IMG/VR virus record: IMGVR_UViG_3300035210_000190
Length of the DNA stretch: 64,000 nucleotides
Strand: one strand, 5' to 3'
From: a virus
Lineage: Duplodnaviria > Heunggongvirae > Uroviricota > Caudoviricetes
Both the position numbers and the translations under genes were made by a program. This document shows, piece by piece, positions 1 to 64,000 of the stretch. How positions within the stretch are numbered: the first letter of the stretch is position 1; every line of letters starts with the position of its first letter. Below the pieces are notes generated by a model. The model did not search any database. It was given only the letters and a program-made list of their open reading frames with translations, and had not been told where the DNA came from.

Positions 1-399
1 GTGGTCACATTTGAAGTGACAGATTATGAGCAATGTAAAGCATTAGGCACAACCTCTTGGTGCATTGTTCGTGACGAAGATTATTTCGAACAGTATGTGA
101 CAGACAGAAAAAACAATCAATACATTATTTACGACTTCAATAAATTATCAACAGACATTGAGTCAATGGTTGGGTTTACGGTTGATAAAACTGGTAACAT
201 TTATGCTGAACATTGGAAGGATGATTCTTCGATAGGCCACTACAACAAAGCAGACAGCCTTGTTGCTATCCAAACAGACACTATTTACAAAAATCAAAAG
301 CGTCACTCGTTATCAGAAGAAACTATTGCTGATATGAAAGATATTCTTGGTATTAAGGATATCAAACAAACTAAACCTTTACAGATGAGATTTTCATGA
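1..399 (+). CDS. Partial (5'-truncated) protein with G-x-T-S-W-C-I motif; paralog of the C-terminus of 4409..6256 (module gene A)
   Basis: VVTFEVTDYEQCKALGTTSWCIVRDEDY aligns with VVTFAVKTYEQCEALGSTSWCIVRDQDY; overlaps next start (ATGA). Confidence 0.85.
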   Translation: MVTFEVTDYEQCKALGTTSWCIVRDEDYFEQYVTDRKNNQYIIYDFNKLSTDIESMVGFTVDKTGNIYAEHWKDDSSIGHYNKADSLVAIQTDTIYKNQKRHSLSEETIADMKDILGIKDIKQTKPLQMRFS

Positions 400-1781
400 A
401 AAAAGCAACTAGCGAAGAATTTATAGACTTATTAAATGAGTTCAAGTCAAAAAACAACATTGAAGATAACCGCTTTGATTATTACGCCACTTTCAAGTTC
501 TACAAATCAACATTCCTTGATGATTTTTATGACATCTCATTGATTAAAACTGATTATGATGAACATCCTGTCATGATTGGTTATTCTACTCGTAATTTAT
601 TAGTTAAGGATGATTTAATCAATAAATTTACTGAGTTGGACTCTCCCTCTAGACCAGATAGTGTTCCCATTATTAAAGATAAACATATTGAACAAATACA
701 GGAACTCAAGAAGATATTGGATGACAGTCATAGCTTTAAAGAATTCGTAGAACCTGCATTCAAATTTTTAGATGACCATAACAATGCTTCCAAGCTTACC
801 AAAGGTGTTCCATCTATCAAAATTATAGAACTGTTTGATGGTTTAAAAGAGGCATTGAGTAAAGAAGTTGTCAATGAAACATCCCTTCGTCATTACCTTG
901 ACGGATTAATTGATCAGTTATCCACTTCATTATACATTGAGAAGGAACTCAGCACTTATCAGTTGACGCATTTATTTAGAATTAGGACTACGGAAGATCC
1001 TGACACCATTATGAATACTTTCTATGAACGCTTTGATAAATACTTCGATTTATTTAAAGTGCAGCAATCTTTGATTATTGGCAGGCTGTTAAACGCTGAA
1101 ACAGAAGACGAAGTGCTAAACAAACCATTGCTTAATCAGTTCATAGAAGAAGCCAAGCTAAAGCACCCAGAATGGTTTAAAACGTTTGATGAATCGTTAA
1201 CCCACTGTATGACCGATGATAACGCTATCAGGTTCTCAGGTGTGCCTTTGGCTGACGCTACGCCTGACTTTGACCTTATAGAGCCTAAATCGTTTATGGC
1301 GACTGCCTACCCAAGCTATGCTGATGGATATTCTTATATATCTCCTAGATTTATTGAAGCTGAATTAAACTTTGTTCATTTGTATGGGGACAATGTTTTC
1401 TTTAAAGCTTACTATCATAATCTTCACATAGAGAAAGAGGCTGCACTTACTTATTGTAAAGGTGTTGATTCTGATGTGGCCTTTTGTATTAAGAACTCAG
1501 ACAGAAAAAACTTCATATTGCCGGTACTGGATTACTTGGATAAGAATAACATTATTATCGATCTCTCAAAAAACAGCACTCTTTATCATTACATTAACAG
1601 GGAGGACTTAGTGGAACTTGTTACATCTGAGTATCCTAATCTTATTTTAATCCATCATGATTTAGGGTTTAAAAAAATAGGAGCCATTACTCAATCTAAA
1701 TCATTTGAGGAAGCATTAGACAACTATCATAAAGATAAGCTAACATTGATTAAACCACTCAAAAACAAACCTACATTTTAA
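396..1781 (+). CDS. Hypothetical protein, paralog of 6253..7680 (module gene B)
   Basis: Shared MKKATSxEF start, FDYYAT, PEWFKxFDxSL, YGDNxFFKxYYHNL, YPNLIL blocks; coupled to gene A. Confidence 0.9.
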   Translation: MKKATSEEFIDLLNEFKSKNNIEDNRFDYYATFKFYKSTFLDDFYDISLIKTDYDEHPVMIGYSTRNLLVKDDLINKFTELDSPSRPDSVPIIKDKHIEQIQELKKILDDSHSFKEFVEPAFKFLDDHNNASKLTKGVPSIKIIELFDGLKEALSKEVVNETSLRHYLDGLIDQLSTSLYIEKELSTYQLTHLFRIRTTEDPDTIMNTFYERFDKYFDLFKVQQSLIIGRLLNAETEDEVLNKPLLNQFIEEAKLKHPEWFKTFDESLTHCMTDDNAIRFSGVPLADATPDFDLIEPKSFMATAYPSYADGYSYISPRFIEAELNFVHLYGDNVFFKAYYHNLHIEKEAALTYCKGVDSDVAFCIKNSDRKNFILPVLDYLDKNNIIIDLSKNSTLYHYINREDLVELVTSEYPNLILIHHDLGFKKIGAITQSKSFEEALDNYHKDKLTLIKPLKNKPTF

Positions 1782-1795
1782 TTTATTAAAATGAT

Positions 1796-1823
1796 TTGAC
1801 AATGTTAAATTTTAATCTATAAT
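1796..1823 (+). promoter_or_regulatory. Sigma70-type promoter for toxin-immunity pair 1
   Basis: TTGACA-16 nt-TATAAT upstream of 1873. Confidence 0.7.
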
Positions 1824-1872
1824 TTTCATTGTTTTATGAGAATAAAACAATTTATTATAGGATTATAATTAT

Positions 1873-2415
1873 ATGGATATATTATCAAAGAAAAGTTTTT
1901 TTCGTATGCTTTTGTGTTTTTTATTTCTCTTTCCTATTGTTGGAGAAGCTGGTATACTTAAAAGTGGTATAAAAAGTATTGTTGTTACTAAAATTGTAAA
2001 AAAAGCAGCTAAGAAAGTAGCAGCAAAGCAAGCAGCAAGAACAGTTTCACCCATAATAAAGAATGAGTTAAATGTCGTCAGATATGGATCTAAAAAGAAT
2101 TTTCGTACTAGAGGTTTAGATTATCATCATATTCCATCTGCTAAACAAATGGAAGCTTATGGTGTAAAGGCGAAAGATGGTGTATCTGTTGGTATGGAGC
2201 ATGGAAGACACACATTAACAAGAACTCATGGTCATCTTAATAAAGATATTTTAATTAAAGGAGAAAAGCCAAGAGAAGCATTAGCAAGAGATATAAAAAA
2301 TCAAAGATCTATATATAGAAATGATAATCTTTATGATAAAAGTGTAAGAGAATCATTGAAAGAAACGATAAAACTAAATAAAGAATTACATCCAACTTTG
2401 TTTAAAAAACCATAG
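1873..2415 (+). CDS. Putative secreted His-Me finger (HNH-like) nuclease toxin
   Basis: Basic/hydrophobic signal peptide ending GEA|GI, Lys/Ala-rich linker, GLDYHHIPS...GVSVGMEHGRHTLTRTHG...LARDI motif resembling Rhs-type C-terminal nuclease toxins. Confidence 0.65.
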   Translation: MDILSKKSFFRMLLCFLFLFPIVGEAGILKSGIKSIVVTKIVKKAAKKVAAKQAARTVSPIIKNELNVVRYGSKKNFRTRGLDYHHIPSAKQMEAYGVKAKDGVSVGMEHGRHTLTRTHGHLNKDILIKGEKPREALARDIKNQRSIYRNDNLYDKSVRESLKETIKLNKELHPTLFKKP

Positions 2416-2422
2416 GTGATAT

Positions 2423-2857
2423 ATGAAGAAACCAAATGAAAAACAAATTAAAAAATATTTATTAAATGTAGATGAGCATTTTCAGGAGTTAATTGATGCT
2501 ATTGTATATTATGATTCAAATGAGATGGATGACTGGGCTACTGATATTATTGGAGCAATTGAGGAAAAATCTCTTGTTGAAACATTTGAATTACTATTAA
2601 GTGATTTAAAAAATAGAAAAAAAAGTGATTTTGATGCTTATTTTTATTGTACTCTTTGGTTGGCACTCATTAATGAGCAAGACGAAGAAATTACAAACAT
2701 GTTTATTCATGAAATTAAAGAAGAAAAAAATAAAGATCTTCAATGGTTTTTAAGTTATTCTCTTGAAAAAATGGAAAAAGATCCTGACCCTGATGCTGAT
2801 TTTTTTGACGTTGACACCGTTGCTTACATAAAAAATATTTTAGATCAATCTATTTAA
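2423..2857 (+). CDS. Putative cognate immunity protein
   Basis: Small acidic helical protein 7 nt downstream of the toxin ORF with similar AT-rich composition; inferred from position. Confidence 0.55.
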   Translation: MKKPNEKQIKKYLLNVDEHFQELIDAIVYYDSNEMDDWATDIIGAIEEKSLVETFELLLSDLKNRKKSDFDAYFYCTLWLALINEQDEEITNMFIHEIKEEKNKDLQWFLSYSLEKMEKDPDPDADFFDVDTVAYIKNILDQSI

Positions 2858-2917
2858 AAGTTAATGATTTATCTAGTGATTCATGATATAATACCTTTTC
2901 TAATGAAGAGGTTTTTT

Positions 2918-3319
2918 ATGAAATTTGAGCTAACTCCTGTGGATCAAGACATTGCTCCACGTTTTGAAATCACTATTGAATACATTCATGGGGCTACTGA
3001 CTATACTGTCCGTCATGAAACAGCTATTGTTCCTAGTGGAGATTTAAATGATCTCGAAAAATACATCTCTCGCTTTAATGAACTTAGAGATATGGTTGAA
3101 GCAAACCGATCAGACGGAGTTGAATATCCAGTAGAGTACAGAGGCGACTTTGAAGATTACTTCTCCAGTTTTGATGTTGACGGTCTTGATAATGTTTCCA
3201 TTGATTTAATTAATGATGAAACCAATGATGACTTTGATTGTTTTGCCCGAATGGCTATCAATAAAATTGTTTACTACAATGAACATGGTGTTAAGTTTGA
3301 TGTGAAGCAGACAGATTGA
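2918..3319 (+). CDS. Acidic hypothetical protein, paralog of 7789..8193 (module gene C)
   Basis: GAGG RBS before ATG 2918; MxFEL...PRFEI.I.Y.HG..D and YxExGxKF shared; leader CCTTTTCTAAxGAAGAGG also shared. Confidence 0.85.
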   Translation: MKFELTPVDQDIAPRFEITIEYIHGATDYTVRHETAIVPSGDLNDLEKYISRFNELRDMVEANRSDGVEYPVEYRGDFEDYFSSFDVDGLDNVSIDLINDETNDDFDCFARMAINKIVYYNEHGVKFDVKQTD

Positions 3320-3386
3320 CTTAGCAACTCAATTCAGTCTATAATGCCAGCAGTATTTTTACTATTAAAATGAAGGTAACGACATA

Positions 3387-4355
3387 ATGTTTGCAGACTA
3401 TATCGAAAATATTCAATACGCATCTTCTGATTACAGGAAGCGTGATCGATTTCTGGCTAAAAATGTCGTTATCCGACTTCCTTATTTGTCTCCACAGCAT
3501 TTTGTTGACTACTCCAAAAACCCTTCAAAGGTTGTAGAAGAATTAGAAGAATTTATGAAGCCTATTATAGAATCTTCTGGTACGTGTCTATTCTTCTCAG
3601 ATTTTATAAGTAAAGATTCTGTTTACACTATTTATAAGATAAAAAGAGAAAATTCGAGTGCTGCCCTTACAGATTTTCTTGAGGAAAGCTTTCAAACAGC
3701 TAAGCAGGATGATCTGATCATTCGATCACAATTGTCAGATTCTTTCGAAAAGATTTTTGATGGTTTATTTGTTGGAGAAACGTTTAAACAACGATTTCTG
3801 ACTGACTTAAAGACGAAAAGCGTTTCTACTGATTTTTCTATTTCAGGGTCTTTGGCACCTGATCGATTAATCAAAAAATCTGGTCATTATTTTGTTAATA
3901 TAAATATCAGGTTTACCCCAGAACATGAAGCTTTTTTAAGAAAAGTTTTAAATATCACCACCAATGTTGAACTCTTATATAGGGGTTATGTATACTTTAA
4001 ATCTGACTTCACTGTAAAAGAGTTTAAATTTAAATTGTTTTCAGCCACTGATCTTCATCGTGAACATTTTGAGTATTCTCGATCATCACCTACATATGGG
4101 TTTATTACCACTGAAAAAAAAGCAAAACCTTATGCCTACGATCAAAAGCCTAAATTATTTTTCAAGCACTTTACTCCTGATGAGTATAAATCCATCTTAT
4201 ATCAACTTCTAAAATTTCTGAATGATTCAGAAACGCTTGCTAAATATTCAGAATTATTGCCTGAACTGTATAGGCCGTCAGCCTATGACTTTTCCAGTCT
4301 ATCTATGGATGAGTTGGATACTCGTTTGATACTTCAAGACATGATTGACATTTAA
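3387..4355 (+). CDS. Hypothetical protein with C-terminal LPEL..SAYDF...DMIDI motif
   Basis: 322-aa ORF, upstream TATAAT and GAAGG RBS; C-terminus matches 13641..14393 and 20042..20737. Confidence 0.85.
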   Translation: MFADYIENIQYASSDYRKRDRFLAKNVVIRLPYLSPQHFVDYSKNPSKVVEELEEFMKPIIESSGTCLFFSDFISKDSVYTIYKIKRENSSAALTDFLEESFQTAKQDDLIIRSQLSDSFEKIFDGLFVGETFKQRFLTDLKTKSVSTDFSISGSLAPDRLIKKSGHYFVNINIRFTPEHEAFLRKVLNITTNVELLYRGYVYFKSDFTVKEFKFKLFSATDLHREHFEYSRSSPTYGFITTEKKAKPYAYDQKPKLFFKHFTPDEYKSILYQLLKFLNDSETLAKYSELLPELYRPSAYDFSSLSMDELDTRLILQDMIDI

Positions 4356-4408
4356 TAATTATATTTTTATGGTATACTATTATTAATTAATTTATTGTTT
4401 ATATATAT

Positions 4409-6256
4409 ATGGATTTGAAAGAAAGTTTAAAACAGATTACACACTTAGCCACTAGACTTGCACCCGATGGTTGGGAAGCTGTAAATTCTTATAATTTTTT
4501 ACATTATAACGAAATGACATTTATACCAGAGTTGAAAAAAAATAAAGCCAATAGAATATTAACTAATGTTCCAACTATAAAAGATACAATTGCTAAATTG
4601 TCTGGCTATGTTGACACCATCCTATCCACGGATGTATCTTCTCTAACTAGCGAATTTGATGTTGACCTTTATGCTTCAAAGGTTACACCAGATTCTTTTG
4701 AAAAAAACCACATTATGTTAATGACGGCTCTTCAAGATGAGGTAAATTCCGTATGGTCTGATTTTTATTATTCACAAATGGCCGGGTCTTATGAATTTAA
4801 TGAGGATATGTCGGAGACACTTGCTCAGCAAATCCAATCAATAAAAGAAATTTCAAAAAGAATTGAAAAACAATATGTTGAAGTCAATAAATTTTTAATG
4901 TTTAACTACACATTAACTAATCAATTAGGGATTTCCTTGCTTCATAAAGATGACAAATCTTATGTTGTTGACTCTATCGAAAATTATATAAAAAACAATA
5001 CTCCTGACATGAACAACTTAACGAAGTTATATGACGAATATACCGTTGCTAATCAGACATTCTTAGATACTGTTAAAGTTGAACTTACTAAAATCAATCC
5101 TTCAATGTTTATTACGAATGCAGATTTGTTTATAGAGACTTTAAATAAAAATAATGATACATCATCTGTTGAAGGTTTTCTTATTGAAAAAATGTTAACT
5201 GATGATTCTGTTTATACGTCTGTTGATTTCACTGCAGCACAAAAAATTAATAAAGTTGTATTGTTTGACGACGCCAGTATTGCGTACAAAAGGGATGGTC
5301 AATATCACACATTCAAGGATACTACATCATTGAAAGAGTTTATCAGTGACCTTCACAATGATGCTCTCGCTTATTTGTTAAGAAAGAAACCGAAGACAAT
5401 CAGTTTCTTCCAAGATAAGTTAAAAGAAGATGTAAGCTATAACAACTCCATTACTGCAGCTACTTCATTTTTAGATAACCACTCAGTTCTAAAACAATAT
5501 AATGTTGATTTGAATGCTTGGAAGGATAAAACATTTGAATCAATAGATGACGATATTAACCACATAGTCAACAAAAATAAAATAAAACAATTTGCATTTA
5601 GTATTCTTAGTGCTAAATATAAACATTTATTTAATGATATCACAGAGCCTCATTTTAAAGCCTTATATGACAACAATGTAACAACTAGTCAATTACAAAC
5701 ATTTGTGGGCAAAAAACTGGCTGCACTTGATTCTAATGAAGATGTCATTTCTATGTTGAGTGGAATACTTAATCATTTTGATGGATTTACACAAGAAGCC
5801 TTATCTGAAAAATTAGCGGCATTGGGTATAAATAAACTTCATGATGATAATAATGTTGTTACTTTTGCGGTTAAGACTTATGAGCAATGTGAAGCATTAG
5901 GTTCAACGTCTTGGTGTATTGTCAGAGATCAAGATTACTATGATCAGTATGTTACTGACCATCGTAATATTCAGTATATTCTGTATGACTTCAACAAAGC
6001 TTCAACTGATATTAATTCCATGATTGGGTTTACTGTTGATAAATCGGGTTCAATTTATGCTGAACATCTTAAAAATGATGACACTATTAATTCATATGAT
6101 AAATCAGATGAGCTTGAACATATACAAACAAATACTATTTATACGAATAGAAAACAACACAAACTATCAGAAGAGAAACTTTTTGAAATGGAAGAATCTC
6201 TTAATTTTAGAGATGTTAAAAAAGTAACTAAACCTTTAAAAATGAGAAATATATGA
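4409..6256 (+). CDS. Large hypothetical protein with C-terminal GSTSWCI domain (module gene A')
   Basis: 615-aa ORF; last ~135 aa homologous to 1..399. Confidence 0.9.
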   Translation: MDLKESLKQITHLATRLAPDGWEAVNSYNFLHYNEMTFIPELKKNKANRILTNVPTIKDTIAKLSGYVDTILSTDVSSLTSEFDVDLYASKVTPDSFEKNHIMLMTALQDEVNSVWSDFYYSQMAGSYEFNEDMSETLAQQIQSIKEISKRIEKQYVEVNKFLMFNYTLTNQLGISLLHKDDKSYVVDSIENYIKNNTPDMNNLTKLYDEYTVANQTFLDTVKVELTKINPSMFITNADLFIETLNKNNDTSSVEGFLIEKMLTDDSVYTSVDFTAAQKINKVVLFDDASIAYKRDGQYHTFKDTTSLKEFISDLHNDALAYLLRKKPKTISFFQDKLKEDVSYNNSITAATSFLDNHSVLKQYNVDLNAWKDKTFESIDDDINHIVNKNKIKQFAFSILSAKYKHLFNDITEPHFKALYDNNVTTSQLQTFVGKKLAALDSNEDVISMLSGILNHFDGFTQEALSEKLAALGINKLHDDNNVVTFAVKTYEQCEALGSTSWCIVRDQDYYDQYVTDHRNIQYILYDFNKASTDINSMIGFTVDKSGSIYAEHLKNDDTINSYDKSDELEHIQTNTIYTNRKQHKLSEEKLFEMEESLNFRDVKKVTKPLKMRNI

Positions 6257-7680
6257 AAAAAGCTACATCACAAGAATTCTTATCTTCATTAACAGATTTT
6301 AAATCAACACATGCTATCACTGATAGTAACTTTGATTATTACGCCACGATTAAATTTTGCCAATCTACTTTTCTCAACGATTATTATAATTTGTCTATTG
6401 TGAAAACAGATTCTGCAAAGCATCCTATTTTATTACAATATCATAACAAAAATTTTGTTGTAAAGCTGGATGATTCTATATTTTTTGAGTTACATAAAGG
6501 AGAAATCAATAATTCTGTACCTGTATTAAGAAAAGAAGATCATTTAAATGCCGAAAAAATGTTAGCTATTTTAAAAGGAAGCCATTCTTTTAAATCTTTT
6601 GTTGAGAACTTCAAACAAGAATATAGTCAGAATATTGATTCCTCCGATACTGACCGAATATCATATAGACTGTTAGCTTTCAATATTGCCAATACCCTTG
6701 AAAATTTGGAAACAACGTTAAAGGAAGCTCGACCAAAAGAAAATACTGTTAAGCATCATTTTGAGCAATTAAAAGAACAGTTAGCTTCTGAAATATTATT
6801 GGGTTCCGATTTTAGTGTCTACCAAATGTCTCAGAAGTTTAGATCTTTTGTGGTTGTTACTGATGAAGGGTATTCTGGGCCATATGAAACAAGTTATGAT
6901 AAATTAATGGACAGTTACTATACGTCTCTTGATCAATATTTTGATTTATTTAAATTTCAGCAAGTTTTGAAAACAGGTCTATTACTTAATGCTAAAACAG
7001 AAGAAGAGTTATTAAACACACCAGTGTTAAACGAATTCATAGATAGTCTAAAATCAAGTTATCCAGAATGGTTTAAATCTTTTGATGATTCCTTGGTTCA
7101 TTCTGTAATAGATGATAATGGTATTAGAGCAATGGGTGTTTCTTTGTTAGAAGCTACTGCTGACTTCGATCTATTAAGTTCTAAATCTTTTGTAATATCC
7201 GCTTATCCTACCTATACGGATGGTTATACACACATCTCAGGCCACTTTATGCAATCTGAAACCAATAGTGTTCATATATATGGTGATAACATATTTTTCA
7301 AACCTTATTATCACAATTTAACTATTATTGATAAAGCTGATTTGAAAATTTGCACTTATATTCAATCTGATATTGCTTTTGCTATACCTGATGAAAAGAA
7401 AATTGATTATCTTTTACCTGTGTTAGATTACTTCGAAAAAAATCAAATTGTCCTTGATTTAGATGATAGTAATTGTTCATTCTTATATCATATAAGAAAA
7501 GATGAACTACATAAACTTGTTCAAGAACAATATCCTAATCTTATATTGTTGAATGGTGATATAGACATGAAAAAATCTATAGAAATCCACCATTCGAAAA
7601 ACTTTAAAGAAGCGTTTAAAATCTATAAACAAGATGACACCCCGACTCCAAAAAAGACAAAATCAAAAAACGCCTTGTAA
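6253..7680 (+). CDS. Hypothetical protein, paralog of 396..1781 (module gene B')
   Basis: Full-length similarity to 396..1781; overlapping start/stop; hairpin AAAAACGCC..GGTGTTTTT at the stop. Confidence 0.9.
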   Translation: MKKATSQEFLSSLTDFKSTHAITDSNFDYYATIKFCQSTFLNDYYNLSIVKTDSAKHPILLQYHNKNFVVKLDDSIFFELHKGEINNSVPVLRKEDHLNAEKMLAILKGSHSFKSFVENFKQEYSQNIDSSDTDRISYRLLAFNIANTLENLETTLKEARPKENTVKHHFEQLKEQLASEILLGSDFSVYQMSQKFRSFVVVTDEGYSGPYETSYDKLMDSYYTSLDQYFDLFKFQQVLKTGLLLNAKTEEELLNTPVLNEFIDSLKSSYPEWFKSFDDSLVHSVIDDNGIRAMGVSLLEATADFDLLSSKSFVISAYPTYTDGYTHISGHFMQSETNSVHIYGDNIFFKPYYHNLTIIDKADLKICTYIQSDIAFAIPDEKKIDYLLPVLDYFEKNQIVLDLDDSNCSFLYHIRKDELHKLVQEQYPNLILLNGDIDMKKSIEIHHSKNFKEAFKIYKQDDTPTPKKTKSKNAL

Positions 7681-7788
7681 GGTGTTTTTTTATAGATAAC
7701 ATTTTAATTTCAGCTATAAATGTTAACAATAACTTGTATTTTTGACTGTATTTTGGTATAATCCCTTTTCTAACGAAGAGGCTTTTTT

Positions 7789-8193
7789 ATGCAATTTGAA
7801 TTGAAATCCATTGTAAAAAATGTGCTACCACGCTTTGAAATTGAAGTTGATTATGAGCATGGTGATTCCGATCACAGCAATTCAAGCTGGACAGAAATTC
7901 GTAGTGGTGAATTGACGGATCTCGAAAAGTACATTCTTTTATTTGATGAACTCAAAACTGCCATTCGTGAAAACAGACAGCAAAGTTCTCCATTTCCCGA
8001 TAAATTTTTGGCTGATATCAACAACTGGGAATTTAACTTTCAGGTTGATATTGATGGTGATCCTGTCTATATTGAAATTGAACGTGATGCCACTGCTCAT
8101 GAATCCATGTTGTATTTTGCAGACATGACAATGATGCAAGTTTTATTTTATGATGAAAAAGGCGAAAAATTTCAAGTTTACTGGCGAGATTGA
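7789..8193 (+). CDS. Acidic hypothetical protein, paralog of 2918..3319 (module gene C')
   Basis: Own promoter (GGTATAAT) and GAGG RBS; shared motifs. Confidence 0.85.
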   Translation: MQFELKSIVKNVLPRFEIEVDYEHGDSDHSNSSWTEIRSGELTDLEKYILLFDELKTAIRENRQQSSPFPDKFLADINNWEFNFQVDIDGDPVYIEIERDATAHESMLYFADMTMMQVLFYDEKGEKFQVYWRD

Positions 8194-8213
8194 ATTTCAT
8201 TTTGAATTTCTTA

Positions 8214-8233
8214 AAGGTCACTTCGGTGGCCTT
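8214..8233 (+). terminator. Intrinsic terminator hairpin, identical to the copy at 33253..33272
   Basis: AAGGTCAC-TTCG-GTGGCCTT. Confidence 0.75.
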
Positions 8234-8336
8234 ATTTGTTTTTCAAATAAGATCAACGGTCGTTTTTTCTGCCTTATTTAATTGACCAAATTCCAGAATT
8301 TTGTTATCATCGAGCAAATTATTAGAGGTGTCAATT

Positions 8337-9113
8337 ATGCAAACAAACAAGAGAGCGTCATTTTATACTGATATTTCAAAGCAGCAGGAGTTCATAGCCC
8401 GGTTGAATGCCATTCTAAATGAACCTGACAGCAGTATTTCAAACTGTTACCTCGCACGTTCGACATCTGATCGTTATTGTTTGTTTATTACGCCTTTTAA
8501 TGCTCAGTATGACTTTACGACCATCACGTTTGATTTTTGCAATTTCTTTTCAAATTCTACGGTCAAAGATGACGACTTCTACAGTCGGTATGTGGATCAA
8601 GGTCTTTCAAAAACGGATGTTGATCGCCTCAGTGATTTGCTGGATGAATTCGCCTTTGAAAACTTCTATGAAGGTCTGTTCTTTGCTTCTAAGTTCTTTG
8701 AGCCTGAATTGAACCCTTTAAAGGTTAATAGCCTCTATTTCAAGTTTACTGCCAATGAAGAAGATCGCCTTGAATTGATTGATGGTAAGAAACTTGAAAA
8801 ACATTATTCTGTGACTACCCGTCAAAATCTGGCTTATGAATTGAGCCGAGATAAAAGTATTGATTTGAATGCTAACCTCATCAAGTGTAATACTTACAGT
8901 TTCTCACAATACAAAAAATTGGATTTCTGCCTCCGGGAAATCAAGAAAACTAATGGCAACTATCCAACTGTAGAAAAATTGGTTGTTGTTCAGTATCGTG
9001 ACCTTGAATACTACAACAGCTATATTCAGAGTGTTTTTGCACTTGTTGATGATGAGTTGGATGAAGTTGACATTAAAGATATTGTTAATACGGCAGAAGT
9101 AGAAGAAGACTAA
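8337..9113 (+). CDS. Hypothetical protein
   Basis: TTGACC-17-TATCAT promoter (8282..8310); GAGGTG RBS favours ATG 8337. Confidence 0.8.
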   Translation: MQTNKRASFYTDISKQQEFIARLNAILNEPDSSISNCYLARSTSDRYCLFITPFNAQYDFTTITFDFCNFFSNSTVKDDDFYSRYVDQGLSKTDVDRLSDLLDEFAFENFYEGLFFASKFFEPELNPLKVNSLYFKFTANEEDRLELIDGKKLEKHYSVTTRQNLAYELSRDKSIDLNANLIKCNTYSFSQYKKLDFCLREIKKTNGNYPTVEKLVVVQYRDLEYYNSYIQSVFALVDDELDEVDIKDIVNTAEVEED

Positions 9114-9159
9114 TATTACTTATAGGAGATACACATGATAACGAGAGGACTACTCAGAG

Positions 9160-9498
9160 ATGAACCTTAAAAATGATTTTTACTACACAGTGCTTAAAGA
9201 TACAGAAAATGACATTGTTCTTCATATGGTGACCAAAAAGACATGGGATACTGAAGCTCTTATGGATCATCCTGATGTCATGGAAGAATATTCTAGACAA
9301 TTTACGTTGCCGGGATACATTTTCGAAGTATCCGGTATGAATGGTGATGATTGTCTTGATACCATTGACCGTGTGGATGGAAAACCAGTCGATGGTCAGC
9401 AATTGTTGAATGATTTGAAATCGAATGGCTATACAGTCAATGATGATTTTGGTAAACATCTTGAACATTCATCCGATGGGTATTTTGTAAAGGTGTAA
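9160..9498 (+). CDS. Hypothetical acidic protein
   Basis: 112-aa ORF followed by a terminator. Confidence 0.75.
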   Translation: MNLKNDFYYTVLKDTENDIVLHMVTKKTWDTEALMDHPDVMEEYSRQFTLPGYIFEVSGMNGDDCLDTIDRVDGKPVDGQQLLNDLKSNGYTVNDDFGKHLEHSSDGYFVKV

Positions 9499-9522
9499 AA
9501 AAGAGGCTTCGGCCTCTTTTTT
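9497..9522. terminator. Bidirectional intrinsic terminator (recurrent GAGGC-TTCG-GCCTC family)
   Basis: AAAAAAGAGGC-TTCG-GCCTCTTTTTT between convergent genes. Confidence 0.9.
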
Positions 9523-9865
9523 AATGCCCACTTGTTTTTGAGAACATGTTGATGATGATGACACCCGTTACGATGAACGCTATACCCGTCATCGCTGGCA
9601 CATCTATTTTCTGGTTAAATACCACTAGTCCTATCAATGCAGTTGCCACAATACCTACACCAGCCCATATGGCGTAAGCAATGCCCAATGGAACGACTTT
9701 AAGTGATTGTGATAGACAATATAAGGAAGTCACAAAGAAGACTGCCATAAAGGCCGTAGGAATGAGTTTGCTGAACTGTTCGCTTTTGTTTAATAAGGTG
9801 GTTCCTATAAGTTCGCAGATAATTGCCGAAGTTAAATACAGGTATGCTACATAGATTGGGTTCAT
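9521..9865 (-). CDS. emrE: Small multidrug resistance (SMR) transporter, EmrE/QacE-like
   Basis: 114 aa, four hydrophobic segments, membrane Glu in AIICELIGT, PLGIAYAIWAGVG signature; own TTGACA-16-TATACT promoter on the minus strand. Confidence 0.9.
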   Translation of the reverse strand: MNPIYVAYLYLTSAIICELIGTTLLNKSEQFSKLIPTAFMAVFFVTSLYCLSQSLKVVPLGIAYAIWAGVGIVATALIGLVVFNQKIDVPAMTGIAFIVTGVIIINMFSKTSGH

Positions 9866-9980
9866 GATAATTTGTCTAAAGTTTAATCATAATAGTATAT
9901 ATTTTGCTAAAATATTGTCAAATACCACTTTACTTTTTATTTCATTTATGGTAAAATTATGAAACCTATTTGGAGGCTTT

Positions 9981-10788
9981 ATGTTAAGGAAAACAATATC
10001 TAAGTTTTTAGTTTTATTTTTATCTTTTACTTTATTATTTTCATGTTTTTCAGTAGAAGCTGGCATAGTATCGAGAGTTGTAACAATCAAGGTTGTTCAA
10101 AAAATTCTTCCAAGCTTAATTAAAAACTATGGAAAAAAAGTTGGTAGTCATGCGGAAGATGTTGTAATTAATTACATTAAGAAAAATCCAAAAAAACAAC
10201 AACAAGGTCTTTGATTCTATTGATAACTATGTAAAGAAAAATCCACTTTACGCTCAAAATGCAGCTATGTTAAAAAATAAAATAACTCAAATAACGCCTG
10301 CTTTGGCTAAACAAAAAATAACAATACCGAAAAATGGTAAATGGTCTGGTGATGCTGGTAATTCAAATTTTTGGCCTAATAAAGTTCCATCTAAATCTAA
10401 GCATAATTTAGATGATTTACAAAGATTAGTAGGTAAAGATGGAATTAAATTTGAAAAAGGTTATCCAGATTTTACTGCATATAGAAAAGGTCATGTTAAT
10501 GTTCCAAATATGACAGGGGAACATGCAAAAGATGTTTCAAAGGCGGCAAAAGAATTTGTTCAGAACAAACAATTTAAAAATAAAAAAGCTGCAAAAGATT
10601 ATGCAACTAAACATGATTTAGCATGGCACCATGAACCAGATGGGAAAACTATGTCTTTAGTTCCAAGGATTGTTCATGACAATGTTAAACATCATGGTGG
10701 TGCTGATGCTTTGAGATCAGCAGTAAAAGCCAAGAAAGCTGCAGCTAGAGCAGCAAAAAAAGCAGCAAAATTAAAAAAGGTGCCCTAA
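9981..10788 (+). pseudogene. Secreted WHH-family (HNH/EndoVII) nuclease toxin split by a one-base frameshift
   Basis: Signal peptide ending VEA|GI (ORF 9981..10214); frame open from 10168 encodes GKWSGDAGNS..GYPDF..LAWHHEPDGKTMSLVP..HDNVKHHGG; removing one A from the A7 run at 10190..10196 fuses them into 268 aa. Confidence 0.8.
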
Positions 10789-10789
10789 A

Positions 10790-11263
10790 ATGATTAAAAA
10801 ATATTTTGAGATTACAGTTAAAAATAAAGCTTTAGGTAAGTTGTCTTTTTATTTTTATTTACTAGATAAACCATATAAGAATGTTATCGCAGAAGATGAT
10901 TTTGGAAATAAAATAATAAATGACGATTCAGGTATTTTACTTTATGTTCATGATGCTGATGATGGCGTTGACTATATAAAATTATTTGATAATTTAGAAC
11001 TTTTCTATGAGAAAACTAAATTTCATGAGAACGATAAAAGATTTGAAGATGATGACGAACCATTAAAATATAATGAATATAATCCAGAAGATATTGAACC
11101 ATGTTCTATTTATATTAGTGAATTTATAAAGACACTAGGAATAAAAAGACTTGTAACAAAGTATAAAGAAGGATCTTATTACAATATATCACAAGCTTAT
11201 ATTGATGGTTCAATAACAAAGGATGAATTTATATTGTTGTCTAATTTAGATATCATAAGATAA
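10790..11263 (+). CDS. Putative SUKH/SMI1-KNR4-like immunity protein
   Basis: Starts 1 nt after the toxin stop; IAEDDFGN...SGILLYVHD resembles the SUKH core. Confidence 0.6.
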   Translation: MIKKYFEITVKNKALGKLSFYFYLLDKPYKNVIAEDDFGNKIINDDSGILLYVHDADDGVDYIKLFDNLELFYEKTKFHENDKRFEDDDEPLKYNEYNPEDIEPCSIYISEFIKTLGIKRLVTKYKEGSYYNISQAYIDGSITKDEFILLSNLDIIR

Positions 11264-11441
11264 CATGTAGTTTGTATTAAGGCGATGTTACTTGTCATCT
11301 TTTCTATTGCCTTAATTTTGTAGTTCCTGTTAAATATATCTTCAATTTATAGACAGGTGAAGACTAGTTAACCACTGCGAATGTAATTCAACAATGCCTT
11401 CAATGGCTCTGTTCATTATCAAAGATGCCGAAGCCTCTTTT

Positions 11442-11945
11442 TTATAAGTTTCCTAATTCTTTACTTGATTCAATTTCTATTTGTTCTTTTGTCCCCATCT
11501 CTTTTATGGAATCATCATCTAAATTTATTCTAATTGAATCGTCCAATAATCCACCACTGCAGGAAGTCGTTAAAAGTTTATCACCAGATTCTATTGTGTA
11601 ATAATCTTTCATAAGTCCATCTTCTTTTTTTAATTCACCATATTTCTTTGATAATATACCAGCAACAATATCTAGTTCGTCAGGACAATATTTATCTGTT
11701 TTTTTTGTTGTCGTTATGTTGTATATCTTTTTACTTGTTGGTGTATATTCAACTTCTGCTGTTTTGAAGCCTTTAAAATCTATTCCATAAATAGCTTTAT
11801 TTTCTTCTGGCATGTCTCGTATGAAATTTGATTGTTCTTTATTTACTACGCTACCAAGTTCTAATCCAAATATTTTATTTATATCCTCTGCATATGCAGT
11901 TTGTGTTAATATTATCATTGATGTCAAAACAATTCTTTTTATCAT
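11442..11945 (-). CDS. Secreted/periplasmic protein, paralog of 17871..18377
   Basis: Signal peptide ending AYA; IFxLELGS, GF....YTPT..KIYNI, AGILSKxYG and a two-Cys pattern shared. Confidence 0.85.
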   Translation of the reverse strand: MIKRIVLTSMIILTQTAYAEDINKIFGLELGSVVNKEQSNFIRDMPEENKAIYGIDFKGFKTAEVEYTPTSKKIYNITTTKKTDKYCPDELDIVAGILSKKYGELKKEDGLMKDYYTIESGDKLLTTSCSGGLLDDSIRINLDDDSIKEMGTKEQIEIESSKELGNL

Positions 11946-12049
11946 ATTATAAAATAAAGTTAATTAGACATATTTTAATATTTATACATTAAATGTCAAT
12001 TTTATTTATTTTAAGTTTTAAACCTATAGTAATTGAGGCAAAACAAACT

Positions 12050-12142
12050 ATGATGTTGCGTGGTGGGTTTGTGGTTTCAATGAGTTCATGGCTGGTTTTT
12101 GTAATCGTCACTACGATTTCTAAACTTCATCACCATGTTTAA
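12050..12142 (+). CDS. Possible 30-aa hydrophobic peptide MMLRGGFVVSMSSWLVFVIVTTISKLHHHV
   Basis: GAGG RBS 11 nt upstream; terminator GAGGC-TACG-GCCTC immediately after; below the ORF-track cutoff. Confidence 0.4.
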   Translation: MMLRGGFVVSMSSWLVFVIVTTISKLHHHV

Positions 12143-12263
12143 GAATAGAGGCTACGGCCTCTTTTTTGTTTTCTAAAATATAAGTTGCTTTATTTTTAGT
12201 TTTCATTTATACTCCGATTTTTCATGAATAATGAAAAAAAATTATAATAGGAATGTATCATAA

Positions 12264-13565
12264 ATGAATCAAGAACTTTTTGTTGAAAAAATTATTAAAA
12301 ATCCATTAATTTTATTGAATGACTTTTCTACATTAGGATTTAAACTTTATGATAATCGCTTAGGTCAATCTAATTATGACGAAGGATCTAATCGTGTAAA
12401 TTTTGAAGATCATAGAATTACTTCAGTTTTTGATTATGATAATGATCTGATTATAGCTATTTTTGAAAAAATATTTCCAGAGAAAGGGCTATATACTGTT
12501 AAAAATTTCTTTTCTATTCTTAACTTTTATCAAATAATTTTTTCTAAAAATTGTTATTACAATGAAGAATGTCACATTGTATTTTTAAAGAATTATTTTA
12601 GCTTTAAAAGTCCTTTATTCAGTTTTAGCTTTATTGATGGTGTTTTTGAAGAGATTGAATTAACTAATGAACTTTTTTTTAAATACAGGGATATTGAAAA
12701 AATAACAATAGACGCATTGTATGAATTAATTTTTAAAAACTTTAAATCTGCGTTTTACCAATATTTTAAAGATGACAACATTATTATTGATAATAATATT
12801 GTACATAAAATTATTAATGGAACTACATGGGAATATTATGAAAAAAAATTTTCTAATAAATCTTTTAAAATAATGGATGATTACACATTTAATGAAAGAC
12901 TTCGTAATTACGCTCATCCAATTAAAATAAACCACGCATCTGTAACAGTCGAAAATATCCCATTAAAAACTTTGCTTGTTGGTGCTTTTGATGAAGATTT
13001 TAAAGAAGGTGAATGCATAAATCAATTGGGGTTTTTCAAGGATTTTGATTACTTTATAGAAGAATATTACTTTTCTGATATAAGTTTTAATTCAAATGAT
13101 CATTTTTTTGTTAAATATATTTTAAAAGATGTCTTGGATGAAATAGAACTTTCTTATTTAACTTCTGTATTTTCTTTGCTTCAATTTTATGATGAACTTT
13201 TTATTAATAATTGTGCTACGAGAGATTTCAAAAGAAGATCAAATGCAAAATACTCTGATGATTTACAATACCTTATTGGTAAAAAAATTTCTATGCATAG
13301 GCGTAGTTATTCAGATATTGATCGATCTCCTAGAGAAGATGATCATGCTTACCTGTTTATACTATCTAGTTTTGCTTTGTATCTAGGAGATAAAAATTTA
13401 GAATTAAGTCTTCATGATAATGAAAAAATAATTAAGGATAGTTTCATTGATATTTATAATGAGTTATTAAAAATTGTCAATAAAAAAATAAACGAAGCAC
13501 TCAATGTTGAGTCTGATTTTGTAACCGTTGATGATCTTCGATTATTGGAAATTATGCTATATTGA
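12264..13565 (+). CDS. Hypothetical protein ending ...DDLRLLEIMLY
   Basis: 433-aa AT-rich ORF; bidirectional terminator at 13591..13616. Confidence 0.85.
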   Translation: MNQELFVEKIIKNPLILLNDFSTLGFKLYDNRLGQSNYDEGSNRVNFEDHRITSVFDYDNDLIIAIFEKIFPEKGLYTVKNFFSILNFYQIIFSKNCYYNEECHIVFLKNYFSFKSPLFSFSFIDGVFEEIELTNELFFKYRDIEKITIDALYELIFKNFKSAFYQYFKDDNIIIDNNIVHKIINGTTWEYYEKKFSNKSFKIMDDYTFNERLRNYAHPIKINHASVTVENIPLKTLLVGAFDEDFKEGECINQLGFFKDFDYFIEEYYFSDISFNSNDHFFVKYILKDVLDEIELSYLTSVFSLLQFYDELFINNCATRDFKRRSNAKYSDDLQYLIGKKISMHRRSYSDIDRSPREDDHAYLFILSSFALYLGDKNLELSLHDNEKIIKDSFIDIYNELLKIVNKKINEALNVESDFVTVDDLRLLEIMLY

Positions 13566-13640
13566 TCTAAATATCAGATTTCTACATGATAAAAAAGAGG
13601 CAGAAGCCTCTTTTTTGTTATTCAGTTTATTTTTTTGTTA

Positions 13641-14393
13641 TTACATCAAGAACATTTTGACTAGACACAAACGATCTTTAAACTCATCAGAATTAAAATC
13701 GTAGGCCGATTCAATATTTATTTCTGGTAAGGTTTCTGTTATCATTTCATTGTTTTTGTTGAAATAAAGTCCCATTAAAAAGAGTTCTTCTTCTTCAGTA
13801 CACACCATATCTTTATTCTTTTTGAGTTTTGTTGATTTAGAATCTTTTACTCTTAATCTAACAACAAAATCTTCTTCCAGATCACGTCCCATGAATTTGA
13901 ATTCTGAATCATATATCAATCTGATGATACCTCTATCAAATTTTGATCCATTTACAAAATACATTAATGAAAAATCAATATGGTCAATATTTTGCTTGCT
14001 ATCAAAATAGATTTCAAACTTACAACCATGAACACTTCTGTTACCACCAAAAACGAAGCTGAATGGGTTTGTCGTTTTTTTGAGCGTCATGACTGATGTT
14101 GGTAAGTCTTTGCCTTTCGGTGATCGTGTAAATTTAAATGTGAACTTATCATCGAATAAGGTATCTCTGCGAACAAGGCAGTCATGTAAATGTTCAATTA
14201 ATTTATAGTTAAGGTCGAAATGTTTAATCACTTTAACGGTTTGTTTAAATACTTTTTCTCGAACTGATTTAAGCTCGTCTTTTTCCTGATTTTCATCTAA
14301 ATCATCTTTACTTTTCTTCATGGTTTTAGACATTAAAAAAATCTCGTTAAATTTGTGAGCTTTAATATTATCATACTTATCCATCATTCGCAA
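13641..14393 (-). CDS. Hypothetical protein, paralog of 20042..20737, with C-terminal SAYDF motif
   Basis: CL...FDD/ERF, FD..QNI.H and LPE...SAYDFNS..F..R blocks shared. Confidence 0.85.
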   Translation of the reverse strand: MRMMDKYDNIKAHKFNEIFLMSKTMKKSKDDLDENQEKDELKSVREKVFKQTVKVIKHFDLNYKLIEHLHDCLVRRDTLFDDKFTFKFTRSPKGKDLPTSVMTLKKTTNPFSFVFGGNRSVHGCKFEIYFDSKQNIDHIDFSLMYFVNGSKFDRGIIRLIYDSEFKFMGRDLEEDFVVRLRVKDSKSTKLKKNKDMVCTEEEELFLMGLYFNKNNEMITETLPEINIESAYDFNSDEFKDRLCLVKMFLM

Positions 14394-14446
14394 GTTTTCA
14401 TTGACTATACAATGCTTTTAATGTATGTTAATGCTATCTAATAGGA

Positions 14447-15076
14447 GTGATTTGTATGTTTATTAACTTTGTGTTCAAGTTTTTTGAATTTTTACTTAAA
14501 CCTGTTTGTTGGTTTAAATATGCAATCTACTCGTTAGGTTCTCTGAAAAAAGAGTTGTGCTCATTTTTGAACAACTATTACCAAGTGGATACTTTCAAGC
14601 CAGAAGACTATAGTGTTCGTGTTTATATCTTTGGTGGTTTCTACATCTATAACAAAAAGACGAAAGAAATTATTGCTAGCAGCCCAGATATGAAATCTAA
14701 ATTTCTTGAAATCAAGTTGGATAAAATGCAATCCAAAGAATTCCCTAAGAGTCAGTTGTCCGAGCTTAATAAATTTTTCAAGGTTGATGAAAAGATCTCT
14801 CTTTGGCATGTTGATAGCAAAATAAATCAAATTAGACACACCATTACATTGAATCCACATAAAACAAAAGAATATAGTCTTGAAGATGATGAAACGGTTT
14901 ATACGGATGTTTGCATTATCAAACGAGGTGATGGTACCGTGACTAGTCTCTATAAAGAACTGTATGATTTTAGTTTTATGCATGGTAATCGCCTTAGCTT
15001 AGCGAATTATGCTAATAATTATAAGATTGAAGACATTTTTAATGACGTTCTACGAGAAAAGAACGCTATTATTTAA
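14447..15076 (+). CDS. Hypothetical protein
   Basis: 209-aa ORF with GGAG RBS; exact start uncertain (14447 or 14456). Confidence 0.75.
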   Translation: MICMFINFVFKFFEFLLKPVCWFKYAIYSLGSLKKELCSFLNNYYQVDTFKPEDYSVRVYIFGGFYIYNKKTKEIIASSPDMKSKFLEIKLDKMQSKEFPKSQLSELNKFFKVDEKISLWHVDSKINQIRHTITLNPHKTKEYSLEDDETVYTDVCIIKRGDGTVTSLYKELYDFSFMHGNRLSLANYANNYKIEDIFNDVLREKNAII

Positions 15077-15147
15077 TCAAACGATGCCTTGCATAAACAG
15101 CTCTTTGATGTTAAAATAAACGTTCATTTAACAGTCAGGTCATCACC

Positions 15148-15495
15148 ATGAGCATTAATATTAACTACCAAGATTGGAATTCAGCCGAAGAATGCCTTCA
15201 ATGGCTCTTTGCTAACCATTCTGATATGCATTGCTACGGTGGTTTGCATGTCTGGCAAGAATCCTTTGCAACACTGGGTGGTGGAATGTTGACGGGTGGT
15301 TTCCAACACCTTCATCCAGAAATGCTTGTTGATCGTGTTTATTCTGTCCGCTTCTCTGACCGTTCAGTTGCTGTTTGCTACCACGATGAAGTTTTTGCTG
15401 TAGAGATTCCTAATAGGATTAACACATTGAAAACACGGCGTGTCATTCTTCGTCTACCCACAATTACACAAGAAATCGAAACGCCACTTGAATAA
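15148..15495 (+). CDS. Hypothetical protein, paralog of 15549..15860
   Basis: Shared WNSAEECL, GG..G, GRVY.V.F.D, NRI motifs; own promoter. Confidence 0.85.
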   Translation: MSININYQDWNSAEECLQWLFANHSDMHCYGGLHVWQESFATLGGGMLTGGFQHLHPEMLVDRVYSVRFSDRSVAVCYHDEVFAVEIPNRINTLKTRRVILRLPTITQEIETPLE

Positions 15496-15548
15496 AAAGG
15501 TGTTTTTTGATATAATCACAGCCTACCAAACAGATTAGGTGTTAAGAC

Positions 15549-15860
15549 ATGTCGAAGTTCAACGTTTACCCACGCGAATGGAACTCAGCCGAAGAATGTC
15601 TTGACCATTTCTTTAAAGATAATAACAGCGTACACCTTTACAAAGAGTATCATGCTCTGGGTGGTGGTAAAGCAGGTAGTTATGGCTTTATCTCTCAGAA
15701 ACAGCTTGAAGGACGTGTGTACACAGTTTTCTTTCTCGATAGCTACCTTGCAATTCATTTCCATGACACCGTTTTCATTCGGGATGTTAAAAACAGAATT
15801 CCCCACAACACCTTGAATTCGCATTGTGTTCATGTTCGGATTACACTGCCCAACAACTGA
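15549..15860 (+). CDS. Hypothetical protein, paralog of 15148..15495
   Basis: Same shared motifs; own TATAAT and AGGTG RBS. Confidence 0.85.
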   Translation: MSKFNVYPREWNSAEECLDHFFKDNNSVHLYKEYHALGGGKAGSYGFISQKQLEGRVYTVFFLDSYLAIHFHDTVFIRDVKNRIPHNTLNSHCVHVRITLPNN

Positions 15861-15980
15861 AAAACACTTGAAATTGTGGTTGTCTTTTGGTATAATGAAT
15901 CTAACACGGCCATCATTTGGATTAGTTTTTAACTTGTTCAACTTGATGGTTTTTTATTTCTACTTCATAGGAATCATTCC

Positions 15981-16298
15981 ATGACCTCTAAAATCGTTCT
16001 CGCCATCGGTTATGCTTGCCCATCCAACAGCAACCTCGCTCAATTCGCACCAGACAGCGTTAAGGTTTGGCATCAAGGCGACACCGCTTTTGTGGGCATG
16101 ACTGTCGTTAATGATCTGACAGATCTTCTTGATGTCTCCAATCTCGATAAGGACGCTATCAAGTCTCAGTTTGACAGCTACCGTAAAATCGTTCAATCGG
16201 TGGCAGGTGAAGGTAAATGGAAGTCTTTGGATGACCGCCATGATTGGTTTGAGTTGTTCACATCTGGTGAGCCACAGATTGTTGCGTTGGCAGTTTAA
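15981..16298 (+). CDS. Hypothetical protein
   Basis: AGGA RBS; followed by TTCG terminator at 16314..16338. Confidence 0.75.
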   Translation: MTSKIVLAIGYACPSNSNLAQFAPDSVKVWHQGDTAFVGMTVVNDLTDLLDVSNLDKDAIKSQFDSYRKIVQSVAGEGKWKSLDDRHDWFELFTSGEPQIVALAV

Positions 16299-16398
16299 TG
16301 CTTTTCTTCCATTAAAAAGGGGCTTCGGCCTCTTTTTTGTTGTTGTTTTTGTGTTTTTTTGATATACTAATCATCTGTTAAATTCTTGGAGTTCATGT

Positions 16399-16935
16399 AT
16401 GACACATATTAAAATTGTTGAAAAACTTGATGAAGCCACTGTTCGACGTGTACTTGATGGTTCTGCTACTTTGGCAGAATTCAACAGTTTGGAGCCGCTT
16501 ATTGTAGATCGCTTGAACTATGTGGTTCGCAAAATTGTTGAACTCAGCAACCTGACCTTGGACTGGTGGGATTTTGATAACTTGGGTGAAGGCAAGGAAG
16601 ATGATGGCTTCTTTGACCGTAATGCCTACTCACATTCTGTTGGCATTGTGAGAGTGTGTCATGGAAGTTCTTATAAAAACATTTGTTTTGATAAGTATGC
16701 AGAGTCTATTCCAGTTGAATTTATTTGGAGTGACTTTGAAGACCAAGTTTCCAAAGAATTTGAAGACTTCAAAAATCACATTGATGTCAATGCTATTCAT
16801 GCCGCCAATAAAGCAGTTGAAGCCAAACAAGCATTTGACTGTATGGTTGCTTCTATTAAAGCCAAGTTGACGCCAGAAGAATTGGCTTACATTGAATTCA
16901 GATCTCCAAAACGCTCAGATAAACGTCGAAAATAA
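16399..16935 (+). CDS. Hypothetical protein
   Basis: GGAG RBS, upstream TATACT, terminator at 16955..16976. Confidence 0.8.
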   Translation: MTHIKIVEKLDEATVRRVLDGSATLAEFNSLEPLIVDRLNYVVRKIVELSNLTLDWWDFDNLGEGKEDDGFFDRNAYSHSVGIVRVCHGSSYKNICFDKYAESIPVEFIWSDFEDQVSKEFEDFKNHIDVNAIHAANKAVEAKQAFDCMVASIKAKLTPEELAYIEFRSPKRSDKRRK

Positions 16936-16954
16936 ATATACTGTTCGTTAAAAC

Positions 16955-16976
16955 AAGAGGCTTCGGCCTCTTTTTT
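16955..16976 (+). terminator. Intrinsic terminator (GAGGC-TTCG-GCCTC family)
   Basis: AAGAGGC-TTCG-GCCTCTTTTTT, identical to 23602..23623. Confidence 0.9.
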
Positions 16977-17043
16977 GTTAATTTTTTGTAGTTGTATCTC
17001 TTTAAATAATGAGTATAATAATACTATAAATATTAGAGTTGAT

Positions 17044-17844
17044 ATGTTAAAAGTTTCTTTCTTAATTCCCGCTTATAATGCCCAAGATACACTTCCAATA
17101 TTGGTTCATAAACTTTTAAAACAAGCTGGTGATATTTATCCTCTTGAATTGGTTATCAGTGAAGATGATGGCTTCTCATATAGAACGATATTACCAGAAG
17201 ATAAACGTATTGTTTATGCTGTTAAAGGTTTGAAATCAAGACCGGGGCCAGCCAGAACAAGAGCACTTGAAGCTGCTACTGGTTCACATATTTCTGTTTT
17301 GGACGCAGATGATGATGTTTCCGATGATTATTTGATGAAAATTTACACTACTTTAAAAACCTACAACGTGTTTGCGATTCAAACCGTCTACAAAAAAGAT
17401 GGTCTGGTTATTCGTTCGTTTGATGAAAAAATGTTAACCGTTGATAATTTTATTAACTTCTATGGCAGTATTCATACGATTGCACCCAGACATTGGACAA
17501 CTAAATACGTCAATATCACGGCTCAGGATGTGTTAGCGACATTGAATGTCATAGTAAGAAACAATGGACTTGTTCCAGTGATAGATGCTCAATATATTCT
17601 TAATATTCATGATGGTTCTTATTGTTCACTTAATATCTCAATCTTTAATAATACCTATCAACAAGGTATCAATGAAAGTGTTAAGATTGCAAAAGAGTTA
17701 AAAAATGAAAAACTAGCTCCGTTGATTAAACGTATGTATCAAGCTAGGTTGGATATGGGGATATTGTTTGATAAGGAAGTTAAAAACCATGAGTACACTA
17801 ATTACCATCAATACATTCTTAATGTTTTAAAAAATAACAATTAA
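17044..17844 (+). CDS. Family 2 glycosyltransferase (GT-A fold)
   Basis: VSFLIPAYNA, SEDDG, GPARTRALEAATG and VLDADD (DxD) are classic GT2 motifs; ATG 17044 preferred. Confidence 0.85.
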   Translation: MLKVSFLIPAYNAQDTLPILVHKLLKQAGDIYPLELVISEDDGFSYRTILPEDKRIVYAVKGLKSRPGPARTRALEAATGSHISVLDADDDVSDDYLMKIYTTLKTYNVFAIQTVYKKDGLVIRSFDEKMLTVDNFINFYGSIHTIAPRHWTTKYVNITAQDVLATLNVIVRNNGLVPVIDAQYILNIHDGSYCSLNISIFNNTYQQGINESVKIAKELKNEKLAPLIKRMYQARLDMGILFDKEVKNHEYTNYHQYILNVLKNNN

Positions 17845-17870
17845 AGAAAGAGGCGGTAGCCTCTTTTTAA

Positions 17871-18377
17871 TTAAAAATTATTAGATTCTTTTACAGCTTC
17901 TATTTCTATTATTTCTTGTTTATTTATTTTTTCTAAATCTTTATCTGTCAACATTATGATAATATCTTTATCTACAAATCCATTACATCCAATTAAAAGA
18001 CTTTTATTACCTGATATTATTTCATAATATATATTACGAGAACTTTTTGAAACTTCAAAGTTACCATATCTTTTTGATAATATACCAGCAATAAGCTCAG
18101 CTTCTGCATTGCAATTGGTTTCTGCTGGTTTTAATGTTGCAATATTATATATTTTATTTGTTGTTGGGGTGTAGTTCGCCATAACTTTTGTAAAGCCTTT
18201 AAAATCAATTCGATAGTATGCTTTATATTTATCTTTTTCATTATTTATAATATTTTCTTTATTTTCATCTATTTTACTGCCAAGTTCAAGATCAAATATT
18301 TTACTTAGATTGTCAGCATAAACTTGTGAGCTTAACAACAACATTGAACTTAAAATTATTTTTTTTAACATTTTCAT
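17871..18377 (-). CDS. Secreted/periplasmic protein, paralog of 11442..11945
   Basis: Signal peptide ending VYA; shared motifs. Confidence 0.85.
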   Translation of the reverse strand: MKMLKKIILSSMLLLSSQVYADNLSKIFDLELGSKIDENKENIINNEKDKYKAYYRIDFKGFTKVMANYTPTTNKIYNIATLKPAETNCNAEAELIAGILSKRYGNFEVSKSSRNIYYEIISGNKSLLIGCNGFVDKDIIIMLTDKDLEKINKQEIIEIEAVKESNNF

Positions 18378-18519
18378 TCTTCTTGTTTATTATTTATATT
18401 TTAGTATTTTATTGATTTATTGTCAAACCATGTTCAATTTTACTAATATTTTCATAAGGTTATTGCTATTTTCATTTTCCTTTGCTACGATTGTCTAACT
18501 ATTAGGAGATTGACCATAC

Positions 18520-19920
18520 ATGAGCAAACATAACTATAATTTTTCAGAAGTTTCTGCTGTTAATGAAATTCCAAAGGGCACCGAAGTCGTAGTAAGCACT
18601 TATCAATCCTCAGAAGATGGCCCGATTATCCATGAATCCATTCCTGTTGATATTCATCGTTACCTTGATGAAGAAAATTTTAGCGTTCAACATGGGTCTG
18701 TATTCTATGTCATGCTGCATGTCAAAGCTGATGACAAATCAGTTGCTAAAAAAGTGACCACTGCCATTGCTGCCTTGCCAAAACATCTCACTAAGGTATC
18801 TGTTCTTGCTACTGTCGGTTGTTTGAAACAGTTTACTGCAGCTCTGCTGGTGGCGACTGCTCAACATTGGACAGCGAAATCCGAACAAAAAGCAAAACAA
18901 CCAAAAGACGTGACTATTGTCTATGAAGGTGATGAACCTCTTGGTGAATTGAACGACCAAATTCAGTTAGGTAAAGCACTGGCATTGGCTCAGGCAACCA
19001 AGATTCGTCTTATTGAAATGCCTTCCAATTATCTTACGCCTACTGCTTTGCTTCAAGAAGCCAAGAACGTCATGGAATCGAGCCAAAAGGTCACGCTTTC
19101 TGTTGTCAGTGGTAAAGACTTGGAAGAAGAAGGATACGGCTCGCTTTACGCAGTTTCGAAAGGTTCTGTTGAAGAAGGGCATTTGATCACTCTTGAGTAT
19201 AATGGCGGTGTCAAAGGTGAGGCTCCTATTGTTCTGGTGGGTAAAGGTCTGACGTTTGACTCAGGTGGTATTTCTATTAAGCCATCCCGTGGCATGGGCC
19301 GCATGAAAGGTGATATGGGTGGTGCAGCTACCGTTCTCGCTTCCTTGATTTATGCGATTGAAGCCAATGTGAAGAAAAACATTGTGGCGATCATTGCAAC
19401 GTGTGAAAACATGCCAGATGCTGCTGCTCTAAAACCGGGTGATGTGATTACTGCCAAAAACGGTAAGACGATTGAAGTGGAAGATACAGACGCCGAAGGC
19501 CGTTTGGTGTTGGCTGACGCCTTGTGCCATGCACAAACCTTTAATGGTGCTGTAACCATCGACTTTGCGACACTAACAGGTGCTGTGATTGCGGCTATCG
19601 GCCATGTTCACACTGGCTTGTTCACTGAAAGTGATGAGTGGGCTGAAACCCTTCTGGCTGCTGGTAAAGCTTCTGGTGATACAGCGTGGCGTTTGCCGAT
19701 GGGTGATGAGTATAATCATTTCCTTGAAAGCTCTGTTGCCGATCTGAACAACCTTTGCTTGGGTCAGGGTGCAGGAGCCACCAACGGTGCTATCTTCTTG
19801 CGTGAGTTCGCTCCAAAAGAAAACTGGATTCACCTTGATATTGCAGGCACTAGCGATCACAACGGCGGTACCGGACGACCTGTTGGGTTGATGTCTCATT
19901 TCTTGGACAGCTTCCGTTAA
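18520..19920 (+). CDS. pepA: Leucyl aminopeptidase, peptidase family M17 (PepA/PepB-like)
   Basis: VGKGLTFDSGG, MKGDMGGAA, TDAEGRLVLADAL and WIHLDIAG; metal-ligand and catalytic residues present. Confidence 0.95.
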   Translation: MSKHNYNFSEVSAVNEIPKGTEVVVSTYQSSEDGPIIHESIPVDIHRYLDEENFSVQHGSVFYVMLHVKADDKSVAKKVTTAIAALPKHLTKVSVLATVGCLKQFTAALLVATAQHWTAKSEQKAKQPKDVTIVYEGDEPLGELNDQIQLGKALALAQATKIRLIEMPSNYLTPTALLQEAKNVMESSQKVTLSVVSGKDLEEEGYGSLYAVSKGSVEEGHLITLEYNGGVKGEAPIVLVGKGLTFDSGGISIKPSRGMGRMKGDMGGAATVLASLIYAIEANVKKNIVAIIATCENMPDAAALKPGDVITAKNGKTIEVEDTDAEGRLVLADALCHAQTFNGAVTIDFATLTGAVIAAIGHVHTGLFTESDEWAETLLAAGKASGDTAWRLPMGDEYNHFLESSVADLNNLCLGQGAGATNGAIFLREFAPKENWIHLDIAGTSDHNGGTGRPVGLMSHFLDSFR

Positions 19921-20041
19921 TCGACATTGATGTATTAAAAAGAGCCTTCATGGCTCTTTTTTCTTTTCCACTCTTATAAAATTGATTAATATTGTTTTTT
20001 GTGATATTATCACAATCCATTAAATTAAAAGGTGTTCTCAT

Positions 20042-20737
20042 ATGTTAAATTCCTGTATTCAAGAACTTGCAATAGAACCAAAAGATAGTGTTGGGCCTGC
20101 ACAGCTACAAATTCAGAAATTAAAAATTGTTGAAAATGCTATTAAAGTCATTGAAACCTTTAAAGTTTCATCAACGCTTTCGGAACATCTTTCTTTTTGT
20201 CTTATTGATAACAATTCTTATTTTGATGAAAGATTTGCATTGCTTGTTGATTACTCAAAAGATGAAGGGATAAAAGGGGAGTCTGCATTGATTTTGAAAA
20301 ATGTTGGCAATGTTTTTAACTTAAAATTAGGTTATATTCAAGAAGCTAAAAAAGGATCTAGCATTAAAATTGAATTCGACAACAATCAGAATATTAAACA
20401 TGTTATTTTCTTCACTCATTTAAATGTCAGAAACAATAGATTTGATGCCACAGAAATTCAATTAACTTGTGATGGCTCATTGAAGTTGTTTGATTATCAA
20501 TACACATCGATCCTTGTTGACCCGACAACAAAATCATTGGTTAGACATCAGATTGTTAAAGACGACAAAACTTTACTTGACCTATCGGATGAAGTTTTCT
20601 TTATTAACATGAAGATCAATAATAAAAATGAGGTGCTTGCTGATTTGTTGCCAGAACTTTTCATATCGTCTGCGTATGATTTCAATAGTTTTGATTTTCA
20701 ATCTCGTTTTGAAATGATTGATATGGTTCTTTATTGA
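20042..20737 (+). CDS. Hypothetical protein, paralog of 13641..14393, ending LPELFISSAYDF..DMVLY
   Basis: AAGGTG RBS; shared blocks. Confidence 0.85.
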   Translation: MLNSCIQELAIEPKDSVGPAQLQIQKLKIVENAIKVIETFKVSSTLSEHLSFCLIDNNSYFDERFALLVDYSKDEGIKGESALILKNVGNVFNLKLGYIQEAKKGSSIKIEFDNNQNIKHVIFFTHLNVRNNRFDATEIQLTCDGSLKLFDYQYTSILVDPTTKSLVRHQIVKDDKTLLDLSDEVFFINMKINNKNEVLADLLPELFISSAYDFNSFDFQSRFEMIDMVLY

Positions 20738-20764
20738 TTGAACTTTTGATGACCAAAAGAGCCT

Positions 20765-21178
20765 TTATAGGCTCTTTTTGTTTCTAGGTTGAAATATTTG
20801 TGTGTCATTTGATGTGTTTGTTATTCGCGTTAAAATAAGTTCTTCTGGATTGCTGTCATCAGTAATAACCCAATCAAAAAATAACAGTATTGCTAAACGC
20901 TCTCTATCTTCTGGCTCATAGTTTAAATTAGGATGGTTGGTGTTCAGATAGTCATAGACGGCTTGATAATCTTTATATTTCCAACTCGCTTTTATTTGTG
21001 CAGGTGTTTTGTCTCGAGTCGGTTTGATTAAGAATAAAAAAATTATTGTGAAGAATATACAGGCACCTAATAATTTAAAATTAATTTGATGATTATTTAT
21101 AGCGTCAAACATCATTGTACAAAATGTAATTATTGCAAATATGAAAGTGTAAACTATCATTAAAAATTCGAACATCAT
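20765..21178 (-). CDS. Two-TM membrane protein
   Basis: Two N-terminal hydrophobic segments; shares bidirectional terminator 20755..20780. Confidence 0.7.
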   Translation of the reverse strand: MMFEFLMIVYTFIFAIITFCTMMFDAINNHQINFKLLGACIFFTIIFLFLIKPTRDKTPAQIKASWKYKDYQAVYDYLNTNHPNLNYEPEDRERLAILLFFDWVITDDSNPEELILTRITNTSNDTQIFQPRNKKSL

Positions 21179-21310
21179 GCTTCTTATCTCTTATTTATAT
21201 TAATAAAATACATTAAATTAAAAAATAAAACAACAATTTCTTTTGACTTTTATTTGCATTTAAATTATAATCGGGTCGCCTTGATAAGTATTTATTATTT
21301 GGAGATTGTT

Positions 21311-22087
21311 ATGGATGTCAAACTTTTAACACGTAAAACAATTACCTTTGCTCATAATGTTTTTTTTAATTATATTGGGTTGCTGAGCTTTGTATTTTTT
21401 GCGATCAGCTATTTTTCTTTCACTTATTTCCAAAATGAAAAAGTTGGCTTTATTTATTATGCTTTATTACTAGTTCCCTTATTTCATGGTTTTGCTTTTA
21501 TTTATCAATTAACACGATTTGTAAAAAATAAAATAACGCTTGAAGGTCATGTCTTTAATAATCTATTGAAGAATCTGCATACGACAAGAGATAAAGCTTT
21601 TTATGATAATTTTTTTCCACTTTTTAGCATTGTATTTATAGCATCTTTTTATAGTATGGGTTTAATTTATGTTCCAAAATTTGTTGACACTATTTATCTT
21701 TTTTATAATGATCCTTCATATTTTCCTGCAACAATTATTTTTCTTTTTTTATCTGGGTTTTATGTCTTTGCTTCTTTTCTTTCTTTATATATCTTTCAGC
21801 AAGGTAATGAGTTGTTGAACAATTCGATTGCTATTAAAAATGAATACTGTTTAAAGAATGATATTTCTGTCAAAGATACTTCCAGTATGATGTTCACTCT
21901 TTACGATGGTCATGTTATTAATCTGTTGTTTGATGATTTGATTGTGAATGTTAAAAAGAATGAGGCCATCTACAAAAATAAAAAATATAACTACACTGCT
22001 TTAAATAATTACCTTAACGAAACAGGATTATCCATTAAAGAATTATCAACACCAGACTGGTCAGTTGTGGCTTTTATGTCAATTTGA
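21311..22087 (+). CDS. Multi-pass membrane protein ending ...DWSVVAFMSI
   Basis: GGAG RBS before ATG 21311; about four hydrophobic segments. Confidence 0.8.
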   Translation: MDVKLLTRKTITFAHNVFFNYIGLLSFVFFAISYFSFTYFQNEKVGFIYYALLLVPLFHGFAFIYQLTRFVKNKITLEGHVFNNLLKNLHTTRDKAFYDNFFPLFSIVFIASFYSMGLIYVPKFVDTIYLFYNDPSYFPATIIFLFLSGFYVFASFLSLYIFQQGNELLNNSIAIKNEYCLKNDISVKDTSSMMFTLYDGHVINLLFDDLIVNVKKNEAIYKNKKYNYTALNNYLNETGLSIKELSTPDWSVVAFMSI

Positions 22088-22119
22088 TGGTATAATCCAT
22101 TCACACATTTGAGGTGACT

Positions 22120-22818
22120 ATGTTTAGACTACCCAACTTGATGAAGGAAAAAGAACGAGAAATCGACTATCTCAGTCGGCTGTCCGTTCATCCACGTTGC
22201 ACGCTGAAAACCACGACCGAAGTCCAGCGTATTCTGGTCGATTTTATCATGCGGAATCAACTTGACCTCAATGGTCAAACAGGACGGCGTTATGTGACGT
22301 TCAGGGAACATGGTTTTGAGGAATCGTTCATTGGTGGTTTTGGTTCTCGCCATCAAATTGCCCACATTATTATTGATAAAGACTTCAATATCAAAGAACA
22401 CACCGAGACAAATTTTGTAAACATCATCAAGCTTTATGAGAAGATTGATTTTGATGTTCAATTAACACAAGAATGTGTCACCTTTTCTTTGAAAGAAGGT
22501 TATACAAAACTTGAAGATATTGAATACGTTGAGTTTGTCTATAATGCTTGTATTGCTACCGATAAAGGCTTTTATCCAGAATCAAAGATCCTTGTTCGCC
22601 ATTACCTTGATGGAGCCGAACCTTCCTTCTCAATGGTAGACCGTGAAGACATTGATATGGACCTGCTTATTACCTTAACAACTTCTCTCACCAGATTTAA
22701 TGACATCCTCCCGCCATTCATTGAAAATCATAAAGAAGCTTTTTGTGCCAAATTCGGGATTGATAGCACTGATTTTAGTGATGACACGAATATGCTTATT
22801 CAGATGATGGATGTTTGA
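22120..22818 (+). CDS. Hypothetical protein ending ...MLIQMMDV
   Basis: GGTATAAT promoter, GAGGTG RBS. Confidence 0.85.
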   Translation: MFRLPNLMKEKEREIDYLSRLSVHPRCTLKTTTEVQRILVDFIMRNQLDLNGQTGRRYVTFREHGFEESFIGGFGSRHQIAHIIIDKDFNIKEHTETNFVNIIKLYEKIDFDVQLTQECVTFSLKEGYTKLEDIEYVEFVYNACIATDKGFYPESKILVRHYLDGAEPSFSMVDREDIDMDLLITLTTSLTRFNDILPPFIENHKEAFCAKFGIDSTDFSDDTNMLIQMMDV

Positions 22819-22868
22819 TTTTTATTCAATAATCTGTTAAAATGCAGGATATTTAAGGAGATTAAACT

Positions 22869-23099
22869 ATGTTGAATTCTGTTGCAGATGTCGCCGCTTT
22901 TGCGGAATCAATGGGTAAAGATTATCATTACAATGGTGTTCTTGCTTTGATGGAAAAAGATCGCATTCTTCCATTTTACGAACGTAAAACACTGGAAGTC
23001 TACAAAGGTGTGGGTAAGGGCTATGGTTGGTCGGAAGCTCTTTGCGAAATCTTTGACGCTTATGTTGAAAAACATGGCGAACAAGAACTGACTGATTAA
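22869..23099 (+). CDS. Hypothetical protein
   Basis: AAGGAG RBS; first gene of a 3-gene unit. Confidence 0.8.
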   Translation: MLNSVADVAAFAESMGKDYHYNGVLALMEKDRILPFYERKTLEVYKGVGKGYGWSEALCEIFDAYVEKHGEQELTD

Positions 23100-23114
23100 T
23101 TTATTGGAGGTTGT

Positions 23115-23333
23115 ATGCATATTTCTATCAAGTTAACTAAGACAAGTGAAGCCACTCCTAATGATAGCGAAGCTTGTCTTTTTGTGACCAAAGAGTCTCC
23201 AAATGTCTTGTTGTCTGGTGTTTATTATTACAATGCTGATAATTTTCATTCTAATAATTACAACTACGATGCGACTAAGGTTCTGGGTTGGGCGTCGAAT
23301 AACGTGACTGTTGAAGAAGAGAGTAAGCAATGA
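23115..23333 (+). CDS. Hypothetical protein
   Basis: GGAGG RBS. Confidence 0.8.
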   Translation: MHISIKLTKTSEATPNDSEACLFVTKESPNVLLSGVYYYNADNFHSNNYNYDATKVLGWASNNVTVEEESKQ

Positions 23334-23587
23334 AAAGATCTTTCGTAGATTTGCTAAAACATCATCAGGCTATGATTGGTAAAAAAGTTACAGTTGTTTC
23401 AAAAGCTGCTGGTACTGTGGGGCATTTGAAAAGTGTTGATCAGATTGTATATGGTATTCAACCAACCTACAATCTCGTTTTGGAAAATGATACAGTTGTT
23501 AAGATTTCAGGTATCCTTGTGCCTTATTATTCAGAAGATGGTGATAATGTCATAGAACATTACATTTTTGAACCTTATTCATTCTAA
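23330..23587 (+). CDS. Hypothetical protein
   Basis: ATGA overlap; followed by terminator 23602..23623. Confidence 0.75.
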   Translation: MKRSFVDLLKHHQAMIGKKVTVVSKAAGTVGHLKSVDQIVYGIQPTYNLVLENDTVVKISGILVPYYSEDGDNVIEHYIFEPYSF

Positions 23588-23688
23588 AGATGTTGTTAAA
23601 TAAGAGGCTTCGGCCTCTTTTTTGTTGCCTAAAATTCTTATTTTTGCTATAATGGCTTCAATAATTTTTAACTTGATGAGTAATTCAA

Positions 23689-24264
23689 ATGTTCAAAAAT
23701 ATCATTGCTATTGCCTTGTTGACCATTACGGCTACGTTGGTTGGTTGTTCGGGTAATCCACAATATGGCCCACTTACTTCCATCAATGCTGATAAATCAG
23801 TAGATATTGGCTCCTATGTCCAGTGGAATGATGAGTATGCTGTTACAGCTAAGCATGTTAAAAATGTAAAGAACGTGGCATATGTCTCGAAAAATTATGA
23901 CTTGGTATTCTTCAAGCATAAATCGACAGCACCTTTGAAATGGGCTGATACGAAAGTCAATGAACCACTGGTTTCAAAGGGCTTTCCTTTCTTTCCACAA
24001 CGATTGAAAGAAAATGTTGTTTCTGCTAACAATGTCAATGTCAATCTCACTTTGGATAACATGCCACATTATTTTTTGATGGACGCTCAACTCATTGGTG
24101 GTATGTCGGGTGGCCCAGTCTTTAACCAGTATAACGAAGTTGTTGGTATTAATATTGGTTACACAAACAAACGCTATAATATCGACCATAAAGAACAAGT
24201 TTACTCGATTTACCTCTCTCACCAAGGCATTCAGCAAGAATGGAATAAATTTGTTTCACAATAA
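23689..24264 (+). CDS. Trypsin-like serine protease (S1) lipoprotein
   Basis: Lipobox LVGC; triad motifs VTAKHV, YDLVF and GGMSGGPV. Confidence 0.85.
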   Translation: MFKNIIAIALLTITATLVGCSGNPQYGPLTSINADKSVDIGSYVQWNDEYAVTAKHVKNVKNVAYVSKNYDLVFFKHKSTAPLKWADTKVNEPLVSKGFPFFPQRLKENVVSANNVNVNLTLDNMPHYFLMDAQLIGGMSGGPVFNQYNEVVGINIGYTNKRYNIDHKEQVYSIYLSHQGIQQEWNKFVSQ

Positions 24265-24369
24265 TTAATATCGATCTCATTAATCATTTATAAACCTCTT
24301 TATTGAGGTTTTTGTGTTGCTATTTTTTAATAAACCTATATAATCCTTTTATTAATTTGGAGGTGCTTA

Positions 24370-24639
24370 ATGCATTTAACAGAAAATGATTATCTACGAT
24401 TGAACTACCGTGGCAATGTGGAACCTGCTAAAAGAGTTCCAAAAAATCTACCGCGTAGTGATAGAGGCCGTAATCCATTGCCTAGTGAAGTTCCTTTGCC
24501 ACCTCCTGATGCACCTGTGGCACATTCTAAAAAAAGTCCATCTTTTTCAACGTTGAAAAATATCGTTATGGACACCGAAAGTCTCACCGCCGAACAAAAA
24601 CTTGATCTGATTGACAAAATCAGTGATTTGTATGCTTAA
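24370..24639 (+). CDS. Pro-rich small protein, paralog of 24660..24944
   Basis: GGAGG RBS; KSPxFxTLKNIxMDxESLxAEQKLxLIDKISxLY shared. Confidence 0.85.
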   Translation: MHLTENDYLRLNYRGNVEPAKRVPKNLPRSDRGRNPLPSEVPLPPPDAPVAHSKKSPSFSTLKNIVMDTESLTAEQKLDLIDKISDLYA

Positions 24640-24659
24640 TTATTAAATTGGAGAACTCT

Positions 24660-24944
24660 ATGTCAAGTAAAGATAACATTACACATACTGACTATCTCAG
24701 AAGATACGGCGATACTCGACCAGACCATGAACGGTTTACCAACGTTAATCCACCACCTACTGATGGACAGATTGCTCATATTAAAGCAGCACGACCGAGT
24801 ACGCCGCCACCAGCACCACCAAGATATCAATCTACAAAATCACCTACCTTTTTGACATTGAAAAATATCATTATGGATGACGAAAGTCTTTCTGCCGAAC
24901 AGAAGCTTGGGTTGATCGATAAAATCAGTGAATTGTATTCATAA
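24660..24944 (+). CDS. Pro-rich small protein, paralog of 24370..24639
   Basis: GGAG RBS before ATG 24660; shared C-terminal helix. Confidence 0.85.
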   Translation: MSSKDNITHTDYLRRYGDTRPDHERFTNVNPPPTDGQIAHIKAARPSTPPPAPPRYQSTKSPTFLTLKNIIMDDESLSAEQKLGLIDKISELYS

Positions 24945-25004
24945 GGTTGCTAAACATTTTCAGTTAAGCTATACTATTAGCTATTAAATCTTTGAGGCTT
25001 CATC

Positions 25005-25496
25005 ATGGAACAGTTAGCTTATTTGAAAAAAAGCATTATTGTTTTTACGCTTTTATTTTTGGCGTGTCTTGCATTAATGTACGGCTCCTACCGTTTGCAT
25101 GCCTATGGTGAATACCGCACTCACAAAGAAACTCGACATGCTCGAATGATTGATGTTTTTGATCGGCATTCTCATAGCAAGGGACATGATTATTACTACA
25201 CATACGGCTATTTTGTTGATCGAGAAACTGGCAATCATTTCACTGACCAGATTAGCGAAATTACTTTCAAGTCCTTTAAAAACAATGGCAACAAAGGGAT
25301 TGAAACCAGTTGGCCTTACAGCATCGACAAAATAGAGCAAACATCAAAAGGTGATTTTGCGTTGATATTTGGGTTCCTTGGCATGGTCTTTTTTACCTGC
25401 TTTGGTGTTTTCAATGCTTCTCAACTAATTATGGCTCTCCATCGGTATAGCGAGCAGAAACAACAATTAACCATGTTTGACAAAAAAAGCCCTTGA
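25005..25496 (+). CDS. Two-TM membrane protein with extracytoplasmic domain (family with 27605 and 28095)
   Basis: TM - GxFxDxxTxxxFTxxI - TM pattern. Confidence 0.8.
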   Translation: MEQLAYLKKSIIVFTLLFLACLALMYGSYRLHAYGEYRTHKETRHARMIDVFDRHSHSKGHDYYYTYGYFVDRETGNHFTDQISEITFKSFKNNGNKGIETSWPYSIDKIEQTSKGDFALIFGFLGMVFFTCFGVFNASQLIMALHRYSEQKQQLTMFDKKSP

Positions 25497-25522
25497 TGGG
25501 CTTTTTTGTTTTGTAAACTATT

Positions 25523-27385
25523 TTAAGGAACTACGTTAACTGTTATAGTCCTTGTGGCTATCACTGACAATGATTCCGTTGAATAAGCCGTTAACGTATA
25601 GGTTTGAAGACCTGTCAATTGTGGAGCAATAGTGGCTTCTCCCATGTAGTTTGGTATAGCGTTTGCACCTGATCCCGCTAATGTGAAATAGACAGCATTG
25701 GTACCACTCCAACTTAATGTCATTGGAACAAATTGTTTTTTTGTCGCTGGACCTGTAAATGATGTGATTACTGGCATTACTGCCACAGTGATTGTTACTG
25801 TTCTTGTCGCTGATCGTGTCACTCCATTTAATGTTTTAGCATTTGTGATTGTATATACATAGCTTCCACTTGTTGATGGTGCTGTTACAACTGTTGAACT
25901 TCCTGATACGACACCCACAGATCGATCTATACTGACTATTTCAGCGTTACTAACACTCCACGATAATGTAAACGTACTACTTGGTCCAACACCTGTTGCT
26001 GATGTTGTGAAACTGCTTACCGTTGGATCAGCCACCACTGTAACATCTATTTTTCTAGTTACTGTTGTTCCAGATGCATTTTTTGCAGTGATGGTATAGC
26101 TGTAATCACCTGCAGATGTGGGTGTGATATTTCGACTGGTGTTTGTACCCATATCAATAGTTCCACTGATACCTGACCCAGAACCACCACTGCTTTTAAT
26201 GGTGTAGTTAGTGGCTCCGGTTGCCGTAAATGACAAGGTGAAAGCAGCATTTCTAAATACTGTATTAGGGGCTGTCAACGTCACGATCACAGGGGCTGGC
26301 AGTAGGACGGATACTGCAATTCCTTTGGTCACAGAGCGGCCAGCAGGGTTTGTTGCTACCATTATATAGTTTGTGGTGCTGGCTGTTGCATTGCTCGTTA
26401 TGGTCATAGCCCCTCCTGTTTTGGGGGCACCATTGATGACATACGTTGATACGCCATCATCTATCCATGTAAAATCTAATTGTGTGTTAGGGGCCACAGT
26501 GAGTCCACAGCAAATATTATTTGCATAAAAGGCATCTAGTGAGGGTATGGTATAAACATCGACAGTTCTTTCTTGGCTAATGACTAAGCCATTAAAGCTG
26601 GTGACTTCTAATTTATAGTTAAAATTTCCAGCAGCCGCAAATGGAACCGCCCGAGATCCAACAGCAGATTCAGTTCCACCATTTAATTTTACAATCGTAG
26701 AATCACTAACATTCCAATTAAAGTTGGCTACATCGCCCACACTGAATTTTGTTTTATCTACAGTGAAACTATTAATAACAGCAGTGGGTTCAACTTCGAT
26801 TGTCACCGTCTTGGTAATGTTAGGTTGACCAGCATAACCATAAGCAATCAGGGTGTACGTTGCTGTTTGAGTAGGTGTTATACTGTAACTTGTATTGGTG
26901 TAATCTGTTTTGCTCAGTAAACCTACGATTTCTATAAATTCTACGTTTTCGGTATTCCATATTAAATTAACAGTATCGCCTTTACCTATTTTTAATGAAC
27001 TCGCACTGAAATCAGCAGTAGGTGGCGGTTGATTAACGGTGATGGTCATTTGTTGGGTTGTTGTTTCACCGCCATGTTTGATTATAACCGTGTAGGTGGT
27101 TGTTACGTTAGGGGATAGGAGGAACGCCCCTGATTTGTTGCTTGATGTATAGATTGGTTGCCCCTGAATGCTTATATCTTCTAAATCATTGTAATTCCAG
27201 TTTAACAAAGCTGAATTTCCACGATTTATAATGTTTGGTGTTACTTTTAAATCTCTTACTATTTGTGTTGGCCCTTCTGTTTTGTCTGCGAATCCATCTT
27301 GAGGTAATGGTATCATGACTGTATATTCTGCGGAAGCTATTCCAGTTGACATCATCATCAATAAGGCTATTATTTTTCTATCCAT
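25523..27385 (-). CDS. Secreted Thr/Ser-rich protein with about seven tandem Ig/PKD-like beta-sandwich repeats
   Basis: Signal peptide ending ASA|EYTVMIPL; repeated P.I..F......G...TL.W...NA...I units. Confidence 0.85.
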   Translation of the reverse strand: MDRKIIALLMMMSTGIASAEYTVMIPLPQDGFADKTEGPTQIVRDLKVTPNIINRGNSALLNWNYNDLEDISIQGQPIYTSSNKSGAFLLSPNVTTTYTVIIKHGGETTTQQMTITVNQPPPTADFSASSLKIGKGDTVNLIWNTENVEFIEIVGLLSKTDYTNTSYSITPTQTATYTLIAYGYAGQPNITKTVTIEVEPTAVINSFTVDKTKFSVGDVANFNWNVSDSTIVKLNGGTESAVGSRAVPFAAAGNFNYKLEVTSFNGLVISQERTVDVYTIPSLDAFYANNICCGLTVAPNTQLDFTWIDDGVSTYVINGAPKTGGAMTITSNATASTTNYIMVATNPAGRSVTKGIAVSVLLPAPVIVTLTAPNTVFRNAAFTLSFTATGATNYTIKSSGGSGSGISGTIDMGTNTSRNITPTSAGDYSYTITAKNASGTTVTRKIDVTVVADPTVSSFTTSATGVGPSSTFTLSWSVSNAEIVSIDRSVGVVSGSSTVVTAPSTSGSYVYTITNAKTLNGVTRSATRTVTITVAVMPVITSFTGPATKKQFVPMTLSWSGTNAVYFTLAGSGANAIPNYMGEATIAPQLTGLQTYTLTAYSTESLSVIATRTITVNVVP

Positions 27386-27604
27386 GATATATAAAAGATG
27401 TTATACTTATTATATATATTATAGTATAAAGATCCGATATCAATGACTATTTTATATTTATTTTCTTAAATTATCCTCTTAAAATAGGAAAAATAGCTTG
27501 TGAACCTTCCATAAAAACATAATCCTCATACAACAGAGAAATTGATTTTGAGTTGTTTTTGATGTATAATCGCTACTCAATATTCTTCAAACAGGTTGGC
27601 TAAA

Positions 27605-28036
27605 ATGAACCAAACAAAACCACTTACTTTGACGTTTTTCATCGTTGCATTGTTTGCTTTGAGCTACTTTGGATTAGGTCAAGCAAACAAACGCCAGCTT
27701 GAAAGTGTTCGTAGTCTTGTCCTTTTTGATGTGACCACTGTTGAAAAGAGACATAATGATATGCCTTATACCATTAAAGAAGGTGTGTTTTTTGATATCA
27801 TTACTAATCGACGTTTTACTGCTGAGATTGAGTCAACCTTGTATGCCTCTTTTTTGATTGGCAACCAAAAATCTATACATATGCAACGTTCTTTTAATTT
27901 GGACACCATTGAAAGTACGCCTTCTATTGGTAGTGCTTATCGAATTGTTAGTGCTGTTCTGTTTTGGCTGGCACTTATGGTTTTGGTTGATGGTTTGATT
28001 GTTAATCGAAAACCAGTGATTCACGCTACGCAATGA
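27605..28036 (+). CDS. Two-TM membrane protein (family with 25005 and 28095)
   Basis: GVFFDIITNRRFTAEI...LY..F...FNLDTIES. Confidence 0.8.
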   Translation: MNQTKPLTLTFFIVALFALSYFGLGQANKRQLESVRSLVLFDVTTVEKRHNDMPYTIKEGVFFDIITNRRFTAEIESTLYASFLIGNQKSIHMQRSFNLDTIESTPSIGSAYRIVSAVLFWLALMVLVDGLIVNRKPVIHATQ

Positions 28037-28094
28037 TTGACTGTTTTATGATTTTCAAGTATACTTAATACATGTTTTAAATAGGCGAAATATA

Positions 28095-28520
28095 ATGAAA
28101 ATTAATAAAATTTTGGCTTTTTTGGTTGGCGGCGTTATTCTCTGTACGTTGGCATCCAGCTACTTGATGTTTCAAGAATCCTTTAAACGAACCGAATTGA
28201 AACTGCGTGATGTTACGCTTTATGATACTGCGGTCACTTCTTATAAGGTGAAAAACAACACAGTTGTCAATACAAAAGGTTACTTCTTGGATAAAGAAAC
28301 CAACCTGACCTTTACTGCTCCTATTCAAGACAAGTTGTATCGTGAATTTCAAGAAGGCAAAAATAAACAAATTGCCATTCAACAAGAATTTAACCTTGAT
28401 ACGATTGAAAACAAATCTGATGGCCCACTGTTGAAATTTCTAGGATCTGTTTTAATTATTTTGCTTGTAGGATCTGCTGGTTCCGTGATTATCATTAATC
28501 GCATGCCTAAATCTGTTTAA
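28095..28520 (+). CDS. Two-TM membrane protein (family with 25005 and 27605)
   Basis: GYFLDKETNLTFTAPI...LY..F...FNLDTIEN. Confidence 0.85.
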   Translation: MKINKILAFLVGGVILCTLASSYLMFQESFKRTELKLRDVTLYDTAVTSYKVKNNTVVNTKGYFLDKETNLTFTAPIQDKLYREFQEGKNKQIAIQQEFNLDTIENKSDGPLLKFLGSVLIILLVGSAGSVIIINRMPKSV

Positions 28521-28586
28521 ATGCTTTACATTAAATCTCTTTTTTGATAGAATAGTGTCATCTAATCAATAGCAAGGAACATCAAC

Positions 28587-28775
28587 ATGACGACCAAGAC
28601 CATCACCGAAAAAGCAAAGCTTCTGTTGGTTGAATCCATTCAACGTGATTTAGCCAGTGAGCATGATGAACAGCATAGCTTTGCTGCTTATGGTTTTGTG
28701 GGTGTCTATAACATGAATGAAGACCAGCTTTTGAATTTGTTTACTGTTCATGGCATCAACCCTTACGAGGTTTAA
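28587..28775 (+). CDS. Hypothetical protein
   Basis: TTTACA-17-TAGAAT promoter, AAGGA RBS. Confidence 0.75.
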   Translation: MTTKTITEKAKLLLVESIQRDLASEHDEQHSFAAYGFVGVYNMNEDQLLNLFTVHGINPYEV

Positions 28776-28778
28776 ACG

Positions 28779-29060
28779 ATGATTTCCACTCTTACTTTGC
28801 GTGATTCCACAGGCCGAATCAAAACGTTTTCCAAGAACCAAGATTTTTCAGCGTATGAAAAACATAACTGGAAGCTGGGTAAAGGCTTGAACGGTGAGAT
28901 GGTGACTTACCTTGAAGTACCGACTAATTCGCATATTAAGCTTGGTTTTGGCGATGACCCAAGTAGTTTCATGATTATCCATGTGTTTGCGGGTGATTTT
29001 TTCACGTTGGAAGATGAATACGCTCCGGCTGTGAATCCATTGACACCGTTGGGTCTTTAA
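28779..29060 (+). CDS. Hypothetical protein
   Basis: Co-oriented, 3-nt gap. Confidence 0.7.
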   Translation: MISTLTLRDSTGRIKTFSKNQDFSAYEKHNWKLGKGLNGEMVTYLEVPTNSHIKLGFGDDPSSFMIIHVFAGDFFTLEDEYAPAVNPLTPLGL

Positions 29061-29062
29061 AT

Positions 29063-29209
29063 ATGACTACAAGCTCAGTGACAGTGCCTAATCACTCATC
29101 ACAGTCTGAATGGGCGTTTTTGATGAATTTGCGGTTTAGCGAAGTTTGTATTGTGGCAGCAAAAGTATCGCTGTATCATCAGTTGTGCAAACAATACAAT
29201 ATCAAATAA
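29063..29209 (+). CDS. Possible 48-aa protein MTTSSVTVPNH...CKQYNIK
   Basis: Read manually; 2 nt after previous stop and just before terminator CAGTCAAC-TTCG-GTTGGCT. Confidence 0.45.
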   Translation: MTTSSVTVPNHSSQSEWAFLMNLRFSEVCIVAAKVSLYHQLCKQYNIK

Positions 29210-29302
29210 GTCTTTTGTTTAAATCAGTCAACTTCGGTTGGCTTTTTTTTTGACTAACTTTAAATAAATTCTATAATAATAGTATTAACCTTCTATTTAA
29301 AT

Positions 29303-29902
29303 ATGCAGATAACCAGACAAGAACTTTTGGAAAAAGTTAAACAAGCTGTCATTAAACTTAATGATGTTAACTTTATCAATCACGTTATCAGCCATCAACC
29401 AGCCACATTTACCAATATGTTCTGGTCAAAAAATATGGGATATTCATTAGTTCCGTTTGGATTAGAAATGATGGGCGTTAAAGGGTCTAAATACCTCAGA
29501 AAAAGGCCGCTAATGTTTACTTACCTCTATCAATACAACTTAATCAATGACGACATCACTCAAGTTATAGAACACACTAAGAGTGGAACACCCAATAATA
29601 TTCAATACATTTATAAGGATGGTTATTCTACTATTGGTTTAAAAGTTGACAGTCATAACATAGGTATTAGTTTAACTGAGGTTATTTCTGATAACGGTGG
29701 TTGTGTGTCTGCTTTGAGAGTGGATAACTATAATCGTTTTTGGTATAACGAATATGTCTATGTTGATGGAAAAGTTAAACATATTTTGTGTGATGCCTAC
29801 AACTGTTCTACTGACACTCTTGAATTGGAATATGTAGACAACACGGTTAGCCGTATCTATGTTGTTAATAATGGGATAACTCGCAACTTCTACGAAATCT
29901 AA
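29303..29902 (+). CDS. Hypothetical protein
   Basis: 199-aa ORF with own promoter. Confidence 0.75.
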   Translation: MQITRQELLEKVKQAVIKLNDVNFINHVISHQPATFTNMFWSKNMGYSLVPFGLEMMGVKGSKYLRKRPLMFTYLYQYNLINDDITQVIEHTKSGTPNNIQYIYKDGYSTIGLKVDSHNIGISLTEVISDNGGCVSALRVDNYNRFWYNEYVYVDGKVKHILCDAYNCSTDTLELEYVDNTVSRIYVVNNGITRNFYEI

Positions 29903-29981
29903 TAATCTCATTTTTGTTGAGCTGTTTTTTCTTGCCAACACTCTGTTTTTTTGTTATAATCTATGCAATTAAACAGAGATC

Positions 29982-30407
29982 ATGATCATGAAATCCACCC
30001 GACTACTCAATGCCCTTGATAGCTTCCAATCGTATCAATCACTCAAAAAAGACATGGAAGATATTTTTACCCAAGTCACACTTGACCCAGTGAAAGACAA
30101 AGTTGAAATCGCTTATATCAACCGAGAAATCGCTTGCTTTGTCAGCTCTATGGAAATAGAACAAGAAGATTTCAATAAAGTTTGTGGTTTTGATGTTGAT
30201 TTGGAGGTTATTGACCAACGTGACCTCTATGACATCTTAAAAGAACTTCAAGAAGAAGAAAAATACCTTTCCGGTATGGCTGCTGCTTGGGAATCTGGTG
30301 ATGCTTGTGAAATGGCGTGCAATGATCCCGGCCTGCAGTATGAGCAAGGTGAAAAAGTTGAACAGCTTTGGGCTGACTTTGACAATGCTTACAACAAAAG
30401 TAATTGA
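29982..30407 (+). CDS. Acidic hypothetical protein
   Basis: Own promoter; terminator 30423..30446. Confidence 0.8.
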   Translation: MIMKSTRLLNALDSFQSYQSLKKDMEDIFTQVTLDPVKDKVEIAYINREIACFVSSMEIEQEDFNKVCGFDVDLEVIDQRDLYDILKELQEEEKYLSGMAAAWESGDACEMACNDPGLQYEQGEKVEQLWADFDNAYNKSN

Positions 30408-30422
30408 TATTTTGATAGTTAT

Positions 30423-30446
30423 AAAAGGAGCTTCGGCTCCTTTTTT
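30423..30446 (+). terminator. Intrinsic terminator; core identical to 62514..62535
   Basis: AAGGAGC-TTCG-GCTCCTTTTTT. Confidence 0.9.
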
Positions 30447-30647
30447 GTTTTAAAATTTTATCAAATATTGTTTGATTTGACTTTGTATGTCTGAATGTTA
30501 ATCTATTTAAGAGGTTATTATACCCTTGCCATGTAGACTAGAAGGCGAAGCGACAGCAATAATTTAAAATCACTTAAACTCAATTTTCTTTAACGATCAT
30601 TGATGTCATCTACAGCCATTTTACGATCATAATTAAGGAATATTACT

Positions 30648-31439
30648 ATGAAATCAAATGACATAATATTAAACAGTCAAAATTTAACTGTTTCCAAAAA
30701 AAACCTCAAAAAATCCTTAGCCGCTATGGGCATTGATATCACATTATCTAATTCTGCTAATGTGTTAGCTCAAACTTTTGGCTTTAAACATGAGCATGAA
30801 TTACAAGAGAACTTAAAAAAAACTATTTTTGAACAAGATGATTATGAACTACTGTCATTTTATTTTGATGAACTTTTAGAACTCTTTGAGCTTGGTGTTA
30901 ATTTAATAGCAAAATATAAAAACAATGCTTTTAATATTTTTGATTCAGTCAATTCTGGCATTACATCTTTTGATCGTTTTACTGTACAGAAGATGGATGA
31001 AATTAGAGATCTATTTAAAACAAATAAAGATATTATTATTCATTCTGGCATGAATTTGCCATACTTTAGAGTTGTTAGACGATTATTTAATACAGTAAGT
31101 CTTAGAAACCTAGGAAAAGATAACCATGATTTCTATTTATTTTATCAATTCTATAATTATCATAATATTGAACCATACTTTCTAATGAAGAATGAACATA
31201 GGAAAGATTTTTATTTTCAACCAAAATCATTTGAACATGACATTAACTGCTACCATTCGGATTATGCTGGATCATTTTCACCTACAAAACCAGTAAATCG
31301 GTCAGTTGAAAGTTATGACAAGCTTTCTGGTATTCTTATTAAGCGAGATATTTACTCGATAGGTTGCGAAAAAATAGATGTAGGTCAATCGTTTCATACT
31401 CATTCTTATGCCGTAATAAACTATAAACAATCTCAATAG
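30648..31439 (+). CDS. Hypothetical protein; N-terminus resembles a small helical (Glyoxalase_8-like) domain
   Basis: LKKSLAAMGIDITLSNSANVLAQTFGFKHEHEL pattern; recognised by eye only. Confidence 0.6.
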   Translation: MKSNDIILNSQNLTVSKKNLKKSLAAMGIDITLSNSANVLAQTFGFKHEHELQENLKKTIFEQDDYELLSFYFDELLELFELGVNLIAKYKNNAFNIFDSVNSGITSFDRFTVQKMDEIRDLFKTNKDIIIHSGMNLPYFRVVRRLFNTVSLRNLGKDNHDFYLFYQFYNYHNIEPYFLMKNEHRKDFYFQPKSFEHDINCYHSDYAGSFSPTKPVNRSVESYDKLSGILIKRDIYSIGCEKIDVGQSFHTHSYAVINYKQSQ

Positions 31440-31500
31440 AGGTTGTTTTTTTATGGTTTTAATGTTAATATAACACATCAATTTCTAGGAGTAATCTATT

Positions 31501-31764
31501 ATGCGTCCAGTCACTAAGTTTTGGGTTAACGATAAAACTCGTATGTGCTCCATGACTATGGGTGCAAAAGAAGACGCTGATAATGTCAAGGCTGGCTTCC
31601 GCGAAGTCACTGCAGAAGAACAAGATGCTTTCCGTGCTGAAACCAAAGTATTGAAAGAAGCTAAGAAAACACCAAAAGGGAAAGGTAAAAAAGCTGATTC
31701 TGGTTTGGTGATCAATGCGACAGCAGCAGAACTTGCAAAATTGGTTGAAGACTTTAATAAATAA
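31501..31764 (+). CDS. Hypothetical protein
   Basis: AGGAG RBS, host-like codon usage. Confidence 0.8.
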   Translation: MRPVTKFWVNDKTRMCSMTMGAKEDADNVKAGFREVTAEEQDAFRAETKVLKEAKKTPKGKGKKADSGLVINATAAELAKLVEDFNK

Positions 31765-31794
31765 TTGAAACTTTGATAGACGGAGTATAAACAA

Positions 31795-32007
31795 TTGTCA
31801 GAATATCAAGATAGTGGACTTACCAAGCCTGAACGATATAGCATGTCTCGAAATCAGGTTAATCAAGACTTTGATAAAAAGATTGAAAACAAATCATTTT
31901 TCACTTCTAAAACTTCTATTCAAGAAGAACGTGAAATAGCACTTAAAAAAGTTCATGATCAATATTGGGGCAGTGGCAATCGTGGTGGAAGCTTCTGCAC
32001 TGAATAA
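31795..32007 (+). CDS. Small protein, paralog of 32041..32250 (TTG start)
   Basis: GGAG RBS; YxMS..VNQxFDKK..NKSFF.SK.SI..R..ALK.VHDQYWG shared. Confidence 0.8.
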   Translation: MSEYQDSGLTKPERYSMSRNQVNQDFDKKIENKSFFTSKTSIQEEREIALKKVHDQYWGSGNRGGSFCTE

Positions 32008-32040
32008 TTACAATATACAAATTCATAAGAGGATAATTAA

Positions 32041-32250
32041 ATGGCAGAATCACATCCAGAATTAGGTTTGAGTAAACAGGATTTTTATCGTATGTCGAAA
32101 CATGAAGTTAATCAAGAATTTGATAAAAAACTTGCAAATAAATCATTTTTTGATTCCAAAAAGTCAATTGAAGCTGACCGTGAGAAAGCCTTGAAAGGTG
32201 TCCATGATCAATATTGGGGTGGTGGCAGTGGTGGTGGTTTCTGCGACTAA
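32041..32250 (+). CDS. Small protein, paralog of 31795..32007
   Basis: GAGG RBS; shared motif; Gly-rich Cys-containing tail. Confidence 0.85.
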   Translation: MAESHPELGLSKQDFYRMSKHEVNQEFDKKLANKSFFDSKKSIEADREKALKGVHDQYWGGGSGGGFCD

Positions 32251-32350
32251 ACTAGTTTAACACTTTCAAAATAAAGACACTTCGGTGTCTTTTTTATTGA
32301 CTATGACTTTATTTGTGTTAATTTTAAAAGTTACATAAACAGGAGTTCAC

Positions 32351-32743
32351 ATGTCAAAAGAACAGGATAAAAATACACCGTTTCAACATACATTTTATAA
32401 TAAATCTGTTTTATTGATCAACCGTCATTATGATAATGAGTTGTTGAAAAAATCTTTTTTCACATCAAAAAAATCTATTGAAAGATCACGTTCACTTGAA
32501 TTGCAGGCTCTTCAACAAAACCTAGACAGTCTAAAAAAGTCATCAACGACAGCACCTCTTATAGATATTGCTTCTGGTCGTGAGGACACATATCAAGCCT
32601 CAGTTAAAATTATAAATGATTATTTTGACAAAAAACTGTTGAAAAAATCTCTATTTTCGTCTACAATAGCTATTCAAATGGCTCGTAAGATAGAGCTAGA
32701 AAAGATTGAAAATAAGTTTTTTAATAAACAACTTCGCAGCTAG
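32351..32743 (+). CDS. Protein with two copies of the same FDKK..KSFF.S..I unit
   Basis: AGGAG RBS; internal duplication. Confidence 0.8.
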   Translation: MSKEQDKNTPFQHTFYNKSVLLINRHYDNELLKKSFFTSKKSIERSRSLELQALQQNLDSLKKSSTTAPLIDIASGREDTYQASVKIINDYFDKKLLKKSLFSSTIAIQMARKIELEKIENKFFNKQLRS

Positions 32744-32771
32744 CCTAAAAGCCAACCATATAGGTGTATTG

Positions 32772-33236
32772 ATGAACCATTATGTTATCTCTCAGCATGA
32801 GTCCTACGAATACGAAGGCACTAATAGTGTTCCAGTGGCTATTCGTCATTGCGATGAGTTGGATGTGATTGCAGAGGTGGCTATGCTTAACGCTAACGTG
32901 ACCACTGAACAGGATGATTTGGTCAGTCATTATTACACTTATCATGAAGTTCCGTTGGCTGGATTCGGAACTACGTTTGATCTGCCTTCAAAAAAGGCTG
33001 AGTACAATTTGGTATCCTTGCGTAACCAGATGGAATTCAACATTGAGCGTGCTCATGTGTTTTACAATCATGGCAAAGAAAACATCTTCTGTAGCCGCCA
33101 TGATACATTTAAAGCCTACTTTTTGGAAGATCATCGTTGCCGTGAGCGTGCGGTTGGTATTCCATATGAACAAGTGGAAGAAATGTTTGATGAAGTGTTT
33201 TTGGCTTATGTCAAACGCGGTATTCGCCTCGTATAA
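32772..33236 (+). CDS. Hypothetical protein
   Basis: AGGTG RBS before ATG 32772; terminator follows. Confidence 0.8.
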   Translation: MNHYVISQHESYEYEGTNSVPVAIRHCDELDVIAEVAMLNANVTTEQDDLVSHYYTYHEVPLAGFGTTFDLPSKKAEYNLVSLRNQMEFNIERAHVFYNHGKENIFCSRHDTFKAYFLEDHRCRERAVGIPYEQVEEMFDEVFLAYVKRGIRLV

Positions 33237-33340
33237 CCTCAATTTCATGAATAAGGTCACTTCGGTGGCCTTTTTTCGTTGTTAAACAGCGTTTCTTGGT
33301 GTATAATAAGCTCCTATTCATTAATTCAAGGTAAGTAGCA

Positions 33341-33703
33341 ATGTCCAGCAAAACGAAAGCAGGAAAAGGCCATTCTATTCCAAACCCAGTGATGTTTTCT
33401 GTCACTATTGATACCGATGATGATTTCACGGTTGATGGTGAAACTCATGTAAAACGCAATATCACTGTGACCGGCAATGGTGATGTAACCGCCAATTTGT
33501 CGAAACACTTGTTGGATCTCCATTATGACTGCCATGCTCGCAGTGCATTCAAGGTAGACGACTTCAAAAAAATGATTCGTAGCCGTGACTTCAAGGACGC
33601 AATCCATAAACTGACGTTGCCAAAAGATCATTTTGATTACAGCCCGCGTGTTTCTGCTGGTGGCAATCACACGATTGTTATCACACTGGCCGACTCTATC
33701 TAA
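33341..33703 (+). CDS. Hypothetical protein
   Basis: Own promoter, AAGG RBS. Confidence 0.8.
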   Translation: MSSKTKAGKGHSIPNPVMFSVTIDTDDDFTVDGETHVKRNITVTGNGDVTANLSKHLLDLHYDCHARSAFKVDDFKKMIRSRDFKDAIHKLTLPKDHFDYSPRVSAGGNHTIVITLADSI

Positions 33704-33733
33704 CCAACACTCTACCTATTAGGAATTGAATTT

Positions 33734-34252
33734 ATGACCACTAAACGCACATTGCTGATCAATATGTTTGACGGCGAGCATCACCATCCTTATATGTATA
33801 AAACGGGTTTTGATTTTCTTCGCCAATGTTCGGATGTTGAAATTATTCAGCACATGCACAGTCATTTGGCAAAAGTAGATTTGAGCAGCTACACCGATCA
33901 TGGAGCAAAATCTTATCTTCAAATGCTCTATGTTATCTTTAAAGATATTGAAGAGTCGTTTTTTATTGCCAAAGAAAATGACATTACTCACCTTAAATCG
34001 GTTTTTGTTCAATATTTTAAAAAGACAGGTGAGTTTGATGATGAACATATCAAACATGTGTTTAATGCAGACCTTGAAAAGATGGCTGAAACTGCCAATA
34101 AAGCTTTGAACATGAAGGATCAACCATACAAAATTGTTCTGGATAAAGTCTTGGAATCAATTGACGAAATTAATGGTTGCTTTGTTCTCGACAATCGACC
34201 TGTTGTGGCCCTTGAACAAATCTTTATTGATCGAATCAACGCCGTCTCGTAA
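33734..34252 (+). CDS. Hypothetical protein
   Basis: AGGA RBS, 172 aa. Confidence 0.8.
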   Translation: MTTKRTLLINMFDGEHHHPYMYKTGFDFLRQCSDVEIIQHMHSHLAKVDLSSYTDHGAKSYLQMLYVIFKDIEESFFIAKENDITHLKSVFVQYFKKTGEFDDEHIKHVFNADLEKMAETANKALNMKDQPYKIVLDKVLESIDEINGCFVLDNRPVVALEQIFIDRINAVS

Positions 34253-34270
34253 AAAAAATACAAAAAAGTG

Positions 34271-34299
34271 TTGACGTTGTAGGTGAAAGTCACTATAAT
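34271..34299 (+). promoter_or_regulatory. Sigma70-type promoter of the tRNA-like operon
   Basis: TTGACG-17-TATAAT; unit ends at terminator 34604..34631. Confidence 0.85.
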
Positions 34300-34418
34300 A
34301 ATCGTCATCAAGAAGGGAAATACATTCTTGATTTTCGTTAAAAAGATGTGGATTATTTTAAGTTTCTCATAATCTGTATCGAGGGCGTGAAAGCAATTTT
34401 AGGCTTCGTCTGTTCCAC

Positions 34419-34491
34419 AGAGGTGTATATCAGTTGGTAGATAGTCTCCCTCGCAGGGAGAAGGTCGCGGGTTCAAGTCCCGTCACTGATG
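34419..34491 (+). tRNA. Degenerate tRNA-like element, nominal anticodon CGC (Ala)
   Basis: D arm TATC-AGTTGGTA-GATA, anticodon arm TCTCC-CTCGCAG-GGAGA, T arm GCGGG-TTCAAGT-CCCGT; two acceptor mismatches, no CCA. Confidence 0.6.
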
Positions 34492-34519
34492 TGGATTTAG
34501 GCCGAGAGGTCAGGACAAA

Positions 34520-34593
34520 TACGGTGTATATCAGCGGCCTAGATAATCTCTCTAACCGAGAGAAGGACGTAGGTTCAAATCCTACCACTGTAT
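34520..34593 (+). tRNA. tRNA-like element, nominal anticodon AAC (Val), atypical loop
   Basis: Full acceptor TACGGTG/CACTGTA, D arm TATC/GATA, anticodon arm TCTCT-CTAACCG-AGAGA, T arm GTAGG-TTCAAAT-CCTAC; no encoded CCA. Confidence 0.7.
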
Positions 34594-34603
34594 TGCAAGA
34601 ACC

Positions 34604-34631
34604 AAAAAGACTTCTTCGGAAGTCTTTTTTT
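34604..34631 (+). terminator. Intrinsic terminator
   Basis: AAAAAGACTTC-TTCG-GAAGTCTTTTTTT. Confidence 0.9.
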
Positions 34632-34767
34632 TGCTTAAAAGATCGTGATGTTGATAAGGATTACATGACTTTTTAAAAAGCAAACATCGGTGAGGCGTCA
34701 CTTCATTGTTGTCTTCGCTCCTATAATTTGCTATAATTGTTCATCAAATAAACGAATGAGATAGAAC

Positions 34768-35352
34768 ATGAGCCAATCGTTAGCTTATTTCATGCATGAC
34801 ATGCTTAATGTTGACCGGGATCAATCCATTCAAGTGATTGGTCAGCTTGCACCTATTGATTTGGCTCAAATGACTGATTATTTTCCAGAGTGTGAGGCGA
34901 TTGGTTGGGATTTCACCGAACGCATGAAAAACGTTGGTGTATCAAAAGCGGCGGGTATTGATGAAACTATCTTTGCTCATGAGGATTTTTTGTCGTTCAA
35001 TGTCGATGAAGACTGTCCAGAATTTGAAAATTTCTTGAATGAACACTATCCAGTGCTAGCAGATGTTAGTAGCACTTACATGTTTTGTTCCGCTTCTTAT
35101 GCTCAGATGCATGATGACTCCAATTTGTCTTCTCGGGGGCAATTGATGTTCATTGTCAGCAACCTGTCGAAGCATTCGTTTATTTCTATTGATGTGGATG
35201 GTGTAAAGCACGAAGTCATTCCAGAAGCCGGGGATATTCTGTTTATGGACATTGCTTGCAGACATGCTCTGTTTCCAAAACAAGTTGATGTCAACAACCT
35301 AGATGCTATTCAACCGCTTAAAATGGCAATGATTTCAATCAATGGGTTCTAG
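34768..35352 (+). CDS. Possible 2OG-Fe(II) oxygenase / cupin-fold protein
   Basis: HxD in AQMHDD; distal His in GDILFMDIACRHAL. Confidence 0.55.
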   Translation: MSQSLAYFMHDMLNVDRDQSIQVIGQLAPIDLAQMTDYFPECEAIGWDFTERMKNVGVSKAAGIDETIFAHEDFLSFNVDEDCPEFENFLNEHYPVLADVSSTYMFCSASYAQMHDDSNLSSRGQLMFIVSNLSKHSFISIDVDGVKHEVIPEAGDILFMDIACRHALFPKQVDVNNLDAIQPLKMAMISINGF

Positions 35353-35434
35353 CATTTTTGAGTTTTCAAACTGTAGCATTTTCAAAATCTATATGGTATA
35401 ATCATTTCGTCAAACACATAAAGGATATGAGATT

Positions 35435-35620
35435 ATGAAAGCTTATGGTCACTCCCGTCATGACAAAATCGAATGCCGCTATGGCTGCTGCACCACCAAA
35501 TCCGGCAAAGCCAAAAACTGCCGTGGTGTTGTAGACCGTGCTAACCGTAAAACTGCCCGTCAGTCCGGCATCAAAGAAATCGCTGTAACCATCCGTGAAG
35601 CCTCGGTGGTTGAGGATTAA
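35435..35620 (+). CDS. Small basic Cys-rich protein
   Basis: AAGGA RBS; CRYGCC...C motif, Arg/Lys-rich. Confidence 0.75.
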   Translation: MKAYGHSRHDKIECRYGCCTTKSGKAKNCRGVVDRANRKTARQSGIKEIAVTIREASVVED

Positions 35621-35622
35621 TC

Positions 35623-35994
35623 ATGGATCTCGACTTCATCGTTAGCCATATTGAAAAAACGCTGACAGATGATTTGTTGAAGCCTGTCTATCGTAAGATG
35701 AATGACAGGCATTTGACCACTGGTCATTGCTATGCCGCTTCTGAGGCAGTTTTTCATCTCTTGGGTGGTGGTGAACAATGGATGTCTTGTTGTGGTCGTG
35801 ATGAGACTGGTGGAACTCATTGGTGGCTGAAAAACAAAGCATCTGGTCAAATTGTTGATGTAACTTCTTCACAGTTTACCCACTTCGGCAAGTCCCCGCC
35901 TTATGCCAATGGCCGTCCTGTAGGTTTTCTTACTAAACTCCCCAGCAAACGAGCTGTTGTTATCATTGAGCGTCTAAAATCATTGAAAAATTAG
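35623..35994 (+). CDS. Hypothetical protein with putative Cys-His-Asp triad (transglutaminase/papain-like)
   Basis: GHCYAASEA, THWWL and DVTSSQF in triad order; GAGG RBS. Confidence 0.55.
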   Translation: MDLDFIVSHIEKTLTDDLLKPVYRKMNDRHLTTGHCYAASEAVFHLLGGGEQWMSCCGRDETGGTHWWLKNKASGQIVDVTSSQFTHFGKSPPYANGRPVGFLTKLPSKRAVVIIERLKSLKN

Positions 35995-36012
35995 CTTTTT
36001 AGTGGTATAATC

Positions 36013-36318
36013 ATGGCCTACTCAATAGAGATAATGACCATGAAAATTATCGAACGCATTCAAAAAGTCATCCACAATTACAAAAATCCTTCGGATGAGA
36101 AGCTTTTCGCAAAAGCCTACAAACTTTATCACTTGTTCGCCAGTTATCATCACCTGCAACATACTCGGGGTGGCTATATCGCGGCTGTTAAAAATAAAAA
36201 TGATATGTATTCGCGGCTTGAAGCCATTCGTGACATGGATGCGAATGATGCTCGCACTCAAGAAATCAAAGACACCATTGAAGCTTTCAAAAAACTCAAT
36301 AAAATTGGCTTTCGCTGA
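36013..36318 (+). CDS. Hypothetical protein, paralog of 36327..36611
   Basis: IH.YKNPSD.KLF.KA..LY shared; start may be 36040. Confidence 0.8.
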   Translation: MAYSIEIMTMKIIERIQKVIHNYKNPSDEKLFAKAYKLYHLFASYHHLQHTRGGYIAAVKNKNDMYSRLEAIRDMDANDARTQEIKDTIEAFKKLNKIGFR

Positions 36319-36326
36319 TAGGTGAG

Positions 36327-36611
36327 TTGATGAATATTATCAAACTGATTAAAAAAGCCATTCATGACTACAAAAATCCTTCGGATTCTAAGCTTTTTAA
36401 TAAAGCTCTAAGTCTTTACAGTTTGTATGTCAGCAATAATATTCGTTATCATGTAGTCTACAAGCATAAGATGTATGGAACTCAACAAGCTATTGTCATC
36501 AGAGACAAGATGTTCAATATGCTTTGTTCGATTCCTGATATGCCAGTAGGTGCGGAACGCCGTAAGAAAATAGTCGAAATGGTGGCGTTGTTTAAGCAAT
36601 ATAACCGCTAG
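36327..36611 (+). CDS. Hypothetical protein, paralog of 36013..36318
   Basis: AGGTG RBS; shared motif. Confidence 0.8.
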   Translation: MMNIIKLIKKAIHDYKNPSDSKLFNKALSLYSLYVSNNIRYHVVYKHKMYGTQQAIVIRDKMFNMLCSIPDMPVGAERRKKIVEMVALFKQYNR

Positions 36612-36677
36612 TAAAACTAGACATTTCTAAGTTTTTTCGGTATAATTACCTCACTTAATCAATAGGAAGAACCTTCA

Positions 36678-37118
36678 ATGACTACTCAAATTAACCCTGA
36701 AATCTTGAAATCTCTGGCTCTGAATGCAATCGAACGCCTTGAAAAAGATAAACGGATTATCTGCAGTATGCCCAGCTTGATGTCTGCTGTTGATATGGAA
36801 ATTTTTTACGACAACAAAATTGAATCCATTCAGAAATTCCTGAAAGCGTTGTCGTTCACCAACGAAGTTGATGTTGAACTGTGTGAACTGCTTGAAAAAG
36901 AAGATTATTTGGTGGTCGCACAAGCCTTTGATAATGAAGTTAAAGTTTTTTCGGAAGCCATGACACTTCTTCACCGTCATATGCTGACTACTCCGGTTAA
37001 CCCTGAGAACACCGAAGCTGAAAATGAAAAAATGAAACCTTACTTTGATCAGCAATGGGCAATGGTTGAAGCGAAGCATGAGTTCTACCATCTTTACAAC
37101 CAAGTTCGGTATAACTAA
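36678..37118 (+). CDS. Hypothetical helical protein
   Basis: Own promoter; terminator ~37140..37168. Confidence 0.8.
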   Translation: MTTQINPEILKSLALNAIERLEKDKRIICSMPSLMSAVDMEIFYDNKIESIQKFLKALSFTNEVDVELCELLEKEDYLVVAQAFDNEVKVFSEAMTLLHRHMLTTPVNPENTEAENEKMKPYFDQQWAMVEAKHEFYHLYNQVRYN

Positions 37119-37185
37119 GTTAGCTAAACACTAGACAAAAAAAGACCACCTTCGGGTGGTTTTTTTTATCTTTAATAGTCGATTA

Positions 37186-38013
37186 TTAAATTTCAATCAT
37201 GTCATGAATTAAAACAATATCTCTTGCAGTTGTATAATCAGTGTCATGTTCTTTGTTATACCATTCTACAAAACTGGCTTCTAATTCTTTTGTATTCATT
37301 TTCTTTGTACTATGCACACTGACTATGCCATATTTCTTTTCTGATATTTTTCGTTTTATTTTAATATCACTTTTGGAAATTGAGAAGAATAGTTTACCAA
37401 AGTTGAAAAATATGTAATAGCCTGCATCACTGGTATAGATGTTTGCTTCGACATGACCTAATTTCTGGGTTTCATATTGATCTTTTTCATAAATAGAATC
37501 CAAATACGAAAATGTTTTTACCAATCTATTATTTTCAAATAACAAGTTGTCCATTATTTTTAAATTGGCATACAGACTTTGTTTTTCTTTAACATCCGAA
37601 TACCTTTCCAAAAAATATTGATTGTTTTGGAATTTCTCATTAATTAGTTTATTGATTATATTATGAACAGTGTTGTCATCAATACATTCACTGATAATAA
37701 ATTCGTGATCTAAATTTTTAACAAGTCCCTCAAACGCAGATGTTTGATAATAGAATGGATATCCTTGATTAAAACTAATCGTCAAGGTTTCTCTGGACAT
37801 GCTTAAATGAAACTCAGTGGTATAATCGCCTTCATAAATGTTGATAAGGTCATCAGCAAGTATAGATAAAATCCTTTTTACCTTTTCGGGCCTATCTGGT
37901 AGGTAGATAATGCCTTCTATCTGCGATGTGTCTACATTCTTTAATTGGCTTACTTGAATTTCTTGATCCATCCATGCATTCAGCACTAATGGTGTATTCT
38001 TGATTGTTTCCAT
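37186..38013 (-). CDS. Hypothetical protein, paralog of 38015..38833, ending HDMIEI
   Basis: LADDLINI..GDY.T, F..YPF, FSYL..IYE blocks shared. Confidence 0.9.
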   Translation of the reverse strand: METIKNTPLVLNAWMDQEIQVSQLKNVDTSQIEGIIYLPDRPEKVKRILSILADDLINIYEGDYTTEFHLSMSRETLTISFNQGYPFYYQTSAFEGLVKNLDHEFIISECIDDNTVHNIINKLINEKFQNNQYFLERYSDVKEKQSLYANLKIMDNLLFENNRLVKTFSYLDSIYEKDQYETQKLGHVEANIYTSDAGYYIFFNFGKLFFSISKSDIKIKRKISEKKYGIVSVHSTKKMNTKELEASFVEWYNKEHDTDYTTARDIVLIHDMIEI

Positions 38014-38014
38014 T

Positions 38015-38833
38015 TTAAATCTCCATCATGTCATGAACGATTCGAAGATCTTTAACATCAGTGTATTCAGTCTCATAAATCTGATTATAGCTTCTTAAAA
38101 AGCTTTGCTCTACTGCATCAAATTTAAGATTATCTTTGACAAAAAAGACTGCTCGACACGTACTTTCTTCTTCTTTTGTTTTAGATGAGCGAATTAATAT
38201 CCCCATGTCTGTGACAGCCATATAAATCCAGCCAAACGAAATTTTTATCATTGGGCCATCAGAACTTGTAATCAGATTAGCTGTTATATTCCCAATTGTG
38301 TGTGTTTTAATGGGATCTTCGTATATTGTTCTTAGATAAGAAAACTTTTTAACCAGTGTAGGTTCATCAAACAATAGTTTGTCTGCATACCCTAAATATT
38401 TATAAAAATTTTGCTTTCTGGGCAGAGCTGAGAAGTTCTTTTCGTATAACCAACTTTGGGAAGTTTCTTCAAGTGTATACCTGATTTTAGCATCAATAGA
38501 TTGATGAATGTCTTTATCATCTGTGTATTCATACAGCGAAAAATTATAAGTGATATTCTTAACAGGACCACTACCTTGTTCAAAGATAAATGGATAACTT
38601 TTTTCAAAACCAATGTCGAGACTGCGATCATCCAAGGCAAAATAAATACCTGTTTCATAATCACCGCCATTGATGTTGATCAAGTCATCTGCTAATAAAT
38701 CAAGTAAACGAACCAAATAGGTTTTATAGGCTTCGCTTAAAAATCGACCAACAAATTCCACATCAACATTTTTTAGTCGGCTGATGGCGTAAGTTTCGTT
38801 CAATCTTGTTTGCAGAACCAATGGCTCATTCAT
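38015..38833 (-). CDS. Hypothetical protein, paralog of 37186..38013, ending HDMMEI
   Basis: Tandem paralog, 1-nt gap. Confidence 0.9.
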   Translation of the reverse strand: MNEPLVLQTRLNETYAISRLKNVDVEFVGRFLSEAYKTYLVRLLDLLADDLININGGDYETGIYFALDDRSLDIGFEKSYPFIFEQGSGPVKNITYNFSLYEYTDDKDIHQSIDAKIRYTLEETSQSWLYEKNFSALPRKQNFYKYLGYADKLLFDEPTLVKKFSYLRTIYEDPIKTHTIGNITANLITSSDGPMIKISFGWIYMAVTDMGILIRSSKTKEEESTCRAVFFVKDNLKFDAVEQSFLRSYNQIYETEYTDVKDLRIVHDMMEI

Positions 38834-38978
38834 TATCTTTTTACCACCTATAAAAAACAGTTAGACATTTGTTCAGATTATATCATTTGTTCATTGTTTT
38901 TACCATCTGTTTTTTAGCTTTCGTTTCTACTGTTGTTGTGGTATAATGCAGCTTCAAAACACAGCATTCAGGTGACCT

Positions 38979-39371
38979 ATGCTTAAAACAATGCGAATGA
39001 TAGCCATCCATGTTGCAATGGTTTCAATTATTTTGTCTATTGCGTCTTTTGTCAACTATTACCTGCTGGATGACAGTATGGGAAAAGGTGTGTATGCCGC
39101 TACTCTGGCAGCTTCGCTGTTTCTGCAAGCTGTTCTAGCCGTTAACATGTTTTGCATGTTGGATAATGTGGATATGCCACTGAATGAGGTGGTCGATCTT
39201 AATGCGGCTAACATGTATCTGATTGGCTTCATTCTTGTGAGCATGATAACGCTTGCTATCACGTTTAATGCTAATTTTCTGGTGATGTTTCTTTGCATGG
39301 CGGGCAATGGCATATTGAGCCACCTTCTTTGTAAAAAGGCTAAGGAATTGGCACAGAGCAAGACAAAATAG
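38979..39371 (+). CDS. Four-TM membrane protein
   Basis: Four hydrophobic stretches; own promoter, AGGTG RBS. Confidence 0.75.
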   Translation: MLKTMRMIAIHVAMVSIILSIASFVNYYLLDDSMGKGVYAATLAASLFLQAVLAVNMFCMLDNVDMPLNEVVDLNAANMYLIGFILVSMITLAITFNANFLVMFLCMAGNGILSHLLCKKAKELAQSKTK

Positions 39372-39450
39372 CAGTATTAAAATGTTAAATTGGTTTACAA
39401 AAGCCTTGATTTTTGGTATAATTAAACCATCTTAAAAGGGTGTAATCGTT

Positions 39451-40176
39451 ATGTCTAAAATCAACAGTAGCAAAAGTAATGGCACATTGTTTGAGCAAAT
39501 CGGCTTGGCGTTCATCGCTACTGCCGGTCAGCCTTACTTTGCCAATAACGGCTACATCGCCACCTCCGACGCAGACATTGCCCGTTGGGTTGAGAACGAC
39601 TATGACCTTTTCACCAAATATCTTAAACCAGATGGCTTTCGTCGTGGTTGGGGTGTTCAAGGTAAAATTCATATCGGCAACATTCGTATTGACCCAGACT
39701 TCTTTGATATGGAGACAGGTAGCCTTTACGAATTCAAATATCAGGAAAGCAGTGGTTCGATGATTGAAAAGCTTTACAAAAACTTTTTGACCTATCAAGC
39801 CATTAAAGATCCTTCGTTCATTGTCCATCATGGCGTTGGTTTCAGCGAACGGTTCTTTTCTTGCTTGAATGAACATCGCCAGTTCATGAAACACCCTGAC
39901 TTGACCCAGTTCATTACGTTTAATCAGTTTGTTCAAGAAAAACTTGGTTTGTCGATTGATGTGAGTGAATCGCATATGTCGATTGCTACCGATAAGACTG
40001 CAACAGCGGCTGTTCGTCGCAAACATGTTAAGTTAAAGGATTACGTTGAACGTGTTGTTTACGACACAAAAAGCAACAAGGAAATTGCTCGCTTTAAAAC
40101 ACTGCAACTGCTTGAAGACGCATCGAATGATGGCTTCAAGGATGACAATTTCTTTAAAAAATGCTCTTTCAACTAA
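39451..40176 (+). CDS. PD-(D/E)XK-fold nuclease-like protein
   Basis: IDPDFF..GSLYEFKYQ.SSGS..EKL matches a PD..ExK arrangement; possible small DNA-binding tail. Confidence 0.6.
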   Translation: MSKINSSKSNGTLFEQIGLAFIATAGQPYFANNGYIATSDADIARWVENDYDLFTKYLKPDGFRRGWGVQGKIHIGNIRIDPDFFDMETGSLYEFKYQESSGSMIEKLYKNFLTYQAIKDPSFIVHHGVGFSERFFSCLNEHRQFMKHPDLTQFITFNQFVQEKLGLSIDVSESHMSIATDKTATAAVRRKHVKLKDYVERVVYDTKSNKEIARFKTLQLLEDASNDGFKDDNFFKKCSFN

Positions 40177-40189
40177 TTAGGAACTTTTT

Positions 40190-40480
40190 ATGACTGCCTT
40201 ACAAACTGCTGAATTGATTGAATCACCGTTTATGAAAGTGAACAAAGGTCTGGAAATTGTGGGTAATTGGCCTAAGCATATTCGTGCATTGGCTGATGGC
40301 ACTGTGCAAGAAGAACTTCGCTGTGCTTGCTTCTATTACATTCACAAGAAAACACCTAAGCTGCAGTCTGAAATCATGACTGATGATATTACAGCCGGTG
40401 TTATAAATGTTGTTCATATCATTCAAGCATTGGTTAATGAAATTACAGGTACCACTCAGCATACAATTGTGGTAGAATAA
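40190..40480 (+). CDS. Hypothetical protein
   Basis: AGGA RBS, co-oriented. Confidence 0.7.
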   Translation: MTALQTAELIESPFMKVNKGLEIVGNWPKHIRALADGTVQEELRCACFYYIHKKTPKLQSEIMTDDITAGVINVVHIIQALVNEITGTTQHTIVVE

Positions 40481-40512
40481 CCTATCTTAAACAAACCAGC
40501 GAGATTAAAAAA

Positions 40513-40896
40513 ATGGAACTCACTTTGAAAGCCATTCAAATTGCAAAAGAAGCACATGAGTCTGTTGTCACTGCACAGAAGACTTACAAAAGAACTCAAG
40601 GGCTTATTCGTGAAGCTATCTCCGCTGAATACCCGCTCAGTTCTTTGGTTGGTAAAGACTACATTTATACGCGAGCTATGTGGGGCACACCCAACAAAGG
40701 CGTTACTGATGCTGACTACCTTAAACAACACGAGCATATGCAAGCTTACAAGCTTGAGTTCGGTGATAATCCAGAAAGCCATTTAGGTTTTGAACCGGGA
40801 GCCATTTATGCTTGTTATGTGTGTCTGGAACATGATTCGAGCTGGAACGATGAACATCCAGAATTTTGGGAACTCTTGTTCGTCAAAGTAAACTAA
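40513..40896 (+). CDS. Hypothetical protein
   Basis: 127 aa; terminator AAGGCATCC-TTCA-GGGTGCCTT follows. Confidence 0.8.
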   Translation: MELTLKAIQIAKEAHESVVTAQKTYKRTQGLIREAISAEYPLSSLVGKDYIYTRAMWGTPNKGVTDADYLKQHEHMQAYKLEFGDNPESHLGFEPGAIYACYVCLEHDSSWNDEHPEFWELLFVKVN

Positions 40897-41001
40897 CACT
40901 GACACATCTTATAAGGCATCCTTCAGGGTGCCTTTTTTATTGATGGTATAAATTTTTTAATTGTGGTATAATAGTCCATCTTAACGAAAAGAGTATTTGC
41001 C

Positions 41002-41517
41002 ATGCATAATGACAGCACGCTCATGTATTGCTTATTGCTACTTGCTGTGTTTGCTTTTGTGATTTACCACGTAGGCATGCATAAAATTAATAACGAATTC
41101 AAGAATCCTCCCGATACAGGTGATTGGGTCAATTTCTTTGATGAATACAAAGACATGATGTCTTCTGTTGTTCAAGGGCCACTTCAGTATGCTGATAGCT
41201 GGCTTGGCCGACACGTCATTTATAAATACCTCGATGACAAAGCAACCGTTAATGGTCGTAAAATTGATTGTTGTTCAGTTAAAATCAAGTTTATGTTGAA
41301 AACCTATAAAGATGGTCGCCGTGAAATCCATGCTGACACTGAAAGTCATTATGGAAAACCTGAGTTTTACAATGGTGAAATGCATGAGAATTATGATGTC
41401 GGTGGTAAAAGCTTTGTCGCTGATGTGAACAATTTCCAGCAGATGTGGAAAGAAATCCTTGAATATCACTTTTCTGTTAAGCTGGATGGGAAGACTGACA
41501 AAATCAAGATGGTTTAA
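41002..41517 (+). CDS. N-terminally anchored membrane protein
   Basis: Single hydrophobic N-terminal segment; own promoter and terminator. Confidence 0.8.
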   Translation: MHNDSTLMYCLLLLAVFAFVIYHVGMHKINNEFKNPPDTGDWVNFFDEYKDMMSSVVQGPLQYADSWLGRHVIYKYLDDKATVNGRKIDCCSVKIKFMLKTYKDGRREIHADTESHYGKPEFYNGEMHENYDVGGKSFVADVNNFQQMWKEILEYHFSVKLDGKTDKIKMV

Positions 41518-41604
41518 ACCGATCATTTGAAAGCATCCTTCGGGATGTTTTTTTTGCTTATTTTTTTATGATGTGTTATTATCAGGCATTATTGGAGAAA
41601 TCAT

Positions 41605-41826
41605 ATGTCAGTATTAACGTTACGAGTGGTTAAAGGTGGCTCAATCGGTTCAATAGATACATTCAAAGTTCAACAGAAGAAGTTTATTTTCTGGGTAGAT
41701 TATAAAGAGGCGGGTGTTGTTCGCACATTCGACAGTCTCGTTTTGGCGAATATGTATGCTCAATTAAAAGCCCGGTCAATGAAAGGTAAGTTTATTGATA
41801 GTAAAATAAAAAGTAATGTGGTATAA
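41605..41826 (+). CDS. Hypothetical protein
   Basis: GGAG RBS. Confidence 0.7.
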   Translation: MSVLTLRVVKGGSIGSIDTFKVQQKKFIFWVDYKEAGVVRTFDSLVLANMYAQLKARSMKGKFIDSKIKSNVV

Positions 41827-41853
41827 TAGGCCATTATTTACGGAGCCAGAGAC

Positions 41854-42351
41854 ATGAAATACATCAAAATTAAAGACACTGTTGTTCTTTTTGACGAAGT
41901 GACCAATCACGGTTTTATGGCTCGCTTGTTGGGCGATGAAGAAGATGTTCAGTCAGCCGGTTTTGTTAAAATGTTCCCTACTTCGGGCAATGCCATCCGT
42001 CTCAGTGTGGGTGGGCGAAGCAATACCTTGAAAATCGACTCAAATCCTGCTGACAAAGCCATTGTTGAAGAACACTTTAAAATGTCGGTAGACAGCCCTG
42101 TCAACTTTATAAGCACAGAAGACACGTTCATTCTTTTTCCAATGAATGCACCATTTGATGTGGTTGATGCCATGAAGAACATCTGGCCCGGTTCTGTATT
42201 TGTTCATGGGCAACTGTCTTTTGAAACCGTTGAAAGTGATGACTTCCGTTATCAATCGGGCTACAAGGCTGTTCCAAAGTTTTCGAATGTCGTAGGCACT
42301 GTCAGCAATGACCTGATGTTTACTATTGATTTCAATATTCGGGCCGATTGA
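41854..42351 (+). CDS. Hypothetical protein
   Basis: GGTATAAT promoter, GGAG RBS. Confidence 0.8.
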   Translation: MKYIKIKDTVVLFDEVTNHGFMARLLGDEEDVQSAGFVKMFPTSGNAIRLSVGGRSNTLKIDSNPADKAIVEEHFKMSVDSPVNFISTEDTFILFPMNAPFDVVDAMKNIWPGSVFVHGQLSFETVESDDFRYQSGYKAVPKFSNVVGTVSNDLMFTIDFNIRAD

Positions 42352-42424
42352 TCGGCCTTTTTCTATACATCCATCTCAGTTCATGGTATAATTGAGCCAT
42401 CTTAAATAACATAGGTATTTCTAT

Positions 42425-42700
42425 ATGGCGTTTCTCAATGTTATCCAGCGAATTGAATTTAAAACGATTCAAGACTTTCTTAAATCGGAACCGTTTCATG
42501 TTCGTCCTAAACATGAACATGGTGAAATTGTTCTTGTTATGTATTATGAAGATGCTTATAAAGATCTCATTGAAGTAGGTCGAATCAACAAACCAGTAGA
42601 CTTCTTTTCTACTGAAAATTTTGGCAATAAATCAATTGAGGATTGGGTTGAATCTCATGTTGATGAGGTTATTCCATCGGGCATTTTCAAAAATAATTAA
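42425..42700 (+). CDS. Hypothetical protein
   Basis: Own promoter; terminator AACCAGC-TTCG-GCTGGTT. Confidence 0.75.
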   Translation: MAFLNVIQRIEFKTIQDFLKSEPFHVRPKHEHGEIVLVMYYEDAYKDLIEVGRINKPVDFFSTENFGNKSIEDWVESHVDEVIPSGIFKNN

Positions 42701-42901
42701 AAAAAATATAAGTTTCCACCTTACATCAACCAGCTTCGGCTGGTTTTTTACTGGTCAAAGAAAAAGTTTTGGTTTTGCCTATCACTTTAAATAAAATTAA
42801 TCACCTCATTTTTGCTTACAAATGCTTTTTGAGAACGATTACCATTATTGACAAATACAAATGTTATGATAGTATATGACCAACAAACAGAGGGTATGTC
42901 T

Positions 42902-43255
42902 ATGAAAAATAACAATTTATTAATCGCTGCAGTTTTACCAATTGTTTATGGTGCTTACAAGTATTACACTGACAAAGACTTTAAAGCTAAAGTAACAACC
43001 AATTTAGATAAGCTTTGTAATTCAGTTGATAATGGGGCACAGAAGTTAAAAAGACGTGTAGGTCACGCAGAAATAGAGCTTAAATCATTTTTCAATGACG
43101 CCTATGATGAATTAAAGCTTACAGATGAACAAATCGAAGACATTCACGAGGTCTTGAACAATAAAACTTCTGGTCTTGTGAATCGTGTCAAAAAGCTTCT
43201 TAACGAAGAGCAGAGAAAAATTTATGAATCTTCATTACACACATTGAAAAAGTGA
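42902..43255 (+). CDS. Small membrane-anchored coiled-coil protein
   Basis: GAGGG RBS; hydrophobic N-terminus then charged helices. Confidence 0.7.
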   Translation: MKNNNLLIAAVLPIVYGAYKYYTDKDFKAKVTTNLDKLCNSVDNGAQKLKRRVGHAEIELKSFFNDAYDELKLTDEQIEDIHEVLNNKTSGLVNRVKKLLNEEQRKIYESSLHTLKK

Positions 43256-43367
43256 ATATTCATATATAACAGAGGTCGTAATAACCTTTTGAACGGCTGT
43301 TCATAAACGATTGTATCCATCTACAATTGATTACAAAAAATAAACTTTCCTTTGGAGGCAAAATTCT

Positions 43368-43511
43368 ATGAATACACAACAGAATCAATCTCAAAACAAA
43401 AATGAACAAGGTAAGCAAAATCTGAAACAACCGCAGCAACAAACTGGCACCAAGCAAACACAGGCAAAACCTGCCGAGAAGGCACAAAGTCCTACTCAAA
43501 AACACAAGTAG
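43368..43511 (+). CDS. 47-aa Gln/Lys/Thr-rich disordered protein MNTQQNQSQNKNEQGKQ...PTQKHK
   Basis: GGAGG RBS; read manually, below the ORF-track cutoff. Confidence 0.6.
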   Translation: MNTQQNQSQNKNEQGKQNLKQPQQQTGTKQTQAKPAEKAQSPTQKHK

Positions 43512-43857
43512 GACATAAATAAGCGTTAACCCTATGACCTTCGGGCCACATTGACAGCCTAACAATGATTAGGCATTGCAATAAAATACTATTTGAAATT
43601 TCAAATACATAAAAACCCATTAATTTGGGTTTTTGTGTATTTGCGTATCAACAATCTGAATTCGAACATTTTTATACTTGTATTTAAAAAATTATTTTTG
43701 ATTATAATTTTTATATTACTTGATAAATAAATTTAAAAATTTTAATTATTAATCTTTTAACAATAGTGTTTAATGATAATTTTTTTTATTACTATATATA
43801 TTAATAATATTATGTGTGGTATTATAATATTAATACAACAACAATTAATATAAAGAT

Positions 43858-44991
43858 ATGAAAAAAACAATAATACTTTCATTATCAGTCTTAGCAGTGA
43901 GTATTTCACAAGCGGCGTATATGGTAAAAGTTAACTTGGGTGATGAAGTCACCTTTTATCAGTGGACGGCTGAACAACCAATTTTAGGGCCGTGGGTTGA
44001 TACTGGACCCGTTTATGACTGCTCAAATTGGACACCAGACCCTTCAACTATTACTGTTAACATGCCTTTCACACAAACAGCAACTGATTGTAAACAGAAT
44101 CAAGAACAAACGGCTCAAGATAGGGAAGTTGATTCTGTTTCAGGTACTGTGCGTGATAGTGGCGATCCTTATGTCAATACTCAATATATTACAGTAGGCA
44201 ATACTCGTGCTGCAGTGGGCTTATTAGAATCGTGGGTTGCTGCATTACCTGAATTTACATCATGGGTTAATAATGGCGGCGTTACTAATTGTACAAATTG
44301 GTCACCAGCCACTTCAACAGTGACTATTAATCAAGATTTCACTCAAACGGCGACTGACTGTACACAAGCTCAAACTCGTTCCAAACAAGATCGTGAACAA
44401 GAAACAACGACTGGTTCTTTTAGAAATGTTGGTCCATCCGTAATTGAGTCACAAAACCTTGTGGCATCTTCTACTCGATTAGCGAAAGGAACAAAAGAAA
44501 CATGGGTATCCATTCCATCCACGTATACAGCTTGGGTTAATAATGGTGCTCTTAACAGTTGTTCTAACTGGTCGCCAGCAACATCCACTGTCCCTAATGG
44601 TCAAGGATTTACTCAGACGGCTACAGATTGTAAACAGCCACAAACTCGTTCTAGACAAGATCTTGAACAAGAGACAACAACGAACGTTACCAGAAATAAA
44701 GGTGTTGCTGTTACTGAGAACCAAAACATTACCACAACATCTACTAGAGCCGCTACTGGTACTAAAGTAATGACTGATTGTCGTTTTAATGAAGTAACAG
44801 ACAATGTAACGAGTTATGGCTCTATTGCTAGCTACTCATTCACATGGAATGGCGAGTATTTTTGGATGGGCGATGGTTCTCCAGTGTTAAATTATAATGG
44901 TTATAGATATACTATTTCATCCTTTGTAAAAACTGTATATTCTACTTATCTTCAAACTCATTACTATACTATATGTAGAACACCTCTATAA
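43858..44991 (+). CDS. Secreted protein with three 90-aa Cys/Trp repeats and a C-terminal aromatic-rich domain
   Basis: Signal peptide ending SQA|AYMVKVNL; Trp codons at 43963, 44233 and 44503 give an exact 270-nt period. Confidence 0.9.
   Translation: MKKTIILSLSVLAVSISQAAYMVKVNLGDEVTFYQWTAEQPILGPWVDTGPVYDCSNWTPDPSTITVNMPFTQTATDCKQNQEQTAQDREVDSVSGTVRDSGDPYVNTQYITVGNTRAAVGLLESWVAALPEFTSWVNNGGVTNCTNWSPATSTVTINQDFTQTATDCTQAQTRSKQDREQETTTGSFRNVGPSVIESQNLVASSTRLAKGTKETWVSIPSTYTAWVNNGALNSCSNWSPATSTVPNGQGFTQTATDCKQPQTRSRQDLEQETTTNVTRNKGVAVTENQNITTTSTRAATGTKVMTDCRFNEVTDNVTSYGSIASYSFTWNGEYFWMGDGSPVLNYNGYRYTISSFVKTVYSTYLQTHYYTICRTPL
43963..44772 (+). repeat. Three tandem 270-nt coding repeats
   Basis: W......WV..G....C.NW.P..ST......FTQTATDC.Q.Q....QD.E unit repeated three times. 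Confidence 0.9.
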
Positions 44992-45304
44992 TTGAACTAA
45001 AAAGAAACAAAGCCCGAGAGGGCTTTTTCTTTGTTTTTAACTATATTTTATGATGTTATATAAAACGGATTCTTAGTAATAACGATACATATACAAGAAC
45101 GGATTAATACACACAAAAAAGTGCCTAAAAAAACACGTTCATTATTTTTCGTATAACTCTAATATTAATATTTACTTAATTTAAGTTGTTATTTATAAAA
45201 AAAAATAAAACAATAAAAATATTCAAGAAAGAAGAAAAAATCATTGTGAAAACAGTGATTTTTGTGTATAATAGGCCATCATAATTTAAGATTGGTGACT
45301 AATC

Positions 45305-46015
45305 ATGCGTAACTCAACTGTTTACTTGAATATTCCCATGCAAGCTCGTTGGGCTTGGCTGGAAGCTGAAAAAGCAGAATACAATGACTTGATGAAGCAA
45401 CCGGGCAAGGCTTACCATGACCACATCTATAACACCATTCAGAACGACTTTTCCAATAAGCTGAAAGTATCGAACGTGGCTGTTCTGATTCGTCTTGTTA
45501 AATCTCTCTCTACCACCACTTTCCGTAAAGATTCACCTGATGACTGGTCGATTGCTTTTACTGAAATTCATCGGGCGATTAAAAGGTTCTCGCTGACCAA
45601 AGATGAAATTACTGAACTCTCTCAGTATATTGAAGTCCCACGCACCATTGAAAAAGACTTTTTTGCGACTGAATGGCGAGTGGTAACTGGTGTTTCTTCG
45701 GGGCTGCAAACTGATGTTTTGGGCCGTGAAAAAAGTTTTATCTTTCTAGATATGGACGCAGAAACGAACCGAAAAAGAGCACCCACAGCTTCATGCTTAA
45801 AGCTCTGGGAAGGTTTTCCAGATGCTAATGGAGATCTTCCGGGTGTTAAGCCTGCTTTGGCAGATGCGTTGGCAATGGCCGCTTCAAAAGACATGTATCA
45901 AGCTCTTGTAGCAGTAATGAATTCAGGTGTAAAACTGCCTGATGACGTTCAAGAGCAACTGGGTAAAGCGTTTGATAAGGCCAATGGCGATTATTTCTAC
46001 AAAACAACGAATTAA
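45305..46015 (+). CDS. Hypothetical protein
   Basis: GTGTATAAT promoter; 236 aa; host-like codon usage. Confidence 0.85.
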   Translation: MRNSTVYLNIPMQARWAWLEAEKAEYNDLMKQPGKAYHDHIYNTIQNDFSNKLKVSNVAVLIRLVKSLSTTTFRKDSPDDWSIAFTEIHRAIKRFSLTKDEITELSQYIEVPRTIEKDFFATEWRVVTGVSSGLQTDVLGREKSFIFLDMDAETNRKRAPTASCLKLWEGFPDANGDLPGVKPALADALAMAASKDMYQALVAVMNSGVKLPDDVQEQLGKAFDKANGDYFYKTTN

Positions 46016-46028
46016 TTGAAAAAAGTGC

Positions 46029-46273
46029 TTTACACAAAACCCAATTTTCGATATACTCATCCCACACAAACAGAAAGCAACGGAGAAACACCATGACACA
46101 AGCAGCACTGACCAAAGAACAAGAAATCGAACAAGCCTACGCTCAACTGCAGGCTCAAGAAAAACAAGCCAAAGAAGCAGCTTGGCGTCAAGCTGACAAA
46201 GAACTGGAACATCAGAAACCATCGTCGGTTTAAACTGACCACAAAATAAAAGCGGCCTTCGGGTCGCTTTTTT
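46029..46273 (+). repeat. Promoter-microprotein-terminator cassette, copy 1
   Basis: TTTACA-17-TATACT, CACACAAACAG leader, CGGAGAAACACCATG, TTCG terminator; homologous to 48790..49032 and 52225..52468. Confidence 0.9.
46093..46233 (+). CDS. 46-aa helical microprotein MTQAALTKEQEIEQAYAQLQAQEKQAKEAAWRQADKELEHQKPSSV
   Basis: GGAG RBS; conserved in three copies with mostly synonymous or conservative changes. Confidence 0.9.
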   Translation: MTQAALTKEQEIEQAYAQLQAQEKQAKEAAWRQADKELEHQKPSSV

Positions 46274-46328
46274 CATTTCTTTATTTTATTTATTTGATAT
46301 ACTATAATTAATTAACATTCAATCTTAT

Positions 46329-47216
46329 ATGAAAATAGTTCATAATAAAAATACAAAAGTTACGGAAAATGTCGATAAAATAAAATATGAGCATGAACTC
46401 ACCACATTGGAAAAATATGTAGAAATAACAGCAGAACTATCATCTATTGAAAATAAAAAAGAATTACTTACTTCTTGGCTTATTGTTTCATCCGCTATTT
46501 TAGGTGGAATGGTTTTTATAAATATTCTTTTAGCTTTTCTTACTAATAATAATTCGCTAGTGCTGGAAACATCTCTCTTGATTTATGGCTGTTTTTGTAT
46601 TCTGGCTTATACAGCTAAAGATTTCTTGTATCTTCTATTAGTTTTAAATATTACAAAATCAAGTCTAACAATGAAAGATAAATTGAATAAGATTGAAAAT
46701 CATCACCTTGTTTCTGGTCGATATTTGATTTTAACAAAAATTATTATTTTTATTTTAAGTTCACTATTATTATTTAGTTTTGTGGCTTATTTTACAACTT
46801 ATCTTACTCATCCACTATTATTATCTTTATTTATTTATTTATTATTACTTACGGTTATTAATGTTGTTAGAAAAAATATTCATTTTATTTTTCACGTCTC
46901 TTTTGCTGTTCTTATAGCTTTATTATGCGTTTATAATATGTTTTTACTCGCAGATCTAAGGCATGAAGAAGAAAATCAATATAATGAATCTCAAAATCAG
47001 TCTGATTTCGAAAACGATGATGAGAGTGTTCAAGAGATTATTGATAATGGGATGTCTGAAATCATGCAAGAAAGAGAGCGTATAAATGATTTGGTATATA
47101 AACCTGATCAACCAGAACCAGAACCAGAACCAAAAATAAAGATAGATGATACGATACAACGTGGACCTGTTGACCCTAATGAAAAGATTGATTTTGAGCA
47201 GTACATTAAAAAATAA
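46329..47216 (+). CDS. Multi-pass membrane protein with acidic Pro-Glu tail
   Basis: Several hydrophobic segments; PDQPEPEPEPK; AT-rich; terminator follows. Confidence 0.8.
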   Translation: MKIVHNKNTKVTENVDKIKYEHELTTLEKYVEITAELSSIENKKELLTSWLIVSSAILGGMVFINILLAFLTNNNSLVLETSLLIYGCFCILAYTAKDFLYLLLVLNITKSSLTMKDKLNKIENHHLVSGRYLILTKIIIFILSSLLLFSFVAYFTTYLTHPLLLSLFIYLLLLTVINVVRKNIHFIFHVSFAVLIALLCVYNMFLLADLRHEEENQYNESQNQSDFENDDESVQEIIDNGMSEIMQERERINDLVYKPDQPEPEPEPKIKIDDTIQRGPVDPNEKIDFEQYIKK

Positions 47217-47307
47217 AAACAAAATAAACATAAAGACCTTCGGGTCTTTTTTTCTTGCTTAAAATCTGTGGATTTGGTATAATAGTGTTCTAATTCAGGA
47301 GATTGTT

Positions 47308-48042
47308 ATGATTATCGACCCAGTTGTTAAAAGTGATTATTCCGACAATCTGTTGAAAATGTCGTACACGTTTTCGATGGAGGGCCATTCCTCGGTCATT
47401 TCCTTGCGTGAAGGTGATTTGATAGCCTTCATGAAGAAATACACACCAGAAATTGATGTGGATGCTTATCAGTCCGCTTCCTTGAAAAAAATGATCAATG
47501 ATCAGCGTTATCATCTGCAGGTGAAAATTCGCTACATGCTGGATAAGGTGATGGAACCTGTGTTTTGTGTCTCTCTTTACGACATGTCATTTTCTGATGA
47601 TGATTTTTACTCGGTTGATGGGTTTAAAGATTTCGTAGAAGCGAACGCATTTCCAGAATTCTTTGAAATGGCTGAAAGTATTGTTGACACCCTTTACAAA
47701 GATGGTGCTCACTACATCACCCGCCATATTGATTTTAAAGACCGCTTCTGGTCGTTTGAGACTGGTGCCGTGGTCGAGACTGAATACCACTCGTTTATGT
47801 TGAAAGAAAAGGCTATTGAAGCGATTGCTGCTCACATTCGTCAAGATGTTGAATTGAATGGTGAAGCAACCTTGCAGAAAGCTGAGAAATCCGCACAAGT
47901 GGATTACATGCCAATGTCGTTTGATAGCTTTAAAATTCAGTGGCCGATGGATTTAGAGCTTTTAAAACAAAGCGATTTGAGTTATACTACACTCAGTAAA
48001 TTTCTTCATAAATACAATCTTCCAAAAAAACGAGAGGACTAA
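47308..48042 (+). CDS. Hypothetical protein, paralog of 48044..48784
   Basis: V..L..GDLI.FM....PEID, F...LYD.SF and Q..K.FE patterns shared. Confidence 0.85.
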   Translation: MIIDPVVKSDYSDNLLKMSYTFSMEGHSSVISLREGDLIAFMKKYTPEIDVDAYQSASLKKMINDQRYHLQVKIRYMLDKVMEPVFCVSLYDMSFSDDDFYSVDGFKDFVEANAFPEFFEMAESIVDTLYKDGAHYITRHIDFKDRFWSFETGAVVETEYHSFMLKEKAIEAIAAHIRQDVELNGEATLQKAEKSAQVDYMPMSFDSFKIQWPMDLELLKQSDLSYTTLSKFLHKYNLPKKRED

Positions 48043-48043
48043 C

Positions 48044-48784
48044 ATGCACATCAGTAAACAGCTTCAAGTTCCTTATGTAGTCGAGATTGCTTCGCTTTGC
48101 TATTCGATTACATTGAACAACCGTTCTGTTGTGGTGCTGAAAGGTGCTGACCTTATTAACTTCATGGAGATCCATGTTCCAGAAATTGACATGGAGCCTT
48201 ATGCTGCTTTTGCGACAGAATACCTTAAACGCCGTCAGTCTAGCGAACTTCATAGTGCGTTGCGTTATGCCATTAACCCAATAACCGAAGAACATTTCTA
48301 TTCAGCGTTGTATGACCTGTCTTTTGATATGTCGGAACACAGTAGTGATGCCCCTCGTTTTGTTGAGTTCAAAGAAGAGAGCATGGATAGCTTCTTGGGA
48401 GCTGTATCGAGTCTTTATGAGAATGTAAAGAGCCAATCTAAACCGTGTTTCAAGCCTGTTGAACCTGTTTCTGGTGCGGTGGGTGGCAAATGGTCTTTTG
48501 ACAATGGCACTATGACATTGGCTGATGATGAATTGGTTATGACCCTGACTGAACAGACTGTTCAGCAAATGGCCGAGCATTTTAAGCGTGACTTCGTGGT
48601 GAATGGTCAAGAAAACTTGAAATCATTTGAAAATGGCTGCATTAAGCGTGATGAATATATTTCTTTGGAATATTTTCTTGAACATTTTGAGCAGGATGTC
48701 GAAAAATTCAAAGCTGATGGTATGACTTTTGAAGGTTTTGTTGACTTGATGACCAGTTATAAGATTTGCGATAAATATGAATAA
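48044..48784 (+). CDS. Hypothetical protein, paralog of 47308..48042
   Basis: GAGGA RBS; shared blocks. Confidence 0.85.
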   Translation: MHISKQLQVPYVVEIASLCYSITLNNRSVVVLKGADLINFMEIHVPEIDMEPYAAFATEYLKRRQSSELHSALRYAINPITEEHFYSALYDLSFDMSEHSSDAPRFVEFKEESMDSFLGAVSSLYENVKSQSKPCFKPVEPVSGAVGGKWSFDNGTMTLADDELVMTLTEQTVQQMAEHFKRDFVVNGQENLKSFENGCIKRDEYISLEYFLEHFEQDVEKFKADGMTFEGFVDLMTSYKICDKYE

Positions 48785-48789
48785 ATAGC

Positions 48790-49032
48790 TTTACACAAAA
48801 CTTGTTTTTAGCTATAATAACCCTACACAAACAGTAATATCGGAGAAACACCATGACCCAAGTAGTATTGACCAAAGAGCAAGAAGTCGAACAAGCCTAC
48901 GCTCAACTTCAGGCTCAGGAAAAACAAGTCAAAGAAGCTGCTTGGAAACAAGCGGAATCCGACCAAAACAAAGGCAAAGATCTGTAACAAGATTTAGCCC
49001 ACAAACTAAAAGCCCTTTCGAGGGCTTTTTTC
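48790..49032 (+). repeat. Promoter-microprotein-terminator cassette, copy 2
   Basis: TTTACA-17-TATAAT, TACACAAACAG leader, AAAAGCCC-TTTCGA-GGGCTTTTTT. Confidence 0.9.
48853..48987 (+). CDS. 44-aa helical microprotein MTQVVLTKEQEVEQAYAQLQAQEKQVKEAAWKQAESDQNKGKDL
   Basis: GGAG RBS; paralog of 46093 and 52288. Confidence 0.9.
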   Translation: MTQVVLTKEQEVEQAYAQLQAQEKQVKEAAWKQAESDQNKGKDL

Positions 49033-49111
49033 GTTTCCGATATTGATTAAAACTACCATTTTTTGATATATTATGCTATAATTGATGTTCATTTAAAGAG
49101 AGTGATTAAAA

Positions 49112-49393
49112 ATGACCACAAAAAAGACATTTATTGTTGTAGATAATGATGAGCATTTGGATGATTTTGATGAAAGATCTCTCAATTTTAACCATGAACG
49201 TGACGTTAATAAAGTGTCTGGTGTCATTTTACGGGATACTCGTAAAGCTCTTGGTTATCTGCCTGTATTCTTCTATGACCGTGAAGGTTACATCACAGGT
49301 TTTGAAGGTTGGGGTGGACATGAACGTGAAGTCGCCGTTGTTCCTGATGACGTGGACTTGTCAGAAACGTTTGTCATTCTTGAATCCGTTTAA
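49112..49393 (+). CDS. Hypothetical protein
   Basis: Own promoter, 93 aa. Confidence 0.75.
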   Translation: MTTKKTFIVVDNDEHLDDFDERSLNFNHERDVNKVSGVILRDTRKALGYLPVFFYDREGYITGFEGWGGHEREVAVVPDDVDLSETFVILESV

Positions 49394-49402
49394 GAATTGA
49401 AT

Positions 49403-49738
49403 ATGCCCAAGTATCGTTATAGTGCCAAAGCTGGTCAAGAACATGGTCAAGGTGGTCTTGTGGTCAAACTTTACACAAATGAACTCGATACAGATCCTGT
49501 TATCAGTGTAAAAGCCTTTGTCACTCAACTTGAACAAAAAGATGTCACGCCTATTTTGGATCTTAAATTCTCTATTTTGAAGGATTCAGATGACCCAAGT
49601 TATCCGATTATGCACAAGGAAGCTCTCATACTGGTCGAATCTATTGATAAAGCATTTCAAGCAGGGAAACACAACCCTACTTCGCTTATTATGTTAGTTC
49701 ATCCTGCATTAGTTAATGGTGTTGCTGGTGCTATTTAA
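49403..49738 (+). CDS. Hypothetical protein
   Basis: Co-oriented; terminator follows. Confidence 0.7.
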   Translation: MPKYRYSAKAGQEHGQGGLVVKLYTNELDTDPVISVKAFVTQLEQKDVTPILDLKFSILKDSDDPSYPIMHKEALILVESIDKAFQAGKHNPTSLIMLVHPALVNGVAGAI

Positions 49739-49838
49739 TTCTGTATTCTAATAAATGGCCTTCGGGCCTTTTTTTATGTTTATTGATAATCTTTCATTTA
49801 TTGTTATTCTAATAAGTATTAACATCTAAAAATAAACG

Positions 49839-50021
49839 ATGAAAACAAAAACATCCTTAATAATCATTGCGTCCATACTTTGTTTCTTTACAGCCGTCTA
49901 TTCTTACTTATATTTTACGGGTGAGTTTTCTCAGATAGGTGATTTTGATGACTGTAATTATCCTAGTTATTCAAGATATTCACACAGTTCAGACACTTTA
50001 TTTTGTCCATATAAATATTAA
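49839..50021 (+). CDS. Small single-TM protein with an extracytoplasmic Cys pair
   Basis: Hydrophobic N-terminus, CNYP...FCPY; AT-rich. Confidence 0.6.
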   Translation: MKTKTSLIIIASILCFFTAVYSYLYFTGEFSQIGDFDDCNYPSYSRYSHSSDTLFCPYKY

Positions 50022-50085
50022 ATTGAATTGCATTTTTTATCATTTATTGGTATAATCCTTTTATCTTATATAAAGGTAATAAACC

Positions 50086-50523
50086 ATGCCTAATCCAGAA
50101 TTGCGGTTCACCGGCTTTAAAGACCCTACCGGGCTTGATATTTTTGAAGGCGACTACCTTGTCATTAAACTCAGTGATCTATCATCAGAACAGATTGAAA
50201 AGCGTCAACTTGGTAAGTTGATGGAACAGTATGACATTCAATACATGCAGGCATATATTAAGCCTACTGGTCAACTTCGTTATGATATTGAAATTACCTT
50301 TGTTGATTCAAACCATCAAGCATTGACTGACGTAAAATATTATTTCTCTCGGGAAAAAGGTGACATGTCCGAAGAAGAGTTTTTTGCTGACTATGGAAAA
50401 TCGTCTTCTCTCGATGAAGTCTACACTGTTTTGGTTATGGCACAATTTCAAATGTTTAAAGGCATTATCAAAGACAACCTTTGGTTTAAAGTTCCCGCAC
50501 TGCATGTCATGGAGTCAAAATAA
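50086..50523 (+). CDS. Protein with YopX-like N-terminal motif
   Basis: FTGFKDPTGLDIFEGDYL resembles the YopX consensus xTGLKDKNGxEIxEGDIL. Confidence 0.6.
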   Translation: MPNPELRFTGFKDPTGLDIFEGDYLVIKLSDLSSEQIEKRQLGKLMEQYDIQYMQAYIKPTGQLRYDIEITFVDSNHQALTDVKYYFSREKGDMSEEEFFADYGKSSSLDEVYTVLVMAQFQMFKGIIKDNLWFKVPALHVMESK

Positions 50524-50987
50524 TGATTGAATCAGGTTTGTTCGATAATAATCAAAATCCTATTTGTCAGGGGCAGCACTTTCTGTTCACTATTCCTGAT
50601 GAAGTCTTGAATGGTAATTTCAGCACGTTTTATGGAAGCAACCTTGGGCAGCACATGCAGAAAATCGCTGTTCGCCATTACCTTATTTATGTTATTCCAA
50701 CGGAATTTCTGTCTATTCGTTTGATGACTTGCTTCCTGAAAGATGATATGACGCCTGTTACCATTGCCGAAGATGAAAAAACTTTTGAGCGTGACGCTGC
50801 CTATTATGCTCATGATGGCATTGACATTGATACTGTGGACAAAAATGAAGTGTGTGTTTCGTATGCCGAAGATGCGTTCAGTTTTGTGCGTTATCTTGTA
50901 GCAAAAGGATGGCTGTCTTATGAACCTAATCCAGCGGTTGACATGTCAAAAATTAAAGTTGGTTACAAACACTTCTATTCAGCATAA
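50523..50987 (+). CDS. Divergent paralog of 50086..50523
   Basis: ESGLFDNNQNPICQGQHF is a degenerate form of the same motif; overlapping start/stop. Confidence 0.6.
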   Translation: MIESGLFDNNQNPICQGQHFLFTIPDEVLNGNFSTFYGSNLGQHMQKIAVRHYLIYVIPTEFLSIRLMTCFLKDDMTPVTIAEDEKTFERDAAYYAHDGIDIDTVDKNEVCVSYAEDAFSFVRYLVAKGWLSYEPNPAVDMSKIKVGYKHFYSA

Positions 50988-51004
50988 ACACAGGAGATAA
51001 TTTA

Positions 51005-51259
51005 ATGCAACTTAGATATTTGCAAACGTATACAGATGGATGTAATCGTATTGAGCATGTTTTGGTTGCTCTTGATAAAATCACTCAGACAGAACCTGTG
51101 TTTCAAGAGCGAATTAACGTTTCTGTTAATAGGGCATTACAAATCAAACCTTTGCTTAAAGTCACACTGGTCGATGGTTCGAAACATAATGTGTCGGCTA
51201 AGGAGTTGTTAAGTTTGATCACATTTGAATCCATTGGTTGGCTAAAAGATGATGATTAG
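51005..51259 (+). CDS. Hypothetical protein
   Basis: AGGAG RBS. Confidence 0.75.
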   Translation: MQLRYLQTYTDGCNRIEHVLVALDKITQTEPVFQERINVSVNRALQIKPLLKVTLVDGSKHNVSAKELLSLITFESIGWLKDDD

Positions 51260-51332
51260 TTTCAAGTAAAGATTGCTTAAAAATCATTTTTTTGATAAAA
51301 TAGGCACATCAAATACGAATGGAACCTTCATC

Positions 51333-51761
51333 ATGACTACGAAACAAGAACACATCTGGACCAACGAAGACGTTGAAAGACTGCTGAGCGGTTTTAAAGA
51401 GTCTTTGGAGATGATGGATGGCTATTACAGCACCAGTGAGTCTGGTCAAGACCTTCGTGATCTTTACAACAGTTTTAAACAACGCCGGGAAGATTTGAAA
51501 CCTGTTGTTGTCTCCACTTTGCACAATGCTAAATGCAAAATCTGTGACAAAGAATTTATCCGTTCTGGTCATGGTAAGTTGTTGAATGCTACTGAGCAAA
51601 ATTCAGCCGTGATGAGCCATATCATGAATGTTCATAAAATTCAGGATTATGATACTCGCAAAAAGAACTTGCAAAAAGCCAGCGTAACCCGCGTAACCTA
51701 TGCTAATCGTAATGATTGCAATCGTGGGATTGTTCAAAGCCAACGTAAAGATAAACAGTAA
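51333..51761 (+). CDS. Protein with C2H2-like zinc finger
   Basis: CKICDKEF...HIMNVH; ATG 51333 preferred. Confidence 0.65.
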   Translation: MTTKQEHIWTNEDVERLLSGFKESLEMMDGYYSTSESGQDLRDLYNSFKQRREDLKPVVVSTLHNAKCKICDKEFIRSGHGKLLNATEQNSAVMSHIMNVHKIQDYDTRKKNLQKASVTRVTYANRNDCNRGIVQSQRKDKQ

Positions 51762-51794
51762 ATCAATCATTCAAGTTTAAATAGGTGATAAGCA

Positions 51795-52217
51795 ATGGAA
51801 GTTCGACTTCAGGAAAACATTGAGTTTAACACTGCTGCTGATTTCAATAAGGTGTTGACTAACTTTGAAACTTTGGCTGGCATGTTGGGTAAACGTATGC
51901 CACCGACGACGCTTTTCATGATTCCGTTCTATGCCATAAACGATGAAATTATTTTTGCGGCTACCATCATGGGTGAACGCGAATATATCCGTCATCAACG
52001 CGGCAATCGCAACTTCAAGAATAAAGAAGTGTTGGACTGCTATGCGATGGTTCATGACTTGTTGGAAAATGATTTGGATACCATTATCAAGAATCTTTCC
52101 AAGCCTGAATTAGTGGCTTATGCGTTGGACATCAGCACTGACATGATTACTGGTGTGGTAAAACTGCATAAAGATGGCGTCCCGTATGTGACAGTAACAC
52201 GACAGTTTTTAGGTTAA
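51795..52217 (+). CDS. Hypothetical protein
   Basis: AGGTG RBS. Confidence 0.8.
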   Translation: MEVRLQENIEFNTAADFNKVLTNFETLAGMLGKRMPPTTLFMIPFYAINDEIIFAATIMGEREYIRHQRGNRNFKNKEVLDCYAMVHDLLENDLDTIIKNLSKPELVAYALDISTDMITGVVKLHKDGVPYVTVTRQFLG

Positions 52218-52224
52218 AAAAAGC

Positions 52225-52468
52225 TTTACAGATAATCCACTTTTAGATATAATAACCCCACACAAACAGCAATATCGGAGAAATACCATGACCCAAGCTA
52301 CTATGACCAAACAACAACAAATTGACGCTGCTTATGCTGAGGCGAAAGCTCAGGAGCAAAAAGATAAGGACGCCGCATGGGAACGTGCGGAATCGGAACT
52401 GAACAAAGGCAAAGACCTGTAACACAGGTTAAGCCAACAAACAAAAAGCCCTTTCGAGGGCTTTTTTC
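52225..52468 (+). repeat. Promoter-microprotein-terminator cassette, copy 3
   Basis: TTTACA-17-TATAAT, CACACAAACAG leader; terminator identical to copy 2. Confidence 0.9.
52288..52422 (+). CDS. 44-aa helical microprotein MTQATMTKQQQIDAAYAEAKAQEQKDKDAAWERAESELNKGKDL
   Basis: GGAG RBS; paralog of 46093 and 48853. Confidence 0.9.
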   Translation: MTQATMTKQQQIDAAYAEAKAQEQKDKDAAWERAESELNKGKDL

Positions 52469-52540
52469 ATGTCTTCATTTTTTATATTTACAAAATTTAT
52501 GTCTTCTGCTATAATCAGATTTCTATTAAAGGTGCCCATT

Positions 52541-52744
52541 ATGACAACTAAAAAATCATTGCTTGCAGAAAATCCTGAACTGGTAAAGTCGTTTGACTTG
52601 ATTGCTCAAGAATGTTTGGATATTGATACGTTGGAAACCCGCAACAGCGATTCGCTTGATTTTTACGACTGCTCTGTTTGGAGTATTCGCAATGCTTTGA
52701 CACAGGCTTATGAGTTGGGTAAAGCTGCAGGAAAAGCTAAATAA
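52541..52744 (+). CDS. DUF6900-like small protein
   Basis: IA...L.I.TLETRNSDSLDF.D..VW.I..AL..AY..G pattern recognised from memory; AAGGTG RBS. Confidence 0.7.
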   Translation: MTTKKSLLAENPELVKSFDLIAQECLDIDTLETRNSDSLDFYDCSVWSIRNALTQAYELGKAAGKAK

Positions 52745-52836
52745 TCTGTAAAAAAGGTTGCGACGTGAGCTGTTTTTTGCTATAATACCTTCATTGAAAA
52801 AGGCAATAAATACACTCGTTTAATAGAGGGTTTCTT

Positions 52837-53064
52837 ATGTGCAGTAAAACAGATGCTGATGGTTTTCTGCCTTGCCCATTTTGTGGTGGCACTGAAATTC
52901 ACATGGAAACATGGAGCCGTCAACGAGGTGAGTGGCAAGGAAAAGTAACCAATGAGTGCTGTGGATATACGTTCATTGTCTTGAATGTCTATGGATCTAC
53001 CAAGAAAGAAGTTATCGAATTCTACAAAAAAATGTGGAACAAAAGACCAGAAAAAGCTTGCTAA
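52837..53064 (+). CDS. lar: Lar-like restriction alleviation protein (Zn ribbon)
   Basis: LPCPFCGG...ECCGY...EVIEFYKKMWNKR matches the Lar family layout. Confidence 0.7.
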   Translation: MCSKTDADGFLPCPFCGGTEIHMETWSRQRGEWQGKVTNECCGYTFIVLNVYGSTKKEVIEFYKKMWNKRPEKAC

Positions 53065-53086
53065 GTGGTTCGAAGTTTGATAGAAT
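53058..53086 (+). promoter_or_regulatory. Sigma70-type promoter of the ncRNA + tRNA operon
   Basis: TTGCTA-17-TAGAAT. Confidence 0.75.
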
Positions 53087-53111
53087 AGCCACATTGAAAC
53101 AGAGCAACAAA

Positions 53112-53268
53112 CAGAATTCGGAGCCTGCGTAAAAGTGGGTTGGGTGGCAGCGGTGTCGCGGGCAAGCCACTAACGAGACATGAGAGCAATCTCTGTCTCA
53201 CGGTAGAGAGGGGAATTAAAGTGTGGTTTGCTTTGATTAAAACGGCTGGGTGAGTCGGCTCCTTTCTG
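53112..53268 (+). ncRNA. Unknown structured RNA
   Basis: GC-rich non-coding island closed by CAGAA/TTCTG and GGAGCC/GGCTCC; internal GTGGC/GCCAC and GAGACA/TGTCTC stems; GCAA tetraloop. Confidence 0.65.
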
Positions 53269-53290
53269 CTAACCTAATTTAAAAGTTTAT

Positions 53291-53446
53291 ACAGTAGTAG
53301 CTCAACGGTGGTTAAAGTAGGCCGCGACTTGCAAGGAGATTCTAGACTCTTTTCTTGACGGTTTGGCTGATGATAAACCGGCTTTCGACAGCAGAGCGTG
53401 CCCTAATAAGGCAAGGTGTTTGGTTCGACTCCAGCCTATTGTACCA
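53291..53446 (+). tRNA. tRNA-Ile(AAT)-like gene with 79-nt structured D-loop insertion and encoded CCA
   Basis: Acceptor ACAGTAG/CTATTGT-A-CCA; TAGCTCAACGGTGGTT...AGAGCG; anticodon arm TGCC-CTAATAA-GGCA; T loop TTCGACT. Confidence 0.75.
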
Positions 53447-53454
53447 ACAACCGA

Positions 53455-53488
53455 AAACAACTTGTTGAAAGACAGGTTGTTTTTTTTT
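53455..53488 (+). terminator. Intrinsic terminator of the ncRNA-tRNA unit
   Basis: AAACAACTTGT-TGAAAG-ACAGGTTGTTT followed by a T run. Confidence 0.8.
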
Positions 53489-53588
53489 GCCTAAAAGATA
53501 TGAAAAATCATAAATTACTTCAAAAAACACTTTCTTTGAGTGTTCATATTTGGTATACTAGACCTTCAATATTTGGAGATACCCGAAA

Positions 53589-53786
53589 ATGATGACTAAC
53601 ACGACTTCTCAAATCAAAGTGGTTAAAAACGAAGGCGACTTCAAACGTGCAATGGAAGCTGGCTTTGCTATTAACCTGTTCGAATGTTCGGAAACAGAAA
53701 TGTGGATTGTCTTGCCAATGGAAAAGGCTGACATGAAAATGTACGCAGAACATCACGGCTTCACTCCAGTCGCTGTTGCTCAATAA
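53589..53786 (+). CDS. Hypothetical protein
   Basis: GGAG RBS, upstream TATACT. Confidence 0.75.
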   Translation: MMTNTTSQIKVVKNEGDFKRAMEAGFAINLFECSETEMWIVLPMEKADMKMYAEHHGFTPVAVAQ

Positions 53787-53811
53787 TTTAAAGACACAAG
53801 GATATAAGCAA

Positions 53812-54021
53812 ATGGTTGATATTGTGAGCTTGGCCGAAAAGAAACTTTGCACTTGTGGCAAATGCAAAGCCACCTTGTCTTTCTCGGATGATGAGGTGAC
53901 TTCTTTTGTTGAGCGAAAATACATTGGACAAGCTCAAAAAAAATATTCCCTGTTGTGCCCGAACTGTAACCATAAGATCGTTTCCGCCCTGCCTTGGTTT
54001 CCTGTTGGGCTTTGCGATTAA
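53812..54021 (+). CDS. Zinc-ribbon protein
   Basis: CGKC...CPNC; AAGGA RBS before ATG 53812. Confidence 0.75.
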   Translation: MVDIVSLAEKKLCTCGKCKATLSFSDDEVTSFVERKYIGQAQKKYSLLCPNCNHKIVSALPWFPVGLCD

Positions 54022-54126
54022 TCAATAAAACAAAATATTTTTTGTGAATGTTTGCTCAATAAATGTTGTTTTTGTCAGCAACATTTGCTATAATCCTAAC
54101 ACTTAATCAGAACAGAGAGTAAAGCC

Positions 54127-54555
54127 ATGAACCCAGTTATCATTAACAGCCCATTGAACTCTTACGATGTTGGTCAGCGTGACGCGGCAATTTCTGTCAT
54201 CAACACCAACCTCACTGCACCCGAATTCGACGCGGTTTTCCGTGACGCTATAAACGATTATCTGGAAGGTTGGTTGTCGTTTGAACCTGCTGTTCAACGC
54301 ACTCTGGCAGCAGTGCAGGCTGTTGAAGAAGATACTCCAGAGCATGAGGCTGCTCTTTTGCTGTTCAATGATGAGTTTGTGAAACAGCATGAGTTTGGTG
54401 AGGCTAACCAAGTCTTTGAACATGAAGGACAGAAACTTTTGCTGACCCACTTTATTGAAAACGAAAAGCTGCCAGCAGATTTCTCTGTTATGAGCTTGGC
54501 AGAATGGTTGGAAATGAAGACCGAAGAAACGACCACTGGTTTTACCGCAGAATAA
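54127..54555 (+). CDS. Acidic hypothetical protein
   Basis: Own promoter and terminator. Confidence 0.8.
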   Translation: MNPVIINSPLNSYDVGQRDAAISVINTNLTAPEFDAVFRDAINDYLEGWLSFEPAVQRTLAAVQAVEEDTPEHEAALLLFNDEFVKQHEFGEANQVFEHEGQKLLLTHFIENEKLPADFSVMSLAEWLEMKTEETTTGFTAE

Positions 54556-54693
54556 ACAGCTTCAAACCCATCATCAAAGCCTTAGATTCGCGGATCTAGG
54601 GCTTTTTTGTTTCTACACAACACCTTATTTTGTTGACTAAATACTGAAAAATCTGTAAAATAACCCTATTAAATTACTCAAAGGTTTTCCGAT

Positions 54694-55368
54694 ATGTCCA
54701 CTATGATTGAACTCGTTAAAGAAAAATTTGAAAACGCTCGACTCTTTAACAACGAGGAAAACGACGCTATTGTCCCTATCAATTTCGATATTGATGACAA
54801 CTCTAAAATTCTGTTTGTTGTTGGCTCTAATGCCAGTGGCAAAAGCCTTGTGGGCCGCATCGTGGAATTGGTTTCGTCGGAAGCGGGGTTTCCAAAACGT
54901 TCGTGTTCTATGCGTAACCGCACTTCTGGTGAATTTGGTCAACGCCTTGTCTTTGGTTCCGAGGATGACAGCAGCACAGGTGAAAACAGCGTCCATGCCA
55001 GCATTATCGGTCTGAAATCGACCGTTGATTCTGCAAAAACTGCTGTGCTTGTTTTGGATGAGCCTGATCTTGGACTGGCTGATGAATATTCGGCTGCACT
55101 GGGTCAACATATTGCCCAAACCGTCAATGAACACCATGAGAAGCTTGGTCTTATTGTTGTCATCACACACTCTCATCCACTGATTGACGCTGCTATCAAC
55201 GCACTCACTGTTCCTTTTTCCAAAATGCATGTAGGTGATGCCAACATTTCGTTTGATGAATGGCGATCACGTCCGTTTCAAGCGGCCACCATTGAAGAAT
55301 TGATGAATTTGAAACATAAAAGTCGTGACACTTGGTGTCGCGTCCAAAAACTTCTTGACGAAAAGTGA
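54694..55368 (+). CDS. Stand-alone ABC-type ATPase
   Basis: Walker A VVGSNASGKS, Walker B VLVLDEPD, H-switch VITHS. Confidence 0.8.
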   Translation: MSTMIELVKEKFENARLFNNEENDAIVPINFDIDDNSKILFVVGSNASGKSLVGRIVELVSSEAGFPKRSCSMRNRTSGEFGQRLVFGSEDDSSTGENSVHASIIGLKSTVDSAKTAVLVLDEPDLGLADEYSAALGQHIAQTVNEHHEKLGLIVVITHSHPLIDAAINALTVPFSKMHVGDANISFDEWRSRPFQAATIEELMNLKHKSRDTWCRVQKLLDEK

Positions 55369-55449
55369 GTGTTGAAAACCTCATTTTTGCTTGATTTAAA
55401 ATAGGATCTATCGTATAATACCCTATATCGTAAAACGGAGTTATTACAG

Positions 55450-55743
55450 ATGATTACTAAACAAACAGGCTTCATTATTCTTGGTTCAACTGATTGCTAT
55501 GATTCTCGTAGTGAAAACTTTGTCCAAGGCATTTTCAAGGATGAAGAATCGGCAAAAGCTACTGTTGAACATCATCGCCGTCAAAAAACTGTAGCATCAA
55601 AGTTCTCAGAAACAGGCAAGTATACAGTCAAACCAGTTGACTATGAACTCATCAATGATGGTCGTATTCTCATCGCTGGCCGTGTTCTGGATAACGATAT
55701 ATTCCTGTTGCGTGGCGAAGACGAATATTTTTCGTTTGCCTAA
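55450..55743 (+). CDS. Hypothetical protein
   Basis: GGAG RBS, own promoter. Confidence 0.75.
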   Translation: MITKQTGFIILGSTDCYDSRSENFVQGIFKDEESAKATVEHHRRQKTVASKFSETGKYTVKPVDYELINDGRILIAGRVLDNDIFLLRGEDEYFSFA

Positions 55744-55769
55744 TTCAGTTTGCTTTTGGAGATTTTTAG

Positions 55770-55952
55770 ATGATTACCAACACTGCTGACATCAAAAAAC
55801 ATCGTCGTATTGGCTGGACACTGTGGACGGCTCAGGCAGTTTCTCTGTTTGTTGCCTTTGTGATGGGCCATGCACCTGCTTTGATTGCCTGTCTAATCTT
55901 GGCTGTGTGGATTGGGTTGCGTAGTGGCAGTCGTTTTGGTGATGAGTACTAA
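55770..55952 (+). CDS. Small two-TM membrane protein
   Basis: GGAG RBS; two hydrophobic segments. Confidence 0.7.
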   Translation: MITNTADIKKHRRIGWTLWTAQAVSLFVAFVMGHAPALIACLILAVWIGLRSGSRFGDEY

Positions 55953-55993
55953 AAATCGTTGACAAAGTTTGTCGTTTGCATTAACATAGTCTC

Positions 55994-56092
55994 AACAGCG
56001 TTACATCCTATCATGATGATTTCGATCATTGACGGTGTAGCCATTATGCTTCAAACACCTAAACCCTTATTGGACGCTCTAAGGGTTTTTTT
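55994..56092 (+). ncRNA. Candidate small RNA 1
   Basis: TTGACA-17-TAACAT promoter (55959..55987); TACATC/GGTGTA stem; terminator AAACCCTTA-TTGGACGCTC-TAAGGGTTT; no RBS-led ORF. Confidence 0.5.
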
Positions 56093-56150
56093 GTATCTAA
56101 AATTCAACAAAAGTGTTGCCTTCTTCGATTGATTTGTGTATAATGTATCT

Positions 56151-56250
56151 TAATCGAGCCATATCCCATGTTGTTAACTTGATTTTCAATACGTTATGGC
56201 CTTCAGCGACAGCAAACCAAACCCTTCTAGGACGCTTTAAGGGTTTTTTT
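56151..56250 (+). ncRNA. Candidate small RNA 2
   Basis: TTGCCT-17-TATAAT promoter (56116..56144); GCCATA/TATGGC stem; terminator AAACCCTT-CTAGGACGCTTT-AAGGGTTT. Confidence 0.5.
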
Positions 56251-56342
56251 GTGCCTGAAATTTGAGAAAACAATTGTGAGTTTTTTCCATTTGTTGTATA
56301 ATAGCTTTAATCTAATCCATACTTGTATTGAGGAATTTATTC

Positions 56343-56750
56343 ATGGCATTCGCCTACTCAGCCGCTTATCTCGCTCACGGTTCGAATAAACTTTTCGAAG
56401 ATCTTGGTGTGGAAAAAGGTAAACTTCACATGACCACTTGCTTCGACACCACAGCTACCATCAAGCCATCTGACAATATTGATATTGTCTACAAATCGGC
56501 GGTTATCTCCAAAATTACTGAACGTTTAACACCGTATGGCGTTTATGTGATTGCTGAGTTGTCTGATTGTGGGTGGAGCATGGTGCTGAATGCTCATTTC
56601 AAATCCAAAGGTGCCGTTGAAGACTTGCCGCATTTCCCTCACATCACCCTGTTGAAAGCTTCGTCACCTGAGTTGGTCGAGAACCTTCAATCGCTCGTTG
56701 GCACAGAAATTTATTTTGACAGCCATGTCGTTAAGGTCAAAGGACTTTAA
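56343..56750 (+). CDS. acb1: 2H phosphoesterase resembling anti-CBASS nuclease Acb1 (T4 gp57B)
   Basis: Two HxT motifs in KLHMTTCF and GAVEDLPHFPHITL, paralleling my recollection of T4 57B KIHSTICY and GATHDFDDYTPHITL; GAGGA RBS before ATG 56343. Confidence 0.7.
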   Translation: MAFAYSAAYLAHGSNKLFEDLGVEKGKLHMTTCFDTTATIKPSDNIDIVYKSAVISKITERLTPYGVYVIAELSDCGWSMVLNAHFKSKGAVEDLPHFPHITLLKASSPELVENLQSLVGTEIYFDSHVVKVKGL

Positions 56751-56800
56751 TTCCAGAAGCGGTTGTGTTATAATGCTTCATCAAAATTGAGGTTTTAGCC

Positions 56801-57322
56801 ATGACCGAAAAAACAGTTCGCTTTGTCCATATCTACCATCCAGCCTATTTGGGTGGTGATGTTTATGCGATTAGTCAACCCCATTTGCATGACACAGCAG
56901 AAAAGTCTATTACTATGGGCAGCAGTGGCATGAAAGAAGGTAGACTGATGCATGATTGCGTTCAAGTTGAGTGGACGGCGGATGATAATGAAACGGTTTA
57001 TACAATCCCAAAAGATTATTTTGTTCCAGAAGGGTGTATTGTTCGTTTTATGAACGTGGAGCGGCCCAACCACATTCAACCTGATAGTTTTGTGGCGGGT
57101 CAAGTGGGTTTGTATGCCACAGCAGAAGCCGCTAAAGCACAAGCAGATCGTATTAGTCTTGGCTTTTGGATGGAACGTCACTATGTCGCTGTTGCAGTTC
57201 CTGTTATCTTTAAAGGGCTGCCGATGGCTGATGGTTGGGTAAAACATGACCGTGTAAATTACACCGCCGTTCACCGTGAAGAATTGCGTGTAGTTGATAT
57301 GACACCTACACCGAGCTATTAA
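56801..57322 (+). CDS. Hypothetical protein
   Basis: GTGTTATAAT promoter, GAGG RBS. Confidence 0.8.
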   Translation: MTEKTVRFVHIYHPAYLGGDVYAISQPHLHDTAEKSITMGSSGMKEGRLMHDCVQVEWTADDNETVYTIPKDYFVPEGCIVRFMNVERPNHIQPDSFVAGQVGLYATAEAAKAQADRISLGFWMERHYVAVAVPVIFKGLPMADGWVKHDRVNYTAVHREELRVVDMTPTPSY

Positions 57323-57438
57323 AATCCGATAAAAGGAAATTTTTATAGCCTAATTCCGTATTGGTTTTGGGCTTTTTTCTTTACAATTTTTGCATTCTTT
57401 GGTATAATAGACCTCACAAACCAACGATGAGGTGCAAC

Positions 57439-57555
57439 ATGAAAAATCTTAACGCAACGATTGTTCGTCTTGTTAAAACCTGTAAGTCGGTCAAAAAAGC
57501 TCTCACCCCTGTCCAAGACAGTAGCTACAAATTCAGCCAAAATTATTTCGAGTAA
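57439..57555 (+). CDS. 38-aa basic small protein
   Basis: GAGGTG RBS, TTTACA-17-TATAAT promoter. Confidence 0.55.
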   Translation: MKNLNATIVRLVKTCKSVKKALTPVQDSSYKFSQNYFE

Positions 57556-57561
57556 TCATTG

Positions 57562-57720
57562 ATGACTATTTCTACACATGCAGAAGCCGTGACCTTATTG
57601 AAATCGTTGCAAGAACAACTCAATGATCCTGTCAATTTTGTTTATCTGTCAGAAAATCCTGAGTATTTGGCTCGCATTAATTCAATGGTCAGTGAACTCC
57701 GTTCCAAACTTAAAAAATAG
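57562..57720 (+). CDS. 52-aa small protein MTISTHAEAVTLL...RSKLKK
   Basis: Read manually; fills the operon gap. Confidence 0.55.
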   Translation: MTISTHAEAVTLLKSLQEQLNDPVNFVYLSENPEYLARINSMVSELRSKLKK

Positions 57721-57733
57721 GATTATTTTTTCA

Positions 57734-57934
57734 ATGAAAACAAAACCATTATTTATCCGTACAATTGATCCAGAACACCTCAATGACCTTGATTTTGATG
57801 TGAGTGTTATCCATATTTCTAGTCGTCAAAAATACAGCAGTGACATCTCAATGATTACTGTTGATGGCCGTCAGCATTATGTGTTCACTGCAGAACTTAA
57901 AGAGGTTGTATCTCTTCCCGGTTCTCGTATCTGA
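57734..57934 (+). CDS. Hypothetical protein
   Basis: AGGA RBS before ATG 57734. Confidence 0.65.
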   Translation: MKTKPLFIRTIDPEHLNDLDFDVSVIHISSRQKYSSDISMITVDGRQHYVFTAELKEVVSLPGSRI

Positions 57935-57935
57935 C

Positions 57936-58751
57936 ATGACTGAAAATCAGAAATCCCTCACAGACGCCTATCGTGAGTTTGGTGAAGAATTGAATAGCTC
58001 TGCCGCTGTGGTAGAGCTTCGTCGTATGCGTAATATTAATGCTGACACTATGTTCTACAACTCAACTCGCGTTAGTCACCCTTGTCTTGAAAATGAATTC
58101 ACTGCCATCACCCCTGTTGCTTATCTGAATCGTACTGAGCTTTATTTGCCTGCCATTCAGCTTTTCAACGACATTCAAAAAACAGATTTTTCAAACATTC
58201 ACAATGTTCTGGATGTGGTGCTTACCTCGGGTATTGAATGCTGCATTTTTTCGGAAGGTGATCATCAGTTCAAAAGCTATTTGACGATGAAGGATTCATT
58301 TTTTTCAGGTATTAAATCTTGCTATGACTTTTCGATAAAGCATTATGGCCTTCTTCGCATTCAAGAGCATGAGAAACGTAAACGAATGCTGAGTATGCAT
58401 TTGAATTTTGAATTGGGTGTGTGTCGTGAAGGGGCTTTTGTGCAAGCAAAATTTACAGTGCCTACTCGTTACAAGCCTTTTGACATTATGCTTTATGAGC
58501 TGAACCAAAGGTTCTACCTTTCGGTACCGAAAGAATCAAAAGAAGTTCAACACCCAGAGAATGAAACGTTTATTTTTGAAGGTGAACAGGCACAAGCTGA
58601 TATCTATAAACTCATTCATGAACGGTATAGACATCGGGTCTTTTATTCCAATTTCAAAAAGCAATTTGACCGATATTATGATGATGATATTCAACTGGAT
58701 GGTCTTGATTTGTGGTCAACTGTTCAGCTTATGGACGCAATTAAAATGTAG
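57936..58751 (+). CDS. Hypothetical protein ending ...VQLMDAIKM
   Basis: ATG 1 nt after previous stop. Confidence 0.8.
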   Translation: MTENQKSLTDAYREFGEELNSSAAVVELRRMRNINADTMFYNSTRVSHPCLENEFTAITPVAYLNRTELYLPAIQLFNDIQKTDFSNIHNVLDVVLTSGIECCIFSEGDHQFKSYLTMKDSFFSGIKSCYDFSIKHYGLLRIQEHEKRKRMLSMHLNFELGVCREGAFVQAKFTVPTRYKPFDIMLYELNQRFYLSVPKESKEVQHPENETFIFEGEQAQADIYKLIHERYRHRVFYSNFKKQFDRYYDDDIQLDGLDLWSTVQLMDAIKM

Positions 58752-58810
58752 TCACCATTGACGAAAACAACATTTTGATCTATAATTGTCGGACACATTA
58801 GGAGTATAGA

Positions 58811-59293
58811 ATGCAAGAATTGGCCTCAGTCATTAAAGAATTCATGTTGAAACGAGGTGAAACCATCTCGGTTGCTGAAAGCCTCACCAGTGGCTATCTG
58901 CAGGCCCACATGTCCGCAGTTGCAGGATCTTCTAAGTATTTTGCGGGTGGTATTACCGCCTACAACATCGACATGAAAGTTAAGTTTTTGAATGTTGATC
59001 GAGCGAATGCTGAAACATGTGATTGCGTCAGTGAACAAACCGCCATCGAAATGGCAAAAGGCGTTGTTGAGCTTTTTGATACTGATTATGGTGTTGCTAC
59101 CACGGGTTATGTGGATAAAGAGAACTCGAAAGGAATGGCCCATGCTTATTTTGCCATCTACTCACGCAGAGATCGCAAATTGCATAGTTTCTTTATGTCT
59201 TGCACCCATTTGGAAGAAAGAACTGCAATTCAGGCATATTTTGCTAGACTTGCGACCGAAAAGTTGGTAAAATTCTTAACAGTTGACCTCTAA
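58811..59293 (+). CDS. pncC: CinA C-terminal domain protein / NMN deamidase (PncC-like)
   Basis: ISVAESLTSG, GSSKYFAGGITAY...K, VSEQTAIEMAKG and VATTG signatures; catalytic Ser and Lys positions present. Confidence 0.88.
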   Translation: MQELASVIKEFMLKRGETISVAESLTSGYLQAHMSAVAGSSKYFAGGITAYNIDMKVKFLNVDRANAETCDCVSEQTAIEMAKGVVELFDTDYGVATTGYVDKENSKGMAHAYFAIYSRRDRKLHSFFMSCTHLEERTAIQAYFARLATEKLVKFLTVDL

Positions 59294-59319
59294 ACACTTT
59301 TAAAAAGGCTCTCTTAATC

Positions 59320-59766
59320 ATGCAAACTATCAAAGCAGCAACCAATCAAGAACTTGTTTTGGTACGTGGTCACTCGGGCAGTGGTAAATCCACTTTCGCG
59401 GGTTCTTTTGTTCCTTTCGGCTACAAGCATTTTGAAAACGACAGTTTCTTTGTCGGTGAAGATGGCGTTTACAAATTCGACTTTGCTTTCCATCAGGTTG
59501 CCAAAGACGAGTGTGTCAAAAAAGCGGTTCAAGCTTTGCTGGATGGGGAATCGGTCGTGGTGAGTAACACCTTCACCAAAGTGGTTGAAATGGACTCGCT
59601 GGTTTCTTTCGCTAAAGAGTTGGGCATTGATATTCGAATTTTTGAGATGGAAAACGATTACGCCAATACCCACAACGTGCCAGAAGCTGTGATTATCGAA
59701 AAGAAGGCTGCTTTTGAGCCGATTGAGACGGCTTTGAAGGTTAAAGGTGATTATGTAGTCGTTTGA
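59320..59766 (+). CDS. P-loop kinase (AAA_33 / polynucleotide-kinase-like)
   Basis: LVRGHSGSGKSTFA, VVVSNTF, HNVPE. Confidence 0.85.
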   Translation: MQTIKAATNQELVLVRGHSGSGKSTFAGSFVPFGYKHFENDSFFVGEDGVYKFDFAFHQVAKDECVKKAVQALLDGESVVVSNTFTKVVEMDSLVSFAKELGIDIRIFEMENDYANTHNVPEAVIIEKKAAFEPIETALKVKGDYVVV

Positions 59767-59826
59767 AAAGATACGCCTTAAAAAGCCTCACAGATGTGGG
59801 GCTTTTTTATTTCTTAATTAAAACAA

Positions 59827-60510
59827 TTATTGAGCGATAGCTTTTCTACATATTTTAGAATAATCATACAAATCGATCCAAGTGTAGGAATGCGAAGTTT
59901 GGTAATCACCGGAACGATATTCATAGCCGTTAACTACAAATGAAGCGGCTGGGGAACCTGTAAATACTAAATCACCCGCCCAGTAAATTTTTACCACTGT
60001 AGGTGCATCATTTGGACCAAAGTAGGCAACATACGCACTGTCTACAGTGGTTGTACTTTCACTACTGGTTAAGTTAACTACATATTCACATTCAAGAGCG
60101 GCGGCTGTTCCAATGGCTGTTCTTTGTTGCATACCGAGTGGGGTACTTCTTTCTTCAACCGTTGGACTTCCTACATTTCTTATGGCATTACTACCTTGTT
60201 CAATCTCTCGTTCTTGTTTGTTCCGAGATTCATCTTGAACACAACCAATTCCTGATTGTGTAAAGCTGACACCCGCATCATAGTTATCTGTTGATGGCAA
60301 CCATGTACAGTTTCTTAAACTTCCAGATGGTATCCAGCTAGTATATTCTGGGGTATAGCTTACCCATGAATTGCTTTGACCGCCTAAGTTAATTGAACCG
60401 TTTGGTAAACTTCCACCTTGAGCAATCTCAAGTGGCACATAAACGTTGTACTCAGCATATGTGATTTGTAATGTAAAAGCGAGAAATGAGCCTATAATTA
60501 TCTTTTTCAT
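59827..60510 (-). CDS. Secreted protein with one 90-aa-type repeat plus the C-terminal domain of 43858..44991
   Basis: Signal peptide ending TYA|EYNVYVPL; W..W...C.W.P......FTQ....C.Q...R..QERE; C...NGY.Y...ICR tail. Confidence 0.88.
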   Translation of the reverse strand: MKKIIIGSFLAFTLQITYAEYNVYVPLEIAQGGSLPNGSINLGGQSNSWVSYTPEYTSWIPSGSLRNCTWLPSTDNYDAGVSFTQSGIGCVQDESRNKQEREIEQGSNAIRNVGSPTVEERSTPLGMQQRTAIGTAAALECEYVVNLTSSESTTTVDSAYVAYFGPNDAPTVVKIYWAGDLVFTGSPAASFVVNGYEYRSGDYQTSHSYTWIDLYDYSKICRKAIAQ

Positions 60511-60713
60511 AATAAAATTATTGTTATTATATCTATTTTAATATTTTTATATATTTAGTCAATATATCACAACATATATCTGACATGCGACATTAGTGCA
60601 TTTTTAATGCCGAAAAAATAACCTTAAAAAATAAAAAATCTTGTCAAAAACCTTATTTTTGTGTATAATTAATCCATACCTAAATCGTCTGCTCACCTCA
60701 GTGATTATAAAAC

Positions 60714-61163
60714 ATGGCTAAGAAGACAAAACCTAAGTTCATATTACCAGAACCTCCAAGCGTTGAAGTTCTTCGATTGGAAACGGTTGATGGTTGTGGC
60801 ATTTATAAGAGTAATTCCAAAAATTCATCGGCTTTTTGTGTAAACATGACCACCAGTGAAGAATCTCTTTGGTGCCAAGTCACGAATAATTTTCAGGATT
60901 CATCCGTGCATCCGAATCCCTGTCAAGAATTCGGAATTGAACTTGACTACTGGCAGGAACTTTTTTGTGGGTTTGCCAATTTGGAACAATATCGTAACTG
61001 GCTGTTCAATCCTTACTGGCGTCGGTCCTTTGCAGAACGTGGCGTAAAAATGGTTACTTACAAAGTTCCTCGGGATGAAGTTCGGTTTGGTCGTAAACAA
61101 ATACTATTTAATAAAAGTATGGCGACGAAAATCAAAGAAGAATCTTTATCTAATTATTTTTAA
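60714..61163 (+). CDS. Hypothetical phage-type protein (possible ADP-ribosyltransferase-like fold)
   Basis: VLRLE, HPNP, FCGF..LEQY..W, GRKQILF; fold assignment tentative. Confidence 0.6.
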   Translation: MAKKTKPKFILPEPPSVEVLRLETVDGCGIYKSNSKNSSAFCVNMTTSEESLWCQVTNNFQDSSVHPNPCQEFGIELDYWQELFCGFANLEQYRNWLFNPYWRRSFAERGVKMVTYKVPRDEVRFGRKQILFNKSMATKIKEESLSNYF

Positions 61164-61181
61164 AATTAAGGATTGAAAAAA

Positions 61182-61931
61182 ATGTCAACAATTCATGAGT
61201 ATTTATCATATGCATTCAAATCAACATTAGTTCACGACTACGAACAAGATATCAAATTAAAACTGACAACTCTTTTTACTCAATTGGGTTTAGAATTTTC
61301 TATCAATCCATCTAGTTTTATCAAACAAGATGTTGATTTTTCTAATGATCAATTAGAAGCCTATCACAAATATCATTTTAACTATGGCACTGTTATCATT
61401 CATCCTAATGAGAGTGGATTTTTTATTGAGTGCATATTCAATGATGAAATTAAACCAAACATACCGTTCAAATGTGATAATTGTTTTGTTGATTTAGATA
61501 AAAATATGACCTTAAATCAGGCTTCTTTTGAATGGTTTATTGATTTTTGCGACCCTACTAAAAAAGATTCTTTTTATCCATTCAATGGATTAAAGTTTTC
61601 TTATGTTATTAATGGTAATCTTGATGTTACAAGAGAAATATTTTATAAAATTATTTCAGCCTCATTCACTTCAATGACTGATGTAAATTTAAAAAAAGAA
61701 CTATTTAATTACGAGCAATCATTTAATTTGGTCTTAGTTCCATTTTTGAAAAATTTAACCAAGTCGCCAGAGTTATTCTATTCTATTTTTAGTGAATATC
61801 CAAATTATAATGCTATGATGAGTGATGTTAATGAGGCTAAATATTTTCTTGAACTGTTGTGGTCACAATATAATGAAAATGTAGAATTGTTAAAATCAAA
61901 ACTTTTGTTGCTTGATATGGGACACATTTAA
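61182..61931 (+). CDS. Hypothetical protein ending ...LLLLDMGHI; distantly like the 13641/20042 family
   Basis: AAGGA RBS; SPELF and terminal DMxxI. Confidence 0.8.
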   Translation: MSTIHEYLSYAFKSTLVHDYEQDIKLKLTTLFTQLGLEFSINPSSFIKQDVDFSNDQLEAYHKYHFNYGTVIIHPNESGFFIECIFNDEIKPNIPFKCDNCFVDLDKNMTLNQASFEWFIDFCDPTKKDSFYPFNGLKFSYVINGNLDVTREIFYKIISASFTSMTDVNLKKELFNYEQSFNLVLVPFLKNLTKSPELFYSIFSEYPNYNAMMSDVNEAKYFLELLWSQYNENVELLKSKLLLLDMGHI

Positions 61932-61999
61932 GGATCAGAAAAACCAACACAAATGTATCTTTTGTGGTATAATCATTCAAATTATTGAGGAATGTCAGC

Positions 62000-62488
62000 A
62001 TGCCAAATTTTGAAGTAGGTGATGTGGTTATCAACCTGAATCAAGTCCACCTTTGGAACAACACTTATCACTCCAAGCGTTTTATTGAATCCATGCGTGA
62101 AACCGTGACGGCAGTGAATGGCGATCTTTTTACCACTGATCCTCGGCAATCTTTGGCTGAGCATGTTTCTGATAAAAGCATGGACGCTCAACGCATTTTC
62201 CGTCAAGAAGATGGCCGTTGCATTGCGGATTCCAGCAGCTTTCGCTATAACCTTACAAAACATCCAGAACTCGTACTTTATCGGCTGAACGCTTGTTTTG
62301 ATGCAGGTTACGAAAAACTTAAGGCAGGCGACAAAGAAGCAATTGATGATCTTGAAGATCAAATTGCAGTGCTTCAACAAAAATTGAATGACCTGTATTC
62401 TGGTAAGCGACCTTTGACATCCAATCAAACAGTTCGTGAACACCATGACGAATGTGTAAAAGCTGTTCTGGCTAAATTGAAGGTTTAA
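62000..62488 (+). CDS. Hypothetical protein
   Basis: GAGGA RBS before ATG 62000; terminator 62514..62535. Confidence 0.8.
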   Translation: MPNFEVGDVVINLNQVHLWNNTYHSKRFIESMRETVTAVNGDLFTTDPRQSLAEHVSDKSMDAQRIFRQEDGRCIADSSSFRYNLTKHPELVLYRLNACFDAGYEKLKAGDKEAIDDLEDQIAVLQQKLNDLYSGKRPLTSNQTVREHHDECVKAVLAKLKV

Positions 62489-62547
62489 AACTTTTAAAGA
62501 AATATCTGTTACCAAGGAGCTTCGGCTCCTTTTTTGTTAAAAAAACT

Positions 62548-62576
62548 TTGACATAGACATCTAATTATCGTATAAT
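62548..62576 (+). promoter_or_regulatory. Perfect sigma70 consensus promoter
   Basis: TTGACA-17-TATAAT with no substantial + strand ORF before the next terminator. Confidence 0.9.
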
Positions 62577-62582
62577 TGTGGC

Positions 62583-62905
62583 ATCCAATACGAAATACAT
62601 TTATGTTTTCGTAAGGCACACACTGTTGTCATTTTTTGACATTCGGATAATTGGGAGGTCTTGGTGCAGACACTCATTCTGATGGGATTTACCTCGACCA
62701 TTGGGGACTGCAAGGGGAAAACGCTATTAACTTTCTTAGCAGAAAGGATCGAAAGATTATGGCACATGAGCTAGGTAGCGACTGCTCTGCAATCTGACTC
62801 GCTCAGATTGTATTAGAGAGATCCTTCGATGAAGTTTTCTTTAATACAATTTCAATGAATCACAATCAACATAAGCCCTTTTGGTGTAAGCCATTAGGGT
62901 TTTTT
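62583..62905 (+). ncRNA. Unknown ~320-nt structured RNA
   Basis: Multiple nested stems (TACGAAA/TTTCGTA, GAGGT/ACCTC, GAAAAC/GTTTTC, AAGGATC/GATCCTT, GCAATCTGA/TCAGATTGT); ends in CCCT..AGGG-T-run terminator. Confidence 0.65.
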
Positions 62906-63101
62906 ATTTATCTTTTTTCGCTAAATCGTCTAAATACCTATTCTGGTGGATTTACAAGACTGGACTTTTTTGCTAAAATAGAGGATCAAATTTCAGTTAT
63001 GATATTTTTGAAAAAACTTAGAAATGATTGAAAAAAATCTTGTCATTGATTGACTTCGTTGGTATAATTACCCCACACAAACAGATACGGAGTTACACAA
63101 G

Positions 63102-63452
63102 ATGAGCACTTCCCAAGTAGCAGTTGCAAACGCCGAACGCACTACCGAAGAATTGACCGAAGGTCTTGAAAAGCTTCGTCAGCTCATGATTGCGGACTAT
63201 GATCGCACAGGCTTCAACATGGGGTATGACATTGAGTTTGAATTTGGCTCGAAATACATCCGGGTTATTCACAATAATGGCCGTGGTAGCCGTAGCTGTT
63301 CAGGTTTTGTATGCTGCGACCGTAACCACAAAAAGTTCGAATTTGGTGCCTTGCTGAAAGACGCGGGTTGGAAAGCTCCTGCAATGAACAAAGCTCGCGG
63401 TAGTGTGTTTGCACTCGAAGGCAAAACCATTGCATGGACTGGCATCCAATAA
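63102..63452 (+). CDS. Conserved phage-type protein (GSKY.R...AGWKAPA..RG), paralog of 63672..64000
   Basis: TTGTCA-17-TATAAT promoter, CACACAAACAG leader, GGAG RBS, terminator follows. Confidence 0.85.
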   Translation: MSTSQVAVANAERTTEELTEGLEKLRQLMIADYDRTGFNMGYDIEFEFGSKYIRVIHNNGRGSRSCSGFVCCDRNHKKFEFGALLKDAGWKAPAMNKARGSVFALEGKTIAWTGIQ

Positions 63453-63671
63453 CACTGACCACAGAAAAGGGGCTTCGGCCCTTTTTTTTTATCTTTTATT
63501 TTCATTAATTGGATCTGATGGCTTGCGTGGCTCTCTTTTTTTATGATAAAATGAAGGATCTTTTCTAAATATCCGTTCATAAAATATTTTAAAATTAGGA
63601 CGAATAATGTTGTTTTTGATGATTTACTTTGTTATAATTATCACACACAAAGAAAGATGGAGTTACCAGCG

Positions 63672-64000
63672 ATGACCACTTCCCAAGCCGTTGCACAAGT
63701 AGTTACTCACGCTGACACTGAGAACAAAACTGTAGAAGATCTTCTTGACGCAATGGAAAATCTTCGTCAGATGATGGTAGAAAACTACGGTGTGCAATCA
63801 GGTCGGAATGAATATGATGTCTATTTCGAAGCCGGTTCCAAATATACCCGCCTCTACTACAAAACCAGTTGCCAACGTATGTGCCTTGGCTTTATCGTAA
63901 ACACCAAAAACCACAAGAAGTTCCCATTTGGCACGCTGTTGATGTCAGCCGGTTGGAAAGCACCAGCAGTCAACAAGGGCCGTGGAAACATCTTCAATCT
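63672..64000 (+). CDS. Paralog of 63102..63452, 3'-truncated by the window end
   Basis: MTTSQAVAQ...AGSKYTRL...KKFPFGTLLMSAGWKAPAVNKGRGNIFN; absent from the ORF track because no stop is in the window. Confidence 0.85.
   Translation, partial: MTTSQAVAQVVTHADTENKTVEDLLDAMENLRQMMVENYGVQSGRNEYDVYFEAGSKYTRLYYKTSCQRMCLGFIVNTKNHKKFPFGTLLMSAGWKAPAVNKGRGNIFN

Follow-up and report, generated by a model that had tools for sequence, protein, structure and literature searches.

The window, a 64,000-nucleotide stretch of DNA recorded as viral, carries two compact units on its plus strand, each combining a predicted sigma-70-type promoter, a gene for a candidate nuclease toxin with an N-terminal signal peptide (T1 and T2) and a small gene for a putative immunity protein directly downstream (I1 and I2; Table 1). 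In this genome T1 and I1 are intact and I2 is retained, but a one-base insertion inactivates T2. The carrier is described here as a giant phage-like element, its identity as a phage being tentative; relatives are located on contigs of 1.84–1.92 Mb. SMR homologues point to a possibly Acinetobacter-like, Gram-negative host.

Table 1 Features of the two toxin–immunity units in the window
Feature	Position	Strand	Details
T1 cassette promoter	1796..1823	+	TTGACA-16-TATAAT, 12/12 match; left edge of conserved 5′ handle
Palindrome in T1 leader	1828..1851	+	ATTGTTTTAT-GAGA-ATAAAACAAT
T1 signal peptide, 26 aa	1873..1950	+	Predicted signal peptidase I site after G-E-A
T1 Lys-rich segment, aa 27–61	1951..2055	+	Mature N-terminus
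T1 toxin domain, aa 62–180	2056..2415	+	TseN-type DNase fold from structure model and fold matches
I1, putative T1 immunity protein, 144 aa	2423..2857	+	pI 4.3, no signal peptide
T2 cassette promoter	9929..9957	+	TTTACT-17-TAAAAT, TG upstream
T2 5′ fragment, 77-aa ORF	9981..10214	+	Signal peptide, cationic segment, start of linker; ends at premature TGA
T2 3′ fragment, +1 frame	10168..10788	+	First ATG 10267; linker, WHH/Colicin-DNase domain, K/A-rich C-terminal tail
Extra A in T2 (one-base insertion, frameshift)	10204..10205	+	Alignment with intact L011
I2, putative T2 immunity protein, 157 aa	10790..11263	+	pI 4.7, no signal peptide

T1 is an uninterrupted open reading frame of 180 codons (1873–2415). 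Its promoter and leader are kept in two related sequences, L001 and L016, at 84–86% nucleotide identity up to window position 2006, and both preserve the 10-bp stem of the upstream palindrome with a symmetric T:A to A:T change; the palindrome could be an operator or a 5′-UTR hairpin. The N-terminus begins with a basic n-region and continues into a hydrophobic core of 12 residues, with proline at −6 and G-E-A|G at −3 to +1, and so reads as a signal peptide conforming to Sec rules. The mature N-terminus that would follow carries a net charge of +9 across 30 residues, in agreement with the sequence-only reading, which had called it cationic and amphipathic. The second term holds only in part: a hydrophobic/polar pattern is kept throughout the family, but with a period of about 4–4.5 residues (peak at 80°) rather than the canonical 100°, and amphipathicity at 100° against shuffled sequences gave P values of 0.58 for T1, 0.03 (marginal) for T2 and 0.15 for the family profile. 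An AF2 model of T1 places a helix at residues 30–54 with low pLDDT (43–56).

By contrast with this low score, the model reaches a pLDDT of about 90 for residues 60–180, and the domain closely resembles the TseN DNase (9j9w_B; Z 12.0, r.m.s.d. 3.0 Å over 116 aa, 19% identity; runner-up Z 4.2), an experimentally proven DNase (PMC12574953). Further matches of the model are to C-terminal regions of S-type pyocins, of a filamentous-haemagglutinin (FHA) entry and of an LHH protein (best E 8.5e-10, AFDB clusters), to Rhs/PT-HINT proteins (Atlas, TM 0.72–0.80) and to the C-termini of CdiA-like proteins. Invariant residues comprise H85, H86, P88 and S89, then R112, H113, T116, R117 and T118, and a PREALARD block. 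The earlier assignment of T1 as His-Me-like draws on fold similarity; a search of Pfam models returned no match to this domain.

T2 had been read as a single WHH toxin gene starting at 9981. In this genome it is not one open reading frame: the leader and the WHH domain lie in different frames, separated by an extra A at 10204/10205 in the context CAACAACA[A]GG. The reference is the sibling contig L011 (99.95% identical), in which the gene is intact and codes for 268 aa. The split form was found in 7 samples, on at least 10 contigs in all, and therefore reflects genuine variation rather than an assembly error; the intact gene is present in one sibling contig. T2 is broken in most sampled populations, so that this weapon at least is not in current use. 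The 5′ fragment encodes a 27-aa signal peptide with predicted cleavage after V-E-A. The 173-aa open reading frame of the 3′ part confirms the WHH assignment, scoring above the gathering threshold for both PF14414 (3.3e-11) and PF12639 (1.5e-11); among solved structures the RhsP WHH toxin lies nearest (8bd1_A, E 1.4e-9), and the two share the conserved motif WHH..DGKTM..P..H. The earlier picture of two signal-peptide nucleases, each followed by an acidic gene, is confirmed in part, T2 being split here.

Both downstream proteins are acidic, as had been noted, and each member of the family has a small, acidic, homologous gene behind it. I1 always lies directly downstream of T1-family toxins and is probably an all-alpha, HEAT-like protein, the DUF5071/HEAT leads being weak. 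I2 is possibly a divergent SUKH-type protein: Pfam SMI1_KNR4 matched weakly (E 0.002) in one of seven paralogues, and the structure model has weak matches to Syd (Z 4.8) and RhsPI (Z 4.4).

T1 and T2 have homologous N-termini (hhalign probability 93.6%, E 2e-7), and a profile built from them found no other open reading frame in the window, signal-peptide proteins included (best other E 0.78). The relative P0008 extends this to a further combination, its leader being 77% identical to that of T1 over residues 1–56 and its promoter 84% identical in nucleotides up to window position 2006, but its toxin end is a WHH domain unrelated to the toxin domain of T1. The junction with alternative toxin ends falls at about codon 45 of T1 (nucleotide 2006), marking a recombination point. 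In diverged leaders only 24–31% identical to that of T1, small residues at −3 and −1 (A/G/S/V and A/C, respectively) and a proline or glycine at −4 to −6 are kept, and Cys residues are not conserved, so they are not lipoproteins. The module is rare: a search of 1.84 billion representative proteins returned 6 matches (6 representative clusters), and the family was found neither in IMG/VR nor among known, deposited phages. Two toxin folds are known on the leader, both nucleases, making this a shallow case of polymorphism.

Toxin and immunity genes diverge together against conserved surroundings. Between relatives, T1 and I1 are 63% and 56% identical with flanking genes at 91–97%, and T2 and I2 are 66%/55% and 69%/50% identical with flanks at 81–99%. 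In the manner of a phage moron, each promoter–toxin–immunity unit is found at a different location from one related genome to another. The left boundary of the T2–I2 unit falls exactly at the −35 element, and the unit sits at a different intergenic site in L012; T1–I1 is an insertion relative to a paralogous module at 7680–7789. Flanking repeats or target duplications were not seen at the cassette ends. Immunity genes also accumulate beyond their toxins: L014 carries T2 with four tandem I2 paralogues, and L109 carries zero toxin genes with two I1 copies, five I2 copies and a third immunity type. Immunity to toxins that a carrier does not itself make implies that the toxin comes from outside. 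Immunity genes pile up in sibling elements but were not found among 401 Moraxellaceae genomes, which suggests that carriers of differing variants of the element compete chiefly with one another. Domain architecture, domain swap, co-divergence, cassette mobility and immunity arrays are established by sequence and comparison, and the domain swap, co-divergence, mobility and immunity-only arrays bear out the earlier idea of swappable nuclease ends on a conserved leader with cognate immunity-type genes.

We therefore favour, with a probability of roughly 0.7 for the reading as a whole, two autonomous moron-like cassettes whose products form part of a small family, restricted to one lineage, of Sec-dependent polymorphic DNase toxins. 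The predicted pre-toxin starts with a cleavable signal peptide, continues with about 30 Lys-rich residues in which a hydrophobic/polar repeat is conserved, and finishes with a nuclease end that can be swapped: a TseN-type DNase in T1, and WHH domains of two kinds in the other members. Export, cleavage, DNase activity, neutralisation, release and target entry are inferred. Sec would export the unfolded pre-toxin into the periplasm of the Gram-negative host, where the leader would be removed; the acidic cytoplasmic partner would bind and block any toxin folding in the cytoplasm or returning to it; and toxin set free through lysis, in vesicles or by a secretion system of the host would damage the DNA of neighbours without the matching immunity gene. 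At about 154 aa, the mature toxin cannot accommodate receptor-binding and translocation domains such as known nuclease bacteriocins require, which leaves the crossing of two target membranes unaccounted for. The cationic segment need not be an uptake device, since a K/A-rich stretch also forms the T2 C-terminal tail. In a diderm, Sec alone would strand the toxin in the periplasm, and release or lysis genes were not seen next to either cassette. Killing its potential hosts would bring a virus little benefit, so whether the scheme makes ecological sense hinges on the lifestyle of the element.

One alternative is a secreted or periplasmic nuclease paired with an intracellular inhibitor, on the logic of barnase/barstar or NucA/NuiA, that is not an offensive weapon. 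The DNase might destroy transforming or superinfecting-phage DNA at the envelope, or scavenge nucleotides, with the partner shielding the producer before export. The signal peptide and the acidic partner in the cytoplasm are equally compatible with this explanation, and the mature toxin has no recognisable receptor-binding or translocation domain; K/A-rich tails at either end (T1 N-terminus, T2 C-terminus) suggest binding of DNA or polyanions over trafficking, and the likely Acinetobacter-like host family is naturally competent. We nevertheless consider it unlikely, as it leaves unexplained why inhibitors diverge as rapidly as the nucleases while flanks stay 81–99% identical, why siblings without a nuclease gene hold two to five divergent inhibitor paralogues, and why one leader occurs with exchanged nuclease ends.

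The leader might instead be an uncleaved membrane anchor tethering a nuclease inside the infected cell, there to degrade host or incoming rival DNA, with the downstream protein as a timing regulator. Large phages commonly encode host-DNA nucleases, and the Lys-rich stretch after the hydrophobic segment would, by the positive-inside rule, favour a cytoplasmic C-terminal part. The h-regions of family leaders, however, span only 12–15 residues, fewer than a transmembrane helix needs; the conserved small residues and helix-breaker form a signal peptidase I signature; and immunity-only arrays imply toxin arriving from outside, all of which makes an anchor improbable. More improbable still are selfish cassettes, whether an addiction (toxin–antitoxin) module that keeps the giant element stable or a free-standing homing endonuclease of the HNH type moving from one intergenic site to another among related genomes. 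Compact promoter-bearing units at differing intergenic sites would suit them, and both nucleases are of the His-Me/HNH kind found in phage homing endonucleases, but a signal peptide has no role in addiction or homing, and homing endonucleases come without inhibitor genes. The relatives of the T1 fold, moreover, are warheads of pyocins, Rhs and CdiA-type toxins and not homing enzymes, no BFVD viral protein matches that fold, and, as noted, flanking repeats or target duplications were not seen.

Sec-dependent polymorphic DNase toxins would fall within a described category, the Sec/T2SS-class polymorphic toxins, in which lineage-specific domains follow the signal peptide (Zhang et al. 2012, PMC3482391). 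As in Neisseria MafB/MafI (Jamet et al. 2015, PMC4287609), a signal peptide and lineage-specific N-terminus precede variable C-terminal toxin domains, an immunity gene lies directly downstream, extra immunity arrays occur and toxin and immunity diverge rapidly. Unlike MafB-type proteins, which have a globular domain such as DUF1020, the conserved region here is a Lys-rich, non-globular stretch of about 30 residues; the whole mature toxin is about 150–240 aa, with only nuclease ends so far; and the units sit on a giant phage-like element instead of a bacterial chromosome, each having its own promoter and moving like a moron.

The toxin domains themselves recall effectors delivered by other routes. 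Modelling suggests that T1 shares its fold with TseN of the Acidovorax citrulli T6SS (PDB 9J9W), which is neutralised by the downstream-encoded TsiN (PMC12574953); T1 has a Sec leader, whereas TseN travels by the T6SS via VgrG, PAAR and a chaperone, and I1 looks all-alpha, unlike the alpha/beta TsiN with its seven-stranded sheet. By Pfam score the C-terminal domain of T2 belongs to WHH and Colicin-DNase, and it keeps the motif shared with the RhsP WHH toxin (PDB 8BD1); RhsPI is among the SUKH-type immunity proteins to which the I2 model bears a weak resemblance. RhsP, however, is the tip of a large, T6SS-delivered Rhs protein, whereas T2 is a 268-aa Sec-leader protein, frameshift-split in the window. 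Nuclease colicins and S-type pyocins likewise pair small basic DNase warheads with acidic immunity proteins on mobile elements, and the T1 fold is found at the C-terminus of S-type pyocins, but these bacteriocins lack a signal peptide, are released complexed with the immunity protein and, unlike T1 and T2, depend on large receptor-binding and translocation domains. Swappable C-terminal toxin–immunity modules are also carried by phages, as in MuF toxins (PMC5576092), Bxa of Bacteroides prophages (PMC11699363) and the ESX-dependent cassettes of Mycobacterium abscessus prophages (PMC8092301). Those systems use a head-associated MuF domain or WXG/ESX signals in temperate phages of ordinary size; Pfam detects no MuF domain in the cassette proteins, whose sole trafficking signal is the predicted Sec leader with its short cationic segment.

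The leader module of T1 and T2, the toxins of the first and second cassettes, is a predicted signal peptide followed by a Lys-rich segment of about 30 residues, and related elements carry it on an unrelated nuclease. The two leaders are homologous by hhalign (probability 93.6%, E 2e-7) and combine a basic n-region with a 12-15-residue hydrophobic core that is too short for a membrane anchor. Residues -3 and -1 are small and positions -4 to -6 usually include Pro or Gly, rule-based features that are the signature of signal peptidase I substrates. This pattern persists in leaders only 24-31% identical to that of T1, and the cleavage sites in the family would end in GEA↓G, VEA↓G, AEA↓G, ANA↓G, SNA↓G, GQC↓G or SEA↓K. 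The signal peptides ending xEA↓G that the sequence-only reading had placed on both toxins are borne out as predicted GEA↓G and VEA↓G sites with n-region, core and -3/-1 pattern. LFSC in the T2 leader was rejected as a lipoprotein signal, the cysteine not being conserved in P0010, L014 or L110, and a TonB-box reading of the mature N-terminus (SIVVT/RVVTI) was dropped, the motif being absent from more distant members.

The segment following the predicted cleavage site has a net charge of +6 to +9 over 30 residues. Its conserved hh-pp-hh-p-hhhh-pp-hh-pp pattern repeats about every 4-4.5 residues, with a peak at 80 degrees. Amphipathicity at the canonical helical angle is not significant, and AlphaFold places a helix here at low confidence; of the cationic and amphipathic N-terminus originally described, the charge stands but the amphipathicity at that angle does not. 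The module is specific and rare: its profile matches only the T1 and T2 leaders among the window's open reading frames (ORFs) and only six clusters among 1.84 billion representative proteins, all of this toxin family. Exchange of toxin ends is evident in P0008, a protein of the related loci L001 and L002. Promoter, leader and the first 45 or so codons of its gene are 84% identical in nucleotide sequence to those of T1, up to window 2006, and the two proteins are 77% identical over residues 1-56, but their ends are unrelated, resembling the type VI DNase effector TseN in T1 (P0002) and WHH nucleases in P0008. The conserved N-terminus thus occurs with another toxin domain, as the sequence-only reading required of a polymorphic system, and the WHH domain of P0008 is only 29% identical to that of T2. 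The toxin ends seen on the leader comprise only two folds and three subtypes. A further locus, L016, carries a truncated P0008-type copy followed by a 278-aa ORF.

Coordinates of the toxin cassettes and neighbouring genes; positions refer to the window unless a related locus is named
Feature	Position	Strand	Description
T1 promoter	1796-1823	+	perfect TTGACA-16-TATAAT
Palindrome in T1 leader region	1828-1851		perfect 10-bp stem, just downstream of -10 box
T1	1873-2415	+	intact 180-aa ORF
I1	2423-2857	+	144-aa ORF; start 8 bases after T1
SMR gene (EmrE-type transporter)	9521-9865	-	97-99% conserved among related elements
T2 promoter	9929-9957	+	TTTACT-17-TAAAAT
T2 5' ORF	9981-10214	+	77 aa
T2 3' ORF	10267-10788	+	173 aa, other frame; WHH-domain frame open from 10168
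I2	10790-11263	+	157-aa ORF after 173-aa ORF
167-aa protein	11442-11945	-	conserved; clear signal peptide; convergent with T2-I2 cassette; 87% identical in L014; weak DUF1797 match
266-278-aa ORF family	L016 2638-3474; L109 3948-4772; L014 3915-4715		no Pfam annotation on record

The toxin end of T1 was assigned from its predicted structure. T1 and its seven relatives had no Pfam match even at E 10 and no PHROG match, a search of PDB sequences with the T1 profile returned none at E 10, and a BFVD fold search returned none below E 0.4. [quoted passage not shown] In the AlphaFold DB the domain matches cellular proteins to E 8.5e-10, including the C-termini of S-type pyocins, a filamentous-haemagglutinin entry and an LHH-domain protein, and in the ESM Atlas it reaches TM 0.72-0.80 against the C-termini of S-pyocins, Rhs and PT-HINT proteins. 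Structural neighbours in the two collections include Tox-SHH, AHH and LHH proteins, the HMMs of these families themselves giving no Pfam match. TseN is a DNase by experiment and is blocked by TsiN, an immunity protein encoded downstream (PMC12574953). Its catalytic histidine is H254; the candidates in T1 are H85, H86 and H113, and with P88, S89, R112, T116-T118 and a PREALARD block they make up the invariant residues of the T1 family, a set that is compatible with a His-Me-type site. The initial description of T1 as a His-Me-like nuclease is supported by fold similarity, but not by any Pfam model. Ahead of the nuclease domain T1 has only about 35 residues plus the Sec-type leader, and T1 and T2 alike are strongly basic (pI about 10.2). 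The palindrome behind the T1 promoter is retained in L001 and L016, where T:A has changed symmetrically to A:T, and in L003, where the loop is larger; it could serve either as a 5'-UTR hairpin or as an operator for a repressor, such as SOS-controlled colicin genes have.

T2 had been taken for a single WHH toxin gene at 9981-10788, which does not hold for the window, where it is split into two ORFs in different frames, the first preceded by a GGAGG ribosome-binding site. The intact form is found in the sibling L011 (JGI 3300034691), which differs by one base over 1,838 bases (window CAACAACAAGG, sibling CAACAACAGG) and codes for a 268-aa T2 protein, P0009. At least 10 contigs, assembled independently from 7 samples, have the split form, so the frameshift is a real and common allele. 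An A7 run lies at 10190-10196, 8 bases upstream of the frameshifting insertion, and an mRNA lacking one A would regain the T2 frame with four residues changed; on paper, transcriptional slippage on this run is a possible rescue. The WHH domain itself is confirmed: the 173-aa ORF exceeds the gathering thresholds of both WHH (PF14414; 43.2 bits, cut-off 25.1) and Colicin-DNase (PF12639; 45.4 bits, cut-off 25), and it aligns with the solved WHH toxin RhsP (8bd1_A, E 1.4e-9), keeping the complete WHH..DGKTM..P..H motif. The C-terminus of T2 (10720-10788) is a K/A-rich tail of histone-H1-like composition, resembling the K/A-rich stretch in the N-terminal segment of T1.

The small acidic genes noted behind the two toxins are indeed different from each other. 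I1 (pI 4.3) follows T1 and I2 (pI 4.7) follows T2, both lack a signal peptide, and in all loci synteny places an immunity-type gene downstream of the toxin, with a separate family for each toxin type (I1, I2 and the 266-278-aa type). I2 could belong to the SUKH-type immunity proteins as a divergent member: one of seven I2 paralogs matches SMI1_KNR4 (E 0.002, below the gathering score), and the best fold matches of I2, over residues 1-87 only, are Syd (Z 4.8), the RhsP immunity protein RhsPI (Z 4.4) and SMI1/KNR4 (Z 3.9). For I1 the matches to HEAT and DUF5071 are only weak leads, and a complex prediction with T1 residues 60-180 scored 0.44 against 0.31 for one control, which speaks neither for nor against binding. 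The 266-278-aa family, found after the short WHH toxin of the P0008 type and retained as an orphan where the toxin is absent, is probably a third immunity family. PHROG searches with toxins, immunity-type proteins and neighbours gave nothing useful. Homologues of I2 form 16 clusters in a collection of 5.8 billion proteins, with source names no more specific than 'hypothetical protein', and several lie on the same giant contigs. Among a sample of 401 Moraxellaceae genomes the I1 profile had no match and the I2 profile a single marginal one (L108; G148:C13:43330-43575, E 5.4e-4). Since nothing convincing was found in these genomes and several I2 homologues share the giant contigs, the arms race is apparently among related elements.

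Toxin and immunity-type genes diverge together within well-conserved surroundings. Between the window and L003, protein identity is 91-97% for the flanking genes, 63% for T1 (57% after residue 45) and 56% for I1; for T2 and I2 it is 66% and 69% against L012 and 55% and 50% against L014, with flanks at 81-99%. Immunity-type genes also accumulate. L110 has T2 with two I2 copies. In L014, T2 is followed by four I2 paralogs and by an orphan 266-aa gene of the 278-aa type. L109, which shares its sample series with the window's strain, has two I1 alleles, a 274-aa gene and five I2 paralogs, with the toxin absent over 20 kb. The retention of antidotes in an element that does not make the toxins implies toxin coming from outside. 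The cassettes look like phage morons in their layout. The T2-I2 unit runs exactly from the -35 hexamer to the I2 stop codon and in L012 lies between the homologues of window 15063 and 15089 rather than beside the SMR gene; T1-I1 is an insertion between a 461-aa and a 133-aa gene, judged against the paralogous 475/134-aa module at 6253-8193. No repeats were seen flanking the cassettes.

Together, these features suggest, with a probability of roughly 0.7, that the toxins would be exported by Sec and lose their leader, that the protein encoded downstream would protect the producer cytoplasm, and that toxin let out by lysis, vesicles or a host secretion system would damage the DNA of non-immune neighbours. 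The same architecture would suit an intracellular inhibitor paired with a nuclease that works in the periplasm or outside the cell, against incoming DNA or in scavenging; immunity-only arrays and the co-divergence of toxin and inhibitor do not fit such a pair, and we consider it the main rival but an unlikely explanation. Entry into the target is the unexplained step of the export-and-release reading, because a mature protein of 154 aa is too small for colicin-type import domains. On its composition, the cationic segment could possibly do this job, as the sequence-only reading proposed. In the strongest form of this idea, which we regard as improbable, the mature toxins would be self-delivering 'minimal bacteriocins' in which a cationic peptide of about 30 residues with a conserved hydrophobic/polar repeat replaces receptor-binding and translocation domains and carries the DNase across the target envelope, and giant phage-like elements would use them against cells with rival variants of the same element; such warfare between elements would explain why immunity genes pile up in siblings and not in host chromosomes. 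The K/A-rich stretches are weakened as position-specific trafficking devices, because T2 bears one at its C-terminus, and may instead bind DNA, polyanions or anionic envelopes.

Polymorphic toxins of the Sec/T2SS class, with lineage-specific regions such as MafB-N after the signal peptide, are a described category (Zhang et al. 2012; PMC3482391). The family shares with them a conserved N-terminal region with alternative unrelated toxin ends (P0002/P0008), a directly downstream putative immunity gene that varies with the toxin end, and orphan or extra immunity genes with cassette turnover by recombination (L014, L109 and the site shifts). Some polymorphic toxins borne by phages use MuF, Bxa-type or ESX signals (PMC5576092, PMC11699363, PMC8092301). 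Unlike MuF toxins, the proteins described here are of 180 and 268 aa with an N-terminal signal peptide and have no Pfam or PHROG match to the MuF domain. Unlike colicin-like bacteriocins and S-pyocins, which have receptor-binding and translocation domains, lack a signal peptide and are released bound to immunity protein, they carry a Sec-type leader and match neither Pyocin_S nor a translocation domain. A comparative survey of jumbo phages (PMC7824862) treats polymorphic toxins only in passing, and we found no mention there of secreted toxin-immunity pairs. The novelty lies in a leader module that is minimal and cationic, in packaging like that of a moron, in the giant carrier and in the predicted Sec-exported use of the TseN fold, which would extend this recently defined DNase fold to a Sec-exported setting. 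If the export-and-release reading is true, very large phage-like elements wage bacteriocin-style warfare with compact, promoter-equipped toxin/immunity morons that are traded and inactivated while siblings collect the antidotes, and contests among related elements would stand beside those already known between huge phages and their hosts. The system is small and tractable in the laboratory, comprising a 154-aa mature putative DNase and a 144-aa putative inhibitor of unrecognised family, and could be used to ask how little protein suffices to export a nuclease and possibly to import it into another cell.

The carrier itself may greatly exceed a 'jumbo phage' in size or may not be one at all. 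Window protein P0002 lies on a contig of 834,842 bases, and syntenic relatives come from very large contigs of two independent assemblies, L109 (JGI 3300034157 Ga0370506_000001; 1,917,244 bp) and L110 (ENA ERZ27281805 k141_522346; 1,843,594 bp). The largest known phage genomes are of about 0.7 Mb, far below 1.84 and 1.92 Mb. Pfam families were found in only 4 of about 40 ORFs scanned, megablast of window 1-12000 against plasmids and phages gave no match, and neither the window's protease nor its M17 peptidase, compared with phages by tblastn, gave information on the element's identity. IMG/VR viral contigs contained no confirmed relative of the T1 family. The sole match in IMG/VR or deposited phages is weak and joins the C-terminal ~130 aa of a 615-aa protein (TSWCI motif) to the uncultured phages LR756502 and LR745206, both >630 kb. 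The SMR transporter is an unusual cargo gene and a hint to the host; its closest cellular homologues are overwhelmingly from Acinetobacter (55-61% identity), and with wastewater as one source sample we therefore assume a Gram-negative host. The window also contains paralogous modules at 1-3319 and 4409-8193, each with a 615-aa gene, a 461/475-aa gene and a 133/134-aa acidic gene, and the most probable start of the 133-aa gene is 2918 instead of 2864.

Follow-up and report, generated by a model that had tools for sequence, protein, structure and literature searches.

A very large uncultured phage-like genome encodes several unrelated, uncharacterised proteins with a common C-terminal helix, a probable portable docking label

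Introduction

The stretch of DNA considered here (IMG/VR virus record IMGVR_UViG_3300035210_000190; 64,000 nucleotides, in the following called the window) poses a simple question: do about ten of its proteins share one C-terminal tail on otherwise differing bodies, as a sequence-only reading had proposed, and if so, what would such a tail be good for? Judged from the sequences, a number of proteins in this very large, uncultured phage-like genome that are neither related nor characterised share a short terminal helix. It has the look of a portable label for docking or addressing, and we call it the M-tag. Residues are counted backward from the chain end (−1), and proteins are named by the likely start or low end of their genes (Table 1).

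Results

All peptides quoted by the sequence-only reading directly precede a stop codon and are thus true ORF ends (10/10). The figures given for the tails turned out to be low ends or likely starts of genes and not tail positions. For 21311, 22120, 57936 and 61182, the likely starts are corroborated by gene calls on contigs of relatives. The core of the M-tag comprises about 14 residues: an aromatic residue (−13), R/K (−10), L (−9), L (−7) and a hydrophobic residue (−6), followed by often D/E (−5), M (−4), hydrophobic residues at −3 and −1, and the stop. D/E dominate at −15/−14 and −5, and AlphaFold2 predicts terminal helices in the 20042 and 37186 families, so that the proposed succession of acidic patch and helix was borne out. 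The LPE..SAYDF motif is common to three proteins (3387, 13641 and 20042), as had been noticed.

Table 1. Genes of the window whose products had been proposed to share a C-terminal tail.
Coordinates	Strand	Product	C-terminal end	Module or tail	Membership
3387..4355	+	322-aa protein	..RLILQDMIDI	full LPE..SAYDF module (about 4254-4352) and M-tag	
12264..13565	+	433-aa acidic protein	..DDLRLLEIMLY	tail 13521-13562, Met at −3	
13641..14333	-	about 230-aa protein	..DRLCLVKMFLM	SAYDF module (about 13644-13730) and M-tag	
20042..20737	+	231-aa protein	..SRFEMIDMVLY	SAYDF module (about 20645-20734) and M-tag	
21311..22087	+	258-aa protein, four hydrophobic (membrane-type) segments	..DWSVVAFMSI		doubtful
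22120..22818 (also named 22114)	+	about 232-aa acidic protein	..DDTNMLIQMMDV		weak
37186..38013	-	275-aa protein; second gene of a two-gene unit	..DIVLIHDMIEI	tail 37189-37230	
38015..38833	-	272-aa paralogue of 37186 (34% identity)	..DLRIVHDMMEI	tail 38018-38059	
57936..58751	+	about 271-aa protein	..STVQLMDAIKM	Met at −6 and −1	not supported
61182..61931 (also named 61173)	+	about 249-aa acidic protein	..KSKLLLLDMGHI	tail 61887-61928	

Met occupies position −4 in 11 of 111 ORF ends, compared to 2.7% Met overall, and the combination of M at −4 with a hydrophobic last residue was observed nine times against 0.8 expected from internal positions. The definition of the tag is partly post hoc; as an objective test we employed a profile of the last ten residues that was trained only on SAYDF-family proteins from databases. 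With a threshold of at least 4 bits, it detected ten tails lacking the SAYDF module among the 154 other ORF ends of the window and of two relatives (L007 and L008), while 0.17 (internal positions) to about 1 (rate of out-of-frame ORFs in the window, 3/447) were expected. The tail is thus enriched far above chance.

Among the individual proteins, 12264 (6.7 bits) and 61173 (4.6 to 4.7 bits) are supported, whereas 37186 (2.3 bits), 38015 (1.2 bits) and 22114 (0.2 to 0.3 bits) score weakly positive, and 57936 (−4.7 bits) and the membrane protein 21311 (−7.5 bits) negative. Since the H-D-M-x-E-I tail of 37186 and 38015 is invariant in eight homologues (34-95% identity), both are counted as members. 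Eight of the roughly ten proteins put forward as sharing the tail hence stand (3387, 13641, 20042, 12264, 61173, 37186, 38015 and 22114), while 21311 and 57936 fail the profile. The tail of 21311 is real, and identical in a related contig, but its score speaks against the membrane protein as a tag carrier; in the relative L001, the syntenic position lacks this gene. Because 13641/20042 and 37186/38015 are pairs of full-length paralogues, the ten listed proteins represent about eight families. One further candidate, an antisense ORF at 31465-31794 (6.2 bits), was rejected: it lies across ORF 31501-31764 of the + strand, the L001 gene call for the latter is on the + strand too, and the antisense tail is not kept in L001. 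The pI of tagged and untagged proteins did not differ.

A profile search of 1.84 billion proteins found the SAYDF module in 117 protein clusters, and every true match ends at the last residue of its protein or at most three residues from it. Of 154 module proteins, 148 (96%) carry R(−10) and 88% carry M(−4), while ..AY and the chain end are 19 residues apart in 133 of them. In a Pfam search of 148 module proteins, neither a nucleic-acid nor any other domain was found, and no family rose above chance-level matches. Likewise, Pfam and PHROGs gave no match for the ten proteins of the window, GenBank phages contained no relative of 20042, and neither a relative of 37186 nor the SAYDF module was found in IMG/VR. 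The sole match in GTDB genomes lies inside a 584-aa enzyme and is a false positive. Two matches from a sequence profile search of the PDB, a 14-residue one between PE..SAYDF and the APE/alpha-F segment of the STK25 kinase (E 0.12) and one to an archaeal PolD subunit (E 0.49), were taken as chance.

Comparison with L001 orthologues revealed synonymous changes inside the tails. The orthologue of 12264 (90.5% identity) has the same tail, whose 14 codons show two synonymous substitutions, and that of 13641 keeps M(−4) although 20 of 42 tail nucleotides differ (six synonymous and six non-synonymous changes in the tail codons). For 22120, the orthologue (65% identity) ends in ..NLLIQMMLVT, is one residue longer and differs by five synonymous tail changes. 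In three families the tail windows rank within the top 4-9% of conservation, and the 3387 tail takes rank 13 of 309 among 14-residue windows (13 homologues). The tail sits on differing bodies, as had been claimed, and it is conserved more than these. Neither BLAST nor hhalign detected any relationship among the bodies, most alignments being shallow. Of 18 tagged families, 14 lack the SAYDF module; in hhalign comparisons of mostly shallow alignments these showed no relation to one another or to any SAYDF family, and several of their top, non-significant alignments run tail to tail. The same holds true for the best, likewise non-significant, matches of the 61182 family to other tagged families. 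Since most family alignments are shallow, some of the bodies may still go back to a very old common ancestor.

Tagged genes are frequent in these accessory regions, where about 5-20% of the ORFs carry the M-tag. In L008, a distant relative on a 1.54-Mb contig, 6 of 32 ORFs are tagged (five by profile and one by SAYDF), and at the far end of a 1.86-Mb contig (L007) 4 of 18 (two by profile and two by SAYDF), or 6 of 18 if two weaker tails judged by eye are added. Such genes are exchanged between relatives: the window gene 8301-9113 and the tagged L001 gene 2076-2891 occupy the same slot and are unrelated. Tagged genes form units of one or two genes that have sigma-70-like promoters and terminators, a layout that looks like early expression. 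Accordingly built examples are 12264, which is flanked by such a promoter and a terminator, and the 37186/38015 pair, which is closed by a bidirectional terminator (37138-37167).

The AlphaFold2 model of the 20042 family (pLDDT 80.8) comprises two helices, a seven-strand sheet, further helices, a loop (203-216) and the terminal helix (217-230), while the model of the 37186 family (pLDDT 68.5) ends in a helix at 263-272. The predicted order of secondary-structure elements differs between both families. Five fold searches with the 20042 model (PDB, AlphaFold DB clusters, BFVD and ESM Atlas) delivered generic curved beta-sheets at best (Z 6.1, TM <0.4); a low-ranking resemblance to actin-capping protein (TM about 0.2) was rejected. 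An ESM Atlas feature search with 12264 and 37186 gave no result, and the homodimer prediction for the 20042 family (score 0.00) says nothing either way on oligomerisation.

Discussion

The M-tag exists, is enriched, strictly terminal and under purifying selection, and it occurs on bodies without detectable mutual similarity. It is an undescribed shared terminal peptide; the sequence-only reading had known of no described family to match it, and none in Pfam, PHROGs or the PDB does. The sequence-only reading had staked its proposal on enrichment and on members that are not all full-length paralogues of one family, and this is what was found. Being portable, selected and tied to the chain end, the M-tag therefore fits a docking or address peptide that is read by one partner. 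Based on these sequence patterns, we consider it probable that it is a portable docking helix bound by one common partner, while the single reader and its identity are what we infer. The helix of about 14 residues would most likely seat its hydrophobic face (L−9, L−7, residue −6, M−4 and residues −3/−1) together with the free end in a groove of this partner protein, for which either the element or its host would carry the gene. One large family has a stretch of 20 conserved residues (LPE..PSAYDFNS), the adaptor loop, in front of the helix. By such means, many fast-evolving accessory proteins with differing bodies could be gathered at the same place.

Alternatively, common descent alone might explain the tails: the proteins would have diverged strongly within one or a few old families, in which the helix, for instance by packing on the body or pairing subunits, is simply the best-conserved structural element and no address function exists. 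Many tagged proteins are indeed of similar size (200-280 aa), tandem or nearby paralogues are common among their genes, and shallow alignments restrict what hhalign can detect. The 37186 model is best predicted over its last 70 residues, such that the helix may pack on the body. However, in the better model, that of 20042, the terminal helix shows the lowest confidence of the folded part (pLDDT about 60-70). The lengths of tagged proteins range from 160 to 433 aa, and 3387 has only the last 32-46 columns in common with the 20042 family, even though each of these alignments holds at least ten sequences (hhalign). Moreover, a buried helix would leave unexplained why the chain ends exactly three residues after Met (about 96% of 154 module proteins). 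Thus we regard descent alone as unlikely.

A second alternative is that the tail acts as a degron, with a non-polar ending that leads to timed destruction by a host or phage protease recognising C-termini (ClpXP, FtsH, Tsp or PDZ-protease type). In E. coli, non-polar C-terminal residues destabilise proteins, and M-tag endings are mostly non-polar (..MVLY, ..MFLM, ..MILV). Their fixed end register would suit recognition of the chain end, and the gene of a small trypsin-like protease (23689-24264) lies directly downstream of three tagged genes, both in the window and in a relative. However, this protease (191 aa) consists of the protease domain only, without a recognisable peptide-binding domain, and many tails bear D/E at −2 (..MIDI, ..MIEI, ..MMDV). 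Known C-terminal degrons require no more than 3-5 residues, while the M-tag conserves 14, including R(−10) and the aromatic residue at −13, which makes a degron improbable. Finally, a chance origin, in which AT-rich coding yields ends rich in Ile, Leu, Met and Phe from which look-alikes were picked, accounts for two of the ten listed tails and gains from out-of-frame ORFs of the window, which pass the profile threshold at about six times the rate of internal protein positions (0.7% vs. 0.1%), but it is largely refuted and extremely improbable for the whole, given ten matches against about one expected even at the higher null rate, orthologue tails conserved with synonymous changes, and a module that is strictly terminal in 117 database clusters.

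If the M-tag is a docking helix, which partner would read it? Our analysis tentatively ranks a loading site of a virion, procapsid or other phage-built compartment first, although even this candidate is rather doubtful. Such loading would resemble that by the T4 capsid-targeting sequence (CTS) on polymorphic internal proteins, at the opposite chain end. Like the M-tag, the CTS is a conserved short peptide on fast-evolving, unrelated bodies encoded in variable genome regions. It is N-terminal and removed by the prohead protease at an L/I-x-E site, whereas the M-tag is C-terminal in every case, its free end is fixed, and no cleavage motif is apparent. Against virion loading speak the promoter/terminator units with their early-type appearance and that no protease-site motif was seen near the tag. 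The cargo-loading peptides known from encapsulins, like the encapsulation peptides of bacterial microcompartments, are short and terminal as well and dock varied cargo inside a protein shell, the latter being amphipathic helices. Unlike the M-tag, they follow flexible linkers, and those of microcompartments are found at either terminus. They also have shell genes nearby, none of which was seen here. At its most far-reaching, this reading would make the M-tag a cargo signal for a kind of C-terminal loading not described so far, in which one procapsid or compartment receptor collects in the order of a hundred different fast-evolving accessory proteins across a clade of phage-like genomes with contigs reaching 0.83-1.9 Mb; we think this unlikely.

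Ranked second, and still less likely, is a sliding clamp of the T4/RB69 type or another hub of replication or transcription, followed by an adaptor or chaperone of another kind in third place. The bacterial beta-clamp binding motif is Q-L-[SD]-L-F, and [RK]-L-x-L-hydrophobic at −10 to −6 of the M-tag resembles this pentapeptide. However, Arg replaces its defining Gln in 148/154 module proteins and five more conserved residues follow. T4 gp43, gp55 and gp33 all bind one clamp by hydrophobic, acidic C-termini (PMC2988020), and the M-tag is likewise a hydrophobic and acidic peptide at the extreme C-terminus. In contrast, the T4 tails as read from the genome (..SLDFLFG, ..SLDFLYEAND) have neither the conserved Met nor R/K(−10), nor a helix of 14 residues. 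The tail of RB69 gp43 (..SLFDMFDF, read from NC_004928) follows the pattern of 3387, namely L(−7) D(−5) M(−4) h(−3) D/E(−2) h(−1), where h denotes a hydrophobic residue, and shares it from D(−5) onward with 37186 and 38015. Most M-tags, however, read M-h-L-h without acid at −2, and the S-L start of the T4/RB69 core is absent. This likeness of ..DMIDI/..DMIEI to the clamp-binding tail of the RB69 polymerase is a lead, not a result. T4-type clamp tails are found on replication and transcription proteins, whereas the M-tag is found on about a tenth of accessory ORFs; this share of tagged ORFs and the 148 module proteins without Pfam domain argue against a clamp. No replication genes were found in the window.

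Phages are known to route unrelated proteins to one site by shared terminal peptides, as the T4 clamp tails, the T4 CTS and shell cargo peptides illustrate. With its fixed end, Met at −4, Arg at −10 and the optional SAYDF adaptor, the M-tag is sharp enough to serve as a search query. A considerable fraction of the dark-matter genes carries it, in phage-like genomes that may be the largest assembled to date. Identification of its reader would place dozens of protein families in a functional context at once, and would also yield a small tag by which proteins could be directed in systems of this kind.

The shared C-terminal tail

Several proteins of the window end in a common helix of about 14 residues with Met four positions from the end (the M-tag), which in part of them is preceded by an LPE..SAYDF adaptor (the SAYDF module). 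Ten such proteins had been proposed from sequence alone, and each quoted peptide was confirmed as the final residues of an ORF, although the positions attached to them mark the low end or the likely start of a gene and not the tail. The starts 21311, 22120, 57936 and 61182 are preferable to the longest-ORF starts and recur in gene calls on related contigs.

Counted back from the stop, position -4 is Met in 11 of 111 ORF ends (overall Met frequency 2.7%), and Met(-4) with a hydrophobic last residue was seen nine times, where the internal positions of these proteins predict 0.8. Since this pattern was defined post hoc, after the data had been viewed, we built an independent profile of the last ten residues, trained solely on LPE..SAYDF database proteins (146 non-redundant tails), and applied it to 154 module-less ORF ends from the window and two related metagenome loci, L007 and L008. 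Ten ends scored at least 4 bits, while 0.17 were expected from internal positions and about one if the out-of-frame ORF rate of the window (3/447) served as null. The tail is thus enriched over control termini, and chance is hardly a credible explanation.

Within the window, the profile backs 12264 and 61173, is weakly positive for 37186, 38015 and 22114, and rejects 57936 and the membrane protein 21311. Because H-D-M-x-E-I is invariant across eight homologues with identity down to 34%, the 37186/38015 family was accepted. Consequently, eight of the ten proposed members hold.

Anatomy and conservation

In 154 module-bearing proteins, the tag carries F, L, W or Y at -13 (149/154), Arg at -10 (148/154), L, F or I at -9 (139/154), L, I, V or M at -7 (149/154), Met at -4 (136/154; 17 of the remaining 18 have Ile or Leu) and a hydrophobic residue or Cys at -1 (at least 133/154). 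From ..AY to the chain end, 133 of the 154 comprise 19 residues; 15 others, of the 3387 type, comprise 22, owing to a three-residue insert. Members lacking the module retain just the last 10-14 residues, e.g. ..YKRKLDLYSMIVI and ..KSSLLLVEMMSI in relatives. For the 20042 family, AlphaFold2 predicted a terminal helix at residues 217-230 (model pLDDT 80.8, helix itself about 60-70); for the 37186 family, the predicted helix lies at 263-272 (model pLDDT 68.5).

For conservation, the terminal 14 residues rank 20th/218, 22nd/262 and 13th/309 in three families. Between the window and a relative (50-65% protein identity), tails show synonymous and non-synonymous changes with the pattern retained. One tagged 433-aa protein is 90.5% identical to its counterpart in the related locus L001, while its neighbours reach 50-65%; judged by this comparison, it is an unusually constrained gene.

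The PE-x5-SAYDF-x2-D stretch of the module resembles the APE-to-alpha-F segment of STE20-type kinases (STK25 PEVIKQSAYDFKAD, E 0.12 against PDB sequences). Because the bodies lack kinase features, this resemblance is probably due to chance.

Apparently unrelated bodies and genomic setting

BLAST found full-length similarity only within the pairs 13641/20042 and 37186/38015, and 3387 has just the last ~50 residues in common with 13641/20042. When 18 tagged families, taken from relatives as well as the window and mostly with shallow alignments, were compared profile against profile, the SAYDF-bearing families were linked solely to one another; 3387 aligned with these across 32-46 terminal columns only, and several best alignments of other families, non-significant, run tail to tail. 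This supports the proposed common tail on differing bodies. No credible Pfam domain was detected in 148 module proteins, in agreement with the earlier statement that no described family matches; known-fold searches gave no convincing match for the 20042 body. The M-tag motif itself is undescribed.

Searching 1.84 billion representative proteins (E ≤ 0.001) with the module profile gave 119 clusters, two of them spurious, and all true matches end at the last residue of the protein or at most three residues from it. Module proteins comprise 52-384 residues, the shortest probably being fragments, and were found solely in metagenomes, on contigs reaching 834,842, 1,071,457, 1,539,155, 1,843,594, 1,859,102 and 1,917,244 bases. 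The window's own proteins lie on the contig of 834,842 bases. Tagged families occur on putatively phage-like contigs of 1.07, 1.54, 1.84, 1.86 and 1.92 Mb (including Ga0308158_10000001, with loci L001, L006 and L007, and Ga0247725_1000001, with locus L008; clusters P0026, P0036 and P0162); the figure quoted for the largest published huge phage is 841 kb (bioRxiv 10.1101/2025.02.27.640493). At a far-end locus of the 1.86-Mb contig 4 of 18 ORFs are robustly tagged (6 of 18 by eye), and at a locus from the 1.54-Mb contig 6 of 32. Since the 1.86-Mb contig shows the module pattern at just two distinct places, with no copy offset by half its length, a simple two-unit concatemer is disfavoured.

Two tRNA genes and a strong Shine-Dalgarno signal, present at 35% of starts versus 4% in the background, indicate that the AT-rich window (G+C 30-41%) is part of a prokaryotic element. 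The tRNA-Val has A at the wobble position, which for this tRNA is unusual in bacteria. The 111 ORFs of the window match only about 20 Pfam or PHROG families, with no replication or head-assembly hallmark among these matches. A protease and an aminopeptidase flank one tagged cluster, an arrangement that a relative keeps at 60% identity. Another common ending (..KPLQMRFS, ..KPLKNKPTF, ..KPLKMRNI) marks products of a duplicated 615-aa/470-aa gene module flanking tagged gene 3387. In one syntenic slot, unrelated genes lie between conserved neighbours, untagged in the window and M-tagged (..NLLLLDMLKI) in L001, which looks like cassette-like accessory-gene replacement.

Coordinates of features in the window and in locus L001
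Feature	Window	L001
Tagged 433-aa protein	12264-13565	3502-4803
Syntenic slot (270 and 271 aa)	8301-9113	2076-2891
SAYDF module (example)	20645-20734	
Tagged-gene cluster	20042-22818	
M17 aminopeptidase	18520-19920	
Trypsin-like protease, 191 aa	23689-24264	
tRNA-Ala(CGC) and tRNA-Val(AAC), adjacent	34418-34594	
..KPL-ending products	1-399, 396-1781, 4409-6256	

Possible function of the M-tag

The strictly terminal position, the conserved hydrophobic face, the seemingly unrelated bodies and the many fast-evolving accessory genes carrying the tag suggest a docking or address peptide. These features fit the address tag suggested by the sequence-only reading, while no reader, i.e. a partner protein binding the tag, was found. 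One version, in which the tag would load its carriers into the virion or some other compartment, may be entertained tentatively: in T4, too, polymorphic internal proteins encoded in variable slots share a single peptide. However, the tagged genes look early, because their units hold one or two genes and carry sigma-70-like promoters and terminators. A structural or oligomerization helix retained by common descent seems slightly less plausible still.

The most specific lead for a reader would be a T4-type sliding clamp. T4 gp43, gp55 and gp33 bind gp45 through interchangeable C-termini of a common hydrophobic, acidic type (PMC2988020). Tails read from the T4 genome are ..SLDFLFG and ..SLDFLYEAND, and RB69 gp43 ends in ..SLFDMFDF, which resembles the M-tags ..LQDMIDI, ..IHDMIEI and ..VHDMMEI in its D-M-h-D/E-h ending (h, hydrophobic) and has L(-7) in common with the first. 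However, T4 offers no counterpart to the conserved Arg(-10) or the long helix, DNA-related domains are absent from the tagged proteins, and the tag is far commoner than expected of clamp clients. A clamp or other hub signal is unlikely, and a degron more so. On balance, we rather favour the M-tag as a docking or address tag of some kind, which would be read by one common partner.

Follow-up and report, generated by a model that had tools for sequence, protein, structure and literature searches.

An apparently new family of predicted single-helix small proteins encoded by a triplicated cassette in large T4-related phages

The 64,000-nt stretch of phage DNA analyzed here (the window) carries three dispersed members of a single repeat family, and a repeat search of the window recovered them as 249-nt copies, in agreement with the three units described in an earlier reading of the sequence. 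The copies are 63-71% identical in ungapped comparison, reach a mean column identity of 83% when aligned with MAFFT and detect one another in blastn at E-values of about 1e-45 to 1e-70. Copy number was counted within sequence stretches, for the window and for three related ones (L001, L009 and L010). The anatomy of the units likewise agrees with the earlier description: a TTTACA -35 hexamer is followed after 17 nt by TATACT or TATAAT, forming promoters that score 10-11 out of 12 and have an A-tract upstream in each of the three copies. The promoter leads into a CA-rich, unstructured leader with the element CACACAAACAG, exact in copies 1 and 3 and replaced by TACACAAACAG in copy 2, then a GGAG ribosome-binding site placed 7 nt 5' of the ATG in all three, an ORF of 46 or 44 residues that occupies 141 or 135 of the about 249 nt, and a terminator with a UUCG loop (Table 1). 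These ORFs had been called invisible to the ORF track; they are indeed absent from the list of open reading frames, but its length cut-off is the sole cause, and in public assemblies of relatives the gene callers do pick them up.

Table 1. Coordinates of the cassettes, their parts and a further occurrence of the leader in the window.
Feature	Position	Strand	Details
Cassette 1, unit	46023-46271		
Cassette 1 promoter	46017-46057	+	A-tract; -35 TTTACA (46029-46034); 17-nt spacer; -10 TATACT (46052-46057)
Cassette 1 leader	46058-46092	+	CACACAAACAG (46063-46073); GGAG (46082-46085)
Micro-ORF copy 1	46093-46233	+	46 aa; tail type ADKELEHQKPSSV (P0001)
Cassette 1 terminator	46248-46277	+	intrinsic; UUCG loop and U run
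Cassette 2, unit	48783-49031		
Cassette 2 promoter	48783-48818	+	-35 TTTACA (48790-48795); -10 TATAAT (48813-48818)
Cassette 2 leader	48819-48852	+	TACACAAACAG (48824-48834); GGAG (48842-48845)
Micro-ORF copy 2	48853-48987	+	44 aa; tail type AESDQNKGKDL (P0002)
Cassette 2 terminator	49008-49035	+	
Cassette 3, unit	52218-52466		
Cassette 3 promoter	52218-52253	+	-35 TTTACA (52225-52230); -10 TATAAT (52248-52253)
Cassette 3 leader	52254-52287	+	CACACAAACAG (52259-52269); GGAG (52277-52280)
Micro-ORF copy 3	52288-52422	+	44 aa (P0003)
Cassette 3 terminator	52443-52472	+	
Promoter and leader before an unrelated gene	63040-63101	+	CACACAAACAG (63074-63084) and GGAG, before a 116-aa gene (63102-63452)

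In all three units the terminator is separated by about 20-45 nt from the promoter that comes next, which is an extended -10 promoter for ORF 46329 (within about 20 nt) after cassette 1, a promoter at 49043-49074 after cassette 2, and a TTTACA hexamer with TATAAT 17 nt further on (52487-52515) after cassette 3. In a narrower delimitation than that of Table 1 the terminators occupy 46248-46271, 49008-49029 and 52443-52466.

The claim that the ORFs are conserved at the level of the protein is borne out by several measures. Related metagenomic phages supply 24 distinct DNA versions, and the reading frame is open in every one of them; pN/pS is 0.33 in the ORF frame as against 1.0-2.0 in four other frames; the antisense frame that has wobble sites in common with it gives 0.48. 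Variable columns number 21, 18 and 33 at codon positions 1, 2 and 3, and across 15 cassettes the corresponding counts of invariant columns are 13, 21 and 6 of 32. Codon usage points the same way: its log-odds are +0.54 to +0.57 bits per codon for the ORF frame, and no other frame reaches +0.17, most of them being negative. Conservation as RNA structure, named at the outset as a finding that would speak against a protein, fails as an alternative, and RNAalifold detected no conserved helix across the ORF in the 15 cassettes. Based on these comparisons the micro-ORF is a real gene, with its peptide sequence under purifying selection.

An exhaustive profile search of 1.84 billion proteins retrieved 12 relatives, nearly all of 36-48 aa. 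In distant members the promoter, ribosome-binding site, ORF and terminator are kept and the flanking non-coding DNA is unrelated; L020 and L022 have the same ORF with different promoters, and distant carriers sit in T4-type early regions marked by thymidine kinase and Phage_T4_Y04K. The microprotein has no significant match in Pfam-A (best E-value 0.37) or PHROGs v4 (best E-value 0.083), no profile of PADLOC-DB matches it, a Protein Atlas search with it gave no usable match, and no Rfam family matches the cassette. The lone PDB match below E 0.001 covers just 12 residues of a designed TIM barrel and was taken as spurious. Searches of 50,697 GenBank phages with the region and three family members, a test limited by the low-complexity filter and the short queries, returned nothing or one chance-level match, and a scan of IMG/VR found no relatives. 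As judged from sequence, the microproteins form a new small-protein family that is confined to a clade of large, uncultured phages related to T4. AlphaFold2 models the protein as one helix spanning residues 2-42 (pLDDT 82.7); the prediction of a homodimer scored 0.02, a value that counts neither for nor against self-association. The idea of one conserved helix face was rejected (permutation p = 0.76), and since conservation is not confined to one face the data do not point to a simple binding surface on one side.

We then consider the genomic setting. The three cassette positions are syntenic in all relatives that cover the region, and the genes between cassettes 2 and 3 are syntenic with those of relatives at about 78% identity. 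Cassettes had been proposed to supply homology for rearranging the intervening genes: the copies do recombine with each other and indel hot spots do adjoin them, but the intervening genes are not rearranged in about eight related genomes, none of which shows a deletion, duplication or swap from cassette to cassette. The gene slots that vary most are those immediately next to copies 1 and 3; multi-allelic slots flank copy 1 on both sides and copy 3 on its downstream side, and their breakpoints fall at cassette or promoter edges, with homology beginning at the -35 hexamer or stopping just past the -10 hexamer. An apparent difference in gene content between cassettes 2 and 3 was dropped, as the differences in ORF size stem from split genes in the window, and the seemingly partial third copies in L002 and L003, at first sight deletions ending inside the cassette, are actually scaffold gaps of N. 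The flanking genes match no Pfam or PHROG family; a conserved neighbor family of 244/246 aa has a confidently predicted fold (pLDDT 88.7), for which neither Foldseek (best E 0.64) nor VIA-align (best Z 6.6, generic helical bundles) gave a significant structural relative. In L007, L008 and L012 copy 3 overlaps the start of a 196-201-aa gene in an arrangement of translational coupling (ATGTTTAA, ATGATTGA), and in L001, L009 and L010 it heads a two-gene operon, with a gene for a 59-aa membrane protein before the shared terminator; neither the 196-201-aa nor the 59-aa gene belongs to an informative family.

Comparison of the copies separates two C-terminal tail types, HQ..SV in copy 1 and NKGK in copies 2 and 3. 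The tail type follows genomic position in every relative, and both types are present in distant clades (P0011, P0012, P0016 and P0017 against P0015 and P0020); the two isoforms are ancient. Copy 2 is a mosaic, its codons 1-33 being like those of copy 1 and its tail and terminator like those of copy 3, and max-chi-square tests gave p = 0.0002-0.024 in seven of eight triplets. Taken together, segment identities and these tests show that the copies homogenize each other by gene conversion. A frameshift origin of one tail type from the other was also considered, but the match in the DNA alignment is too weak to claim it.

As the earlier comparison with T4-type cassettes had suggested, the region has the behavior of a hyperplastic region of T4-type phages, and its junctions are PeSL-like. 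PeSLs are non-coding intergenic composites of about 100 bp in T4-type phages, made of a promoter and a stem-loop, and the shuffling that they mediate has been described (Arbiol et al. 2010, PMC2839356; Comeau et al. 2014, PMC4122927). Common to PeSLs and the cassettes are a strong sigma-70-type promoter of early style with an A/T-rich upstream region, a stem-loop terminator directly before the next promoter, an ORFan-rich hyperplastic surrounding, and, where related phages differ by an indel or a replacement, breakpoints that coincide with the element. Unlike the non-coding PeSL, more than half of the about 249-nt unit is a conserved protein-coding gene under purifying selection; this ORF separates the promoter and terminator of one unit, such that the PeSL-like junction consists of the terminator and the promoter of the next gene; and the cassette unit itself is triplicated and homogenized by gene conversion. 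A further hallmark of PeSLs is recombination between elements by which flanked genes are cut out or inserted (mini-circles); the exchange seen between the cassettes is gene conversion, with no deletion or swap from one cassette to another among about eight relatives. The morons of lambdoid phages are genes with their own promoter and terminator (PMC2839356), and the cassettes similarly are self-contained transcription units between other genes; in contrast to morons, which are present or absent among related phages, they keep their three positions in all the relatives examined and are mutually paralogous. We class the locus as an ORFan cassette within a hyperplastic region of the PeSL type, a new protein family in a familiar architecture. 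The early promoters of T4 combine an UP element, -35, TGn and -10 (PMC2988021). With their A-tract, -35 and -10 the cassette promoters match the UP/-35/-10 layout of such promoters; they differ from the typical T4 early promoter in that TGn is absent from all three, their putative early class being assigned here from sequence.

In light of these observations, we propose as the probable explanation that the window carries three paralogous genes, each transcribed on its own, whose product is a single-helix protein of 44-46 residues from a new family, and that this protein would have the role of an early host-directed binder. The promoters would fire immediately on infection via the host RNA polymerase, the peptide would be made in large amounts, and it would bind a host component in the service of takeover or counter-defence, its helix perhaps folding on the partner. 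The triplication may have come about by PeSL-type duplication of the cassette, and the triplicated cassette would supply about 250 bp of homology and keep the region recombinogenic. Lambda CIII, lambda Kil and T7 Gp2 are small early phage effectors that bind host proteins. AsiA of T4 is a small early effector that binds a host protein (PMC2988021), and small early phage effectors are among the subjects reviewed in PMC11323111. The microprotein is like AsiA, CIII, Kil and Gp2 by class only, being small and predicted to be helical, with an early-type promoter and no enzymatic domain; it resembles none of the four in sequence or by profile.

The notion of a dosage-amplified gene is weakened in its simple form because copy 1 and copies 2 and 3 have two different, anciently conserved tails. 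Instead of a dosage device, the three copies could be functionally diversified paralogs, that is, isoforms for different partners or host variants, which we hold to be possible if somewhat doubtful: the tie of tail type to genomic position in every relative and the recurrence of both types across distant clades speak for it, whereas gene conversion holds the central 33 codons of different copies alike and copy 3 is the most labile in tail and context. The two conserved tail types favor diversified paralogs over pure dosage. Diversification of this kind refines the early host-directed binder that we propose and is compatible with it.

A further-reaching proposal, which we consider unlikely, is that the promoter-microgene-terminator unit is a self-propagating and self-homogenizing platform of giant T4-related phages, which through its roughly 250 bp of homology and its strong early promoter would be comparable to an integron-type landing and expression site. 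The abundant helix peptide would itself be an immediate-early effector directed at a host target or at host defence. Capture of accessory cargo would take place either between the micro-ORF and the terminator or just after it, and cargo-like genes do follow copy 3 in relatives (59-aa, 201-aa and DUF6900 genes). The same contexts of copy 3, namely its overlap with the start of the 196-201-aa gene and its position ahead of the membrane-protein gene and shared terminator, would also suit a cis-acting leader ORF whose translation itself tunes terminator read-through or expression of the downstream gene. We regard this as improbable, given that all three window copies and most relatives have a terminator of their own after the ORF and a downstream gene with its own promoter, that the G+C stem starts at least 18 nt past the stop codon, out of reach of the terminating ribosome, and that the amino-acid sequence, both tail types included, is conserved across contexts.

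We also give little credence to the possibility that the repeats are mainly PeSL-like regulatory or recombination modules and the ORF an incidental or decaying spacer with a functionless product. In its favor, conservation of the promoter and leader equals or exceeds that of the ORF (invariant leader columns number 18 of 35), the same promoter and leader precede the unrelated 63102 gene, and variable gene slots adjoin the cassettes. Against it stand the frame-specific purifying selection, the gene-like codon usage, a frame that stays open in 24 different versions as well as in distant relatives with unalignable flanks, and the reuse of the ORF in operon contexts with start/stop overlap. That the predicted transcripts of roughly 215 nt are small RNAs, conserved for structure or base-pairing and not for the peptide, is hardly credible: the single-sequence fold of cassette 2 is stabler than shuffles (z = -3.85), with the terminator hairpin giving much of the energy, but RNAalifold on the 15 cassettes reaches only -13.3 kcal/mol (covariation term -0.95) and places no helix across the ORF, variation is concentrated at third codon positions, the peptide and not the nucleotide sequence is kept in distant members, and Rfam offers no match.

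To the poorly charted microproteins of phages the cassettes add a well-supported family that neither Pfam nor PHROGs contains, and their clean anatomy of promoter, leader, ribosome-binding site and terminator makes the family easy to test. They also present a natural case in which a coding ORFan cassette, and not only a non-coding PeSL, is repeated and gene-converted in a hyperplastic region. Should the peptide prove to be an effector of host takeover or counter-defence, the existence of two ancient isoforms in three gene copies would bear on the question of dosage versus target diversification among early phage genes.

Five genes have the shared leader in one form or another, and all of them use a GGAG ribosome-binding site, the motif cleaved by RegB in early mRNAs of T4 (PMC2988021); a RegB homolog in this phage would predict that synthesis comes in a brief pulse. 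The leader itself is found beyond the cassettes: its presence before the 63102 gene, pointed out in the sequence-only reading, is confirmed, and a variant of it precedes the 63657 ORF, a paralog of that gene.

A repeat search recovered a single direct-repeat family in the window, consisting of three 249-nt copies with a mean column identity of 83% in a MAFFT alignment (see table). The sequence-only reading had described three promoter-leader-RBS-ORF-terminator units, and we recovered the same anatomy in every copy, each being a strong sigma-70-type unit complete for both transcription and translation. The leader is invariant at 18 of 35 columns across 15 cassettes and differs from those at some 45 further promoter-like sites of the window's + strand; the next gene's promoter starts within 20-45 nt of each cassette terminator. 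The common leader reported before position 63102 was likewise found, the cassette promoter-leader preceding an unrelated 116-aa ORF there and a variant preceding this ORF's paralogue at 63657. These two (63102-63452 and 63657 onward, within 63011-64000) are tandem paralogous genes with a cassette-type promoter and a CACACAAACAG-like leader, and show weak matches to DUF7717 and phrog_3274. An exact CACACAAACAG, an 11-mer match not expected by chance, also lies at 44070, with no promoter ahead of it, within the coding sequence of a 377-aa ORF (43858-44991) made of three 270-nt tandem repeats (43986, 44256, 44526).

Elements of the three cassettes (+ strand), with the alleles of the adjoining variable slots in eight genomes
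Feature	Copy 1	Copy 2	Copy 3
Cassette	46023-46271	48783-49031	52218-52466
A-tract	upstream of -35	upstream of -35	upstream of -35
-35 TTTACA	46029	48790	52225
-35/-10 spacer	17 nt	17 nt	17 nt
-10, TATACT or TATAAT	present	present	present
CA-rich leader	CACACAAACAG	CACACAAACAG with T at first base	CACACAAACAG
GGAG	7 nt upstream of ATG	7 nt upstream of ATG	7 nt upstream of ATG
Micro-ORF	46093-46233, 46 codons	48853-48987, 44 codons	52288-52422, 44 codons
Terminator (G+C hairpin, UUCG loop, U run)	present	present	present
Slot upstream	377-aa + 236-aa genes, or 553-aa gene, or both kinds		
Slot directly downstream	295-aa, 242-aa, 258-aa + 325-aa, both, or none		DUF6900 gene; 59-aa membrane gene + acetyltransferase; 201-aa gene; or 59-aa + DUF6900

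The proposal that protein-level conservation signals translation was borne out in a set of 40 ORFs from the window and loci L001-L019 on related metagenomic DNA, 24 of them distinct at the DNA level. The frame is open in all 40, and the peptide is under selection: pooled pN/pS is 0.33 in the ORF frame (pS 0.53, pN 0.18), 1.0-2.0 in four of the five other frames and 0.48 in the remaining, antisense frame, which has wobble positions in common with the ORF frame. Codon positions 1, 2 and 3 hold 21, 18 and 33 variable columns in the first 39 codons, and 13, 21 and 6 invariant columns of 32 across 15 cassettes. Under a codon-usage model trained on 18 long window genes, log-odds are +0.54 to +0.57 bits per codon in the ORF frame and below +0.17, mostly negative, in every other frame. 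Five clusters in a 5.8-billion-protein collection are 80-98% identical to copy 2, gene callers having called the micro-ORFs in these public relatives, and a profile search of all 1.84 billion representative proteins gave 12 matches, nearly all of 36-48 aa (the exceptions being two upstream-extended calls and one low-complexity 643-aa protein). Common to the family are the motif T-[KR]-E-Q-E-I-[ED]-x-A-[YW]-A-Q and a K..AW..A element, with A15 and W31 invariant across 22 sequences. The flanking DNA of distant members is unalignable; nevertheless, a promoter-like site, RBS and terminator accompany each ORF, and in distant pairs synonymous sites are saturated (pS 0.5-0.9) at a pN of 0.28-0.47. 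Two otherwise near-identical contigs encode an identical 47-aa peptide behind unrelated promoter and leader sequences (L020, 9600-9770; L022, 9370-9535), a pattern that suggests promoter replacement at the 5' boundary of the gene. The third copy of L007, L008 and L012 is cut down to 36-41 codons, with a stop that overlaps the ATG of a following 196-201-aa gene, and in L001 (13908-14087), L009 (10182-10361) and L010 (8938) a strongly hydrophobic 59-aa ORF, absent from the window and with a weak NfeD-membrane match, lies between copy 3 and the shared terminator; both arrangements are sensible only for a translated frame. We conclude that the cassettes very probably carry a real, translated early microprotein gene family.

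An RNA structure had been named as the alternative that might better explain the conservation, and it did not hold on examination. The single-sequence fold of cassette 2 has a z-score of -3.85, to which the terminator contributes much, and RNAalifold on 15 cassette transcripts gave -13.3 kcal/mol (covariation term, -0.95). Because the consensus has no more than two short, local hairpins inside the ORF and Rfam has no match, we reject an RNA fold as the cause; the conservation is explained by the peptide together with DNA- or RNA-level constraint on the promoter, leader and terminator.

As the sequence-only reading had supposed, the product is predicted to be helical, AlphaFold2 (22-sequence alignment) modelling one helix over residues 2-42 (pLDDT 82.7). 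The net charge, counted from copy 2, is about -2; conserved positions are not concentrated on any single face of the helix (p = 0.76), residues 7-18 being conserved on all sides. The tail ADKEL.HQ..SV characterizes copy 1 in every relative and the distant proteins P0011, P0012, P0016 and P0017, and AE..QNKGKDL copies 2 and 3 together with P0015 and P0020. Since both types recur in distant members, the microprotein has two ancient isoforms. Pfam, PHROGs, PADLOC, PDB sequences and the Atlas yielded no usable match, and the family is new to curated libraries.

The triple copy number is stable, with three copies at syntenic positions in all relatives spanning the region. Between the window and L001 the cassettes are 83-93% identical and the flanking genes about 78-83%. 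Tail type follows genomic position, whereas the central 21 codons form two classes that do not: the class of copy 3 also occurs in L007 copy 2 and all L009 copies, and in L010, copies 2 and 3 share 92% identity here and no more than 78% with any other copy. A max-chi-square breakpoint test with permutation was significant in seven of eight triplets (window copy 2 versus copies 1 and 3, chi-square 34.9, p = 0.0002; L009 and L010 copies, p <=0.0012; L007 copy 2, p = 0.024). Based on these classes and breakpoints, the dispersed cassettes swap segments by gene conversion.

When the genes of eight genomes were mapped, three multi-allelic slots emerged, with breakpoints at the cassette -35 or just past the -10 of the promoter following a cassette. 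The block of the 244-aa gene, 246-aa gene and copy 2 is constant, gene order between copies 2 and 3 is kept with small indels alone, and no cassette-to-cassette deletion, duplication or swap occurs in these genomes. Hence the suggested modular shuffling finds support as gene conversion and hot spots beside cassettes, and no further. Two cassettes that look incomplete, in L002 and L003, reflect gaps in the scaffolds. The adjoining 244-aa and 246-aa paralogues (47308-48784) are 24% identical to each other, and their family is found next to the micro-ORF in distant relatives as well (L023:1935-3406, L027:1727-2458; 27-35% identity); it has a confident model (pLDDT 88.7) and no Pfam, PHROG or clear structural relative. 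Two ORFs at 49112-49393 (93 aa) and 49397-49738 (113 aa), in the same frame with a stop between, match a single 215-217-aa gene of L001 and L007. The split form is found again in L018, L012 and L013, which points either to inheritance of the split or to a read-through site. The ORFs at 50086-50523 (145 aa) and 50523-50987 (154 aa), overlapping at ATGA in different frames, correspond to one 299-300-aa gene in L001, L007 and L012, a frameshift split common to L018. The cassette neighbourhood carries a Lar-like gene, matching below Pfam's threshold, whose bearing on the cassettes is by association alone.

Large phages are well known to contain small early ORFans, paralogous families and promoter/terminator junctions. 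Among known systems, the one nearest to the cassettes is the PeSL (promoter-early stem-loop) plus ORFan cassette of T4-type hyperplastic regions, and the slot breakpoints behave as described for PeSLs of RB49/phi1 and other T4-like phages (PMC2839356, PMC4122927). However, PeSLs are non-coding, whereas here a gene separates the promoter from the terminator; accordingly the cassette falls outside the PeSL class and is instead an ORFan gene with PeSL-like junctions on either side, in three gene-converting copies. Neither is it a moron in the presence-or-absence sense. We posit that immediate-early expression would be driven by the host polymerase from promoters that resemble T4 early promoters in design, but without TGn (PMC2988021), that three strong promoters and an unstructured leader would give high output, and that triplication may have arisen by PeSL-type cassette duplication. 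The peptide might act by binding a host component, its helix folding on the partner, although we offer this host-directed role tentatively and regard it as somewhat doubtful. Taken as a whole, these conjectural parts included, the explanation as three separately transcribed paralogous genes for a single-helix protein of a new family seems to us reasonably probable.

The window has a G+C content of 35%, two tRNA genes, dozens of sigma-70-type promoters and twice the terminators of the shuffled expectation. Nearly all its proteins lack a Pfam or PHROG family, with one matching virion-protein PHROGs and a protein of a T4-like cyanophage. A search of 50,697 GenBank phage records found nothing resembling the region; its relatives are metagenome assemblies, including a 208,584-bp scaffold, and in more distant micro-ORF carriers the adjoining genes are thymidine kinase (no more than 45% identity to the enzymes of cultured T4-like phages), PTH2 and Phage_T4_Y04K. 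From this content, these relatives and these neighbours we take the cassettes to sit in an early hyperplastic region, rich in ORFans, of large T4-related phages that form an uncultured clade. Syntenic copies of the region also lie on the metagenome contigs of L009 (Ga0308158_10000001, 1,859,102 bp) and L010 (Ga0308157_10000028, 677,834 bp), which far exceed the 208-kb scaffold and may represent concatenation during assembly, a much larger element or integration into a cell genome.

Follow-up and report, generated by a model that had tools for sequence, protein, structure and literature searches.

A modular and uncatalogued family of structured small RNAs predicted in giant phages

Comparative sequence analysis indicates that the structured RNA described here belongs to a real, uncatalogued and modular family of small RNAs of giant phages. 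It lies in a 64,000-nucleotide stretch of viral DNA (Caudoviricetes; IMG/VR record IMGVR_UViG_3300035210_000190; hereafter the window), which with its many short genes, host-type promoters and virion-like proteins looks like part of a giant phage, and which has relatives on contigs of 437 and 678 kb. An earlier, sequence-only reading had singled out positions 53112-53268 as a GC-rich island poor in open reading frames, on the + strand between a promoter-like site and a tRNA-like gene, and this description is confirmed, all three + frames being interrupted by stops. Given one predicted promoter and one predicted terminator (Table 1), the structured RNA and the odd tRNA-like gene behind it are likely co-transcribed in the window. 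By pattern scans and by way of neighbour proteins, we recovered 19 distinct copies of the RNA from related giant phages, 63-99% identical to the window copy and 135-245 nt long; all 19 belong to one uncultured giant-phage clade, and exact-pattern scans can miss distant members. There are one to three copies per genome, placed among tRNA and tRNA-like genes.

Table 1. Predicted features of the structured RNA and its transcription unit in the window
Feature	Positions	Strand	Remarks
Lar-like gene, upstream; 3' end overlaps the promoter	52837-53064	+	phrog_599, E 6e-5
Sigma-70-type promoter (-35 and extended -10), predicted	53058-53086	+	-35 at 53058, -10 ends at 53086, predicted start ~53093
Structured RNA, corrected limits, 167 nt	53114-53280	+	Covariation, folding, homologue alignment
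P1, 5' strand; paired to 53273-53280 except for one pyrimidine mismatch	53114-53121	+	Double change in 4/7 pairs
P1, 3' strand; beyond the limits first drawn	53273-53280	+	
P2 hairpin, 7 bp, 6-nt loop with invariant final A	53122-53141	+	100% paired; double change in 5/7 pairs; 5 tree events
P3 hairpin, 6 bp; loop of 16-17 nt, near-invariant (53149-53165), as candidate binding surface 1	53143-53171	+	Stem 100% paired; double changes 4/6
P4 hairpin, optional; loop of GNRA type (53186-53189) only in close relatives	53175-53199	+	Missing from copies A and B of G001; loop differs in distant copies
Portable three-way junction; candidate binding surface 2	53202-53270	+	Covariation; duplicated in C-type copies; reused in another G001 RNA
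Parts of the three-way junction	P5 53202-53213/53259-53270; P6 53214-53238; A-rich linker 53239-53242; P7 53243-53257	+	
Odd tRNA-like gene with D-loop insert	53291-53446	+	Downstream neighbour in 8 close relatives; outside the RNA family
Intrinsic terminator, predicted (narrower limits 53453-53484); closes the promoter-RNA-tRNA unit	53453-53490	+	

A seven-helix fold of the RNA, as predicted from the aligned copies, is strongly supported. P1 joins the 5' and 3' ends; the multi-way junction that it closes bears P2, P3, the optional P4 and P5, and P5 in turn closes the three-way junction of P6 and P7. Both-sided change, which was seen in 18 of 56 pairs with the first 11 copies, rose to 34 of 56 with all 19, where 95.6% of cells are paired and none of 500 shuffles scored as high. 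Because the 19-copy alignment was fitted to the fold model, two further checks were made: of the first 11 copies, 10 returned this topology when folded as single sequences, and tree parsimony counted, over 23 pairs, 31 compensatory events, where 1.6 +/- 1.4 are expected from re-paired columns (null maximum 8). The RNA also folds better than chance, with a z-score of -2.9 on 53112-53268 and of -3.6 on the corrected limits (to ~53280; 0 of 200 shuffles), and the two stretches fold into different topologies.

The difference bears on the helices that had been drawn first, as the true 3' end is at 53280 and not at 53268. The helices said to close the 5' and 3' ends form only if the sequence is cut at 53268, and 12 more bases change the fold. 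The inner of these closing helices, GGAGCC with GGCTCC, has no compensatory event, is intact in 11 of 19 copies and broken in 8, and was rejected: its 5' strand pairs locally, in P2, and with the 3' tail, in P1, and the partner of its 3' strand is the purine-rich strand, in P5. When the 5' bases change, it is the P2 partner that follows, while the partner first assigned to them stays as it is. The idea that P5 forms a pseudoknot over the old closing helix was rejected, the fold being nested. The hairpin with the GNRA loop does exist, as P4, but it is missing from two copies and carries other loops in distant ones.

Invariant bases are enriched among unpaired columns (22 of 57, vs 21 of 112 paired columns) and cluster in the P3 loop (13 positions across the 19 copies), at the joint of P1 and P2, and around the three-way junction. 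No extra conserved helix of at least 3 bp was found among the unpaired columns of the 19 copies, and hence no conserved pseudoknot, so that the invariant unpaired bases are left unexplained by pairing in cis. Inside the P3 loop, two G-C pairs are invariant throughout and so give no information for or against pairing at these positions.

The RNA is built of two modules, a two-hairpin head with the near-invariant P3 loop and a three-way junction with invariant junction bases. The three-way junction is doubled in the C-type copies, and it occurs alone in an otherwise different RNA of the phage G001 that has its own promoter and terminator. This latter RNA, at L077 1408-1600 (~407990-408180 of G001), runs from promoter to terminator, folds with a z-score of -3.5 and carries the same junction behind a different 5' domain.

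The copies are independent of their downstream neighbours. Of the 14 copies examined, 13 have a promoter-like site 13-27 bases 5' of P1, and the one without it comes second in a tandem pair; the neighbour on the downstream side may be the odd tRNA, a second copy, a tRNA-Cys of normal type, a different ncRNA, a promoter or a terminator. Each of the eight window-type copies has the odd tRNA downstream. In G001, which is 98% complete, there are three copies and no odd tRNA; copies A and B are shorter and stand in tandem directly 5' of a normal tRNA-Cys, and one copy comes after the same Lar-like gene and is followed by a different ncRNA. The sister group G002-G006 contributes eight copies, two per record, of types C and D, where the C copies begin after their own promoter and the D copies consist of promoter, RNA and terminator, the terminator coming immediately after the RNA with no tRNA behind.

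Several other structured stretches were seen around these copies. A second conserved ncRNA has no Rfam match (L010 2045-2335; L082 13503-13651; L081 4309-4486); in G001 it comes immediately after the main copy, and in G002-G006 it follows the D copy at a distance of ~1 kb. In L081, there is just 5' of copy C a tRNA-like gene (2830-2972) whose 5' part is enlarged, and a GC-rich structured stretch (3845-3960) follows copy D by ~400 bases. A tRNA of G001 (L005 7866-7941) was called with a four-base anticodon.

Searches for the family elsewhere gave no homologue. Rfam 15, the scan of which had been proposed with the earlier reading, returned no known family at gathering score and only chance matches at E<=10 for the window and four divergent copies, and BLAST against GenBank phages likewise gave chance matches only. 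A pattern scan of GTDB genomes gave 26 matches, of which the best scored 15.9 bits with model R1 as against at least 99 for true copies, an exact pattern that may miss distant homologues; 11 further viral pattern matches were due to chance, and a protein-based search of viral contigs found no relatives. The motif words of the RNA are absent from the literature searched, and a survey of viral structured RNAs (PMC10690425) might already list the family. The earlier call of a novel ncRNA is thus upheld by the lack of an Rfam family, the strong covariation and the presence of an own promoter in nearly all contexts. So is its failure to match tmRNA, RNase P, SRP and intron motifs: ARAGORN reported no tmRNA and there is no T loop, and the 19 copies contain none of the CR-I or CR-V motifs of RNase P RNA (0/19 each, with no P4 pseudoknot), the SRP54/Ffh-binding loop of SRP RNA helix 8 (0/19), or the P7 and J6-7 core motif of group I introns (0/19, with no P3-P7 pseudoknot).

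The interpretation that we prefer, at a confidence just short of even, is that of a free-standing, trans-acting small RNA that binds a protein as a decoy or scaffold. What points to a trans-acting RNA that presents binding sites is the combination of free-standing genes, the presence of several copies, a module that has been doubled, and conserved unpaired surfaces lacking any partner in cis. Transcription would start at host-type promoters, with the RNA leading the transcript, and the paired ends of the RNA would keep it stable once excised. The P3 loop and the junction would then be two conserved surfaces read in trans by a protein or a complex, with extra copies and the doubled junction adding binding sites, and the RNA would act on that ligand as a decoy or scaffold; in the genome of the window, the tRNA-like gene may simply share the promoter of the RNA. 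The identity of the ligand is the least certain step, and a host protein of RNA-directed defence or of RNA turnover is a doubtful candidate for it. Neighbour genes of the counter-defence type suggest a decoy role, the link to defence coming from the neighbourhood only. Against a protein decoy, it can be argued that the conserved unpaired bases would be just as much in keeping with a small-molecule pocket, a catalytic centre or tertiary contacts, that no neighbouring protein gene is common to all the phage groups, and that all the copies come from one clade. A broader proposal, which we consider possible but unlikely, is that the family represents a counter-defence or translation-modulating RNA assembled from mix-and-match binding modules, or else a new ribozyme class, so that giant phages would assemble their RNA tools from a shuffled junction domain, much as protein domains are shuffled.

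The neighbourhood itself holds Lar-like, Acb1-like (weak), CinA and AAA_33 genes, and RNA ligase genes in other relatives, and none of the protein genes adjoins the RNA in every phage group examined. In the window, the Pfam matches of syntenic relatives' genes indicate probable Acb1-like 2H phosphoesterase, CinA/PncC-like and AAA_33 kinase genes at 56343-56750, 58811-59293 and 59320-59766, respectively. Some relatives, L040 among them, have the Lar-like gene and lack the RNA unit; in L040 (10001-11482) and in L041-L043, a gene for a T4 Rnl1-type RNA ligase comes after the Lar-like gene.

The best placed of the alternatives, itself unlikely, is a cis-acting 5' leader that protects or processes the RNA that follows it, for instance by blocking 5'-dependent decay or by placing host RNase P or E. 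In keeping with such a leader, the RNA is promoter-proximal in nearly all contexts, and the gap between RNA and tRNA is 2 bases for copy B (tRNA-Cys) and 10 bases for the window copy (odd tRNA). However, a terminator follows right after the D-type copies, the spacing between RNA and tRNA varies and the other tRNAs of the window have no such leader; moreover, a simple hairpin would be sufficient for this role, with no need for invariant loops.

Ranking below the leader is a function carried by RNA alone, in the form of small-molecule binding or self-assembly into oligomers, after the example of GOLLD (RF01998) and ROOL (RF03087). These are also orphan structured phage RNAs with variable extra arms, they often lie near phage tRNA islands, and they self-assemble (bioRxiv 10.1101/2024.12.08.627333); a multi-way junction with an invariant core, as predicted here, would be in line with such a role. 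Yet the family has neither an expression platform nor a gene to control, it is without an Rfam match, its members measure 135-245 nt against several hundred, the RNA being one quarter of the size of GOLLD, and no pseudoknots or kissing loops were detected in the family. The P3 loop pairs with itself no better than do random fillers (ranks 22/64, 47/64 and 15/16), a null against which self-kissing was rejected, and no complementary pairs of loops were found.

That the RNA is a folding partner of the odd tRNA, an idea put forward with the earlier reading, we hold to be improbable. According to this model, the P3 loop (53155-53161) kisses a perfect 7-base complement in the D-loop insert of the odd tRNA (53322-53328) so as to form one RNA complex, and the complement is indeed kept in the eight close relatives, once as a G-U pair. 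But shuffles yield a 7-base complement between the loop and the insert about 5% of the time, the pairing shows no two-sided change, and the D-type loop is unable to form it. The P3 loop is equally conserved in G001, whose three copies have no odd tRNA to pair with, and D-type copies have no tRNA behind them at all, which argues against a tRNA partner as the job of the family. In other genomes no partner RNA for the loop was found, the further matches to the 9-base partner word lying in apparent coding sequences. The anticodon loop of the odd tRNA varies in sequence and length among close relatives, with the acceptor stem and the insert kept, and this would fit a non-decoding RNA. Capture of tRNA 3' ends by the P3 loop was also considered, after exact complements to the ends of tRNA-Pro and the initiator tRNA were noticed by eye, and was rejected: in a comparison of all fillers with 65 tRNA ends from E. 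coli and phages, the ranks of the real loops are 10/16, 37/64 and 61/64.

The other function first suggested, that of a ribozyme, here one of a new class which cleaves itself or processes tRNA, is less probable again. The size, the compact multi-helix fold and the invariant junction bases do resemble those of ribozymes, and the theta ribozymes of gut phages, which are minimal HDV-like RNAs that process tRNA 3' ends (PMC10879173), are likewise small structured RNAs beside phage tRNA genes. They act at the 3' ends of tRNAs, though, whereas the RNA studied here lies 5' of a tRNA or stands alone, and it has no nested double pseudoknot. Nor is any pseudoknot or catalytic motif conserved in the family: the core motif of the hammerhead is found in 0/19 copies, as are the RNase P and group I motifs, and the junction module has been duplicated and moved independently. 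A look-alike of the AGC triad of group II intron domain V in P2 is present in 15/19 copies, lacks the 2-nt bulge and is replaced in the D copies, and this identity was rejected. The RNA is probably not a ribozyme, and probably has no dedicated role as partner of the odd tRNA.

Finally, that the family is a selfish or functionless repeat which just happens to fold is hardly credible, for despite the confinement to one phage clade and the variable copy number that would suit it, this reading is largely refuted by the 31 compensatory events, and the family has its own promoters and terminators and an identity to L021 of 86% in the RNA as against 74% and 62% in the flanks.

Several further systems can be compared. 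The closest in genomic setting are RNAC and RNAD of phage T4 (species 1 and 2 RNAs, 139 and 119 nt), which are also small ncRNAs, arranged in tandem within a phage tRNA cluster and adjacent to one of its tRNA genes, and whose function is still unknown (PMC12685909). The likeness does not extend to homology of sequence or fold: models R1 and R2 gave no match in the T4 RNAC/RNAD region, and RNAC carries a tRNA-type T loop, which is found in 0/19 copies of the present family. The Y RNAs (YrlA, RF02553) are alike in their paired 5' and 3' ends, in their length of ~100-200 nt and in their modular interior; our family differs in having no match to Rfam, no Ro60-binding helix motif (0/19) and no T loop. 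No Ro60/TROVE gene was found in five phage records, one of them near complete, and the host could supply Ro60. The P3 loop begins with eight bases that, together with a 2-bp G-C closure, are similar to helix 23 (the 690 loop) of E. coli 16S rRNA, but an 8-base match is near chance and model R1 found nothing in the E. coli rRNA operon, so that this resemblance is a weak lead only. Two regulatory RNAs were rejected as models, a T-box leader (motif in 0/19, the look-alike bases being paired in P3 and covarying) and a CsrA/RsmA sponge (the GGA motif word in 10/19 only, the sole invariant GGAG being paired in P1/P2).

Phage tRNA islands hold orphan RNAs of unsolved function, such as T4 RNAC and RNAD, GOLLD and ROOL, and the present family adds to these a set of natural variants, with or without P4, with one or two junctions, free-standing or linked to a tRNA, and with the junction on another RNA. 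With such variants, tests by pull-down, cleavage and structure would be direct. The reuse of a portable RNA domain between genes is unusual in itself.

Other parts of the window also have unusual content. A non-coding stretch at 62542-62909 is kept in L031, L033, L034 and L044, and contains neither module of the RNA family. Genes for tRNA-Ala(CGC) and tRNA-Val(AAC) lie at 34418-34594, both with mismatched acceptor stems or without a clear CCA; a valine anticodon with A34 is unusual in bacteria and phages. The phage also carries a leucyl aminopeptidase-like gene, at 18520-19920.
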